From positions 10,614 through 56,979 of the forward strand of contig DAISLG010000001.1 of the NCBI GenBank assembly GCA_036820565.1: a stretch of 46,366 bases of DNA, written 5' to 3'. Position numbers and translations under genes: made by a program. The DNA is from Gaiellaceae bacterium (GTDB taxonomy: Bacteria; Actinomycetota; Thermoleophilia; Gaiellales; Gaiellaceae). Numbering within the stretch: position 1 is the stretch's first letter; each line of letters starts with the position of its first letter. Shown in pieces: positions 1-46,366 of the stretch. The notes under the pieces are model-generated. The model had not been told where the DNA came from and ran no database searches. It saw only the letters and a program-made list of their open reading frames with translations.

Positions 1-1017
1 TACGGCACCGCGCTCGACGTGATCGAAGAGGACGGGTTCGAGCCGGACGAGCGCGTCTTCATGCTGATCGAGGGCGAGACGCCGGGCACGATGGCGAAGT
101 CGACGGGGCTCGGCCTGCTCGAGCTGCCGACCGCGTTCGAGCGCCTCCAGCCCGACGTCGTGATCACCGTCGGCGACCGCTTCGAGACGATGGCCACGGC
201 GCTCGCCGCGACTTACATGAACATCCCGCTCGCGCACACCATGGGCGGGGAGGTCTCTGGAAACATCGACGAGTCGATCCGCCACGCGGTGACGAAGTTC
301 GCGCACGTTCACTTCCCCGCCTCCAAGGGAGCCGCCGAGCGGATCGTGAGGCTCGGGGAGAACCCGGAGTGCGTGCACATGGTCGGCTGCCCGCGCATGG
401 ATCTCGTCGCCGAAGTGCTCCGCGACGAGCCTAATGGGCTCAGCGACCTGTTCCGGTTCGGCGTGGGCGGCAGCTTCGACCTCGACCAGCCTTTCCTGCT
501 CGTCTCGCAGCACCCGGTCACGACGGAGTACGGCGACGGCGAGCGGCAGATCGACGAGACGCTGCGCGCGGTGCAAGCGGTCGGCCTCCCGGCGGTCGTC
601 CTCTGGCCGAACGCGGATGCCGGCTCGGAGCACATCGCCCGCGGGATTCGCAAGTTCCGCGAGCACGAGGACGACTCGCGCATGCACTTCTTCAAGAACC
701 TGCCGACGAACGACTACATTCGGCTGATGCGGAAGACCGCGTCCCTCGTCGGGAACTCGAGCTCCGCGATCCGAGAGGGCTCGTTCATCGGCACCCCGGC
801 GGTCAACATCGGCTCACGGCAGGAAGGGCGCGACCGCGGCTCGAACGTCGTCGACGTCGACTACGACCGCGGCGAGATCTCAGACGCGATGCAAGCCCAG
901 ATCGCGCATGACCAGTACGAGCACGAACCGATCTACGGCTCCGGCAACGCGGGTGAGCAGATCGCGGACGTGCTCTCTCGCGCGGAGATCTCGATCCACA
1001 AGCGCATGACGTACTAG
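1..1017 (+). CDS. neuC: UDP-N-acetylglucosamine 2-epimerase, NeuC-like (hydrolysing type inferred from context); 5' end cut by window edge
   Basis: The frame is open from base 1, and track ORF 19..1017 starts at an internal GTG. The 2-epimerase core is present: VITVGDRFETMA, AHTMGGEVSGNIDESIRHAVTKFAHVHF, VGCPRMD. The gene abuts a CMP-sugar synthetase gene, which is the usual NeuC-NeuA pairing. Confidence 0.8.
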   Translation, partial: YGTALDVIEEDGFEPDERVFMLIEGETPGTMAKSTGLGLLELPTAFERLQPDVVITVGDRFETMATALAATYMNIPLAHTMGGEVSGNIDESIRHAVTKFAHVHFPASKGAAERIVRLGENPECVHMVGCPRMDLVAEVLRDEPNGLSDLFRFGVGGSFDLDQPFLLVSQHPVTTEYGDGERQIDETLRAVQAVGLPAVVLWPNADAGSEHIARGIRKFREHEDDSRMHFFKNLPTNDYIRLMRKTASLVGNSSSAIREGSFIGTPAVNIGSRQEGRDRGSNVVDVDYDRGEISDAMQAQIAHDQYEHEPIYGSGNAGEQIADVLSRAEISIHKRMTY

Positions 1018-1704
1018 GTGGCTCACCCACCGGTGCACGTCGTCGGGCTGATCCCGGCGCGGGGCGGGTCGAAGGGGATTCCCCGCAAGAACCTCGTCGA
1101 GCTGGTGGGAAAGCCACTCGTCGCGTGGACGATCGGCGCCGCGCGCGCGGCGAGCAGCATTTCTCGCGTGGTCGTGTCGACGGACTCGGACGAGATCTCG
1201 GGCCTCGCCCGAGATCTCGGTGCGGATGTGCTCGAGCGGCCGGCGGAGCTCGCAGAGGACAAGACGCCGATGCTCGAGGTGGTGCGCCATGCGATCCGAG
1301 AGCTCGGGCCGTGCGACGTTCTCGTGCTGCTCCAGCCAACGTCGCCGCTCCGCCGCGCCGAGCACGTCGACGACGCGGTGAGGCTCCTCCTCGAGTCAGC
1401 GGCCGACGCCGTCGTCAGCGTCGTGGAGGTTCCGCACCAGTTCCGCCCCTCTTCGCTGATGGAGCTTCAGGACGGGAAGCTCGTGCCGTGGAGCGACGGG
1501 CCGGCAACGCGCCGGCAGGACAAGCCGGTCGTGTACGCCCGCAACGGCCCGGCTGTGCTCGCGGTTCGTCCCGACCGGCTGGGCGACAGTCTCTACGGCG
1601 GCGACTGTCGTGCGTACGTGATGGACCGGCGCGACTCGGTCGACATCGACGACGAGGTCGATCTGCTGCTGGCCGAGCAGCTCCTGTCCCCGAACGAGGG
1701 CTAG
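1018..1704 (+). CDS. neuA: CMP-nonulosonate (acylneuraminate) cytidylyltransferase
   Basis: GTG 1018 directly follows the TAG of neuC. It has the cytidylyltransferase signature IPARGGSKGIPRKN and LLQPTSPLR. At 228 aa it has the typical length. Confidence 0.85.
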   Translation: MAHPPVHVVGLIPARGGSKGIPRKNLVELVGKPLVAWTIGAARAASSISRVVVSTDSDEISGLARDLGADVLERPAELAEDKTPMLEVVRHAIRELGPCDVLVLLQPTSPLRRAEHVDDAVRLLLESAADAVVSVVEVPHQFRPSSLMELQDGKLVPWSDGPATRRQDKPVVYARNGPAVLAVRPDRLGDSLYGGDCRAYVMDRRDSVDIDDEVDLLLAEQLLSPNEG

Positions 1705-2738
1705 AAGCCGAGATAGAGCAGTGGCGTCGCGAAGACGCCATCCTGCCGCACGAGGTGGCGCGCCCGCGCTCGAACGTAGAGCGTCGTGAAGTCGGGACGC
1801 CGAACGAAGCCGAGCAGGCGCGACGCTCGCTCGAGCTCGTGCTGGTCCCATGGCGTCGGCCAAGGCTGGAACCGGACCGTCCCCGCGCCGCTGCGGCGCG
1901 CGAGCTGCTGCGTCGCGCCCAGGGCGAGCACGGCCGGGACGAGCCCTCCCTCGCGTGGCCGCCATGCGGCGACCCGCAAGGCTTCTCCCGGCGAGCCGGG
2001 TAGCTGGACTAACGCGCGGGACCCGTTGGCGCCCGGGATCTCGAGCACACGGAGGAGCGGGGAGCCGCAGTACCAATCCCACGAGCGGTCGGCAACGATC
2101 GTCCAGCGACCCGCGGGCGGCGGAACGTCGACCAGATCGGAGTCCGCCGGCACCGGAGGGCGCACGGTCGCCGTCGAGGCACGCGGGGTGGCGATCCTCG
2201 CAGCCGTGTGGCCCAGGACGCGCAGCGTCGTCTGCACCGACGCGAGCACGGTTGCCTGCGCGCGCTGCGACTGGAGAGTCGCCGGACTAGCGACGGCGAC
2301 GCGCGCGCGCTCACCGATCTCTACGCGTTCGAACCCGACGAACAGACGACCGACCTCCGGTCGCACGAACGCGTGCAGCAACTCGACGCCGGCATCCTCG
2401 GCGTACGTGAAGAGGCGGTCGAGCAGCTCGACGACGACCGGTCGGTCGGCCCCGCGGCGCCCGCGATACGGGACGTCGACGAACAGCGCCTCGACCTTGC
2501 CGCACCGGAAGTCCTGGTCCGCCCAGCGCGCGGGCATCGGCACGATCGCGCAGTGACCGACGGGCCGCCCGTCGTCGACGGCGAATGCGTGCAGCGCCGG
2601 GCCGACCGGACCCCGGACGAACAGATGCTCGAGGAACTCGAGGTCGCGATACTTCCGGTCCGCACGCCCGTAGAGGTCGCCTACCGACTCGAGCTGAGTC
2701 CTTTCGAGCGGCCCGAGGACAGTGAGGAAGTCGACCAC
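1701..2738 (-). CDS. GNAT-family N-acetyltransferase with unassigned C-terminal half
   Basis: GTG 2738 abuts the TGA of the upstream gene. The N-terminal half is GNAT-like (GHCAIVPMP, VEALFVDVPYRGRRGADRPVVVELLDRL). The last ~170 aa are unassigned. The call rests on motif resemblance only. Confidence 0.55.
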   Translation of the reverse strand: MVDFLTVLGPLERTQLESVGDLYGRADRKYRDLEFLEHLFVRGPVGPALHAFAVDDGRPVGHCAIVPMPARWADQDFRCGKVEALFVDVPYRGRRGADRPVVVELLDRLFTYAEDAGVELLHAFVRPEVGRLFVGFERVEIGERARVAVASPATLQSQRAQATVLASVQTTLRVLGHTAARIATPRASTATVRPPVPADSDLVDVPPPAGRWTIVADRSWDWYCGSPLLRVLEIPGANGSRALVQLPGSPGEALRVAAWRPREGGLVPAVLALGATQQLARRSGAGTVRFQPWPTPWDQHELERASRLLGFVRRPDFTTLYVRARARHLVRQDGVFATPLLYLGF

Positions 2739-4022
2739 TCAGGCTGCTAGCATGCGCGCCTCGCGCTCGCGCCACCAGTCGCCCATCCCGCGCAACGACG
2801 TCACCCATGCCCCCTGTTCCAGGGCGCGGTCGATCGTCCATTCGTACAGCGCGAGCCATTCCGGTTGCACGAACTTGTCGGGATGGAACAGCAGCGTGAC
2901 CGCGCCGCCGACGGCTGCGGTGGTCTCGACGAGCTGCCCGATCACTCCCCGTGCGAGCGCGTCGTCGAGTTCGAGGCCGCCCGCGGCCAGCACAGCAGTG
3001 TCCTCCACGACCAGCGGGACCTCCAGCAGCTGGAGCCGCTCCCGCGCGGGGGCGTTGAAGAGGTGGAAAGGGAGCCCTGTGCCCGCGCGGAAGCCGATGT
3101 TGCGATTGAAGCCGAGGCTCGAGTCGACCTCCAGGCGCGCCTCCTCCTGGAGCAGGGGCGTGGTGCGGATGTCCCAGCGAAGGAAGTGCTGGCGCGTCGT
3201 GGTCAGACGGAGCCCGGTTGCCGTCTCGAGCGTCCGGCGCTGCGCGACAAGCGCCCCCGGCGCGAGTGCCGCGGCATAGCCGCCGTGGAGGCCGACGTCG
3301 AACCCTTCGTCGGCAAGCGCCCGCATAACGTCCGCGACCTGCACCCTCACTCCGCGGAACCGGCACCGATCCGTCGGTGCATAGACGCAGTCGTAGCGAC
3401 TGTGCGGGGCCATCGGCGGCGCTGTGAAGAAGTACGACGCGGTCACGCCGCGAGTCGCCTCGGCGGCCATGCTGCACTCGAGCGTCTCGGCTATGGAGGG
3501 CGCCGTGGCCATCCCCGAGCGGACGGAACGGGCGACGCGGACCGCCGGGCGCGCAATCCGAAGGAACCTTTCTCCAGCCCCCGCGACCCCGGGCGCGAGT
3601 CCGGCCCGAGCGAAGCGCCCGGCCTGCCGAGGCGTGTAGTGGGAACTCAGGAGGTCGACGTCATGTGTCAGGCAGACCGCGAACCGGCCGCCGTTCGGCC
3701 ACAGAGGCTCCAGCGCCACTTTGCCGCTCAGCTCCGCCCGCTGCTCCACGAGCCATCGGTCGATCTCCGGCTCCCACAGGTTTCCCGCGTGGAAGTTCTC
3801 CGAGAAGCTGAAGTCCCAGCAGCCCCAGCGGTCTCGGTCGGAGAGCTCGTATTCCTCGAGGCGCAGCAGGGTCCGCGCGAGGGGCGGTGGCAGATTCGGC
3901 ACCTCGATGCGGGCGTCCGTGATCCCGAGCCAAACCCGCACCGTCTGGGAGAGATATCGCCGGGTTTCGAGCGACTCGAGAACCTCGGACGACGGCACCG
4001 GCCTGGGGACGGCTACGGTCAC
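2739..4022 (-). CDS. polysaccharide deacetylase-like (CE4/NodB-homology) protein
   Basis: 427 aa. FAVCLTHDVDLLSS and GFDVGLHGGY resemble the D-D / H-H metal-site motifs of CE4-type deacetylases. It forms an operon with the GNAT gene. Confidence 0.55.
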   Translation of the reverse strand: MTVAVPRPVPSSEVLESLETRRYLSQTVRVWLGITDARIEVPNLPPPLARTLLRLEEYELSDRDRWGCWDFSFSENFHAGNLWEPEIDRWLVEQRAELSGKVALEPLWPNGGRFAVCLTHDVDLLSSHYTPRQAGRFARAGLAPGVAGAGERFLRIARPAVRVARSVRSGMATAPSIAETLECSMAAEATRGVTASYFFTAPPMAPHSRYDCVYAPTDRCRFRGVRVQVADVMRALADEGFDVGLHGGYAAALAPGALVAQRRTLETATGLRLTTTRQHFLRWDIRTTPLLQEEARLEVDSSLGFNRNIGFRAGTGLPFHLFNAPARERLQLLEVPLVVEDTAVLAAGGLELDDALARGVIGQLVETTAAVGGAVTLLFHPDKFVQPEWLALYEWTIDRALEQGAWVTSLRGMGDWWREREARMLAA

Positions 4023-4091
4023 TGGGCGATCGTACGACAGCTCTCAGACGACCGAGACGCACCAGTCGATAATGGTCGCGTGACCAGCTTC
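4023..4091. promoter_or_regulatory. divergent intergenic spacer (probable promoters)
   Basis: A 69-bp gap lies between the divergent start codons 4022 (-) and 4092 (+). I did not recognise a consensus box. Confidence 0.3.
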
Positions 4092-5063
4092 ATGAAGGAG
4101 ACGGGCCGCGACCGCTACTTCGCAGCGCTCGAGCGCGAGCTGGACGAGCTCGTCGATCCGCAGACCGGGATGCTCTCCGAGCAGTTCTCGCGCGTGATCG
4201 ACTGTCCGCTCTGCGCCTCCGGCGATCACGAGCAGCTGTTCGACAAGCGCGGTTACGCGTTCGTGCGCTGCCGCCAATGCCGGCTCGTGTTCGCCAACCC
4301 GCAGGTGGACGAGGCGCGCGCGATCGACCGCTACGGCAGCTCGACGTCGGCAGAGCTCTGGGCGGAAGTGCTGCTTTCAGAGCGGCAGCTCCAGCTCGAC
4401 CGGCCGAAGTTCGAGGCGATTGCGGACGAGCTCGAGCCCTTTCGAGGGGAGGGCCGCCTTCTCGACGTGGGGTGCTCGATCGGGCTCTTCCTCGACGTGG
4501 CGCGGGAGCGTGGCTTCGACGGCATCGGGATCGAGTTCGGCGAGCGAGCGCTTCGTCACGCGCGCAGGGTGCTCGGCCTCGAGGTGCTGGACGTCCCGCT
4601 GGACGAGGCCGGATTCCACCCCGAGAGCTTCGACGTCGTGACCGTCCTCTCGGTGCTCGAGCACACGAACGACCCGCGCGCGATGCTTCGCGAGGTCGCA
4701 CGGCTGCTGAAGCCCGGCGGCGCGGTGTACGTGATCGTCCCGAACCTCGAGAGCCTCGCCTGCCGCGTCCTCCACGAGCGGGCGGCTACGTTCGACGGCC
4801 GCAACCATCTCATCTACTTCTCACCCGCAACGCTCTCCGACGCCCTCCGCCGCGAGGGCTTCGAGCCGCTGCGCGTCTCGACGCACGTGAGCTCGCTCGA
4901 CCCGGTGCTCGCGTGGCTCGCCTACGAGGATCCCTACGGCGCCGGTGACCTCGACGAGGATCCCCTCGTCGCTGCGGCCCAGGAACGCACGAACGACCTG
5001 GAATCATGGCTCGAGCGGCTGCAGCTCGGCTACAAGCTGCACTGCCTCGCGCGCAAGCTGTAG
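4092..5063 (+). CDS. class I SAM-dependent methyltransferase with N-terminal zinc ribbon
   Basis: ATG 4092 lies inside track ORF 2865..5063, whose upstream part is antisense to the 2739..4022 gene. It has a CPLCASGDHE...CRQCRLVF zinc ribbon, SAM motif I LLDVGCSIGLF, VLSVLEHTNDP and LKPGGAVYV. Confidence 0.85.
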   Translation: MKETGRDRYFAALERELDELVDPQTGMLSEQFSRVIDCPLCASGDHEQLFDKRGYAFVRCRQCRLVFANPQVDEARAIDRYGSSTSAELWAEVLLSERQLQLDRPKFEAIADELEPFRGEGRLLDVGCSIGLFLDVARERGFDGIGIEFGERALRHARRVLGLEVLDVPLDEAGFHPESFDVVTVLSVLEHTNDPRAMLREVARLLKPGGAVYVIVPNLESLACRVLHERAATFDGRNHLIYFSPATLSDALRREGFEPLRVSTHVSSLDPVLAWLAYEDPYGAGDLDEDPLVAAAQERTNDLESWLERLQLGYKLHCLARKL

Positions 5064-5089
5064 CGCCGCGGGCCCGGCGGGCGCGGAAG

Positions 5090-5968
5090 ATGTGCCAGAT
5101 ACAGTGGACGCCCGTGGAAGCCGGCACGAGCGCGCTGCTCGACCGCGGTCAGCCCGTGGTCATCCGACCCCCGAAACGGTGGGTCGGCTTCGGCCTGCGC
5201 GAGCTGTGGCGCTATCACGAGCTGCTCTTCTTCCTCGCCTGGCGCGATCTGAAGGTTCGCTACAAGCAGACGCTGCTCGGCGTCAGTTGGGCGATCGTGC
5301 AGCCGATCATGTACATGGTCGTCTTCACGCTCTTCTTCGGGCGGGTCGCGCACCTGTATACGCCCAAGCTGCCCTACGCGCTCGTGACGCTGAGCGGCGC
5401 CGTTATCTGGCTCTTCTTCGCGAACGCGGTCCAGCTGGCCGCGAACAGCCTGGTCGGGAACGCGTCGCTGATCACGAAGGTCTACTTCCCGCGCCTGCTC
5501 GGAGTGTTCGCGCCCATCATCGCCGGCCTCGTCGACCTCGTCCTTGCGTTCGGCGTCCTGTTGGCGGTCATGGCCGGCTACGGCTACTACCCCGATCCGA
5601 AGCGTGTCTGGGTCGTGCTTCCCCTCGTCCTGCTCGTCGTGGGCGTCGCCGTCGGGGTGGGCGCGTTTCTCGCCGCGGTCAACGTCAAGTACCGAGACGT
5701 CCGCTACGTCGTCCCGTTTGTGTTGCAGCTATGGCTGTTCGCGAGCCCGGTCGCCTACGTGACCGACCTCGTCCAAGGCGGCTGGCGGACCCTGTACTAC
5801 GTCAACCCGATGGCCGGGGCGGTGGACGGATTCCGGTGGGCCCTGCTCGGCGGAGTACCTCCGACCGCCGGCCGCCTGCTCCTGTCCGCCGCTTCGGCGA
5901 CGCTGCTCATGATCTCGGGCGTGGTGTACTTCCGGCGCAAGGAGCGGGAGTTCGCGGACATTGTCTAG
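5090..5968 (+). CDS. wzm: ABC-2 type polysaccharide exporter permease
   Basis: ATG 5090 lies inside track ORF 5006..5968. It has LWRYHELLFFLAWRDLKVRYKQTLLGVSWAIVQP and about six hydrophobic spans. It overlaps the ATPase gene by 8 nt. Confidence 0.85.
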   Translation: MCQIQWTPVEAGTSALLDRGQPVVIRPPKRWVGFGLRELWRYHELLFFLAWRDLKVRYKQTLLGVSWAIVQPIMYMVVFTLFFGRVAHLYTPKLPYALVTLSGAVIWLFFANAVQLAANSLVGNASLITKVYFPRLLGVFAPIIAGLVDLVLAFGVLLAVMAGYGYYPDPKRVWVVLPLVLLVVGVAVGVGAFLAAVNVKYRDVRYVVPFVLQLWLFASPVAYVTDLVQGGWRTLYYVNPMAGAVDGFRWALLGGVPPTAGRLLLSAASATLLMISGVVYFRRKEREFADIV

Positions 5969-7256
5969 CTCCGCCGTAGAAGTCCACGACCTCGCCAAGC
6001 GCTACCGGCTAGGCCAGTCCCAGGTGCTGCACGGCAGTCTCCGGGAGACGCTCTCGGACGCGGCAGCGCGGGCGCTTCACCTCGCGCGCCGCCGCCCGCG
6101 TCCGACGCGCGAGTTCTTCTGGGCGCTCGACCATGTCACGTTCGAGGTCGAGCGAGGCAGCGTGCTCGGAATCATCGGCCGCAACGGAGCCGGCAAGACG
6201 ACGCTCCTGAAGATCCTGTCGGGCATCACCGACCCGACTCGCGGAGAGGCCCGGATCTGGGGGCGCGTCGGCTCGCTGCTCGAGGTCGGCACGGGCTTCC
6301 ACGGCGACCTGACCGGGCGCGAGAACATCTTCCTGAACGGCGCGATCCTGGGGATGCGGCGCCGCGATATCGAGCGCCGCTTCGACGAGATCGTCTCCTT
6401 CGCGGAGGTCGAGCGCTTCATCGACACTCCCGTCAAGCGCTACTCGTCCGGGATGTACCTGCGGCTCGCGTTCGCCGTCGCTGCGCACCTCGAGCCGGAG
6501 ATCCTCATCGTCGACGAAGTGCTCGCCGTCGGTGACTCCGAGTTCCAGCGGAAGTGCCTCGGCAAGATGGGCGAGGTCAGCGGGGAGGGCCGCACCGTCC
6601 TGCTCGTCAGCCACAACATGTCGGCGATCACGTCGCTCGCCTCGAGCTGTCTGTGGCTCGACGGCGGCAAGGTGCGGCGGATCGGGGCTCCCGGTGACGT
6701 GGTCGCCGCGTATCTGAGCGAAGGACACGTCTCGGACGAGCCCGGGTTCGCGGATCTCAGCGACCCGACGCTCCGCCACGGGGTGCAGAAGCAGACGCAC
6801 AAGGACGTCCTGTTCGAGAGCGTGCGGCTCGTCGACTCCGGCGACCGCACGACAGGCGTCTTCTTCGAAGGCGACCCGATGCGGATCGTGCTCGGACTGC
6901 GCTCGCACGTGCCGGCGACCCGGCTCGAGGTGCTGTGCAAGTTCAGCACGCTGGAAGGGACGCTCGTGTTCACTCTCGCGTCGGGAGCGCTCGACGTCGA
7001 CGTCCAGCCGGGTCCGCTCGAGCTCTCCGTGGAGATCCCGAACCTGCCGCTTCGGCGCGGCGGCTATCAGATCGATCTCTACCTGCTCACGAGTCTCCCG
7101 CAGGACGACCTGCGCGGCGCGATCGAGTTCGAGATCGCGGGCCCGCGCGGATCCGTCGAGGATCCCCGCCGCACGCGCGACTATCTCGGCCTCGTGGACG
7201 TCGAGCACGAGTGGACACCCGTTCGCCGGGGATCTCCGAGCCCCGTTCCCCGCTAG
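5961..7256 (+). CDS. wzt: ABC polysaccharide exporter ATPase with extra C-terminal (Wzt_C-like) domain
   Basis: Walker A GRNGAGKTTLL, signature YSSGMYLRLAF, Walker B ILIVDEVLAVGD and LLVSHN are present. About 175 further residues follow (FESVRLVDSGDRTTGVFFEGDPMRIVLGL...), as in Wzt/TagH exporters with a glycan-binding domain. Confidence 0.9.
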   Translation: MSSSAVEVHDLAKRYRLGQSQVLHGSLRETLSDAAARALHLARRRPRPTREFFWALDHVTFEVERGSVLGIIGRNGAGKTTLLKILSGITDPTRGEARIWGRVGSLLEVGTGFHGDLTGRENIFLNGAILGMRRRDIERRFDEIVSFAEVERFIDTPVKRYSSGMYLRLAFAVAAHLEPEILIVDEVLAVGDSEFQRKCLGKMGEVSGEGRTVLLVSHNMSAITSLASSCLWLDGGKVRRIGAPGDVVAAYLSEGHVSDEPGFADLSDPTLRHGVQKQTHKDVLFESVRLVDSGDRTTGVFFEGDPMRIVLGLRSHVPATRLEVLCKFSTLEGTLVFTLASGALDVDVQPGPLELSVEIPNLPLRRGGYQIDLYLLTSLPQDDLRGAIEFEIAGPRGSVEDPRRTRDYLGLVDVEHEWTPVRRGSPSPVPR

Positions 7257-8494
7257 CCGGCTGCCGCGTCGCCTTCGATGCGCGCGACGACCCGCCGGAT
7301 CACCGTTCGCGGCAGGAAGTCACGTTCCCACGTGTGCCGCCCGCCCTCGACGAGCCGCGCGCGCAGACCCTCGTCCTCCAGCGCGTGCGCGACGTGCTCG
7401 GCGATCTCCGCGGCGTTGTCGCCGAGCAGCGCGTTCTCGCCGTGGACGATCTCGGGCATCGCGACCGCCATGTTCCGGTGCGCCACGAGGCAGGAGCCGA
7501 CGGACCACGCGTGCAGGATCCGCGTGTGGCCGACGACGAAGTCGGGGTTCGCGTTGTTCGCGAGCAGGAACACCTTCGCCGACCGCAGCTCGCCGTCGAT
7601 GTCGTCGACGAAGCCGCGGTTGACGACGCGCGGGTGGGCGAGCGACTCGGCGACGGCCGGCGCCATCCCGCCGGCGCCATACAGGTGCACCGAGTAGTCG
7701 GCGCCGAGCCGGCGGTCGAGTTCGGGCAGGATCTCGCGCCCCAAAAAAGAGAGCCCGAACGTGTTGCCCGTTGCGTACTGGCCGCCCATGTTGCCGACGA
7801 TCCTGTTCTCCGTCGGGCGCGGGAGCTCGAGATGCTCGCCGGTTGCCGGCCACATGTTCTGGACGTAGAACGATTCCGGATGCCCCTTCTCCGCGTAGTA
7901 ACTCGCATTCGGCGCGGAGACGCATCCGACCCAGCGCGAGGTCCTGACGAGCTCGACATGCACGTCCTCGAACCGCTCGTACGCACGCCGCCAGAGCAGC
8001 AGCTTCGTGCGATTGCGGACGGTGCGGCGCGGGATCCCGAACAGGTCCGGGTGCTTGAGCCGCGCCGCCATCGAATAGTGGTCGGGGTTCCCCGCGTAGG
8101 CGAACACCGGCGCCTCGACACGCGAGCAGGCGGCGAACGCGGCGCTGCACCAGAGGTGGAAGACGAGGTCCGCGCCCGTCGAGTCGACGCGCCGTGCGAG
8201 CTCGTCGCGGAGCGCATGCGACGGATAGAACAGGCCTGGATCGTTCGAGTAGGCCTGCCGGACGAGCAGCGACGGGGTCGAGCCGACGGCGTCGTGGGGC
8301 GCCGTCAGCGGCGGCAGGAGCTTCACGTCCGTCGCGGGCTCGCCGCCTTCGTGCTCGGGGTGGAGCAGGGGCTGGAAGAGGACTTCGTGCCCGAGGTCGG
8401 CAAGCGCCCGCAGCGCCTCGCGCACGACGACGGTCTGCGCGCGGACGGAGTGCCCCGCGAGGGGTAGCGTCGGCGCGATGAAGAAGAACCGCAA
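7253..8494 (-). CDS. GT-B fold glycosyltransferase (GT1/GT4-like, family unresolved)
   Basis: TTG 8494 lies 6 nt after the upstream stop. The N-terminus is MRFFFIAPTLP. The C-terminal half reads VHLYGAGG...FLLANNANPDFVVGHTRILHAWSVGSCLVAH...GENALL. It is the last gene of the minus-strand sugar operon. Confidence 0.65.
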   Translation of the reverse strand: MRFFFIAPTLPLAGHSVRAQTVVVREALRALADLGHEVLFQPLLHPEHEGGEPATDVKLLPPLTAPHDAVGSTPSLLVRQAYSNDPGLFYPSHALRDELARRVDSTGADLVFHLWCSAAFAACSRVEAPVFAYAGNPDHYSMAARLKHPDLFGIPRRTVRNRTKLLLWRRAYERFEDVHVELVRTSRWVGCVSAPNASYYAEKGHPESFYVQNMWPATGEHLELPRPTENRIVGNMGGQYATGNTFGLSFLGREILPELDRRLGADYSVHLYGAGGMAPAVAESLAHPRVVNRGFVDDIDGELRSAKVFLLANNANPDFVVGHTRILHAWSVGSCLVAHRNMAVAMPEIVHGENALLGDNAAEIAEHVAHALEDEGLRARLVEGGRHTWERDFLPRTVIRRVVARIEGDAAAG

Positions 8495-8500
8495 GCGAAG

Positions 8501-9796
8501 CTACGAGACCACGCGAGGCTCGGGCAGCGGCACGACGAACTCGCCCCGGAACCCCCGCTCGCGGAGCTTCGGGATCAGTCCGTCCGCGATGTGCCACGAG
8601 AGCATCAGCGCGTACTCGGGCTGCTCGGCGATGAGCCGGCTTTCCTCGACGATCGGGATGTGGCTCGCGGGTGTGTAGAGCCCGTTCTTGAGCGAACCCG
8701 GAGGCTCCACCACGTACTCGACGAGGTCCGAGTCGATCCGGCAGTAGTTGAGGAGCATGCTCGAGCGCGCGGGCGCCCCGACCCCGACGATTCGCGCGCC
8801 CTGCGAGCGCAGCTCGAGCAGGAGGCCGAGGAGGGCGTGCTTCGAGGCGACCACCCGGCTCCGGAACTCCCCGAGCCGCTCCGCCCCGTAGAGGCCGTAC
8901 TCCTCCTCCTCGCGTCGCTGCGCCTCTAGGCGCTCGGAGGGCTCGCCCTTGCCCTTGACCGCCCAGACTCGGATCGAGCCGCCGTGCGTCGGCACCCGCT
9001 CGCAGTCGACGACGGAGAAGCCGGCGCGCTCCAGGATCGCCGTCAGGGGCCTCAGGCCGTAGAAGCGCAGGTGCTCGTGGTAGATCGTGTCGTACTGGAG
9101 CCCCTGCACCAGGTCCAGCAGGTAGTGCGACTCGGAGACGAGCATGCCGCCGTCCTCTAGGAGCGCCGAGACGCCGCGCAGGAAGGGGAACAGGTTCGGC
9201 ACGTGCGCGAGCACGTTCGTGGCGCTGACGACCGACGCGTGGCCGTGCTCGGCGACGACGCGCTCCGCGACCGCCTCGTCGAAGTACGCCTGCACCGTCG
9301 GCACCCCGTTCTGCTCGGCGATCGCCGCGATGTCCGTCGGCTCGATCCCGAGCACGCGCAGTCGGTGCGGCAGGAAGCCCTTCAGCAACGTCCCGTCGTT
9401 CGAGCCGATGTCGATCGCGAGATTCCCCTCCCCAAGCGAGCCGCGCTCGACCGCCTTGTCGGCAAGGTCGGCGAAGTCCTCGACGAGGATCCGGGTCATG
9501 CCCGTCTGGTACGGGTAGTCGCGCGGGAAGACGATCTCCGGGTCGAGCGCGTAGCCGAGCTGGACGAGGCCGCAGTCGGGGCAGCGGAGGAGCGCGACCG
9601 GGTAGTGCGTCTCGGGCTCGCGGATCCGGTCCGGCGTCAGGAACGCCTGCACGGGCGGCTGCGGCAGGAAGTCGAGAACGGTCTCGAGCCCGCTCGAAGA
9701 GCATGCTTGGCACGCGGTGATCGGACCCGCGACGACCTCCTCGCTGCGGACGGCTATGTCGGCACCTCCTCTCGTCGCAGCTCGCCTGCGTACCAC
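8501..9796 (-). CDS. NDP-hexose C-methyltransferase family protein (TylCIII/EvaC-like)
   Basis: This is the real part of track ORF 8501..10792. It has a Cys-rich zinc site (CQACSSSG...LLRCPDCGLVQL), SAM motif LAIDIGSNDGTLL and a C-terminal domain (HLRFYGLRPL, VPTHGGSIRVWA). There is no ATG/GTG/TTG between the upstream stop (9754) and the first conserved residues. I therefore propose GTG 9796 (43-nt overlap), but the start is uncertain. Confidence 0.75.
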   Translation of the reverse strand: MVRRRAATRGGADIAVRSEEVVAGPITACQACSSSGLETVLDFLPQPPVQAFLTPDRIREPETHYPVALLRCPDCGLVQLGYALDPEIVFPRDYPYQTGMTRILVEDFADLADKAVERGSLGEGNLAIDIGSNDGTLLKGFLPHRLRVLGIEPTDIAAIAEQNGVPTVQAYFDEAVAERVVAEHGHASVVSATNVLAHVPNLFPFLRGVSALLEDGGMLVSESHYLLDLVQGLQYDTIYHEHLRFYGLRPLTAILERAGFSVVDCERVPTHGGSIRVWAVKGKGEPSERLEAQRREEEEYGLYGAERLGEFRSRVVASKHALLGLLLELRSQGARIVGVGAPARSSMLLNYCRIDSDLVEYVVEPPGSLKNGLYTPASHIPIVEESRLIAEQPEYALMLSWHIADGLIPKLRERGFRGEFVVPLPEPRVVS

Positions 9797-10698
9797 TCGT
9801 ACGTCCGCCGGAGCCCGTCTTCGAGCTCGACCTCGGGCGAGAAGCCTAGAAGCTCGCATGCCTTCGCCACATCGGGGACGCGGCGGCGCGTGCCCTCTCC
9901 CTCGAAGGTGACGTGCCGGGGCTCGACGGGCTTGCCCGCTACGCGCGCGAGCAGCTCCGCGAGCTCGTTGATCGTTCGTTCCTCGGCGGGGTTGCCGACG
10001 TTCAGGATCTCGTTCGCGGCGCCCGGCGCCTCGACCGCCGCGACCGTCGCAGCGACGGCGTCGTCGACGTAGCAGAAGCTCCGCGCCTGTTCGCCGTCGC
10101 CCTGGATCGTGAACTCCTCCCCGAGCTCGAGCCGCCGGATGAACTGCGGGATCACGTGATCCCAGCCCATCGCCGGTCCGTAGACGTTGTGGTAGCGGAG
10201 GATCGTGAACTCGAAGCCGCGCCTGCGCGCGTAGTTCGCGACCACGAGCTCGCCCGCGATCTTGCTCCCGCCGTAGGACCAGCGCGGGTTCAGCGGATCC
10301 GGAACGCACAGGGGCTCCGCCTCCTGCGTCGGAAAGACCGCGGGCAGGCCGTACACCTCGGAGGACGAGGAGAAGACGAGGCGGCGGACGCGCTCCGCGG
10401 CGCACGCCTCGGCGACGTTGAGCACGCCGCGCAAGTTCACGTCGAGAACCTCGTCCGGCATCCGGTAGAAGTTGCCCGTCCCCTGGATCGCCGCCAGGTG
10501 AGCGATGACCTCTGCGCCCGTAGCGGCGTCTCGCACCGCGGCCGCGTCGCGAACGTCCGCCTCGACGACGTCGACGCCCGGCGAACCCGAGCCGCGGAAG
10601 CCGTTGTCGAGCGCGACGACGTCGTGCCCTCGCTCGGCGAGCGCGCTCGCGAGCGGCGCGCCGAGGAAGCCGAGCCCCCCGGTCACGAGGATCCTCAC
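9754..10698 (-). CDS. NAD-dependent epimerase/dehydratase (extended SDR)
   Basis: MRILVTGGLGFLGAPL Rossmann motif and YGGSKIAGE (YxxxK). 314 aa. Confidence 0.9.
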   Translation of the reverse strand: MRILVTGGLGFLGAPLASALAERGHDVVALDNGFRGSGSPGVDVVEADVRDAAAVRDAATGAEVIAHLAAIQGTGNFYRMPDEVLDVNLRGVLNVAEACAAERVRRLVFSSSSEVYGLPAVFPTQEAEPLCVPDPLNPRWSYGGSKIAGELVVANYARRRGFEFTILRYHNVYGPAMGWDHVIPQFIRRLELGEEFTIQGDGEQARSFCYVDDAVAATVAAVEAPGAANEILNVGNPAEERTINELAELLARVAGKPVEPRHVTFEGEGTRRRVPDVAKACELLGFSPEVELEDGLRRTYEWYAGELRREEVPT

Positions 10699-11225
10699 AG
10701 CTCGAGATGTCCCGCGGCGACGGCGAGGCAGAGGACGGCGACGTGCGGCGCCATCCGCAGCTCGCTCCGCGCGACGAGCGCGCGCAGCTCACGGCGATCG
10801 ACGAACCGCAGTTCGAGCTGCTCGTCGGTGTCCGGCTCGGCAGCGCCCCGCCTCACCGCAGGCGCGAAGAACGCCCACTGCCGCGTCTCCATCCGCCCCG
10901 AATCGGTGTGGAGTGCGCCGAGCAGAATCATCTCGTCGGCGGCGCAGCCAGTCTCCTCGAGGAGTTCGCGGGTCATCGCGTCCGCAGGCTCCTCCCCGGG
11001 CTCGACGGCTCCGCTCGGGAGCTCGAGCACGTCGCGCTCCACCGCGGGGCGAAACTGGCTCACGAGGGGCACGCACCCGTCCTCGGTGACGGCGAGAACG
11101 GCGCAGTACTCGCCGGTGCGTACCGAGTAGAACGTCTCCTCACCCCGCGGCGGAGGCAGGAGCACCCGCTTCGCGACGACGTCCAGCCAGGGGCAGGAGT
11201 ACTCGACGGAGCGGGCGACGATCAA
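10695..11225 (-). CDS. Nudix hydrolase
   Basis: This is the real part of track ORF 10695..12557. TTG 11225 overlaps the upstream TGA (TTGA). The Nudix box is GAVEPGEEPADAMTRELLEETG. Confidence 0.8.
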   Translation of the reverse strand: MIVARSVEYSCPWLDVVAKRVLLPPPRGEETFYSVRTGEYCAVLAVTEDGCVPLVSQFRPAVERDVLELPSGAVEPGEEPADAMTRELLEETGCAADEMILLGALHTDSGRMETRQWAFFAPAVRRGAAEPDTDEQLELRFVDRRELRALVARSELRMAPHVAVLCLAVAAGHLEL

Positions 11226-12454
11226 GCGACCACCGGCTGTTTGCGAAAGAAGCCCCACACGTCGACGAGGTCGACCCCGGCCGGGATGTCGAGCCCCTGG
11301 TAGAGGTCGTGCGGCGCGCCCACGACGACGACGTCGCAGGTCGCGACGAGCTCCTCCGCCGAGACGAACGATGGGTCGTCCACGAACGCGTCCGCGCACA
11401 CGACCTCGGCACCGTGGAACCGCAGGATCTTGCGGAGCTTGTAGGCAAGCGAGTCCCGAACGTCGTCGATGTTCGCTTTGAAGGCCATCCCGAGGATCCC
11501 GACGCGCTTCTCGGCGAGGTCCGGGTGGCGCGCGCGCAGCGAGTCGACGATGAAGTTCGCGAGCCCCTCGTTCACGAGCATTGCGGCGTGGCCGAGCTGG
11601 AAGTTGCCGCGCTGGAAGGCCGACAGCTGCATCGTGTCCTTGAGCAGGCACGGCCCGGCGGTGAACCCCGGCAGCGGCAGATCGCTCGCCCGGTCGTAGC
11701 CCTCGGTCATCGCTCGGTGGATCGAGAAGAAGTCGGCGCCGAGCTCCTCCGCGACCATGTAGAACTGGTTCGCGATCGCGAACTGGATGTAGCGCCACGC
11801 GTTCAGGAAGAGCTTCGCAAGCTCGGCCTCCTCGACCTCGACGACGATCAGCCGGTCCGTCAGCCGCTGCCAGAGCCGCAGCGCCGTTTCGACCCCGTCC
11901 TGTGTGATGGCCGAGACGATCTGCGGCAGCCGGTCGAGCTCGGAGATCGCGTAGCCCTGGACGATTCGCTCGGGGCAGTACGAGACCTCGACGCTCGAGC
12001 CCAGTCCCTCCAGAGTGCGCTGAAGCTCGCGGGTCGTCCCCGGATAGACCGTGCTCCGCAGCATCAGATGCTGGTCGGCGCGTAGGCGGGGTGCGATCTG
12101 GCGCGCGAGGTCGAACATCGGCTGGAAGCGCGGGTTCAGATACTCGTCGACCGGCGTCCCGATCGTGACGACGACATAGTCCGCCTCTTCCAGGCGCGCG
12201 TCGTCGTCGAGCAGGTGGAAGGAGCTGCCAAGCACGGCGGGAAGGACGGTCTCGGCTCCGTACTCGAGGAATGGCATCCGTCCCGACCGCACGGTCTCGC
12301 GGCGGCTCTCGTCGAGGTCGTACGCGCCGACCTGGAGGCCCGCCTTCGCGAGCATCATCCCGAGCGGAAGCCCGACGTGGCCGCAGCCGCCGAAGACGAA
12401 GACGTCGAGTGACTTCGTGCCGCTCTGCATCCGCTGCTTTATACCGTCCGCCAT
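11222..12454 (-). CDS. nucleotide-sugar 6-dehydrogenase (UDP-glucose/GDP-mannose dehydrogenase family)
   Basis: FVFGGCGHVGLPLG NAD motif, catalytic-Cys region FTAGPCLLKDT, and GMAFKANIDDVRDS in the C-terminal domain. Confidence 0.9.
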   Translation of the reverse strand: MADGIKQRMQSGTKSLDVFVFGGCGHVGLPLGMMLAKAGLQVGAYDLDESRRETVRSGRMPFLEYGAETVLPAVLGSSFHLLDDDARLEEADYVVVTIGTPVDEYLNPRFQPMFDLARQIAPRLRADQHLMLRSTVYPGTTRELQRTLEGLGSSVEVSYCPERIVQGYAISELDRLPQIVSAITQDGVETALRLWQRLTDRLIVVEVEEAELAKLFLNAWRYIQFAIANQFYMVAEELGADFFSIHRAMTEGYDRASDLPLPGFTAGPCLLKDTMQLSAFQRGNFQLGHAAMLVNEGLANFIVDSLRARHPDLAEKRVGILGMAFKANIDDVRDSLAYKLRKILRFHGAEVVCADAFVDDPSFVSAEELVATCDVVVVGAPHDLYQGLDIPAGVDLVDVWGFFRKQPVVA

Positions 12455-13446
12455 CCTCCGCCGGCTCTCGAAGCCTCGGCCAGCCGCTGCGCCCGGAGAC
12501 CCTCGTGAAACGACGGCGACGCGGGTCGGCCCTCGCGGATCGCCTCGACCAGCTCACGCGCGAGCTCGACGAACGGCGCGATCCTCCCGTCCTCCTCCGG
12601 CGCCTCGGGGAGCGCGACCTCGGCTCCGTTCAGTGCGAGCCGGAACCCGCGCATGTAGTCCGAGACGTCGGGATTGTCGAGGATGAGCGTTCCCTCCTCG
12701 CCGAAGAACTGAAGCGAGTGGCCGCGGCCGTGGGCGGCGACGGTCGAGATCGAGAGCGTGACGTGCGTACCGTCGACGAGCCGCATCAGCGCGGCGCACG
12801 CATCGTCGGAGCTACCACGGCCGAGCAGCGTCGGGGCTGTGCCGCAGAGGCTCTCGACGGGGCTCAGCAGCCATTCCACGTAGTCGAACGAGTGCACGCC
12901 GAGGGCGAGGAGCGCTCCGCCGCCCGCTTCGGCGTCGTCCTTCCAGCTGGGTGCGGGGCCGGCCGCGAGCCGGCTGCCCAGGTGCCAGGCGATCTCGAGC
13001 TGGAGGACGCGACCGATCGCGCCGTCGGACAAGAGCTCGCGCGCACGGCGGAACGACGGCAGTCCGCGGAACTCGAAGTCGACGAGGGTCGGCACGCCCG
13101 CGGCGGCAGCGAGCTCCGCGAGCCGCTCCGCCTCGTCGCAAGTCGCGGCGAGAGGCTTTTCGCACAGCACCGGCTTTCGCACCTCGAGCGCCGCCGCCAC
13201 GATCTCGGCATGCGCCGCCGGCGGCGTCGCGACGCTGACGAGGTCGACCGCGGGATCGGCCACGAGCCGGCGCCAGTCGCCGTACGCGTTCGGGACGCCC
13301 GCCTCGTCAGCGACCTGACGCGCACGGGCACCGTCGCGGGCGCAGACCGCGGCGACTCGCACTCCCTCCGGCTCGAGTCGCCGAAACGCGGGGATCTGGA
13401 CGCGGGCGCCGAAGCCGAGACCGACGATGCCGACGCCGAGCGTCAT
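12439..13446 (-). CDS. Gfo/Idh/MocA family oxidoreductase
   Basis: VGIVGLGFGARVQIPAF N-terminus and the family-typical VLCEKPLA. It overlaps the downstream gene start by 16 nt. Confidence 0.9.
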   Translation of the reverse strand: MTLGVGIVGLGFGARVQIPAFRRLEPEGVRVAAVCARDGARARQVADEAGVPNAYGDWRRLVADPAVDLVSVATPPAAHAEIVAAALEVRKPVLCEKPLAATCDEAERLAELAAAAGVPTLVDFEFRGLPSFRRARELLSDGAIGRVLQLEIAWHLGSRLAAGPAPSWKDDAEAGGGALLALGVHSFDYVEWLLSPVESLCGTAPTLLGRGSSDDACAALMRLVDGTHVTLSISTVAAHGRGHSLQFFGEEGTLILDNPDVSDYMRGFRLALNGAEVALPEAPEEDGRIAPFVELARELVEAIREGRPASPSFHEGLRAQRLAEASRAGGGWRTV

Positions 13447-13449
13447 GCG

Positions 13450-14535
13450 CTACCGGGGCTGCGGAAGCGCCCGGCGGAGAGGCCCCTTCGCGATGTCGGA
13501 GCCGTGGCGCCGGAAGCTCGCGAAGACCGCGTCGAGGTCGACCGTGACCTCCCATTCCGGGTAGTCCGTGCGGAAGCGGCGCAGGTTCGTGATGTAGCAG
13601 ATGTGGTCGCCGCGTCGCGGCTCGTCGACGTACTCCGTCCTCATCCGGACGCCGAGGAGCTCCTCGAACCGCGCGATCGCCTCGAGCAGCGAGACGCTGT
13701 TCTCGCGCCCGCCGCCGAGGTTGTAGACCGCGCCCGCGGAAGGCCGCTCGGCGAACGCCATGATCGCCGTGCAGACGTCGCGGGAGTGGATGTTGTCGCG
13801 GACCTGCTTCCCCTTGTAGCCGAAGATTCTGTAGGTCAGGCCTTCCTGCGCAGCGCGGACGAGGTAGGCGAGGAAACCGTGCAGCTCGGCGCCCGAGTGG
13901 TTGGGGCCAGTCAGGCAGCTTCCGCGGAAGCAGACCGTGGGCATGCCGAAGTAGCGTCCGTACTCCTGCACGAGCAGGTCGGCGGAGGCCTTGGAGGCGC
14001 CGAAGAGGCTGTGCATCGTCGCGTCGATCCGGCAGCTCTCGTCGATCCCGTCGCGCATCGCGGCGTCGGCGTAGTCCCAGCGCGTTTCGAGCTCGACGAG
14101 CAGCAGCTCGTTTGGCGCGTCACCGTAGACCTTGTTCGTCGAGAGGAAGACGAAGGGTGCTTCCGGGCATGCCTGTCGCGCCGCCTCGAGCAGGTTCAGC
14201 GTCCCGAGCGCGTTCACCTCGAAGTCGTCGAAAGGACGCGCGGCGGCGAGGTCGTGCGAGGGCTGGGCGGCGGCGTGCACGACCAGGTCCGGCCGGACCT
14301 CTCGGATGAGCTTCGCGATTCCGTCGCGGTCCCGGACGTCGAGGTCGTGGTGCTCGAACCGATCCGTCTCGCGGCGCAGTCGTTCGAGGTTCCAGGTCGT
14401 GTCCCCGTGCTCGCCGAAGAAGTCGCGCCGCATGTTGTTGTCGACGCCGTGGACGACCCAGCCGCGTTCGTCGAGGAAGCTCACCATCTCGGAGCCGATC
14501 AGCCCGCTCGAGCCGGTGACGAGAGCGCGTTTCAT
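13450..14535 (-). CDS. extended SDR, CDP-tyvelose/paratose 2-epimerase-like
   Basis: ATG 14535 lies inside track ORF 13450..14928. It has [25 protein letters not shown] and [12 protein letters not shown]. It reads SLFGASK where the YxxxK motif is expected. Confidence 0.85.
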
Positions 14536-14580
14536 CCGCCCCAGCCTAGCCTTGCCCGGAACGGTAGGCTCTCCGATCCG
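14536..14580. promoter_or_regulatory. 45-bp divergent spacer with inverted repeat AGCCTA-N16-TAGGCT
   Basis: It lies between start codons 14535 (-) and 14581 (+). The sequence is ccgccccAGCCTAgccttgcccggaacggTAGGCTctccgatccg. Confidence 0.3.
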
Positions 14581-15447
14581 ATGAGCGTGAAGTCGATGAT
14601 CGGCTCCCAGGTCGCGCGCCGCGCTCCGCGTCTCGGCGACAAGATGGCGCTGGCAGCGTGGCGCCGGAAGAACAAGGATCGGGCCGTGCCGGCAGCGCAC
14701 GATCCGCTCGTCGAGCGGCTGCGGCGCGACGGTGTGCTGATCACGGACGTCGAGACCGTGTTCGGGGACCGATCGCTCTTCGAGGCCGCGGACGCGCACG
14801 CGAAGCGCCTGTATGCGCAGCCACGCGACCGTGAGGAAGCCGCGGCGGGGAGCAAGGCGACGTACCTGACGAAGCTCGCGACGCGCTCGTACGGCGCGGA
14901 CGATCCGTTCGTCCAGCTCGCTTTGCATCCGCGTGCCCTCGCGATCGCGAACGGCTACCTTGGCCTCAGGAGCACCCTGCGCGCGCTAGATCTCTGGCTG
15001 ACGCAGCCCACCGAGGGCCCGGCGATCCAGACGCAGCTCTGGCACCGCGACGGCGACGACCTCGTGAACATGAAGATGTTCGTCTACTTCACCGACGTCT
15101 CGCGTCCGTCGGGGCCGCTCACCTACGCGCCGCAGACGCATCCGCTTGGTGCGAAGCGCGAGCTTCCCGACCACGACGACCACGCACGCTCGACCGACGA
15201 CCAGCTCGCGAAGATCGTCCCGGAGCGCGAGTGGGTGCTCTGCGAGGGCAAGGCCGGCACGGTCGTCTTCGCGGACACCTGCGGGTACCACAAGCAGCTG
15301 AAGCCGGAGACCGATGAGCGGCTGCTGCTGATGTCGCACTACGTCTCCGGCACGCCCCAGGTGCCGCACGAGCTGGAGATCCGCGGCCTCGACGGAGGAG
15401 AGCTCTCGGAAGACCAGTACGTGGCGGCCTTCGACCGGATGCGCTAG
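14581..15447 (+). CDS. PhyH-like Fe(II)/2-oxoglutarate dioxygenase
   Basis: ATG 14581 lies inside track ORF 12271..15447, whose upstream part is antisense to three solid minus-strand genes. WHRDGDD (HxD) and the later CGYHK fit a facial triad. The call rests on motif resemblance only. Confidence 0.65.
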
Positions 15448-16511
15448 GAGGGTTCGGCGAGCTGCGCGACCGCGTCCGCCCAGGCAGCGGGCGTGAAGCT
15501 CGCCACGATCTCACGTGACCGGGCGCCCATGCGCGCGCGGAGCGGCGCGTCCTCGGCCAGCCGGCGCATCGCCTCGACGAGCCCGCGCTCGTCGTCGACG
15601 CGAACGCGGAAGCCGTTCCCGTCTTCCTCGATCAGGTCCGACGCCGCGCCGACGCCATCGGTCGCGACGAGTGGGAGCCCGGCCTCGGCGGCTTCGTTCA
15701 GGACCATTCCCCACGGCTCCGAGCGAGACGGAAGCACGAAGACATCGGCTTCGGCCAGGAGCCGGACGATCTCCTCGCGGCCGACGGCGCCGGTGAAGCG
15801 GACGCGGTCTCCGGCCAGCGCCCGCAGGCGCTTCTCCTCCGAGCCCGAACCCGCGACCAGGAGCTCGCCCGGAACGTTTGCGAAGGCGCGAAGCAGCGTG
15901 TCCAGCCCCTTCTCGCGGTCGAGGCGACCGGCGTAGAGGAACGTGCAGCGCTCGCGGCCTCTGCGGTCGACGGCCGCAGCGCCGTAGACGGAAGCGTCCG
16001 CCGCGTTCGGCGCCACGACGAGCCGGTCCTCGGGGGCGCCGAGCGCCAGCGCGTACTCCTTGGCGGCGGCGCCGGGCACGAAGTAGCCGTCTGCGGCGCG
16101 GACCAGCGCGCGCTTCGCCCACTCGAGCCCGCGAGCCTCCGAGCGTGTGTCGTGTGCCGTCGACTCGATCCAGAGCACGAGCTTCCGCCTACGCGTCTTG
16201 CACCAGGCGAGCGCCTGCCAGAACGCAGGCTGGTTCCAACCGCCGACCCCGACGACGTCGGGATCGAAGCGCTCGAGCTCCCGGATCACACCGCGGGAGA
16301 GCACGATCCAGCGCCCGCCGCGTCGAAGCTGGCGCCCGCGCAGGACTTGCATCTCGAAGCGCACCTCATCCGGCTCGAGCCGGTAGTAGGCCCGGCGGGG
16401 ATCCGTCTCCGCGAGGAAGAGCGCGCGGAACTCGAGCCGCTCGGCGAGCGCGTTGTAGAGCGGCACGCGGTACGGCGCGGCGATCTCGCCGAGCAGCGCG
16501 AGGCGCGTCAC
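15444..16511 (-). CDS. GT4 family glycosyltransferase
   Basis: I prefer GTG 16511 because it is preceded by GAAAGGGGG with a 9-nt spacer. The track start 16568 would add 19 unlikely residues. The E-x7-E region is SEPWGMVLNEAAEAGLPLVATDGVG. Confidence 0.85.
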   Translation of the reverse strand: MTRLALLGEIAAPYRVPLYNALAERLEFRALFLAETDPRRAYYRLEPDEVRFEMQVLRGRQLRRGGRWIVLSRGVIRELERFDPDVVGVGGWNQPAFWQALAWCKTRRRKLVLWIESTAHDTRSEARGLEWAKRALVRAADGYFVPGAAAKEYALALGAPEDRLVVAPNAADASVYGAAAVDRRGRERCTFLYAGRLDREKGLDTLLRAFANVPGELLVAGSGSEEKRLRALAGDRVRFTGAVGREEIVRLLAEADVFVLPSRSEPWGMVLNEAAEAGLPLVATDGVGAASDLIEEDGNGFRVRVDDERGLVEAMRRLAEDAPLRARMGARSREIVASFTPAAWADAVAQLAEPS

Positions 16512-16528
16512 TTTGATCGACCCCCTTT

Positions 16529-16559
16529 CAAAACGAAGCGCGGCCTCCCTGGCCGCGCT
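16529..16559 (-). terminator. intrinsic-terminator-like hairpin plus U-tract
   Basis: The minus strand reads AGCGCGGCC-AGGGA-GGCCGCGCT followed by TCGTTTTG. This is a 9-bp GC stem with a 5-nt loop. It sits between the GT2 stop (16622) and the GT4 start (16511). Confidence 0.5.
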
Positions 16560-16575
16560 GGACGGCACGACGCGT

Positions 16576-16618
16576 CGTCCTCAGTCGCCCCCATAGCGCT
16601 GCTATGGAGGCTCCCTGC
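16576..16618. repeat. conserved hairpin motif, copy A (partner at 41608..41650)
   Basis: The sequence is cgtcctcagtcgcccccatagcgctgctatggaggctccctgc. It shares the 13-nt flank cgtcctcagtcgc and the CCCATA...TATGG stem with copy B. Confidence 0.6.
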
Positions 16619-16621
16619 GTC

Positions 16622-17563
16622 CTAGCCTCGCGCTCGCCCATCGCACCCAGGCAGCGCGCGGTCGTTCCGAAAGGGAGTCTTCAAAGCGGACGCAAGGAGC
16701 CGTCGCACGATCCACGGCTCGCGCAGCAGCGTGGGGTCGAGCCGGAGCGCCTGCAGCAGCCGGCGGCGGGAGCGGCGCTGGTCTCCGAGCACCGCCCAGC
16801 TGCGCGCGAGCATGAGCAGGAAGTTCCGGCGGGCCGCGCGCGCGTCCGGCACGTCGCTCCGCCTGTCGAGGAGCGCCAGGTGCTTTTCCGCAGTCTGGAT
16901 CTGTCCCATCGTCAGCTCGTAGGTCGTCATCTGCCCGGGGTGGTGGCGATACACGGCGACTGCGGGGAGCTCGAGGAAGACGATCCGCGTCTCGAGCGCG
17001 AGACGGAGGTAGAGGTCGTAGTCGTCGAGGAGGAGCGCGGGATCGTAGAGCCCCGCCTGCTCGATCGCATCCACGCGCGCGGTCAGGGCCGTGCTGAAGC
17101 AGCGGCAGTCGAACGCGTAGCCGGCGTACGTGACGCCGTTCCGGTGGGCGCGGGAGAAGAGCTCGTGATGACGCTCGGTCTCCTCGGGAAGCGGCCGGTC
17201 GAGCTCGTCGATCAGATCGACGTGGCCGTGCACCATCCCCACGCGCCGGTCGGCAAGGACCGGCACCTGGCGCTCGAGCTTGTCCGGCGCCCAGCGGTCG
17301 TCGGAGTCGAGGAACGAGATCAGCGGCGTCCGGGTCTCCCTCACCGCACGATTGCGAGCTCCGGAACGTCCCTCGTTCTCCTGGCGCACGTAGCGGATGC
17401 GGTCGCGGTAGGGCGCCAGCACGGCCTCGGTGTCGTCGGTCGAGCCGTCGTCGACGACGAGGATCTCGTCGGGCTCCAGCGTCTGCGCGAATGCGCTCTC
17501 CAGCGCGCCCGGGAGAAACGCGGCCCGGTTGTAGGTCGTGATCGCCGCGGTGACCGCGTTCAC
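16622..17563 (-). CDS. GT2 family glycosyltransferase
   Basis: GTG 17563 overlaps the upstream TGA (GTGA). The longer track ORF to 17848 is an Arg/Gly-rich artefact. Motifs are AAITTYNRAAFL, VVDDGSTDDT and FLDSDD. Confidence 0.85.
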   Translation of the reverse strand: MNAVTAAITTYNRAAFLPGALESAFAQTLEPDEILVVDDGSTDDTEAVLAPYRDRIRYVRQENEGRSGARNRAVRETRTPLISFLDSDDRWAPDKLERQVPVLADRRVGMVHGHVDLIDELDRPLPEETERHHELFSRAHRNGVTYAGYAFDCRCFSTALTARVDAIEQAGLYDPALLLDDYDLYLRLALETRIVFLELPAVAVYRHHPGQMTTYELTMGQIQTAEKHLALLDRRSDVPDARAARRNFLLMLARSWAVLGDQRRSRRRLLQALRLDPTLLREPWIVRRLLASALKTPFRNDRALPGCDGRARG

Positions 17564-18630
17564 CGCGCGACCTCGGCGTAGAGCTCGAGAATCTTCTCCT
17601 CCATTGCCTTGGCCGTGAACCGCTCCGCCACGCGCCGCCGCCCGGCCTCTCCGAAACGGCGGCGCAGCTCCGGGTCCTCGAGCAGCCGGCGCAGAGCCGC
17701 GGCCAGCGCGGCCGGATCGCGCGGCGGCACGAGCAGCCCCGTCTCGCCGTCCGCCACCACTTCCGGCGTGCCGCCGACCGCGGTGGCCACCACCGGCCGG
17801 CCGTGCGCCATCGCTTCCAGCAGGCTCATCGGCAGCCCTTCCGTCCACGACGGGAGCGCGACCACGTCGAGCTCGTCGAGCAGCGCGTGCACGTCCTCGC
17901 GGAAGCCCAGCTCGAGGCGGTCGCGCACGCCCATCCGTTCCGCCTCGCGCTCGAGCTCGGCCTGGAATGCACCGCCGCGCTCGAGGTCACGTCCGGCGAG
18001 GACGAGTCGGGTGCCTGGCACCTCGGCCACCGCCTGAATCAGCTCGCGCTGCCCCTTCACGTCGCAGTAGCGTGCGATCTCGCCGATCACCGGCGGGTCG
18101 TTGGCAGGCACCGAGCCGTTCTGGGGCAACTCGACGCCGTTGTAGATGACCCGGATCCGACCCACGGGATAGCCCTGCCGCTCGTAGGCCCGCTTCGTGT
18201 CCTCCGAGACGGCGACGAGCGCGGCGGCGAGCCGTGCAGTTGCGTTGTCGAGTCGGGCGACGAGCGCCCGCGTCGAGGGTCGGAAGTGATTCTCGATGTG
18301 CAGATGGGAGACCACCGGCACGCCGGCTGCGCGGCCGGCCAGACGCGAGAGCGCGTTCCCGGCGGCGAGAGTGTGGGTGTGGAGGACGTCGGCGCGCTCA
18401 TGTCGCAGGAGCCGCGCGAGCCGCCATGCAGACGGCAGCTCGAACGAGCGACGGAGCGCGATCAGATGGACGCGAAAGCCCTCGCGCTCCGCCAGCTTGG
18501 TGAAGGGGCCGCGTTCCGGTGCCACGAACACGGCCTCGCCGCCATGTTCCTGCAGCGCCCGTGCGAGGCGCAGCGCGACGGCCTGGCCGCCCGCGACGTC
18601 GCCGCCGATCACGAGGTGGACGACCTTCAC
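17560..18630 (-). CDS. GT4 family glycosyltransferase
   Basis: MKVVHLVIGGDVAGGQ N-terminus and E-x7-E region TEGLPMSLLEAMAHGRPVVATAVGG. Confidence 0.9.
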   Translation of the reverse strand: MKVVHLVIGGDVAGGQAVALRLARALQEHGGEAVFVAPERGPFTKLAEREGFRVHLIALRRSFELPSAWRLARLLRHERADVLHTHTLAAGNALSRLAGRAAGVPVVSHLHIENHFRPSTRALVARLDNATARLAAALVAVSEDTKRAYERQGYPVGRIRVIYNGVELPQNGSVPANDPPVIGEIARYCDVKGQRELIQAVAEVPGTRLVLAGRDLERGGAFQAELEREAERMGVRDRLELGFREDVHALLDELDVVALPSWTEGLPMSLLEAMAHGRPVVATAVGGTPEVVADGETGLLVPPRDPAALAAALRRLLEDPELRRRFGEAGRRRVAERFTAKAMEEKILELYAEVAR

Positions 18631-19337
18631 CGGCAGACCGCGACGATCTCGCTCGCGCCCTCGACGCCGGTCCGCGTGATCTCGATCTCGTCCAGCGACA
18701 CCTCGGCCATCGGCGGCGTCCCCAGCAGCCGGGACGCCGGACGCAGGAAGGCCAGCCGCTTGCGCAGCCCGAGCGGATCGAGCCGTTGCATCGTGCGATG
18801 CCGCCCGCTCTGCCGCCGCCGCTGGCCGTAGAGCGTCACCTCGCCGAACTGTGCGCGCAACAGGCGCTCGAGGTCGGCGGCCGAGAGCTCGACCGCATGG
18901 AACGGGTTCTCGGGATTGCGCGTCGTCTCGTCGACGCGCGGCGTCGAGACGAGGCAGGCGCCGCCCGGCCTGGTGACACGGCGGAGCTGGGCGACGAGAG
19001 CCTCGGGATCGGGGACGTGCTCGATCGTCTCGAAGGAGCAGGCGGTGTCGAAGGAGTCGCTCTCCAGCGGCAGGTCGAGCAGGTCGGCTTGCAGGAACTC
19101 GATCCGACCGGAGCCGTAGCGCCGCCGGGCGTACTCGATCGTTTCCGGATCGCGATCGACACCGACGACTCGACGCGCAGCGTGGGCCAGATGCGCCGTC
19201 CCGTAACCGACGCCGCAGCCCGCGTCGAGGACGTCCTTGCCGACGCAGAACGGGAGCGCGAAGTCGTAGCGCTTGAGGTGAAGGGCGACGATTCCCGGCT
19301 CGGTCTCGTCCGGGACGATCCGCTCTGGGTGACTCAC
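18627..19337 (-). CDS. class I SAM-dependent methyltransferase
   Basis: GTG 19337 is chosen because the 35 residues upstream in track ORF 18627..19442 look non-coding. Motif I is VLDAGCGVGYGTAHLA, followed by SFETIEHVPDP and TRPGGACLVSTP. It overlaps the downstream GT4 start by 4 nt. Confidence 0.8.
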   Translation of the reverse strand: MSHPERIVPDETEPGIVALHLKRYDFALPFCVGKDVLDAGCGVGYGTAHLAHAARRVVGVDRDPETIEYARRRYGSGRIEFLQADLLDLPLESDSFDTACSFETIEHVPDPEALVAQLRRVTRPGGACLVSTPRVDETTRNPENPFHAVELSAADLERLLRAQFGEVTLYGQRRRQSGRHRTMQRLDPLGLRKRLAFLRPASRLLGTPPMAEVSLDEIEITRTGVEGASEIVAVCR

Positions 19338-19451
19338 AAATGCCTCACAGGCCCAAAGTATCCTTGCACCCGCCGTGCGCGACGCCCTTCCTCGTCCCGG
19401 AACTCGCGTCGTAATGACGAACAGCGCGCCCCGGCGGCACAAGGCTTCGTT
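19338..19451. promoter_or_regulatory. divergent intergenic spacer, locally low GC
   Basis: 114 bp lie between starts 19337 (-) and 19452 (+). It contains caaatgcctcacaggcccaaagtatccttgcac. I cannot assign a confident -35/-10. Confidence 0.3.
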
Positions 19452-20828
19452 TTGACGCGGGTTCTTACGCTCGAGCGCGCAATTCAGCTGGCAATCGTCG
19501 CCACGGTCGTCACCGCCGTACTCGCCGCGGGTGCCCTGCTCTCCTGGCTGGAACCCGCCCGCAAGCTGCGCTGGGCCGCCTTGTTAGTCCTGTTCGCGCT
19601 CTCGCTCGTGGCCGCGCGACGGGCGCGGGCACGAGCCCATCCGGCAAGCACGTACGCCGCCGCCGCAGGTCTCTGCGCGCTGGCCCTCCTCTCCGCAACC
19701 TGGTCGTCTCGCCCGCTCTCGACCGCCGCGCACGCGCTTTCTTTCATTCTCCTGCTCGCAGCGTGCGTCGCCCTCGCCCAGGCGGTTCGAGGCCGGCCGG
19801 AGGCGATCCGCGCGGTGCTCGACGGGGTGCTCGCCGCCACGGCTGTCGTGGCGCTGGGGGGGCTGCTGGTCCTGCTCTTCCGACACGACCGGGCACTCGC
19901 ACCGGCGACGACCTCACTGCCCGTCCGCTATCAGGGTCTCGGCGGCGGACCGGACACGGCGACGATGGTCATGGCCGTCGGTGTGCCGCTTGCCGCGCGA
20001 GCGCTCGCGGACACGTGGCGACGCATAGCCGGACTGCTTCCCGCTGCGCTCCTGCTCCTGCTGCTCGGCTCGATCGTCGCCTCCGGGTCGCGCGGAGCGC
20101 TGCTGGCCGCCTTCGGAGGGCTGCTGGCATACGTGCTCATCGGCTTCCGCGGCGCACGGCAGCGGACTCTGCTCGCGGCCGGCGTCGCCGCCGTGTTCGT
20201 GCTCAGCGCCCTGTTGACGCGCCTGCCGAAACCGCTCGACACACCGCCGGCGGCCGCAAGGCCGGGCGCGTCTGCGGCTCCGGCCTGGTTGAAGCCGCGG
20301 CCGGGTTACGTCGACGCGAACGTCGTGCTGCGGCTGAACGACGACATCGGCCACCCCCTTCCGGGAGTGGCCGACACGACGCCGAGCCCGAGGACCCTGT
20401 TCGGGACGAGCGGACGCGCGGAGGCCTGGCAAGGAGCGCTCGAGCTCGGGGCGAAGAGACCCTTGCTCGGCTACGGGCTCGGACGCGAGGATGACGTTTT
20501 CGTCGACCGGTACGTCGACTTCAACTCGAACCAGCCGGAGAACTCGTACATCGGGCTGTTCCTGCAACTCGGAGGGGTTGGGGTCGCCGTCTTCATGCTG
20601 CTCGTCGGGAGCCTGGCGGTCCGGGCTCTCCGTGCGCCTGCCCGGCTGCTCGAGCCCGAACGGCGGCTCGTTGCAGCGTGCGCCGGCGCATTCGCGGCAG
20701 GGCTCGTGCTCGCGTTCTTCCAGTCGTACATCTACGCGGTCGGCAGCAACGCGGCCGCGGCGGTGTGGATCTGCGCCTTCATGCTCGCGGCAGCCGCGAC
20801 GCTCAGGGACACGTCTGCCCGTGGCTGA
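19452..20828 (+). CDS. Wzy_C / O-antigen ligase-like polytopic membrane protein (paralogue 1)
   Basis: TTG 19452 is the first start in frame after the spacer. Track ORF 18519..20828 is antisense to the methyltransferase upstream. The protein has about 10 hydrophobic spans, GSIVASGSRGALLAAFGG, SGRAEAWQGALELGAKRPLLGYGLG and ENSYIGLFLQLGGVGV. Confidence 0.75.
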   Translation: MTRVLTLERAIQLAIVATVVTAVLAAGALLSWLEPARKLRWAALLVLFALSLVAARRARARAHPASTYAAAAGLCALALLSATWSSRPLSTAAHALSFILLLAACVALAQAVRGRPEAIRAVLDGVLAATAVVALGGLLVLLFRHDRALAPATTSLPVRYQGLGGGPDTATMVMAVGVPLAARALADTWRRIAGLLPAALLLLLLGSIVASGSRGALLAAFGGLLAYVLIGFRGARQRTLLAAGVAAVFVLSALLTRLPKPLDTPPAAARPGASAAPAWLKPRPGYVDANVVLRLNDDIGHPLPGVADTTPSPRTLFGTSGRAEAWQGALELGAKRPLLGYGLGREDDVFVDRYVDFNSNQPENSYIGLFLQLGGVGVAVFMLLVGSLAVRALRAPARLLEPERRLVAACAGAFAAGLVLAFFQSYIYAVGSNAAAAVWICAFMLAAAATLRDTSARG

Positions 20829-22056
20829 GCCGGCCGCCGCGGCGGGCCGCCGCCCGCGCATCCTCGTCCTGAATCAGTACTACTGGCCCGGCGTCGAGGC
20901 GACCGCGCATCTCCTGTCGGAGCTCTGCGCAGCGCTCGCCGACGAGTTCGACATTACGGTCGTGACCGGAATGGTTCCCGACGCCCAGCGACCGGGCCGC
21001 GAGAGTCACGACGGTGTCGATGTGATCCGCGTCCACTCGACCGCCTTCGACCGGCGCCGACTGTCACTGCGTGCGGTCAACTACCTGACGTACCTCGTCC
21101 AGTCGGCGTGGACCGGGTTCTCGGCGGAGCGGCCGGACCTGGTCCTGTCCATGACCGACCCGCCAGTGATCGCCAACGTTGCGCTGCTCGTGGCGCGGCG
21201 GTTCGAGGTTCCACTCGTCGTCGTCAGCCAGGACGTCTTCCCCGAGGTCGCGGTCGAGCTGAAGCGTCTGGAGAATCCCGTCCTGGTGGGCGCCCTACGC
21301 GTTGCCATCCGCTATTACCTCCAACACGCCGACCGCGTCGTCGCGATCGGCGAGACGATGCGGCGCCGGCTCGAGGAGAAGGGCGCCAGATCGGATCGGA
21401 TCTCCGTGATCCCGAACTGGGTCGACACCCGGCGCCTCCAGCCTCAGCCACGCAACAATCCCTGGGCGCGGGAGCACGACCTGGACGGCAAGTTCGTCGT
21501 CATGCACTCCGGCAACGTCGGGCACGCGCAGAACCTCGACGCGCTGGTCCGCGCCGGGACCTTCCTCCGCGACCTGGAGGATCTCCGGATCGTGGTGATC
21601 GGCGGCGGCGCGCGCCGGGACGAGCTCAAGCTCCTGGCTCGACTCCTCCAAGTCGACCAGATGCGTTTCATGGGCTACCAGCCACGCGACGTGTTGCCCG
21701 AGTCGCTGTCCTCCGCGGATCTCCACGTGGTCGGGCTCGCCCGCGGGCTGGCGGGCTATGTCGTTCCGAGCCGCCTGTACGGGATCCTCTCGGTCGCGCG
21801 GCCGGTTGTGGTCGCCGCCGATCCCGAGAGCGAGACCGCGCAGGTGGTTCGCCGAGCCGACTGCGGCATCGTCGTGCCGCCGGGACGCCCCGAGCTGCTC
21901 GCGCAGGCGATCCGGCGCGCATACGACGGTGAGCTCGACCTCGAGGAGCTGGGCCGGCGCGGGCGGGAGTACGTCGTCGAGACCGCCGACCGCGCGGTCG
22001 CCGTCGAGCGTTATCGCTCGGTCCTCCGGGAGCTGACGGCGAAGGCGGCGGCATGA
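20821..22056 (+). CDS. GT4 glycosyltransferase, WcaI-like
   Basis: GTG 20821 gives an 8-nt overlap. Motifs are RILVLNQYYWPGVEATAHLLSELC, MHSGNVGHAQNLD and VPSRLYGILSVARPVV. Confidence 0.85.
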   Translation: MAEPAAAAGRRPRILVLNQYYWPGVEATAHLLSELCAALADEFDITVVTGMVPDAQRPGRESHDGVDVIRVHSTAFDRRRLSLRAVNYLTYLVQSAWTGFSAERPDLVLSMTDPPVIANVALLVARRFEVPLVVVSQDVFPEVAVELKRLENPVLVGALRVAIRYYLQHADRVVAIGETMRRRLEEKGARSDRISVIPNWVDTRRLQPQPRNNPWAREHDLDGKFVVMHSGNVGHAQNLDALVRAGTFLRDLEDLRIVVIGGGARRDELKLLARLLQVDQMRFMGYQPRDVLPESLSSADLHVVGLARGLAGYVVPSRLYGILSVARPVVVAADPESETAQVVRRADCGIVVPPGRPELLAQAIRRAYDGELDLEELGRRGREYVVETADRAVAVERYRSVLRELTAKAAA

Positions 22057-22442
22057 GCCGGAGACTCGCGCTTGCGGTAGCGGCCGGCGTCGTTCTCGTC
22101 GCCGTCCTCGTCGCGATCGGGCAGTGGGAGCGCTCGCATCGTGCGGCAGTTCAAAGTCGTGGGATGCAGCAGGTCGCGCGGACGGTAGGGCCCCTCGGTT
22201 CTCCCTCCCTCGACGCCTTCCGCGTTCTCGGCAGCTTCGACTGCCTGCTCTACAAGCGCGGAGCCAATCCGTTCGCGCTCGAGCTCTGCATCGATCGATC
22301 GGGTCGGATCGTCGAAGCGATCGACCGCCGTGGCGGGTCGGTGCGGATCTGGAGCCTGCGCGACGATCCGACGCGGTCGACCGTGCGCGTCGATCGAGCC
22401 GAGGTCGAGCGGCTGCTCGACAAGATGGTGGTGCGCCCGTAA
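22053..22442 (+). CDS. hypothetical bitopic protein (N-terminal membrane anchor)
   Basis: It has an ATGA overlap with the GT4 gene. One hydrophobic span (LALAVAAGVVLVAVLVAIG) is followed by a ~100-aa soluble part containing two Cys. I recognise no family. Confidence 0.5.
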   Translation: MSRRLALAVAAGVVLVAVLVAIGQWERSHRAAVQSRGMQQVARTVGPLGSPSLDAFRVLGSFDCLLYKRGANPFALELCIDRSGRIVEAIDRRGGSVRIWSLRDDPTRSTVRVDRAEVERLLDKMVVRP

Positions 22443-22504
22443 CCGTTGCTCCGCAATTCCGCCGGCAGCTCGAGGGCGCAATCCAGGTCCTCGTAACGAC
22501 GCTC

Positions 22505-23809
22505 GTGTTTGCGCTGGCGGCTGCGTCGAGCAACGTCTACCTCCTCAACATCCCGGTCGGGCGGATCGCTCGGTGGGTCTTGCTGGGGATCCTCTGCGCC
22601 CTGGCGCTCATCTATGCGGCTACGAGCACGCGTTGGCGGCCGCGCCTGGGCCTGCCCGCGGCCCTCGGCGGCGCAATCGCGGTGCTCGCTTTCGCGTCCA
22701 TCCTCTGGTCGCCGGATCCGCGGCTCACGCTGGGGCGAACGGTCACGCTGCTCGTCCTCCTCGTCACAGCGGTCGCGCTCGTCTACGGGACCGAGGGACG
22801 GCCCGAGGCCGCCGGTCAGATCCTGCTCGCGATTTTCGTTGCCGTCTTCGCGGTGGCGGTGGGCGGCCTCATCGACCTCGCGGTGCGGCCGAACCTCGCC
22901 TACATTCCCGCGACCACCCAGTCTCCGCTTCGCTATAGCGGGCTTGGCGCCAACCCCAACACGATGGCGATGATTCTTGCCCTCGGTATCCCGATCGCCG
23001 TCTGGGCAGCCGCCGAAGCCGGCGCGCGGTGGACGAACGCGGTCGCGCTGGGAGCGCTGCTGCTCTTCGACGGGTCGATCGTCGCGGCTGGGTCGCGCGG
23101 AGCACTCCTGGCGGCCCTGCTCGGCGTGGCGGTCCTGATTCCCGCGCTCGTCCGGACCCGCCGAGCCCGGGTCGTCCTTGCGGCGATTGCGATCTCCGTC
23201 TTCGCGCTCGACGTGGGGGTGATGGAGCTGCCCCAGCCGGCCCGCACGAATCCGGTGCTCAACAAGCGGTTCGGCGGCTACGTGCCGCTCGGGCCGAAGG
23301 ATGCGCAGGCGGTTCGTCCCCTGGAGAATGAAATCGGGTTTCCAAAAGCGGGTGCCAGGCCGTTTCGCCGCTCACTCTTCGTGACGAGCGGGCGCTTGCC
23401 CGCCTGGATCGGCGCCTCGCGCCAGATCGGCCAGCGTCCGCTCCTCGGGTACGGGTTCGGCACAGAGCAGAGGGTCTTCGTCGATCGGTTCTATCTCTTC
23501 TACTCGTCGCTGGTCGAGAACTCCTACCTCGGGACGGCGCTGCAGCTGGGGTTGGTCGGCCTCGGGCTCCTGGTCGCGCTGCTCGCCGCCATTGCGCGTC
23601 GCGGCGTCCAAGCACTCAGGCGCGCCGACGAGGCGGGCCGGCGTGTCGCAGGAGCGTGTGCGGGCGTCGCGACGTGCGGCGTCGTGGTTGCGGCGAGCCA
23701 GTCCTACCTGACGTCGGTCGGGAGCCCGCCCGCGGCAACGTTCTGGGTGTGCGCTTTTCTGCTTGCCGGCTTGGCCCCCGCGACGGCGCGCCGGCGAGCG
23801 AGCCCGTAG
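22505..23809 (+). CDS. Wzy_C / O-antigen ligase-like polytopic membrane protein (paralogue 2); start unresolved
   Basis: It aligns with paralogue 1: PLRYSGLGANPNTMAMILALGIPIA, GSIVAAGSRGALLAALLGV, SGRLPAWIGASRQIGQRPLLGYGFG and ENSYLGTALQLGLVGL. GTG 22505 is the first canonical start after the upstream TAA. Similarity to paralogue 1 begins earlier, around 22466 (see finding). Confidence 0.7.
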   Translation: MFALAAASSNVYLLNIPVGRIARWVLLGILCALALIYAATSTRWRPRLGLPAALGGAIAVLAFASILWSPDPRLTLGRTVTLLVLLVTAVALVYGTEGRPEAAGQILLAIFVAVFAVAVGGLIDLAVRPNLAYIPATTQSPLRYSGLGANPNTMAMILALGIPIAVWAAAEAGARWTNAVALGALLLFDGSIVAAGSRGALLAALLGVAVLIPALVRTRRARVVLAAIAISVFALDVGVMELPQPARTNPVLNKRFGGYVPLGPKDAQAVRPLENEIGFPKAGARPFRRSLFVTSGRLPAWIGASRQIGQRPLLGYGFGTEQRVFVDRFYLFYSSLVENSYLGTALQLGLVGLGLLVALLAAIARRGVQALRRADEAGRRVAGACAGVATCGVVVAASQSYLTSVGSPPAATFWVCAFLLAGLAPATARRRASP

Positions 23810-25128
23810 AGCTCGGTCGCAGCCAGAACCCCGAGCGCGAGGAAGAGACCGCGGACCGGGATTGCGAAGCGCGCCTCGACGTGGTGGGTGCCGAGGACGA
23901 GGGTGTATGCGGCCAGGAAGACGACGATTCCGGCCGCCGCCCCGCCGCGCGCGAGCGCGAGCGCCGCCCCCACGAGAGCGAAGAGCAGCACGATCCAGTC
24001 GAGCACGATCATCGCCGCGAGCGCCGCACCTCCCGGCTGGTACCAGTCGTTGTGCGCAGCCCAGAGGAAGTACATGCGGTACACGTCCTCCCACACCAGC
24101 GCCGCCGGCTCGTCGCGAAGCCGCTCCCGGTAGCGCGCCCAGGCCGCGCGTCGGAGCTCACGGTCGGCGCGATCGAGGTAACGGGGGTGCGCCTGCGGGT
24201 CGCGGCGCAACTCGTCGAAGGACGGGGCGAACCGGTGCACGTTGCTCAGCTCGGCGGCGAAAGCGGGATCCTCCTCGACGTCCGCGAACGTCCGTCCGTG
24301 CCCCTCGCCGTACGCGGCAAGGAGGAAGTTGAAGCCTTCGCCCCAGTTCGCGAGCACCGGTCGGCCGGCGACGTGATTCGTCCACACGAGCCAGGGTGCG
24401 AGGAGGGCGAGCGAGCACAGAATCGCGGCCGCGACGCGCCTGAGCCGCGTACCGGGGGCTCCCACCCGAATCGCCGCGCCGATCACGACCAGCGGAATCG
24501 CGACGACGAAGACCGCGCGCGTCAGCGTGAGCGCCGTGGCGGCCGCGGCCGCGAGCGCCCACCATCGCGGCGAGTGGTGCTGCCAGGCGCGAGTGAACGC
24601 GTACGCGCCGGCGAGCACGAGCGTGCCGGCCAGCGTCTCGCTCATGACCAGACCCACGTAGTGCTTGGAATACGGGTCGAGCGCGTACGCCAGCGTGGCG
24701 AGCAGGGCGACCCGGGGACCCCACCACCGGCGCACGGCCAGCGCGAGCAGGAAGGCGCCGCACCCGAACAGGATTCCCTGGAGGAGGAGCTGGAGCTTCA
24801 GGGCGCCGCCCCAGCGGCCTTCGGCGGTTGCAGCGAGGAAGAGTGGATAGCCGGGTGGGCGGAAAGCCTGGCGCTCCGGCGCGTCCCAAACCGGTCCACG
24901 GGGAACCGGCAGCGCCGTCAGGTCGTAGAACCCGTTCGGGTACGTGAAGTACAGGCCGTCCTTGATCGGTGTCGAGTAGCTCCCGGCGAGGAGCGCCGAT
25001 CCGGCCGCGCGGTAGCTCGCGCTGTCTGTGCCCATGTTGGTGCTGAGGAGCGGCGCGTAGAGGAGGCCGTGCAGGCCGGCGACGAGCGCGATCACCAGGG
25101 CGCGTTTCTTGAACCGAGCGTCGGCCAT
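23704..25128 (-). CDS. polytopic membrane glycosyltransferase, GT-C fold (ArnT/PMT_2-like)
   Basis: ATG 25128 is chosen because it leaves a 94-bp divergent spacer. The track ORF extends to 25269. The protein has at least 10 hydrophobic spans. PPGYPLFLA and YALDPYSKHYVGLVMSETLA resemble ArnT/PMT_2 proteins. Confidence 0.65.
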   Translation of the reverse strand: MADARFKKRALVIALVAGLHGLLYAPLLSTNMGTDSASYRAAGSALLAGSYSTPIKDGLYFTYPNGFYDLTALPVPRGPVWDAPERQAFRPPGYPLFLAATAEGRWGGALKLQLLLQGILFGCGAFLLALAVRRWWGPRVALLATLAYALDPYSKHYVGLVMSETLAGTLVLAGAYAFTRAWQHHSPRWWALAAAAATALTLTRAVFVVAIPLVVIGAAIRVGAPGTRLRRVAAAILCSLALLAPWLVWTNHVAGRPVLANWGEGFNFLLAAYGEGHGRTFADVEEDPAFAAELSNVHRFAPSFDELRRDPQAHPRYLDRADRELRRAAWARYRERLRDEPAALVWEDVYRMYFLWAAHNDWYQPGGAALAAMIVLDWIVLLFALVGAALALARGGAAAGIVVFLAAYTLVLGTHHVEARFAIPVRGLFLALGVLAATELYGLARRRAVAGAKPASRKAHTQNVAAGGLPTDVR

Positions 25129-25222
25129 CGAGGAGGAGCGCCGGGCGCGAGCTCGCGCATCGGCGTGCAGGCGCGACTGTAAAGGATCGTCGCTCGCCGT
25201 CCGCACGGATAACGTCATCGCG
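25129..25222. promoter_or_regulatory. divergent spacer with 14-bp perfect palindrome GCGCGAGCTCGCGC (25145..25158)
   Basis: It lies between starts 25128 (-) and 25223 (+). I read the palindrome directly from the sequence. Confidence 0.3.
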
Positions 25223-26581
25223 ATGGGCGAGCACGCTGCGCCGGTAAGCGCCACCTCTCTCCGCCTCATCCGCGCCGACCCACACGTGGTCCTCGTGCTC
25301 GGCGCCGGCGCCGTCCTCGCGTCTGAGTACGGCTATCGGACGCGGCCGTCGGCCGCGTGGCTTCTCCTCGAGGCCGCGTTCGCCGGACTCGCCCTCGCCG
25401 AGGCCTGGCGGCGGCAGGAGCGTCTTCGGCTGCCGGCGCTGATCGCGATCGGATTCGCGTTTCACGCCGCGTGGCTTGCTCTCCACTTCGCTCTCGGTGT
25501 TCGCGGTGACGTCGACTCGAGCCTCGTGTTCCGCTGGCAGGGAAACGCGATCCTGGACGGGTACTACCCGCGGTCGGAGTACCCGGCCGGGGCTGTCCTG
25601 CTCTTCGCGCTGGAAGCGTGGCTCGGTAGCGGTACCACGCGCGTCGCGAATGCGCTGTTGATGGTGCCGTTTCAGCTGCTCTGCGTCGCCTGTGTCTGGT
25701 TGTGCCGCACGCGCTTCAGCCCGTGGTTCGCGGCCGTCGTCGCGCTGTGGCCGCTAAACGCGTTCTCGTGGGAGTTCAAATACGACCTGGTGCCAGCGGC
25801 ACTGCTCGCGGTAGGCCTCGTGCTTGCGCTGCGCGAGCGGTGGTCGCTCGCCGGCCTCGTGCTCGGCCTCGGCGTGACTGTGAAATGGACGCCCGGGTTC
25901 TCGCTGCTCGTCCTCGCCGTTTGGCTGCTCGCGTCGCGGCGCGTCCGGGATGCCCTGATCCTCGTCGCGGCGGCGGCTGCCGCGATCGCCGCGGTCTACG
26001 CCCCGATCCTGCTGTGGAACGCTGGCGCCGCGGCGGCCGCCTACTCACGGCAGAGCGGCCGGACCATTACTCCGGAATCGATCTGGTGGCTTCTACTGCG
26101 CCCGCTCGGCTTCGCCCACTTCGGCAAGCACGTTGCGTTTCCGGCCCACGCACCCCGTTGGGCCGATGCTGTCGCGGTCATGGTGCAGGCCGGCGCGATG
26201 GCGTCGCTCCTCGGAATCGCCATCGCCGTGCGAAGCCGCCCGCGGGCGGGAGTGGCGCTGGCGGCCCTCGCGCCGACCGTGTTTCTCCTCACGAACAGGA
26301 TCTTCAGCCCGCAGTTCATGATCGTCGTGCTCGTCGCCGCAAGCGTGGCGGGGGTCCTCGTGGTTCGCTCGGCCCGGGAACAGCTCGTTGTGGGAGTCGG
26401 TCTCGCGGGCGCGTGCCTCGCGAACGCGTTCGTGTACCCGTTTGCGTTGCCCTACTACTGGCTCACTTGGCAGCTCGCGTCGGCGACGTTGTTCGTGCTC
26501 GCGACCGGCGTCGTCGTCTGGCTCGTCCTGCGCATGCTTTCGCAGGACGATGGCGTGGACGTCGAGCGCCACCCGCCGTAA
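25223..26581 (+). CDS. polytopic membrane protein, DUF2029/GT87-like GT-C
   Basis: ATG 25223 lies inside track ORF 25109..26581. YPRSEYPAGAVLLFALEAWLG and LGVTVKWTPGF, plus many hydrophobic spans, resemble polyprenol-phosphate-sugar dependent GT87/DUF2029 proteins. Confidence 0.6.
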   Translation: MGEHAAPVSATSLRLIRADPHVVLVLGAGAVLASEYGYRTRPSAAWLLLEAAFAGLALAEAWRRQERLRLPALIAIGFAFHAAWLALHFALGVRGDVDSSLVFRWQGNAILDGYYPRSEYPAGAVLLFALEAWLGSGTTRVANALLMVPFQLLCVACVWLCRTRFSPWFAAVVALWPLNAFSWEFKYDLVPAALLAVGLVLALRERWSLAGLVLGLGVTVKWTPGFSLLVLAVWLLASRRVRDALILVAAAAAAIAAVYAPILLWNAGAAAAAYSRQSGRTITPESIWWLLLRPLGFAHFGKHVAFPAHAPRWADAVAVMVQAGAMASLLGIAIAVRSRPRAGVALAALAPTVFLLTNRIFSPQFMIVVLVAASVAGVLVVRSAREQLVVGVGLAGACLANAFVYPFALPYYWLTWQLASATLFVLATGVVVWLVLRMLSQDDGVDVERHPP

Positions 26582-26712
26582 TCCGGCGCCGCTCTCGCCG
26601 GCAGCGGACCTCAGCCGCGGAGACGGGCCTCGCAGCCTCGTTGTGGACGGGACTGGGAACGAGACGTCGGCAGGGCGAGTCCAGCGGGCAGGTCGCGGCT
26701 CGAGCCGGGCGA

Positions 26713-26743
26713 CGAAATGGAGCGAGCAGACCGCGCTGCTCGC
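26713..26743 (-). terminator. hairpin plus weak U-tract after the GT2 gene
   Basis: GCGAGCAG-ACCGCG-CTGCTCGC (26722..26743) forms an 8-bp stem. On the minus strand it is followed by TCCATTTCG. It lies in the 178-bp gap between convergent genes. Confidence 0.35.
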
Positions 26744-26759
26744 GCATGCGGCCGGGCGT

Positions 26760-27446
26760 TCAGCCGCGGATGCGGACCTCGAATAGGACGCGTACCGCCT
26801 TGAACCCGTCGCGCCACGTGATCTTCTTCCCTTCCGCGTAGGTGCGGCCGTAGTAGGCGATCGGGAGCTCGTATATCCGGAGCTTCCGCCGGCACACTTT
26901 CGCCGTGAGCTCCGGCTCGATGCCGAAGTCGTCTTGCCGGAGGTCTAGCGAGCGCAGGACGTCGGTGCGGAACGCCTTGTAGCCCGTCTCCATGTCGGAG
27001 AGCGTGGTGTTGTAGAGGACGTTCGTCAGCAGGCTCAGGAAGCGGTTGCCGACCAGGTGCCAGAACAGGTACGCGCGTTGGGGCCGTCCTCCGGAAAGGC
27101 GGGAACCGTAGACGACGTCCGCCACGCCGCGCTCGATCGGCTCGATCAGCGCGGGGACGTCCGCCGGGTCGTACTCGAGGTCAGCATCCTGAATGACGGC
27201 GATCTCACCGTCGATGTGCGGGATCGCCGCGCGGATCGCCGCGCCCTTGCCCCGGTGGGCCTGGCGGACGACGTGGAGGTCGAGCCCGTCGCGGCGGAGC
27301 TCGTCGAGGATCCGCGGCGTCTCGTCAGTCGAGCCGTCGTCGACGACGATGATTTGCTTGTCGAGCGGCAGCGCCTCGACGCGCTCGATCAGCTCCCGGA
27401 GCGTGCGCGCCTCGTTGTAAGCGGGGACGAGGAATGAGACGCGCAC
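26760..27446 (-). CDS. GT2 polyprenyl-phosphate glycosyltransferase (DPM1/dolichyl-phosphate glycosyltransferase-like, no TM tail)
   Basis: GTG start. Motifs are FLVPAYNE, VVDDGSTDET, IQDADLEYDP and METGYKAF. 228 aa. Confidence 0.9.
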   Translation of the reverse strand: MRVSFLVPAYNEARTLRELIERVEALPLDKQIIVVDDGSTDETPRILDELRRDGLDLHVVRQAHRGKGAAIRAAIPHIDGEIAVIQDADLEYDPADVPALIEPIERGVADVVYGSRLSGGRPQRAYLFWHLVGNRFLSLLTNVLYNTTLSDMETGYKAFRTDVLRSLDLRQDDFGIEPELTAKVCRRKLRIYELPIAYYGRTYAEGKKITWRDGFKAVRVLFEVRIRG

Positions 27447-27455
27447 CGGGCGACC

Positions 27456-27869
27456 CTAACGAGCCTTGGAACGCAGGCGCGGCTCTAGCCTCGCAAGGAA
27501 GTGAAGCGACCGGTCGCTGTGGTCCTTGAGGAGGACCGCGCGGACTGCGACTCGTCGCGCCTCGGCCAGCAGCTCGACCGGCGCCTCGGCGTGGTGAACC
27601 ACGTCGACGAGGAGGACGACGTCGACGCTCGCGTTCTCGCGCGGCAGCCTCCGCCCGTCGCAGCGGGCGGTCGGGATCGCCGTCTTCGGCCGGAGGAGAA
27701 CGTCGATGCCCTCGACCGAGACGTCAGGCCTACGCTCGGCGAGAGCGCCGCCTCCGGAGCCGACGTCGCCGACGCGGGCGTCGCGCGGAACGACGCGCGA
27801 GCTCGGCGCTCAGGCGTGCGAGGCGGCGCGGGCAGACGACCGAGCCGTGGACACGCTGAGCAGGCTCAT
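27456..27869 (-). pseudogene. small class I SAM methyltransferase ORF interrupted by an in-frame TGA (27810..27812)
   Basis: This ORF is not in the track. ATG 27869 overlaps the TGA of the upstream GT-C gene (ATGA). The translation is MSLLSVSTARSSARAASHA-TGA-APSSRVVPRDARVGDVGSGGGALAERRPDVSVEGIDV...CDGRRLPRENASVDVVLLVDVVHHAEAPVELLAEARRVAVRAVLLKDH..., ending at TAG 27456, 9 nt before the GT2 start. There is no ATG/GTG/TTG between the TGA and SAM motif I. Confidence 0.45.
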
Positions 27870-29392
27870 GCAGCGCGATCGCGCGGCCGCGCGTGCGGAC
27901 GGTCCGCGCCGCGCAGCGCCAGTGCGACCGACACCGCGCCGGCGGCGAGCGTGAGCACGAGCACGTAGCCCGTCCCCGGCGCAAGGCCGGCCGGGTTCTG
28001 CGCAGCGAGAGCGATCGCGGCCCACGCGAGCAGCGCAGCGGGCGCGACGACGAGCTCTAGGCGCTCGACGCGCGGACGCGCCGACGCCAAGACCACCGCG
28101 ACGACGGCGACGAGAACGGCGACGAAGAACAGCGAGATCGCGTACCAGCCGCTGATCCCTACGAGCGCGAGCCCCGTCTGCGTGAAGTTCTTCGCCCGGG
28201 CCCGGCCGATCCAGTCCCCGTCGTACGCGGCGAGCGCGTTCGTCGCCGTGATCGCGACCATCTGGAAGGCTGAAACGGCCGCGAGAGCTACGGTCGTCAT
28301 GGGGAACCTGCGGTACGCGGACGCGAGACCGAGCGCGAGGAACGGCAGGATCATAATCAGGTAGCGCGGCGGCCCGAGGCCTCCGAACACGGTGATCTCG
28401 AACCGGAGGCATGCCGCCCAGGCGAGCGCCACCGCAGTCACGGCGCAGACGACGATCGCCTCCGGCCTGCGCTCGCTCCGATACGCGATCACCGCACCTG
28501 CGACTCCGCAGACGAGCACCGGCGTCAGCGTGACGAGTCCCATCGCCGAGAAGAGAACGTCGAAGAGGAGCCGGAAGTCCGGCGTCCCCATTCCGAGCAC
28601 TCCGCCGATCGGCTTGAAGTTGCCCTCGTACGTCGAATGGAACGGCGAGCCGAACGCCCACGCGTTGTAGCCGAGCACGGGCGCGACGCCGACAGCGACG
28701 CCGAGCGCGTACGCGAGCCCGCGGCGAACGGCGTCCGCGCGGCTGCGAAGCGCGTACACCCCGAGCACGACCCCGATCAACGTCAGCGAGTACTCCGTCG
28801 TCACGGCGAGCCCGGCGAGGATGCCCCCGCATGCAACCGCGGCGAGAGCCGGCGGACCCAGGCGCTCGCGGAGAAGTAGAGCGAACGCCGCGAAGCCGAG
28901 CGTCGTCGAGAGGACGTGCGCGAAGAACATCGTCGAGAACGGCAGCACGAGCGTGCCGAGTCCCAGCGTTGCCGCCGCGACGAATCCGAACCCCGGCTCG
29001 ATCCTGTCGGCGGCCCACCGCACGAGCAGGAGCAGGACGACGAACGCGCAGGTCACCGACCACAGGTGGAGCGCCCAGATCACGCGCGTTGGATCGCCCG
29101 TCGTGCGCATTCCGACCGCGACGACCGCGGCGTATGCCGGCATCGTCGCGAACGCGAGGCCGGGCGCCTTGTTCGAGTACACGTGGCCCTTGTACGTCGC
29201 GACGTCACCGGTCCCGAGGTCGCCGATCTCGTGGCGGCTGACGTCGATCCGCGCCGTTCCGTCGGCCAGCGCGCGGACAAGCGCGTAGTGCGCGTTCTGG
29301 TTCCAGCCGTTGACCTGCATCGGGAACGCTGAAGCGAACGCCAGCGCGAGGATCGCGAGCAGCCCGAAGCGGCGGGTACGCATTGGCGGCAA
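27866..29392 (-). CDS. polytopic membrane protein, GT-C-like (ArnT-like loop motif)
   Basis: 508 aa with at least 11 hydrophobic spans. The first external loop, NQNAHYALVRALADGTARIDV...GDVATYKGHVYSNKAPGLAF, recalls the ArnT/PMT_2 xKPPL loop. Confidence 0.6.
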   Translation of the reverse strand: MPPMRTRRFGLLAILALAFASAFPMQVNGWNQNAHYALVRALADGTARIDVSRHEIGDLGTGDVATYKGHVYSNKAPGLAFATMPAYAAVVAVGMRTTGDPTRVIWALHLWSVTCAFVVLLLLVRWAADRIEPGFGFVAAATLGLGTLVLPFSTMFFAHVLSTTLGFAAFALLLRERLGPPALAAVACGGILAGLAVTTEYSLTLIGVVLGVYALRSRADAVRRGLAYALGVAVGVAPVLGYNAWAFGSPFHSTYEGNFKPIGGVLGMGTPDFRLLFDVLFSAMGLVTLTPVLVCGVAGAVIAYRSERRPEAIVVCAVTAVALAWAACLRFEITVFGGLGPPRYLIMILPFLALGLASAYRRFPMTTVALAAVSAFQMVAITATNALAAYDGDWIGRARAKNFTQTGLALVGISGWYAISLFFVAVLVAVVAVVLASARPRVERLELVVAPAALLAWAAIALAAQNPAGLAPGTGYVLVLTLAAGAVSVALALRGADRPHARPRDRAA

Positions 29393-29461
29393 CCAAGTCT
29401 AGCGCGCGCCCCGACGACGCCACGTCGGACGCGACCGTCAACTCTTCGTTAACTTCGGACG
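29393..29461. promoter_or_regulatory. divergent intergenic spacer
   Basis: 69 bp lie between starts 29392 (-) and 29462 (+). GC is locally lower at caactcttcgttaacttcgg. Confidence 0.3.
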
Positions 29462-30910
29462 ATGCAACGCCTCAGGCGTCCTACTCCGCGCGCGGCGATC
29501 GTCGCGGCGGCGGTGCTCGGGGGCCTCGCGGTCCGGGCGTGGATCCTGACGTCGCCGCTGTCGGCGCTCGATTCCGACGAGGCGATCGTCGGCTTGATGG
29601 CGCAGCACGCGCTCCGCGGCGAGTTCACGGTGCTGTACTGGCTCAACAACTACGGCGGCCCGCACGAGGCGTGGCTGACCGCGGTCGTGTTCGCCGCGCT
29701 CGGCTCCTCGACGCTCGCGCTGAAGCTGACCACCCTCGCCCTCTTTGCGGTAGGCGCGCTCCTGATCTGGCGGGTCGGACTTCGTACCGTCGCGAGTCCC
29801 GCAGCAGAGCTCGCCGCGGCGCTCTTCTGGGTCGCCCCCGCGTATCTCGTCTGGTGGACGACGAAGGCGCGCGGTTTCTATGCCTTCGGCCTCGTGGCCG
29901 AGCTCGTCGTCCTGCTGCTCGCTCTCCGCCTCAGGCAACGCGACTCGCGCCTCGACGCCGTCGGGCTCGGCTTAGCCTTCGGCCTCGGCTTCTGGGCGAA
30001 TCCGGAGGTGCTCGTGGTCGCCCTCCCGGCGCTTGCGTGGCTTGCCTGGCAGCGACCTCGGGCGCTGCGCCTCACGTGGCTCGCGCTGCCCGCCTTCGTG
30101 CTCGCCGTCTCCCCGTGGCTCGCCTGGAACGCGCGGAACAACTGGCTGTCGCTTGACCTTCGGTCGGTTGCGGGTGAGCGCAGCACCTACACCGGCCGCC
30201 TCACCGACCTCTTCCGGGTCGTGTGGCCGACCTGGCTTGGTGTGCGTGTCCCGTTCTCGCTCGACTGGTTGCTAGGCGCCGCGGTCGGCATCGTCGTGGT
30301 GGCCGCCTCGCTCGTGGGCCTCGCGCTCCTGGTCCGCAGCCGTCCGCCGCGGCTCGGCGTTCTGATTCTCATCGCCGTGGCGTTTCCGTTCTTGTACGCC
30401 GCCTCGTCCTTCGCGTTCTTCGTCGCCGAGCCTCGCTACCTCGTTCTCTTCAGCCCCGTGCCCGCGCTCCTCCTCGCGTGGTTCCTGGGTCGGTACCCGT
30501 GGCCTGTCGCCGCGTCCACGCTTGCGGCCGTCTTCGCGCTCAGCCTCGGCGGCCTCGTCCGAATGGAGCACGAGGGCCTCTACGAGCCGCTCGGCCCGCA
30601 CGTCGCCTCGGCGACCGACATCTCGCCCCTGATCGAGCTCCTGCGTCGCGAGCACGTCGACCGCGTCCTCGCGGACTACTGGATCGCGTACCGCCTCAAC
30701 TTTGAGACGCACGAGCGTGTGCTTGCGACGTCGACCGGCTTCGTTCGTGACCAACACGCCGACCGGATCGTTCGCGCGAGCGCCTGGCCGGCGCACGTGT
30801 TCGTACGAGGTACCCCGATGGAGTTGCGTGCGCGTCGCCGACTCGAGCGGCGCGGCTACCGACGGTTGACGACGGAGGACTTCTCTGTCTACGTCCACCG
30901 CCAGCTGTAG
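29462..30910 (+). CDS. GT-C fold membrane glycosyltransferase (ArnT/PMT_2-like), tandem paralogue 1
   Basis: WILTSPLSALDSDEAIVGLMA (acidic first-loop motif), WWTTKARGFYAFGLV, LRLRQRDSRLDA, and a soluble C-terminal domain with DYWIAYRLNF...RRGYRRL. Confidence 0.75.
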   Translation: MQRLRRPTPRAAIVAAAVLGGLAVRAWILTSPLSALDSDEAIVGLMAQHALRGEFTVLYWLNNYGGPHEAWLTAVVFAALGSSTLALKLTTLALFAVGALLIWRVGLRTVASPAAELAAALFWVAPAYLVWWTTKARGFYAFGLVAELVVLLLALRLRQRDSRLDAVGLGLAFGLGFWANPEVLVVALPALAWLAWQRPRALRLTWLALPAFVLAVSPWLAWNARNNWLSLDLRSVAGERSTYTGRLTDLFRVVWPTWLGVRVPFSLDWLLGAAVGIVVVAASLVGLALLVRSRPPRLGVLILIAVAFPFLYAASSFAFFVAEPRYLVLFSPVPALLLAWFLGRYPWPVAASTLAAVFALSLGGLVRMEHEGLYEPLGPHVASATDISPLIELLRREHVDRVLADYWIAYRLNFETHERVLATSTGFVRDQHADRIVRASAWPAHVFVRGTPMELRARRRLERRGYRRLTTEDFSVYVHRQL

Positions 30911-30970
30911 CCGCGGGCAGGCTGTTCCTTCGTTGGAAATCCAAGTCGTCGGCGCCAGACTGCCAGACAC

Positions 30971-30976
30971 AGGAGG
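30971..30976 (+). promoter_or_regulatory. Shine-Dalgarno AGGAGG
   Basis: AGGAGG lies 6 nt upstream of ATG 30983. Confidence 0.6.
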
Positions 30977-30982
30977 ATCGAG

Positions 30983-32443
30983 ATGAGACGCATCGTGACC
31001 CTTAGGGCCGTCGAGCGCGATCCGCTGCTCGCGGCGGTCGTCTCAGGCGCAGTCCTCGCCGGCGTCCTCCTTCGCATCTGGATTCTCACATCGCCGCTGG
31101 GCACGCTCGATGCGGACGAGGCGGTGATCGGGCTGATGGCGCGCGAGGTCACCAGTGGGCATCTGACCGTGTTCTTCTGGGGACAGGAGTACGGGGGCTC
31201 GCAGGAGGCCCTGTTGACCGGCCTCCTGTTCGCGATCGCCGGACAGAGCGTGGTCGCTCTCAAGCTCGTTCCCGTCGCCCTTTACGCGCTCGCGACTGTG
31301 CTTGTCTGGCGTGTCGGCCGACGCACCGTCGGCGAGCCCGGGGCGACTCTAGCGGCTGCCCTCGCCTGGATCTGGCCGCCCTTTCCCCTGTGGTGGTCGA
31401 CGAAGGCGAGAGGCTTCTACGGGATCGGACTCGTCAGCACCATGCTCGTCATCCTCTTCGCGCTCCGGCTTCGCGAACGCGATTCTCGCCTCGATGCAGC
31501 GGTGCTTGGTCTTGCGCTCGGAGCGGGCTGGTGGGCAACGCCGCTGACGGTGCTGTTCGCGTTGCCAGTCGTCGGGTGGCTCGTCTGGGCTCGGCCGCGC
31601 GTTGTCCGCCTCGGTTGGGCGACCGGGGCAGGCTTCCTCTTTGCCGCTTCACCTTGGTTCATCCGCAACGTCCGCGGCGGAGGGGGCTCGCTCCACATGA
31701 AGGCGTTCGTGACGTCGAAGACGACGTACTCCGGTCGCCTGGACGATTTTGTGACGAACGTCCTCCCGAGCTGGCTCGGCCTTCGGATCCCGTACGCGCC
31801 GCAATGGCTGCTCGGACCGGCTGTGGGGGGGATGGCGTTGGCCGTTGTCGTCGGGGCGATTGCAGCCGTCGGCTTGCGGCGTCGTGCGCAGCTCGCGCCG
31901 TTGCTCGCGATCGCGGCGTCGTTCCCGCTGACGTACGCGATCACCGGCTTCGGCGCGCAGCACGAGCCGCGCTACCTCACGTTTCTCGTCCCGGTCGTCG
32001 CGCTTCCCGCGGGCTGGCTACTCGCCCGCCGACGCGTACTCGCGCCGGTCGGGCTGATCGTTGCGCTCGGGTTTTCGACGCTCGTCCTGATCAGGATGGA
32101 TCGCTGGGGTCTGTACAAGCCGCGGGCGCCCGACGTCGTCGTGCCGCAGGACGTCTCGCCGGCGATCGATTTGCTGGAGCGCGAGGGCATCCACGCAGTC
32201 GAGAGCGACTACTGGCTCGCCTACCGCATCGCCTTCGCGTCGCAGGAGCGCGTGATCGTCGCGACGCCGTATACGCAGCGAAACGCCCACTGGCAACGGC
32301 GCGTGGCGTCGGAGCGTTTGCATCCGTGGCTCTTCCTCCGCGGGTCGCGGACCGAGGTCGAGGCGCGGCCGCTCCTGACGACGCGCGGTTATCGTCGGAT
32401 CGAGAGCGGTGACTACGTGCTCTACGTGCCTCCGAGTGCGTGA
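30983..32443 (+). CDS. GT-C fold membrane glycosyltransferase (ArnT/PMT_2-like), tandem paralogue 2
   Basis: WILTSPLGTLDADEAVIGLMA, WWSTKARGFYGIGLV, LRLRERDSRLDA, DYWLAYRIAF...TRGYRRI. It is collinear with the preceding gene. Confidence 0.75.
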   Translation: MRRIVTLRAVERDPLLAAVVSGAVLAGVLLRIWILTSPLGTLDADEAVIGLMAREVTSGHLTVFFWGQEYGGSQEALLTGLLFAIAGQSVVALKLVPVALYALATVLVWRVGRRTVGEPGATLAAALAWIWPPFPLWWSTKARGFYGIGLVSTMLVILFALRLRERDSRLDAAVLGLALGAGWWATPLTVLFALPVVGWLVWARPRVVRLGWATGAGFLFAASPWFIRNVRGGGGSLHMKAFVTSKTTYSGRLDDFVTNVLPSWLGLRIPYAPQWLLGPAVGGMALAVVVGAIAAVGLRRRAQLAPLLAIAASFPLTYAITGFGAQHEPRYLTFLVPVVALPAGWLLARRRVLAPVGLIVALGFSTLVLIRMDRWGLYKPRAPDVVVPQDVSPAIDLLEREGIHAVESDYWLAYRIAFASQERVIVATPYTQRNAHWQRRVASERLHPWLFLRGSRTEVEARPLLTTRGYRRIESGDYVLYVPPSA

Positions 32444-33873
32444 CGCACGCCGGCCGGGAGGCGGCGAAGTCGAGCGCCGCGGCGCAGGACGATCGTCCCG
32501 CCCTCGGCACACTCGACGCCGAAGCCGTGGGCGAAGCGGTCGCGGACGAGCCCGCGCAGGTCGTCCAGCGTGAGCGGAAACCGCCACGTGGACGTGTCGA
32601 TCGCGATGTAGTCGGTCCCGGCGAGCGGCCGCCCGTCGAGCACGTAGATGGACCGGCGGTGCGAGAGGTGCGGTACGAGCGCGCTGGTCGCCGAGACCGA
32701 CGCCCGGGGCGGGATCCTCCGCAGGCAGGCGCGGATCGACGCGATCTGGCTCGGGGTCGTGTACCGGTGGAGCTCGTCGAGCGGACGCAGCCGGCCGAAG
32801 CTGAAGTAGAGGCCCGCGAGGAGTACAGCCACGCCTAGCGCCGCCGGCACGAGCGGCGCGCCCCCGGCGGACCAGCGCCGAAGTCGCGCCGCACCGTCGA
32901 TCGCCGCGAACGCGAGCATCGGCGCGAGCACGAGGGAATAGTGGAATCCCTGCGGCGCCCAGTGCGACGGCTTGTCCGAGAGGAACCGTGCCGCGAGCGG
33001 CGGCAGCATCGCGACGGCGAGCGGAGAGGCGAGCGGCAGCGCGAGCCAGGGCGCGAACAGGTTGAACAGTGCAAGGAGCTTGTCCCGCGGGGTGAAAAAG
33101 AGGCGGATCGTGTCGATCGGGTGGAGGACGACGTGAACCGCGGCCTCGCCAGGCCCGTCACCGAGCCGCGTGTAATACCACTGCTGGTAGGCGCGATCGG
33201 CCAGCGCTGGGATGACGAGCTTGACCGCGACGATGAACCAGACGAAGGTCGCGGCGATCAGAGCGCCCCCGAGCCGGAACCGGCGCTGGAGCAGCAGATA
33301 GAGGCCGAGGCCGACGAAGGCGAGCGTGACGTCCTCGCGGGTCAGGCAGCCGAGCACGGCCATCGTCCAGAGCAGGCGCCAGCGTCGGGTGACCGTGGCG
33401 TAGAGCGCAAAGGAGACGATCGGCGCGGCGAAGGCGAGCTCGTGGAAGTCGAAGATGTCGCCGCCGAGGACACCCCAGAAGGCGAGATACGCGACCTCGA
33501 AGGCATACGCGGCCGAGGTGCCGAGCTGCTGGCGGGCCCAGAAGAAGATCGGCAACCCCGCGAGCGCGATCAGCACGGCTTGGGCGATCAGCAGGACGCG
33601 CGCGTCGTCCCAGATCCAGTACAGCGGCGCGAGCGTCATCAGGATCGGGTGGAAATGGTCTCCGAGCGCGTTCGGCAGCCGGAGGATCGTGTTCGGGACG
33701 AACTCGAAGCGGCTGTATCCCCAGACCGTCTGGTCGAAGATGCCGAGGTCGTAGCCGTTCGACCCGTAGTGGTCATGGCGGAAAATCGCGGCTGCTCCGA
33801 GCCCCACGGCGGCGACCGCCGCGACTGCCACCGGCGCCGCGTCCGCCGGGCGAACCCGCGGCAGCTCAGGCAT
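32422..33873 (-). CDS. DUF2079-like polytopic membrane protein
   Basis: ATG 33873 gives an 8-nt overlap with the upstream methyltransferase. The track ORF extends to 34002. The hallmark-like N-terminus is HYGSNGYDLGIFDQTVWGYS, with many hydrophobic spans and a soluble C-terminal ~110 aa. Confidence 0.7.
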   Translation of the reverse strand: MPELPRVRPADAAPVAVAAVAAVGLGAAAIFRHDHYGSNGYDLGIFDQTVWGYSRFEFVPNTILRLPNALGDHFHPILMTLAPLYWIWDDARVLLIAQAVLIALAGLPIFFWARQQLGTSAAYAFEVAYLAFWGVLGGDIFDFHELAFAAPIVSFALYATVTRRWRLLWTMAVLGCLTREDVTLAFVGLGLYLLLQRRFRLGGALIAATFVWFIVAVKLVIPALADRAYQQWYYTRLGDGPGEAAVHVVLHPIDTIRLFFTPRDKLLALFNLFAPWLALPLASPLAVAMLPPLAARFLSDKPSHWAPQGFHYSLVLAPMLAFAAIDGAARLRRWSAGGAPLVPAALGVAVLLAGLYFSFGRLRPLDELHRYTTPSQIASIRACLRRIPPRASVSATSALVPHLSHRRSIYVLDGRPLAGTDYIAIDTSTWRFPLTLDDLRGLVRDRFAHGFGVECAEGGTIVLRRGARLRRLPAGVRHALGGT

Positions 33874-34549
33874 GCGCGGCGACGTAGTACTGCGCGCCGA
33901 GCGGGACCGGCGCGAGCGCGCGCTCGGCGCGTCCGAGCACTGCCGATCGCCACGGGAAGAAGATGATGTAGCGCTGCTCGACCGGTTCCAGGCCCACCGC
34001 ACGCAACCGGCCGCGCGTCTCGCGCCGGCCGAGCAGGATCGCGTCGTCGTCGAACTCGCAGCGGGACACGGCGAGCCTCGTCAGCGGGTTGAGCGGGTTG
34101 TGCTCCAAGACAACCGCTAGGCCTCCGGGCCGGGTGACGCGGGCGAGCTCGGCGACGAAGACCGGCCGGTCCGGCGGCGGGACGTGGTGGAGGACGCACA
34201 CGGCGAACGCGAGATCGAACGAGCCGTCTTCGAAGGGCAGCTGGGTGCCGTCGGCGACGCGATAGTCGACCTTGGGGTTCGCCGTGCGCGCTGCCTCGAT
34301 CATCGGCTCGGACGGATCGATTCCCGTGAGGGATCCGAGCGCGCCGAGATGTCTGTCGATCAGCCCGCCCCCACAGCCGACGTCGAGCGCGCGCACCGAG
34401 CCGGGATGCGCGAGCCGCCGGCGGACGACGTCGAGCAGGCTCCGTGCCTTGGCCTGGAGAAAGAAGTCCTGCTCCTGGCCGCTAAAGCCGATCGAGCGCT
34501 CGACGAGCTCCTCGTAGCGGTCGGCGTAGGGGTCGAAGCCGCTGCTCAT
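33866..34549 (-). CDS. class I SAM-dependent methyltransferase
   Basis: It has an ATGA overlap with the upstream GT-C gene. Motif I is ALDVGCGGGLIDRHL, followed by LPFEDGSFDLAFAVCVLHHV and TRPGGLAVVLEHNPLNPL. Confidence 0.85.
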   Translation of the reverse strand: MSSGFDPYADRYEELVERSIGFSGQEQDFFLQAKARSLLDVVRRRLAHPGSVRALDVGCGGGLIDRHLGALGSLTGIDPSEPMIEAARTANPKVDYRVADGTQLPFEDGSFDLAFAVCVLHHVPPPDRPVFVAELARVTRPGGLAVVLEHNPLNPLTRLAVSRCEFDDDAILLGRRETRGRLRAVGLEPVEQRYIIFFPWRSAVLGRAERALAPVPLGAQYYVAAHA

Positions 34550-36057
34550 CGAGCGTAGATCTTTGTTGTATCGACGGTCGCGATCAGCCGGTAACCGCCG
34601 CGTACGATCGCGCCCTGCCAGTCTGGTGCGGGCGGCGGCACGTCCCAGTTTTGATAGACGAGGAGGTGCGTCCGGCGCTCCGCCACCATCCGCTCAACGT
34701 CGGCGACGCTCGCCATCCGGTACCGCTGCGCCTCCGCCTCGGAGAGCGAGGCGGCCGAGCTCGGCGCGAAATCCGTTTCGAGTCCGTGCACCGGCAGCGC
34801 GTGCGACCCCCACGCATAGCCGGGCCAGGACATGAGGACGCGTTCGCCTGGCCGCGTCCGCGCGTTAACCGCGGCCGCCGTCTCCTCGACCCGCGCGATC
34901 CGCAGCTCGGTACTGCGACGGATGTAACGGCTTGCGTCGACGGCACCGAGGAGCAGATAGACCGCCACGAGCGCGGCGCCGGCGCCCAGCAGCGCCCGCC
35001 TGAGCGGCTCGTCGGCCGCGACTGAAGCGCGCGCCCCCAGCGCTGCGACGAGCTCGAGTACGCCGATCACAAGGAACGGCACGACGGTGCAGAGGTACTG
35101 GCCGTACGTCGGCGTGGGCAGGAGGCTCGCGACGCCCAGCAGCGCGGCGATCGAGAGCGCGAGCGACACGCGCCGCTCGAGCGCGAAAAGCAGGACCGCC
35201 GCCGCCGCGGCGGCGGCGAACAGAAGCAGGAACTGCGGCATCCCTCCGTCCGGCGTCCCGATCCCGAGGATGTTCAGGACGGTGCGGCCCTTCTGGTCGA
35301 GATCGCCGACCAGGCTGCCGCCGGCGCTTTTGGTCGAGTGGTAGCGGACATTGTCGAAGAAGAAACGGCTCGGGTCGACGACGAAGAGCACGATCGAGGG
35401 CAGGAGTCCGGCCGCGAATCCGACACCGAGCGCGGTCAGCCTCCCCCGGCCGTGGCGCGCCGCGGCAACGGCGAAGGCAGGCAGCGCCGACGCGAAGATG
35501 AGGCGCACATCGACCGCGAGGCCGAGGAGCAGGCCGCAGGCGAGCCAGCGCGCGCGGGAGATGCCGGCACGCTCGACGAGGACGTACGCCGCGAAGAGCA
35601 ACAGCGTCGAGAGCGCGTACGTCTTCACGGTCGGATACCACGCGAGGACGAGTCCCGAGCCCGCGAAGAGCAGGAGCCCGAGCGAAGCCGTCCGGGGGCC
35701 GAACCGCGGGCGGGCGTGCCTGTACAGGAGCAGCCCAACCCCCGTTGCGAACGCAACTGACAGGAGCCGTGCGGCGTACCAGCTCTCGCCGGTTGCGACG
35801 CCCCACACACCGTAGACATACGGCAGCAGGGGCATTTGCACGTAGAGGAAGTCGTGGTAGGGCACATCCCCGCGCAGCGCCAGCTTGGCAGCTGCGAGGT
35901 ATGTCCCCTCGTCGATGTCGACATAGCGCCAGATCGCGAGCGGGACGAGCACGAGCGCCTGCACTGCGACGACGGCGACGTCGCCTAGCGCGCGTGAACG
36001 GGCGCGGGTGGAGCGGCGCGCAACCGCCTGAGCGTGTCTGGACAGGCCGGCCGTCAC
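34546..36057 (-). CDS. GT-C fold membrane glycosyltransferase (PMT_2/GT39-like)
   Basis: GTG 36057 lies 1 nt after the stop of the GtrB-like gene. The first-loop acidic motif is YVDIDEGTYLAAAKLALRGDVPYHDFLYVQMPLLPYVYG. The protein has at least 10 hydrophobic spans. Confidence 0.75.
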   Translation of the reverse strand: MTAGLSRHAQAVARRSTRARSRALGDVAVVAVQALVLVPLAIWRYVDIDEGTYLAAAKLALRGDVPYHDFLYVQMPLLPYVYGVWGVATGESWYAARLLSVAFATGVGLLLYRHARPRFGPRTASLGLLLFAGSGLVLAWYPTVKTYALSTLLLFAAYVLVERAGISRARWLACGLLLGLAVDVRLIFASALPAFAVAAARHGRGRLTALGVGFAAGLLPSIVLFVVDPSRFFFDNVRYHSTKSAGGSLVGDLDQKGRTVLNILGIGTPDGGMPQFLLLFAAAAAAAVLLFALERRVSLALSIAALLGVASLLPTPTYGQYLCTVVPFLVIGVLELVAALGARASVAADEPLRRALLGAGAALVAVYLLLGAVDASRYIRRSTELRIARVEETAAAVNARTRPGERVLMSWPGYAWGSHALPVHGLETDFAPSSAASLSEAEAQRYRMASVADVERMVAERRTHLLVYQNWDVPPPAPDWQGAIVRGGYRLIATVDTTKIYAR

Positions 36058-36058
36058 G

Positions 36059-37033
36059 CTAGTGTCGAACGGCGACCGGCTGCTCGCCGCCGATCGCCAT
36101 CGGCAGGTCGCCGAACCCGTGCGCCTCGCGGATCACGTACAGCGGCCGGGCCTTGACCTCCTCGTAGATCCGCCCGATGTAGAGGCCGGTCATCCCGATC
36201 ACCGTCAGCTGGATCCCGCCGAGGAACGAGACGACGACGAGAAGCGAGGCCCAGCCGGGGACGACGAACGCCCCCGCGAGCTTTGCGACGATCGCGCCGA
36301 TCCCGACGACGAACGACGCGACGGAGAACAGGAAGCCGACGACGAGCGCCGTCCGCAGGGGGAGGTCCGAGAAGCTGACGATGCCGTCGACCGCGAGCCG
36401 GAGCGATTTCCGGAACGAGTACTTCGGCTCGCCGGCGTAGCGCTGCTCGCGGCGGTAGGGCACTCCGATCTGGCGGAAGCCGATCCAGCTGAACATGCCG
36501 CGCACGTAGCGGTTCCGCTCGCGCATCGAGCGGAAGGTGTCGAGAGCCCGGCGGTCGACCAGGCGGAAGTCGCCCACGTCGACCGGAATGTCCACATTCG
36601 AGAGCCGGCGCAGCAGCCGGTAGAAGCCCGCGGCCAGGTGTCGTTTCAGCCAGCCGTCGCCTTCGCGCCGCTCGCGCACCGCGTAGACGACCTCGTAGCC
36701 CTCGCGCCAGCGAGCGACGAGCTCGGGCACGAGCTCGGGCGGATCCTGGAGATCGGCGTCGAGCACGATCGCGGCCTCCCCGAGCGCCAGGTCGAGCCCT
36801 GCCGAGATCGCGACCTGGTGGCCGAAGTTGCGCGCGAAGCGCACGACCTTGCAGCGAGGATCGCGCTCGTGGAGCTCGATCAGCAGCTCGCGGCTTCCGT
36901 CCGAGCTCGCGTCGTCGACGAACACGAACTCGCTGTCGCCGTCGAGGCCGTCGGCGACGGCTGAGAGCCGCGTGTGCAGCTCGGGGAGTGTGTCCCGCTC
37001 GTTGTAGACCGGGATGACGAACGAGTAGCGCAC
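36059..37033 (-). CDS. GT2 polyprenyl-phosphate glycosyltransferase with C-terminal TM helices (GtrB/ArnC-like)
   Basis: FVIPVYNE, FVDDASSDGS and LDADLQDPPE, followed by two C-terminal hydrophobic spans (ALVVGFLFSVASFVVGIGAIV, LLVVVSFLGGIQLTVIGMTGLYI). Confidence 0.9.
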   Translation of the reverse strand: MRYSFVIPVYNERDTLPELHTRLSAVADGLDGDSEFVFVDDASSDGSRELLIELHERDPRCKVVRFARNFGHQVAISAGLDLALGEAAIVLDADLQDPPELVPELVARWREGYEVVYAVRERREGDGWLKRHLAAGFYRLLRRLSNVDIPVDVGDFRLVDRRALDTFRSMRERNRYVRGMFSWIGFRQIGVPYRREQRYAGEPKYSFRKSLRLAVDGIVSFSDLPLRTALVVGFLFSVASFVVGIGAIVAKLAGAFVVPGWASLLVVVSFLGGIQLTVIGMTGLYIGRIYEEVKARPLYVIREAHGFGDLPMAIGGEQPVAVRH

Positions 37034-37097
37034 GCTGGATCAGCGCCGATCGTAGCCGCACCGGCCGGCGAGCTGGTCAGGCGCTACCTTTTCTCGC
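37034..37097. promoter_or_regulatory. divergent intergenic spacer
   Basis: 64 bp lie between starts 37033 (-) and 37098 (+). Confidence 0.3.
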
Positions 37098-38210
37098 GTG
37101 CCGCCCGTTGCAGCCGCGACCCTTCCGAGACTCGGCTACCGGCCCGCGCTCGACGGCATCCGGGCCATCGCGATCGCGCTCGTCGTTTCCTGGCACGCGT
37201 TCGGCCGCCCGGCCGGTGGCTTTCTCGGCGTGCACGTGTTCTTCGCGCTCAGCGGCTTCCTGATCACGACTCTGCTCCTGGAGGAGTGGGCTTCGCGCGG
37301 CTCGATCTCCCTCTCGCGGTTCTACCAGCGGCGGGCCCTTCGCCTGTTCCCCGCACTCGTCGTCATGCTCGGCGCGTACACGGCCGTTCAGCTCGGGCGT
37401 GCTTATCTCCTCGACACCCAGAGCCTCGACGTGTCGACGTCGATGAAGGGCGTGCTCTACAGCGCGCTCTACGTCTCCAACATCGTCCAGGCGCACGGTC
37501 TCGTGCTCGGAGTGCCGATCAGTCACCTGTGGTCGCTGGCGGCCGAGGAGCAGTTCTACGTCGTCTGGCCGTGCGTTCTCCTGCTGGCGTTGCGCTTGGG
37601 TGCCGGCCGGCGCGCGATCGCGCTCGGTCTCGCCGCTCTCGTGGCGCTGCTCTGGGTCCACAGGTTCCACCTGACGCACACCGGGGCGTCGCAACGGCGG
37701 CTCTACTTCGCGCCCGACACGAACTTCGATGCGATCCTGATCGGTTGTGTGGCCGGAGTCGCGTTTCGGGGCCGGGTTCCGCGGCGTTCCCTTGGCCTGG
37801 CTGCGGCCGGCGCATTCGCCGTCGTCGCTGCGATCGTCGCGGTGGTGAACATCGGCGAACGGGCGCTCTACGGCGAGCTGCTGGCCACGTTCGCGGTCGC
37901 CGCGGCGGTGCTCGTGCTCGCGACGGCGAACGAGACGCCGTCGCTCCTCTCGCGCGCCCTGAGTCTGCCGCCGCTCGTCTTCCTCGGGCAGATCTCGTAC
38001 TCCCTCTATCTCTGGCACCCGATGATTCTGTCGTTCGGCGACAAGCTGCTCGGGATCCCGCGCGCAGCCGGCGTGCTGATCTCGCTCGGCGTCGCGACGG
38101 CGTCCTACTATCTCGTCGAGCGCCCTTTCCTGCGCCTGAAGCGCCGGCGGGGCGCGCCCGACGACCCCGGCGCAACGGGTTTCGCGGCCGCCCCACCTGA
38201 ACCCTCGTAG
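37098..38210 (+). CDS. acyltransferase family 3 (membrane O-acyltransferase)
   Basis: GTG start. Motifs are LDGIRAIAIALVVSWH and HVFFALSGFLIT, with about 10 hydrophobic spans. Confidence 0.85.
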   Translation: MPPVAAATLPRLGYRPALDGIRAIAIALVVSWHAFGRPAGGFLGVHVFFALSGFLITTLLLEEWASRGSISLSRFYQRRALRLFPALVVMLGAYTAVQLGRAYLLDTQSLDVSTSMKGVLYSALYVSNIVQAHGLVLGVPISHLWSLAAEEQFYVVWPCVLLLALRLGAGRRAIALGLAALVALLWVHRFHLTHTGASQRRLYFAPDTNFDAILIGCVAGVAFRGRVPRRSLGLAAAGAFAVVAAIVAVVNIGERALYGELLATFAVAAAVLVLATANETPSLLSRALSLPPLVFLGQISYSLYLWHPMILSFGDKLLGIPRAAGVLISLGVATASYYLVERPFLRLKRRRGAPDDPGATGFAAAPPEPS

Positions 38211-38234
38211 GCCTCGCGGCTATCATCGGGTGCG

Positions 38235-40040
38235 ATGTGCGGGATCCTCGGCATCCTGTCGGCCGAGGGGCAGCTGCGTCCGGAAGCCCTGGATGCAATC
38301 GAGCTGCTCCACCACCGTGGTCCCGACGGCGAGGGCCGGTATGCGTCCGGGCCGGTCGCGCTGGCGATGCGCCGGCTCGCCATCATCGACCTCGAGACCG
38401 GCGACCAGCCCGTGGCGAACGAGGCGGGCAACGTCGTCGCGGTCGTTAACGGGGAGATCTACAACTACCGCGAGCTCCGGGCCGAGCTCGCCGCCTCGGG
38501 GCACGAGTTCCGGGCCGAGGGCGACGTCGAGGTCGTCCCGCACCTGTACGAGAGCCACGGCGTAGAGGGGCTCGAGCGCCTGCGTGGGATGTTCGCGCTC
38601 GCGCTCTGGGACGACCGGCGCCGCACGCTCGTGCTCGCGCGCGACCGGTTCGGGATCAAGCCGCTGTACCTCGCCGAAACAGCGGACGGGCTCGCCTTCG
38701 CCTCCGAGATCGCGCCCCTCCTCGCACTCGGTGCCTCCGACGAGCCCGATCCGGTCGCGATCGCGGAGTACCTCGGGCTCGGCTACGTTCCCGGCGAGGC
38801 GACCGGGCTGCGGGCGGTCCGGAAGCTCGCCCCCGGGCATACGCTGGTCGTCGAGGACGGGCGGCGGGATGAGCAGCCGTACTGGACGCTTACGCCGAGG
38901 CCGGCGGCACTCGCGGAGACGCTCGCGGAGGCTGTCCGGCTGCACCTCCGCTCCGACGTGCCGCTCGCAGTCCTCCTCTCTGGCGGGCTCGACTCGAGCC
39001 TCATCGCGGCGCTGGCCGCGGAGGAGGTCGAGCAGCCGCTGCGGACGTTCACGGTCGGGTTCGCCGACGCGGAGTACGACGAGCGCGAACCGGCGCGCGC
39101 GGTTGCGCAGGCGCTCGGGACCCAGCACGAGGAGCTGCTGGTCGAGACGTCGCTCGCGGCTGACCTGCCGGAGATCGCAGCACGTCTCGAGCAGCCGCTC
39201 GCCGACCCCGCGGCGATCCCGCTCTGGTACCTCACGCGTGCAGTCGCAGGGGAGGTCAAGGTCGCGCTGGCGGGAGACGGCGGCGACGAGGTCTTCGGCG
39301 GCTACTCGCGCTACGCGTGGGACGGCCGCGCCGCGAAGCTCGGACGCCTGCTCCCGACGGGCGCCCTCGCGCAGCTGCTCGGCCGCCTCCCCCACGGCGC
39401 GGGCCGGAAGGATCTCTCCCGGCGAGTGGTCAAGCTGCTGCGCCACGCGGGCAAGCCGGAGGCCGAGCGCTACGTCTCCTGGTTCTCGCTCGCTCCCGAG
39501 GACGGCCGCGCCGAGGCGTTCGAGCGTCTCTTCGCGCGAGCGCCTGCGGCCCTGACGCCGCTCGGCCGGCTCCAGTACGTCGACCTCTACTCGATGCTCG
39601 CGGACAACCTGATGCTAAAAGCCGACAAGCTGAGCATGGCCCACTCGCTGGAGCTGCGCGTCCCGTTTCTCGACCAACGCGTCGTCGAGGCGGGGCTCGC
39701 ACTGCCGGACCGCGAGAAGGTGCACGGCGTGCGTACGAAGACTGCGTTGCGGAAGCTGGTCGCGGAGCGGCTGCCGCCGGAGATCGCCAGGCGGCCGAAG
39801 CAGGGCTTCGACGTGCCGCTCGACCGCTGGCTCCGCGGCGAGCTTCGAGACGTGGCCGACGCGGCCCTCGGCGCGCTCGAAGGCCTCGTCGACGAGCCCG
39901 GTGCGCGCGACTTGCGCGATCGTCACCTCGCCGGACGGGACGAGCTGGGGCCGCAGTTGTACGCGCTCGTGATGCTCGGTCTCTGGCGCGACGGGCTGCG
40001 GACGCGGCGCGTGCAGCCGCTCGCCGGCGCGCGGGCGTGA
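38235..40040 (+). CDS. asnB: asparagine synthase (glutamine-hydrolysing) family amidotransferase
   Basis: MCGILGILS (Ntn Cys2) and PP-loop LSGGLDSSLIAA. 601 aa. Confidence 0.9.
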   Translation: MCGILGILSAEGQLRPEALDAIELLHHRGPDGEGRYASGPVALAMRRLAIIDLETGDQPVANEAGNVVAVVNGEIYNYRELRAELAASGHEFRAEGDVEVVPHLYESHGVEGLERLRGMFALALWDDRRRTLVLARDRFGIKPLYLAETADGLAFASEIAPLLALGASDEPDPVAIAEYLGLGYVPGEATGLRAVRKLAPGHTLVVEDGRRDEQPYWTLTPRPAALAETLAEAVRLHLRSDVPLAVLLSGGLDSSLIAALAAEEVEQPLRTFTVGFADAEYDEREPARAVAQALGTQHEELLVETSLAADLPEIAARLEQPLADPAAIPLWYLTRAVAGEVKVALAGDGGDEVFGGYSRYAWDGRAAKLGRLLPTGALAQLLGRLPHGAGRKDLSRRVVKLLRHAGKPEAERYVSWFSLAPEDGRAEAFERLFARAPAALTPLGRLQYVDLYSMLADNLMLKADKLSMAHSLELRVPFLDQRVVEAGLALPDREKVHGVRTKTALRKLVAERLPPEIARRPKQGFDVPLDRWLRGELRDVADAALGALEGLVDEPGARDLRDRHLAGRDELGPQLYALVMLGLWRDGLRTRRVQPLAGARA

Positions 40041-40849
40041 CCTTCGCCGAGCGGGCCGCCGAGCTCGACAGCGCGCGCCCGGCGTCCTTTCGCCTCCGCG
40101 CGGCGCTCCGCGGTGGCGGGCTTCGTGTCCTGCGCGCCCGGCGCCGCCAGCCGTCGCCGGGCGTTCGGATTGTCCACTACCACCACGTCTTCACCGACGA
40201 GCTGCGCGGCTTCGCCCGGCAGATCGCGCTCTTCCGGCGCGAATTCGAGCCCGTCTCGCTCTCGGAGGCCGTCCGGCGGCTGCGCGAGGGCGAGATTGGC
40301 GGCCGCGAGCTCGTGGTCACCTTCGACGACGGGTTTCGGAACCAGCTCGAGCAAGCGGCGCCGCTGCTCCGCGAGCAGGGCATCACCGGATGCTTCTTCC
40401 TCGTCAACGACCTGCTCTCGGCGAACGCCGAGCACGCTGGGGAGATCTGCCGTGAGCGCCTCCACCTTCCGAGGCCGGTGGAGCCGCTCGGGTGGGACGA
40501 CGCGCCGCGCCTGCTCGAGCTCGGCCACGAGATCGGCTCGCATACGAAGAGCCACCCGAACCTGGCGGAGCTCCGACCGGCCGAGCTCGACGCGGAGCTA
40601 CGCGAGTCGCGAGTGGAGCTCGGCCGCCGGCTGGGCACGGCGATCCAGCATTTCAGCGCGCCGTACGGCGAGACGCAGCGCTTCACGCCGGAGGTGTCCG
40701 AGGCAGCCCGCGCGGCCGGCTTCGAGAGCTGTGCGACGGCGCAGCGCGGCGTCAACACCTCCGGGGACGACGTGTTCGCGCTGCGCCGCGAGCACCTGAT
40801 CGCCACGTGGCCGGCCGAGGACGCCCGCTACTTCCTGACCCGCTCGTGA
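40037..40849 (+). CDS. polysaccharide deacetylase (CE4)
   Basis: GTG 40037 overlaps the asnB TGA (GTGA). This is the real part of track ORF 39317..40849. Motifs are VVTFDDGFRNQ and GHEIGSHTKSHPNL. Confidence 0.85.
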   Translation: MTFAERAAELDSARPASFRLRAALRGGGLRVLRARRRQPSPGVRIVHYHHVFTDELRGFARQIALFRREFEPVSLSEAVRRLREGEIGGRELVVTFDDGFRNQLEQAAPLLREQGITGCFFLVNDLLSANAEHAGEICRERLHLPRPVEPLGWDDAPRLLELGHEIGSHTKSHPNLAELRPAELDAELRESRVELGRRLGTAIQHFSAPYGETQRFTPEVSEAARAAGFESCATAQRGVNTSGDDVFALRREHLIATWPAEDARYFLTRS

Positions 40850-41550
40850 AGGTCGTCGTCCTGACCCGCAACCCGCGTGGGATCGCCTCGCGCTTCCTCG
40901 CCCGCGGCAACGTCGACGTCGCCGCAGTGATCCTCGACGAGAGCCGCGGGACGACGATTCGCCGCAAGCTGCGCAAGCTCCGGCGCGCGGGGCCGACCGC
41001 GGCACCCGTGGGGTTCGTTCTCCGGCGCGCATACGCGTCGGCCGCCGCCGCGCCGTCGCTCGAAGAGCTCGGCGTCCCGATCGTGCGGGTTTCGACGCTG
41101 AACGGCCCGCAGGCCCGCGCGGCCCTCGCCGGCGCCGACGTCGCCGTCTCGCTCGAGAACTCGCTGATCTCAGCGGCGACGTTCACGATCCCCGCGCACG
41201 GGGCGATCAACGTCCATCACGGCGCGGTGCCCGAGTACCGCGGCGGCCCGCCCGTCTTCTGGGAGCTGGCCGACGGCCGCGACACGGTCGGCTTCACGGT
41301 GCACCGGATCGACGCCGGCATCGACACCGGCCCGGTGCTGGCGGAGGGCGCCGTGCCGATCCGCCGCCGGCGGAGCCTCCCGGAGACCCTGGCCGCGACG
41401 ATTCCGCCGCTCTACGACGCGAGCCTCGACGCGCTCGAAGGCGTGCTCGCCGGCGACCTCGAGGGCCGCCCGCAGCGACCTGGGGGCGCGCTTCGCACCA
41501 CGCCGGCCCTCCGGGACTACCTGCGCGTCCGCCGCTCGCTCCGCCACTAG
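40846..41550 (+). CDS. formyltransferase-domain protein (Fmt/ArnA N-domain-like)
   Basis: GTG 40846 overlaps the upstream TGA (GTGA). INVHHGAVPEYRGGPPVFWELADGRDTVGFTVHRIDAGIDTGPVL matches the HxxxLPxxRG ... DxGxDTG pattern. At 234 aa it has no Fmt C-terminal domain. Confidence 0.75.
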   Translation: MKVVVLTRNPRGIASRFLARGNVDVAAVILDESRGTTIRRKLRKLRRAGPTAAPVGFVLRRAYASAAAAPSLEELGVPIVRVSTLNGPQARAALAGADVAVSLENSLISAATFTIPAHGAINVHHGAVPEYRGGPPVFWELADGRDTVGFTVHRIDAGIDTGPVLAEGAVPIRRRRSLPETLAATIPPLYDASLDALEGVLAGDLEGRPQRPGGALRTTPALRDYLRVRRSLRH

Positions 41551-41607
41551 TGCCGCTCCAGCGAATGTCCTCCGGCTTCTGGCCCGCGATCACTCGGCGC
41601 GCTGCGG

Positions 41608-41650
41608 CGTCCTCAGTCGCACCCATAACTTCGGCTATGGGTGCTCTGCC
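41608..41650. repeat. conserved hairpin motif, copy B (partner at 16576..16618)
   Basis: The sequence is cgtcctcagtcgcacccataacttcggctatgggtgctctgcc. It has a 9-bp stem GCACCCATA/TATGGGTGC, with an inner C-G pair closing a TTCG loop. A second hairpin, GCCGAGC-GCA-GCTCGGC, follows at 41648..41664. Confidence 0.6.
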
Positions 41651-41738
41651 GAGCGCAGCTCGGCCCATTGCATCGCTTGGTGCTCGCGACCCAGAACCTC
41701 GGCAACATCCACTGGAGCGCCACTAGCATCGGACGCCG

Positions 41739-42833
41739 ATGATCCTGAAGGCGCTCTTCTGGGGCTCGCTCGGCGCGCTCGCGTGGACGCACGCGGGGTA
41801 CCCGGCTGCGGCCGCGCTTGGGGCGCGTCTCCGCCCGCGCCCGGTGCGCAAAGGCGGCGCGCTTCCGACCGTCTCGATCGTCGTCGCCGCCTGGAACGAG
41901 GAGGACGTGATCGAGCGCCGGCTCGACAACCTGATCGGCCTCGACTACCCGGCGGAGCTCGTCGAGATCGTGGTCGCCTCGGACGCGTCCACCGACCGCA
42001 CCGACGTGCTGGTCGAGGCCGTCGCCCTGCGGGAGCCGCGCGTCCGGCCGATCCGGGCCCCGCGCGGCGGCAAGGTCGCGGCGCAGAACCTCGCCGTGCG
42101 CGAAACGAGCGGCGAGATCCTTGCCTTCTCCGACGCGAACGCGACGTGGGCGGCCCCCGCCCTCCGCAAGCTCGTGCGGAACTTCGCGGACGAGGAGGTC
42201 GCCTACGTCTGCGGCCAGTTGTGCCTGGAGCGGCCCGACGGGTCGAACCGCGAGGGCGCGTACTGGCGCTATGAGCTCCTGCTCCGCGAGAGCGAGTCGG
42301 CGCTCGGCTCCGTCACCGGCGGAAACGGCGCGATCTACGCGGTGCGGCGCTCCGACTACGTCGAGGTCGACCCGCGCTTCGGTCACGACCTTGCCTTCCC
42401 GTACCTGATGGTGCAGCGGGGGCGGCGGGCCGTCTACGAGCCGGAGGCCGTCGCGTTCGAGAAGCCGTCCCGCGACATCGAGGACGAGTACCGGCGCAAG
42501 GTGCGAATGTTCGAGCACTGCTGGCTGATCACGTTGCGAGGCCGGATGTTCCGCGACCTCGACCCGGTCTACCTCGCCGAGGTCGTTTCGCACCGGGCTC
42601 TTCGCTACGGCAGTGGAATCCTCCACGTGATCTTGCTCGGCTCGAGCGCGGCGCTCGCGCCCCGCGGCGGCGTCTACGCGGCTGCGCTGGGCGGCCAGCT
42701 GCTCTTCCTGACGGTGTCCGCGGCTCGTCCGGGGTTGCCGCGCTACTACACGGTCGTAACATGGGCGACCGTCGAGGCCTTGGCGAACTACCTGCGAAAC
42801 GGAGTGCCGGCGGTATGGGAGAAGGCGAGATGA
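41739..42833 (+). CDS. membrane-associated GT2 glycosyltransferase
   Basis: N-terminal hydrophobic span, SIVVAAWNEEDVI, VVASDASTDRT, FSDANAT and GGNGAIYAVRR, plus C-terminal hydrophobic spans. Confidence 0.85.
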   Translation: MILKALFWGSLGALAWTHAGYPAAAALGARLRPRPVRKGGALPTVSIVVAAWNEEDVIERRLDNLIGLDYPAELVEIVVASDASTDRTDVLVEAVALREPRVRPIRAPRGGKVAAQNLAVRETSGEILAFSDANATWAAPALRKLVRNFADEEVAYVCGQLCLERPDGSNREGAYWRYELLLRESESALGSVTGGNGAIYAVRRSDYVEVDPRFGHDLAFPYLMVQRGRRAVYEPEAVAFEKPSRDIEDEYRRKVRMFEHCWLITLRGRMFRDLDPVYLAEVVSHRALRYGSGILHVILLGSSAALAPRGGVYAAALGGQLLFLTVSAARPGLPRYYTVVTWATVEALANYLRNGVPAVWEKAR

Positions 42834-43792
42834 GCGATTTCGTGGACTCGTTGGCGTGCCCTCGCGACCACACGGCTCTGCGCCCCGACGGCGACCGGCT
42901 CGTCTGCGCGGAAGGGCACGAGTACCCGTTCGTGGACGGGATCCCCGTGCTCGTCGCCGAGGACGTCGAGCCGACGCAGCCCGGCTACTGGGCGAAGCCG
43001 GAGCAGATCGCGGAGGTGCGGGCAGCCGAGCCGCCGGCGGTCGCGGGGGACGAGGTCGACCCGTACGTGGCTGAGCTGATCATCGGCACCCACGGCAATC
43101 TCTACCGCAACCTTGCGCAGGGGATGTCGCGCTACCCGATCCCGCACTTCCCGCTCCCGCCGGGAAACGGGGAGAGCCTGCTCGACATCGGCTGCAACTG
43201 GGGACGGTGGACGCTGGCCGCCGCACGGGCCGGGTACCGACCGATCGGCGTCGACCCGTCGTTCGAGGCGATCGTCGCTGCGCGCCGGATCGCGCGGCAG
43301 CTCGGGATCGACGCGCGCTACGCCGTCGCCGACGGGCGCCACCTGCCGTTCGCCGACGGCAGCTTCGACGTCGTCTTCTCCTACGGCGTCCTCCAGCACT
43401 TCTCGAAGAGCGACGTGCGTGTCTCGCTCGCGGAGATCTCCCGGACGGTCGAGCCGGGCGGAACGACCTGGGTCCAGATGCCGAACTCGCTCGGCCTGCG
43501 GAACGTGTACCAGCTAGCGCGCCGCCGCTTTCGCGAAGGCGACCGGTTCGAGGTGCGCTACTGGTCGCCAAGAGAGCTGCGGAAGACCTGGGGTGAGCTC
43601 GTCGGACCGACCGAGCTGTCGACGGACGGGTTCTTCACCCTGAATCCGCAGACGAGCGACCTCGATCTGCTCCCGACGCGGTTCCGCACGCTCGTGCGCG
43701 TCTCCGAGGCGCTCAGGCGCGCGAGCGAACGGGTCCCTCTGCTGACGAACCTCGCGGACAGCGTCAACGTGCGCGCCACGCCGCGCCGGTAG
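42830..43792 (+). CDS. Trm112-like zinc-ribbon + class I SAM methyltransferase, tandem paralogue 1
   Basis: ATG 42830 overlaps the upstream TGA (ATGA). Motifs are LACPRDHTALRPDGDRLVCAEGHEYPFVDGIPVLV, LLDIGCNWGRW, HLPFADGSFDVVFSYGVLQHF and VRYWSPREL. Confidence 0.8.
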   Translation: MSDFVDSLACPRDHTALRPDGDRLVCAEGHEYPFVDGIPVLVAEDVEPTQPGYWAKPEQIAEVRAAEPPAVAGDEVDPYVAELIIGTHGNLYRNLAQGMSRYPIPHFPLPPGNGESLLDIGCNWGRWTLAAARAGYRPIGVDPSFEAIVAARRIARQLGIDARYAVADGRHLPFADGSFDVVFSYGVLQHFSKSDVRVSLAEISRTVEPGGTTWVQMPNSLGLRNVYQLARRRFREGDRFEVRYWSPRELRKTWGELVGPTELSTDGFFTLNPQTSDLDLLPTRFRTLVRVSEALRRASERVPLLTNLADSVNVRATPRR

Positions 43793-43798
43793 GCGGCC

Positions 43799-44737
43799 GT
43801 GGAGCTCGTCTGCCCGCGCGACCGGTCGCCGCTCGAGTGGGAGGCCGACTCGCTGGCGTGCGGCCGCGGGCATGGCTACCCGCTGGTCGACGGCATTCCG
43901 GTGTTGCTCGTCGAGGAGGAGGGCCCGACCCACGCCTCCTGTTGGGTGTCGCTCGAGCGCTCCGGCTCGAAGGGCCGGGCTCCGGCCGACCGCCCGGAGA
44001 TCGAGCCGCTCGTCCAGGACGTGATCGCCGCGACCTGCGGCAATCTTTACCGGCACATGATCGGGAACATGGAGGCGTACCCGATCCCGGACATTCGGCT
44101 GCCGCCCGGGGACGGTCGCACCTTCCTCGAGGTGGGGTGCAACTGGGGCCGTTGGTGCGTGGCCGCTTCGCGGCGCGGCTACCGGGCGACCGGAATCGAC
44201 CCCTCGCTCGACGCGATCCGTGCGGCTCAACGCGTCGCCCAGCAGCTCGAGGCCGAGGCGGACTACGTCGTCGGCGACGCGCGGCATCTTCCGTTTCCGG
44301 ACGCGAGCTTCGACGTCGTCTTCTCGTACAGCGTGTTCCAGCACTTCACCAAGGCGGACGCGATCGCGTCGTTCGTAGAGCTCGGGCGGACGCTGAGACC
44401 GGGCGGGCTCGCGCTCGTGCAGATGGCGAACGTCTACGGCGCTCGCAGCCTGTTCAACCAGCTGCGAGAACGGCGCTTCCGCGAGCCGCGCACGATGTTC
44501 GACGTGCGCTACTGGTCGCCGCGAGAGCTGGAGGAGGAGTTCACACGCGCCGTCGGCCCCACGACGCTCGCCGTCGACGGCTTCCTGACCTTGAACCCCC
44601 AGCCGGCTGACGTACCTATGCTGCCGCGCCGCTACCGCGCGCTCGTCCGGGGCTCGGAGGCGCTGCGGCGGCTGAGCGAACGCCTGCCCTTCCTCGTGCA
44701 CGCGGCCGACAGCCTCTACGTGGCGGCGCGGAAGTGA
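43799..44737 (+). CDS. Trm112-like zinc-ribbon + class I SAM methyltransferase, tandem paralogue 2
   Basis: GTG start. Motifs are LVCPRDRSPLEWEADSLACGRGHGYPLVDGIPVLL, FLEVGCNWGRW, HLPFPDASFDVVFSYSVFQHF and VRYWSPREL. Confidence 0.8.
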   Translation: MELVCPRDRSPLEWEADSLACGRGHGYPLVDGIPVLLVEEEGPTHASCWVSLERSGSKGRAPADRPEIEPLVQDVIAATCGNLYRHMIGNMEAYPIPDIRLPPGDGRTFLEVGCNWGRWCVAASRRGYRATGIDPSLDAIRAAQRVAQQLEAEADYVVGDARHLPFPDASFDVVFSYSVFQHFTKADAIASFVELGRTLRPGGLALVQMANVYGARSLFNQLRERRFREPRTMFDVRYWSPRELEEEFTRAVGPTTLAVDGFLTLNPQPADVPMLPRRYRALVRGSEALRRLSERLPFLVHAADSLYVAARK

Positions 44738-45312
44738 ACCGTGCCGTCGACGTCGTGGGCTCGGCGCTCGGACTGGCGCTCGCCTCGCCGGTCCTGGCCG
44801 CGGCGGCGGCCGCGATCAAGCTCGAGGACGGGGGCCCTGTCCTTTACCGGCAGCGGCGCGTCGGGAAGGACGGCGTCGACTTCGAGCTGCTGAAGCTTCG
44901 CACGATGGTCGTCGGCGCCGAGCACCAGGGCGCGGGCCTTGCCGTCGACGCGGGCGACGCCAGGATCACGCGCGTCGGCCGGGTACTGCGCCGTCTCTCG
45001 TTCGACGAGCTCCCGCAGCTCTGGAACGTCCTTCGTGGAGACATGAGCCTGGTCGGGCCTCGGCCCACTTTGCGCTACCAGGTCGAGCGGTACAGCGAGC
45101 GCCAGCGGCGGCGGCTCGAGGTCAAGCCCGGCATCACCGGTTGGGCGCAGGTGAACGGCCGGGCCTCGCTCCCGTGGGACGAGCGGATCGAGCTCGACGT
45201 CTGGTACGTCGAGCACCGCTCGCCGCTACTCGAACTCCGTATCCTCGGCCGCACACCGCTTGCGCTCTTCCGGGGCACGTACAAGGGAGCGAGCGGCGGC
45301 TGGCGAGGCTAG
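44734..45312 (+). CDS. small monotopic phosphoglycosyltransferase (bacterial sugar transferase, PglC/WbaP-C-like), initiating enzyme
   Basis: GTG 44734 overlaps the upstream TGA (GTGA). Motifs are LEDGGPVLYRQRRVGKDG, FELLKLRTM, DELPQLWNVLRGDMSLVGPRP and KPGITGWAQVNGR. 192 aa. Confidence 0.9.
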   Translation: MNRAVDVVGSALGLALASPVLAAAAAAIKLEDGGPVLYRQRRVGKDGVDFELLKLRTMVVGAEHQGAGLAVDAGDARITRVGRVLRRLSFDELPQLWNVLRGDMSLVGPRPTLRYQVERYSERQRRRLEVKPGITGWAQVNGRASLPWDERIELDVWYVEHRSPLLELRILGRTPLALFRGTYKGASGGWRG

Positions 45313-46094
45313 GAAGGCCGGAAGACGGCGTTGAACAAGCCGGCCCCGCCCAGGCCGGGAGTCAGCTTGCGGCCGACGACCCGAAACGCGTCGTAGCCGT
45401 GCCCGCGTAGCCGCCCCTCCAGCTCGGCGCCGCTCGACTCCGACACCTCCACGATGAGCAAGGGTCTCAGCTCGAGGACGCGTCGCATCCCCGCGACGAC
45501 GTCGAGCTCGCCGCCCTCCACGTCGATCTTGACGACGGCGGGCACGATGCCTGCGGCATCGACCTCGTCGTCCACCGTCGTCAGCCGCACGGGCACGGGC
45601 TCGCCTTCGCCGAACCGGCCGGCCTCGAGGCTCGAGAACGACGGGTCGGAAGTCGCAGGGACGTGCAGCACCGCCTCGCCGTGCTCGGCCCCGGCCGCGG
45701 CGGGGATGACGAGCGCGTTGTCGAGGTCGTTCAGGGCGAGGTTCTCCTCGAGCTGAGCCCGCGCCGACGGGTTTGGCTCGAACGCGAGCACCCTTCCGTG
45801 CCCACGGAGAACGCTCGCCGCCGCGACGGTGTACATCCCGATGTGCGCACCCACGTCGACGAAGTCGCCCCCGGCTCGAAGCTCGCGGCGGAGGAGCCCG
45901 AGCTCCGCCTGGTCGTAGAGCCCGAAGAAGAAGTCCCGCTGCAGCGACTCGCGCAGGTCGAGCCGCAGCCGCACGCCGCATGCAAATCTGACGGCGGGGC
46001 GCCCGTGGTCCGGCACGGGGAGATGCCTGCGTAGCCGCCCCTTGCCGCGAAAGTCGACGCGGCGGAACAGCGCGTACACCGTGCGCGAGAGCAT
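45309..46094 (-). CDS. FkbM family methyltransferase
   Basis: FVDVGAHIGMYTV, VLAFEPNPSA and VKIDVEGGELDV. It is convergent with the sugar transferase, sharing a CTAG stop-stop overlap. Confidence 0.85.
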   Translation of the reverse strand: MLSRTVYALFRRVDFRGKGRLRRHLPVPDHGRPAVRFACGVRLRLDLRESLQRDFFFGLYDQAELGLLRRELRAGGDFVDVGAHIGMYTVAAASVLRGHGRVLAFEPNPSARAQLEENLALNDLDNALVIPAAAGAEHGEAVLHVPATSDPSFSSLEAGRFGEGEPVPVRLTTVDDEVDAAGIVPAVVKIDVEGGELDVVAGMRRVLELRPLLIVEVSESSGAELEGRLRGHGYDAFRVVGRKLTPGLGGAGLFNAVFRPS

Positions 46095-46120
46095 CGAAGG
46101 AACCTACCGCGGAAGGCCGC

Positions 46121-46366
46121 TGGCCGTCCCGGTCCATTCGAGCGGCCGGGTGAGGGAGCCGATACGGGTGCGTGGCGAAGCCGCCCACCCTCGATGCGGC
46201 GCCGCAAGCGGCGCCTCCCTGTCCGTTCGAGCGGCCGGGTGAGGGAGCCGATACGGGTGCGCGGCGAAGCCGCCCACCCTCGTTGAGGCGCCGCAAGCGG
46301 CGCCTCGGCCGTCCCTGTCCGTTCGAGCGGCCGGGTGAGGGAGCCGATACGGGTGCGCGGCGAAGC
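46121..46366. repeat. structured tandem repeat, 2 full units plus a third cut by the window edge (units start 46132, 46221, 46317; periods 89 and 96 nt)
   Basis: The unit is gtccgttcgagcggccgggtgagggagccgatacgggtgcgcggcgaagccgcccaccctcg-NNNN-ggcgccgcaagcggcgcc-tc(ggccgtc)cct. Each unit holds two GC hairpins: GGGTGCGCGGC-GAA-GCCGCCCACCC, and GGCGCCG-CAAG-CGGCGCC. It starts 26 nt from the FkbM start codon. Confidence 0.85.

Follow-up and report, generated by a model that had tools for sequence, protein, structure and literature searches.

A probable extracytoplasmic glycosylation island with seven GT-C genes in a cell-envelope glycan locus of a Thermoleophilia actinobacterium

Results

The 46,366-nucleotide stretch of Gaiellaceae bacterium DNA analysed here (the window) holds seven genes for GT-C membrane proteins within 13.3 kb (positions 23704–37033), a clustering that cannot be chance, interspersed with two GT2 genes, a methyltransferase gene and a methyltransferase pseudogene (A to K, Table 1). 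GC3-based gene calling recovered all eleven exactly where the original prediction had placed them, and independently made public gene calls agree over the same region on six near-identical metagenome contigs (99.92–99.99% nucleotide identity to the window), none of which has D called as a gene. The tight junctions were likewise exact: a 1-nt gap between K and J, an ATGA overlap between J and I, an 8-nt overlap between I and H, another ATGA overlap between E and D, and a 9-nt gap between D and C.

Table 1. Features of the island and of the surrounding glycan locus, in window coordinates
Feature	Coordinates	Strand	Length	Assignment and profile match
Wzm/Wzt	5006..7256	+		ABC exporter; Pfam ABC2_membrane, ABC_tran, Wzt_C
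Core block	19608..23809	+		Wzy_C, GT4, 129-aa single-TM protein, Wzy_C (Pfam)
A	23704..25128	-	474 aa	GT-C, PMT_2 family; Pfam PMT_2 32.9 bits (cutoff 26.1)
B	25223..26581	+	452 aa	GT-C, GT87-like; Pfam GT87 26.1 bits (cutoff 25), marginal
C	26760..27446	-	228 aa	Soluble GT2, DPM1/AglJ/PpgS type; Pfam Glycos_transf_2 1e-32
D	27456..27869	-		SAM methyltransferase pseudogene; ATG coupled to E's stop; C-terminal truncation
E	27866..29392	-	505-508 aa	GT-C, ArnT-like fold; family without Pfam model
F	29462..30910	+	482 aa	GT-C, PMT_2 family; Pfam PMT_2 31.6 bits
G	30983..32443	+	486 aa	GT-C, PMT_2 family; Pfam PMT_2 29.6 bits
H	32422..33873	-	483 aa	DUF2079 protein, GT-C fold; Pfam DUF2079 2.2e-68
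I	33866..34549	-	227 aa	Class I SAM methyltransferase, cytoplasmic; Pfam Methyltransf_11 2.5e-26
J	34546..36057	-	503 aa (472 aa by some callers)	GT-C, PMT_2 family; Pfam PMT_2 35.2 bits
K	36059..37033	-	324 aa	GtrB-type polyprenyl-phosphate hexosyltransferase; GT2 with C-terminal TM hairpin
PGT	44734..45312	+		Small phosphoglycosyltransferase; Pfam Bac_transf 6e-64

As predicted, the block lies in a large surface-glycan locus. Around it we found the small phosphoglycosyltransferase (PGT), likely the initiating enzyme of the polymer, a Wzm/Wzt exporter whose Wzt carries a Wzt_C carbohydrate-binding module, four GT4 and two further GT2 enzymes, two Wzy_C proteins, sugar-nucleotide enzymes and seven methyltransferases. 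The Wzy_C-GT4-Wzy_C core flanks the island in every relative (L007–L011, L014, L015, L093 and L095). Pfam searches for a flippase (GtrA, MATE, SMR or Wzx) found none encoded within the window. The conserved 129-aa core protein has a single TM segment and does not resemble GtrA.

All seven polytopic proteins are GT-C enzymes, as had been proposed. Five pass Pfam thresholds (four for PMT_2, one for GT87), with marginal scores of 26–35 bits, and a search for sequence-level PDB matches returned none for any of these five. The other two, H and E, were assigned by matching AlphaFold models to the PDB. The E model (AF2; pLDDT 88.5, pTM 0.91) has ArnT (5ezm/5f15; E 1.8e-5, prob 1.0) as its best Foldseek match, followed by STT3, AglB, ALG9/12, EmbA/B and Pmt4; for the H model (AF2; pLDDT 87.9, pTM 0.88) the 11 best matches are all GT-C (ALG12, AglB, STT3, ArnT, PglB and EmbC; prob >=0.99), beyond which the probability falls below 0.2. 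That most of these proteins are instead transporters or flippases, a reading which their polytopic character (at least ten TM helices) and the five marginal Pfam scores might invite, is extremely improbable: both models match exclusively GT-C proteins at prob >=0.96, transporters appear only at prob <=0.2 and below all GT-C matches, the acidic first-loop motifs are conserved, and hhalign links every family to the two modelled proteins. These profile comparisons tie J (96%) and F/G (95% for F) to the E family, A to J (86%) and B to the DUF2079 family of H (75%).

The acidic motifs named in the original prediction directly follow TM1 and are conserved in homologues. F carries LDSDEA, kept as L[DE]xDEA in its homologues, G carries LDADEA, J carries VDIDEG (D47, D49 and E50 conserved) and H carries YDLGIFDQ, with D42, D47, D90, D142 and H144 invariant. 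D35 is conserved in the first loop of A and a GDxD motif (D96/D98) in B. E has no Pfam match and belongs to a large family (1198 clusters at 50% identity, E<=1e-30) in whose first loop D50, E55 and D63 are invariant; E itself, whose start the gene callers place at 29383 (505 aa), keeps every invariant family residue. All seven N-termini are rich in K/R, consistent with a predicted N-in topology that would put the first loop outside. Soluble C-terminal domains are present in F (~114 aa) and J (~124 aa), and H ends in an alpha/beta domain of ~120 aa. The seven proteins fall into five or more families that differ greatly from one another, and F and G are the only recognisable paralogues among them (45.5% identity).

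Both GT2 enzymes are of the polyprenyl-phosphate-sugar synthase type, in line with the original prediction. K matches Synechocystis GtrB (PDB 5EKP) over its full length (2.2e-88, residues 3-312), has a hydrophobic C-terminal tail (218-286) and also matches ArnC (1e-49). C lacks any predicted TM segment, and its best PDB match, Pyrococcus DPMS (5MLZ, 2.6e-19), covers the whole catalytic domain; its best NCBIfam matches (AglJ, Dol-P-hexose transferase, PpgS and ArnC) are all under cutoff, and C is a putative polyprenyl-phosphate-sugar synthase by these resemblances. As there are only two donor synthases for seven transferases, some of the transferases must share a donor or draw on donors made elsewhere. 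Functional coupling of GT2 and DUF2079 enzymes is supported by a GT2::DUF2079 fusion protein (P0093) and by the adjacency of the two in Chloroflexi/Dormibacterota, Acidobacteriota and Solirubrobacterales.

The intact methyltransferase I has no predicted TM segment. In the PDB it comes closest to a PE N-methyltransferase (8ys9) and a D-glucose O-methyltransferase (6uv6), and searches of NCBIfam and the PDB gave no specific family assignment. It is a conserved partner of the GtrB-type GT2: I-type genes adjoin K-like genes in six relatives (L047, L051, L052, L093, L094 and L095) and share an operon with them in two more (L007 and L012), bearing out the proposed recurring methyltransferase partner. 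The interrupted methyltransferase D also proved to be a true remnant. Its ATG and 19 codons are followed by an in-frame TGA (27812-27810) and 117 sense codons that include methyltransferase motif I; only positions 44-86 of the 95 in Methyltransf_11 are matched, D is 37% identical to I over 79 aa, and its sequence is the same in six independent assemblies. The cassette containing D has visibly decayed, so not every gene of the island need be active.

We compared a dozen or so versions of this site, of which the window is the most expanded. The number of GT-C genes at the site ranges in relatives from one (L093 and L095, minimal K-I-A islands) to five or six (L007–L011). A is the conserved core GT-C, and its homologues always adjoin a Wzy_C gene (L007–L011, L014, L015, L093 and L095); B is a second core GT-C in Gaiellales-like relatives (L007, L008, L010, L011, L014 and L015). 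The closest relative, L007, is collinear with the window at ~80% nucleotide identity, save for the window-specific segment 26477-29492 (C, D and E) and G, a window-specific paralogue of the single F/G-type gene of L007.

The original prediction had described two modules repeating one logic, and only the first stood up to this comparison. The order GtrB-PMT_2-MTase-DUF2079 is kept in the close relatives L007 and L012, and a GtrB and MTase pair beside a DUF2079 or PMT_2 enzyme recurs across Thermoleophilia. The conserved unit is not specifically that order; it is GtrB, MTase and one GT-C, which is DUF2079 in some genomes and A-type PMT_2 in others. The second module (E, the MTase remnant and C) is missing from L007. 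In another relative the genes that follow an E homologue encode an intact MTase and a different GT2 of 391 aa, and there, as in L011, the homologue of the 228-aa GT2 directly precedes an A-type PMT_2 gene. This module is a rearranged cassette with a real pseudogene, not a conserved unit, and the island is a hot spot at which GT-C cassettes are gained, lost and rearranged.

Such turnover could mean that the array is largely evolutionary debris, duplicated or imported genes that are partly inactive and whose number has little functional meaning. The methyltransferase pseudogene, the lack of the C-D-E segment and G in the nearest relative and the scrambled cassette order all point that way. We nevertheless hold this to be very doubtful, as all seven GT-C reading frames are intact with coding-type GC3 (0.82–0.89), E retains its family's invariant residues, F and G show no decay although they are now only 45% identical, and the sequence is stable across six samples.

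Discussion

The block is probably an expanded, mosaic extracytoplasmic glycosylation island within a large cell-envelope glycan locus of an uncultured soil Thermoleophilia (Gaiellales-like) actinobacterium. The general reading, already put forward in the original prediction, that lipid-linked donors are made inside and used outside the membrane by several enzymes, is well supported by the GT-C and GT2 identities. At the cytoplasmic face K and C would each charge polyprenyl phosphate with a monosaccharide taken from a nucleotide sugar, and I probably methylates K's sugar while it is linked to the nucleotide or to the lipid. A flippase encoded elsewhere would turn the lipid-linked sugars over, and the seven GT-C enzymes would transfer them outside through their conserved first-loop acidic residues, each presumably with its own acceptor and linkage specificity. 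Judging from the gene neighbourhood, these sugars most likely end up on the glycan that the other proteins of the locus make (small PGT, GT4/GT2, Wzm/Wzt and two Wzy_C-type proteins).

The original prediction could not map the layout to a described pathway. Its logic is that of known multi-component systems (Gtr, CsbB-YfhO, Arn) and of mycobacterial AG/LAM-like assembly; what is undescribed is the GT-C multiplicity, the pairing with a conserved methyltransferase, and the role of two GT-C families, DUF2079 and that of the Pfam-less E, both of them uncharacterised. Three- and multi-component extracytoplasmic glycosylation is known from GtrA/GtrB/Gtr* of Shigella and Salmonella, CsbB/GtcA/YfhO, GtlA/GtlB, GacI-J-K-L and Lactococcus CsdAB/CD/EF with CflA (PMC11127046, PMC8035078), and a soluble GT-A and an unlinked, shared flippase both have precedent (PMC8035078). 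In these systems a GT2 makes polyprenyl-P-monosaccharide at the cytoplasmic face, for transfer by a GT-C outside the membrane. The island resembles them in that K is homologous to GtrB over its full length and in that its GT2 and GT-C genes lie side by side within a glycan locus. Gtr-type systems have one GT-C each, whereas the island has seven, all in one block and drawn from five or more divergent families; it also differs in the absence of a flippase gene from the window, in pairing a conserved SAM methyltransferase with the GtrB-type enzyme, in using families without a characterised member, and in its Thermoleophilia host.

In the Arn pathway, ArnC, ArnD and ArnT add L-Ara4N to lipid A. 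The island recalls it in K's match to ArnC, in E's structural match to ArnT and in a formyltransferase-domain protein and CE4 deacetylase 3–4.5 kb from K. However, K resembles GtrB (300 bits) far more than ArnC (173 bits), an ArnB-type aminotransferase is missing from the window and a monoderm has no lipid A acceptor. The minimal islands of L093 and L095 also have no formyltransferase gene near K; L093 has a Polysacc_deac_1 gene ~5 kb upstream, and L095 has neither deacetylase nor formyltransferase.

Actinobacterial AG and LM-LAM assembly is itself multi-GT-C (PMC13223929, PMC3485146). In mycobacteria and corynebacteria Ppm1 acts with PimE and MptA-D, the latter elongating LM/LAM, and galactan exported by Wzm/Wzt is then elaborated by the GT-C arabinosyltransferases AftA-D and EmbA-C (PMC3485146, PMC13223929, PMC11127046). 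The actinobacterial host, the use of several GT-C enzymes one after another on a single glycan, with polyprenyl-P-sugars as donors, the DPM1-type soluble synthase C, the GT87-like B and the ABC exporter are shared features. Unlike their mycobacterial counterparts, the island enzymes are small (450–510 aa), have no sequence-level orthology to Emb, Aft, Mpt or PimE, and come in sets of one to seven between relatives; UbiA/DprE genes are absent from the window.

This precedent (PMC11127046, PMC13223929) raises the possibility, which we regard as unlikely though worth weighing, that the enzymes go beyond decoration and jointly assemble a complete glycan domain from polyprenyl-P-sugars on the outer side of the membrane. 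The actinobacterial host, the presence of seven divergent GT-C enzymes, one of them GT87-like, the exporter in the same locus and a UbiA-type and FAD-oxidoreductase pair in the L008 island, reminiscent of DPA synthesis, would all suit it. Yet all seven lack the large CBM-type domains found at the C-terminus of Emb and AftD, and the sufficiency of a single GT-C in L093 and L095 and the highly variable island content are more in keeping with side-chain decoration that is optional than with a polymer domain that is essential.

The acceptors might alternatively be proteins (S-layer or membrane proteins with Ser/Thr-rich regions), as with actinobacterial Pmt/Ppm1 and streptococcal PgfS-PgfM1-PgfE-PgfM2. 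Protein O-glycosylation by GtrB-type and GT-C enzymes is documented (PMC12041528), PgfS is K's nearest NCBIfam model, the PMT_2 family includes protein mannosyltransferase relatives and the two Wzy_C proteins could be O-oligosaccharyltransferases. We consider this quite improbable: K reaches 269 bits where the PgfS model requires 500, PMT (PF02366) is matched by none of the seven, the window contains no candidate acceptor protein, and the neighbouring genes are typical of a polysaccharide pathway.

Archaeal N-glycosylation, with its Dol-P-hexose synthases AglJ and AglD, the methyltransferase AglP and the Dol-P-Man GT-C-like transferase AglS, differs from the island in its acceptor, a protein-bound N-glycan. 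It belongs to another domain of life, and C scores far under the model of AglJ, its best NCBIfam match (150 bits against a cutoff of 325). It is the nearest precedent for the trio of K, I and a GT-C enzyme in that it brings together a lipid-phosphate-sugar synthase, a membrane transferase and a SAM methyltransferase whose substrate is a lipid-linked sugar.

The island within a cell-envelope glycan locus

Nearly the entire 46 kb reads in Pfam as one cell-envelope glycan locus (see table). At ~70% G+C the window yields many spurious frames in raw ORF lists, so that we called genes by third-position GC. The eleven genes that the original prediction placed in the GT-C island, here A to K, are all present, and independent public gene calls concur with two minor differences, a start of E nine bases later and an alternative start of J. 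The junctions that it described also hold, namely a 1-nt gap between K and J, ATGA overlaps at J/I and E/D, an 8-nt overlap between I and H, and a 9-nt gap between D and C. A DUF2079 protein identical to H occurs on many JGI and ENA metagenome contigs, six of which match the window at 99.92–99.99% identity across 21.5 kb. The names that homologues carry point to an organism of Actinomycetota, class Thermoleophilia, near Gaiellales.

Features of the glycan locus and of the GT-C island, with positions in the window
Feature	Position	Strand	Remark
NeuC-type UDP-GlcNAc 2-epimerase adjoining CMP-sugar cytidylyltransferase	19-1704
Wzm/Wzt ABC exporter			Pfam; Wzt with Wzt_C carbohydrate-binding module at 5961-7256
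Four GT4 and two further GT2 enzymes			Pfam
NDP-hexose C-methyltransferase, several epimerases/dehydratases, GFO-type oxidoreductase			Pfam
Small Bac_transf phosphoglycosyltransferase			Pfam
Seven intact SAM methyltransferases	4092-5063, 8501-9652, 18627-19442, 33866-34549, 42761-43792, 43799-44737, 45309-46094		One TylCIII-like NDP-hexose C-methyltransferase and one FkbM type included
Core: Wzy_C, GT4, 129-aa single-TM protein, Wzy_C	19608-23809
A	23704-25128	-	PMT_2
B	25223-26581	+	GT87-like
C	26760-27446	-	Soluble GT2
D	27456-27869	-	Methyltransferase remnant
E	27866-29392	-	GT-C, Pfam-less
F	29462-30910	+	PMT_2
G	30983-32443	+	PMT_2
H	32422-33873	-	DUF2079
I	33866-34549	-	SAM methyltransferase
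J	34546-36057	-	PMT_2
K	36059-37033	-	GtrB-type GT2
Acyltransferase_3, AsnB-type amidotransferase, CE4 deacetylase, formyltransferase-domain protein	Within 36059-41550		Pfam; deacetylase 40037-40849, formyltransferase 40846-41550

The seven methyltransferases, together with the carbohydrate-binding module of Wzt, suggest that the ABC-exported glycan is heavily methylated and capped at its end, and the products of the locus probably include a nonulosonic acid (sialic, legionaminic or pseudaminic-like). A 427-aa protein (2739-4022, minus strand) without a Pfam match carries an HDVD-type motif and may have a CE4-like fold, and a 410-aa protein (11222-12454, minus strand) with an N-terminal Rossmann motif looks like an NDP-sugar dehydrogenase.

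Seven membrane proteins of the GT-C type

Pfam, structure prediction, profile comparison and loop motifs agree in identifying the seven polytopic membrane proteins as GT-C enzymes, as had been proposed. The PMT_2 gathering score is passed by A, F, G and J, though at 30–35 bits only, and B reaches 26.1 bits against the GT87 cutoff of 25, a match that public precomputed annotation flags as 'weak'. H is a clear DUF2079 member (231.9 bits against a gathering threshold of 28.2, covering model positions 2–401 of 459), E has no Pfam match, and NCBIfam added nothing specific. In the PDB, sequence searches with A, B, F and J gave no match at E≤1, B showed no sequence-level match to PimE, and profiles of the E and DUF2079 families found nothing meaningful; structure comparison alone succeeded.

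AF2 models were built for the two least-annotated proteins, E (39-sequence family alignment, pLDDT 88.5, pTM 0.91) and H (32-sequence alignment, pLDDT 87.9, pTM 0.88). Foldseek against the PDB placed ArnT first for E (5ezm/5f15, E 1.8e-5), followed by STT3, AglB, ALG9/12, EmbA/B, Pmt4 and PimE. For H the eleven best matches are all GT-C enzymes (ALG12, AglB, STT3, ArnT, PglB, EmbC) at a probability of at least 0.99, and assorted transporters follow below them at <0.2. Similarity to the GT-C fold is therefore direct for E and H (Foldseek probability about 1.0) and indirect for A, B, F, G and J, through Pfam PMT_2 or GT87 matches above the gathering score and hhalign links of 75–96% between small family alignments (J–E 96%, F/G–E 95%, A–J 86%, B–DUF2079 75%).

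Hydropathy and short K/R-rich N-termini indicate that all seven are polytopic, as expected of GT-C enzymes (7–13 or more TM helices), with a cytoplasmic N-terminus and the first loop outside, and the helix maps of the E and H models fit this topology. The loop after TM1 carries acidic residues that are kept across homologues of all seven: D50/E55/D63 in E, D42/D47 in H, D47/D49/E50 in J, [DE]xDE in F and G, D35 in A and D96/D98 in B. The structural matches, the profile links and these acidic motifs together uphold the GT-C assignment, and the competing placement in transporter or flippase families fails, with Foldseek transporter matches below 0.2 for DUF2079.

F and G (45.5% identity) are the sole recognizable paralogues, and BLASTP aligns none of the other GT-C proteins with one another, so that the seven cannot all stem from recent duplication in tandem. 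The array is instead an assembly of different families. E belongs to a large family, with 1198 clusters at 50% identity for E≤1e-30, 4528 for E≤1e-10 and 7321 for E≤1e-3; a few members carry the JGI label ArnT-like, and NCBIfam links it weakly to the Leptospira LA_3751/LA_3752 family. A literature search for DUF2079 found no paper.

Two GT2 enzymes of the polyprenyl-phosphate-sugar synthase type

K (324 aa) combines a GT2 catalytic domain with a C-terminal hydrophobic hairpin (segment 218–286), as expected of a GtrB-type enzyme, and matches Synechocystis GtrB (5EKP) at 2.2e-88 over residues 3–312 of 324, with a weaker match to ArnC at 1e-49. It stays under every NCBIfam equivalog cutoff (PgfS, 269 of 500; ArnC, 170 of 529). 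C (228 aa) lacks TM segments and spans the full catalytic domain of the Pyrococcus Dol-P-Man synthase (5MLZ) at 2.6e-19. It joins no curated NCBIfam equivalog, and its best matches there are all lipid-phosphate glycosyltransferases below cutoff (AglJ, 150 of 325; a haloarchaeal Dol-P-hexose transferase, 87 of 375; PpgS, 61 of 370; also ArnC). The two enzymes share only 38% identity over 150 aa. The matches of K to GtrB and ArnC, and of C to DPMS, AglJ and PpgS, bear out the original prediction of the synthase type and indicate that both would act like polyprenyl-phosphate-sugar synthases, C as a putative member of the DPM1/Ppm1/AglJ type.

The acyltransferase_3, AsnB-type, CE4 deacetylase and formyltransferase genes lie directly beside K, as they also do in the related locus L007, and another relative (L014) holds three of the four K-side genes (AsnB, deacetylase, formyltransferase). 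From gene content, this set may form an amino-sugar, Arn-like branch. We considered a fuller Arn-like reading, in which the formyltransferase and the deacetylase feed K and an ArnT-like GT-C, and set it aside because K resembles GtrB far more than ArnC and because two relatives (L093, L095) have K-I-PMT_2 units with no formyltransferase gene near K. In L093 a Polysacc_deac_1 gene lies about 5 kb upstream of the K-like GT2. For the amino-sugar cassettes of other relatives (DegT, acyltransferase, GT2 and GT-C in L008, L009, L011 and the P0124 contig), an Arn-like reading may apply.

A GT2, a methyltransferase and a GT-C persist together

To compare gene order we gathered contexts in three ways, through homologues of DUF2079 (including a genome scan), of E and of methyltransferase I, and annotated every locus by phmmer against the window's 41 proteins. 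The K-J-I-H order of the first proposed module is kept in two close relatives whose DUF2079 is 82% (L007, on a 762-kb contig) and 83% identical (L012). At greater distance only K+I+H (Solirubrobacterales L047, L051, L052) or K+I+A (L093, L095) survives. Three Solirubrobacterales MAGs, whose DUF2079 is about 35% identical, carry I followed by K in an operon divergent from DUF2079. K and I lie side by side ahead of an A-type PMT_2 in L093 and L095 (a Thermoleophilaceae MAG), and they share a 4-nt overlap in L094. A K-type GT2 directly adjoins the methyltransferase in three of the four methyltransferase-anchored contexts. Since K, I and a GT-C persist at distance while gene order dissolves, a GtrB-type GT2, a methyltransferase and a GT-C are the robust unit.

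Far outside this lineage, too, DUF2079 is linked to GT2 enzymes: in Chloroflexi and Dormibacterota its neighbors are a small GT2 and an epimerase, and in Acidobacteriota a K-type GT2 lies no more than about 6 kb away. In the metagenome protein P0093 (733 aa) a soluble GT2 catalytic domain at the N-terminus is naturally fused to a DUF2079 membrane domain, Rosetta-stone evidence suggesting that DUF2079 uses a GT2's product. This fusion and the adjacent GT2 synthases point indirectly to a lipid-phosphate-linked sugar as the putative donor of the GT-C enzymes.

The second proposed module (GT-C, methyltransferase, DPM1-like GT2; E-D-C) is not conserved, being missing from L007 and differently ordered in the P0124 contig and L011. 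The window and L007 are collinear at ~80% nucleotide identity, and the window alone has 26477-29492 (C, D and E) and the paralogue G. On the P0124 contig an E homologue (72% identical) is followed by an intact 200-aa methyltransferase and then a 391-aa GT2 with GT2_TM_C, and a 228-aa GT2 directly precedes an A-type PMT_2, a pairing repeated in L011. The differing neighbors of E and C in these three loci mark the window's E-D-C as a rearranged, partly deleted cassette.

The interruption of methyltransferase D is genuine. Its ATG overlaps the E stop, and 19 codons are followed by an in-frame TGA (27812-27810) and then by 117 codons that encode motif I (VGDVGSGGG) and the central methyltransferase core before a premature end. 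D is identical in six assemblies, none of which calls it as a gene; an assembly artefact is excluded, as the stop and the truncation recur identically in assemblies from different samples. That part of the array itself is decaying seems improbable. The intact I is cytoplasmic, without TM or signal sequence, and is kept beside K and not beside any one GT-C, which suggests that it acts on K's sugar, methylating it ahead of the flipping step. Among solved proteins it is nearest to a lipid-headgroup N-methyltransferase and to a glucose O-methyltransferase, compatible with sugar methylation and not diagnostic of it.

A model of extracytoplasmic glycosylation

The layout had been described as one that could not be mapped to a described pathway. 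The known logic of multi-component extracytoplasmic glycosylation (PMC11127046, PMC8035078) does fit it, and is the best-supported account of the island; the kind of system is already known. K and C would load sugar onto polyprenyl phosphate at the cytoplasmic face, the lipid-linked sugars would then be flipped across the membrane, and the GT-C enzymes would pass them on outside it. Among the scanned window genes, a set that omits 11222-12454 (minus strand), there is no GtrA, MATE, SMR or Wzx flippase such as accompanies the GT2 and GT-C of three-component (Gtr-like) systems, and unlinked, shared flippases are documented (PMC8035078). The 129-aa protein (22053-22442) was excluded as a GtrA-type flippase, having a single N-terminal TM and no Pfam match.

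The acceptor is most likely the ABC-exported polymer specified by the flanking genes; we consider it quite improbable that it is a protein. It also seems unlikely that a glycan domain of the kind found in mycobacterial AG/LAM, in place of side branches, is what the seven enzymes build. Under the extracytoplasmic model, the locus suggests that Thermoleophilia extend their surface glycans extracellularly with many GT-C enzymes, in a mycobacteria-like manner by unrelated enzyme families. DUF2079 thereby gains a fold and a likely role, as does the Pfam-less E family (>1000 clusters at 50% identity), and the trio of GtrB-type GT2, SAM methyltransferase and GT-C may represent a pathway by which methylated lipid-linked sugar donors arise.

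A variable site beside the Wzy_C core

Thermoleophilia (Gaiellales, Solirubrobacterales) are abundant soil actinobacteria, and our literature search on their cell-wall glycosyltransferases returned incidental mentions only, with nothing on the subject. In every Gaiellales-like relative the island abuts one core, in which two Wzy_C genes flank a GT4 and a 129-aa single-TM protein, followed by a methyltransferase and a GT4. The two Wzy_C proteins of this ABC-transporter-type locus could be ligases or O-oligosaccharyltransferases. A always adjoins Wzy_C, and the two genes overlap convergently at their 3' ends by 39–106 nt in all relatives examined: 106 nt in the window (Wzy_C at 22505-23809, plus strand; overlap 23704-23809) and in L007, 39 nt in L093 and 77 nt in L095. 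The number of GT-C genes at the site runs from one (L093, L095) through three to four (L014, L015) and five to six (L007–L011, P0124 contig) to seven in the window. By these gene neighborhoods the island is a variable insert at a fixed site, a pattern that about a dozen related loci show.

We found no description of seven GT-C enzymes from five or more families within one 13-kb block, of a conserved GtrB–methyltransferase pair, of DUF2079 and the E family acting as GT-C enzymes in such systems, or, for Thermoleophilia, of one fixed genomic site at which GT-C genes expand in a series from 1 to 7. One tentative and rather doubtful extension of the model is that the GtrB–methyltransferase pair makes an undescribed lipid-linked O-methyl-hexose donor (a methylated polyprenyl-phosphate sugar) that DUF2079 and PMT_2 GT-C enzymes transfer outside, and that between this pair and the Wzy_C core lies a hot spot where cassettes accrete, with one to seven GT-C genes, diversifying Thermoleophilia surface glycans as serotype-converting loci do in pathogens. 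Because the GT-C count at this one site varies from 1 to 7, the relatives form a natural series in which GT-C cassettes can be related to glycan structure and, plausibly, to selection by phages or by the environment.

Other cassettes at the site comprise DegT with an acyltransferase, a GT2 and a GT-C; UbiA with an FAD oxidoreductase; and DUF6044 and DUF6311 proteins. The islands of L008 (2045-2962, 11856-13328) and L009 (5580-6443) hold other donor-making cassettes. One pairs a UbiA-type prenyl-phosphate transferase and a GMC/FAD oxidoreductase, a combination reminiscent of decaprenyl-P-arabinose synthesis, and another joins a GT2 to a short-chain epimerase.
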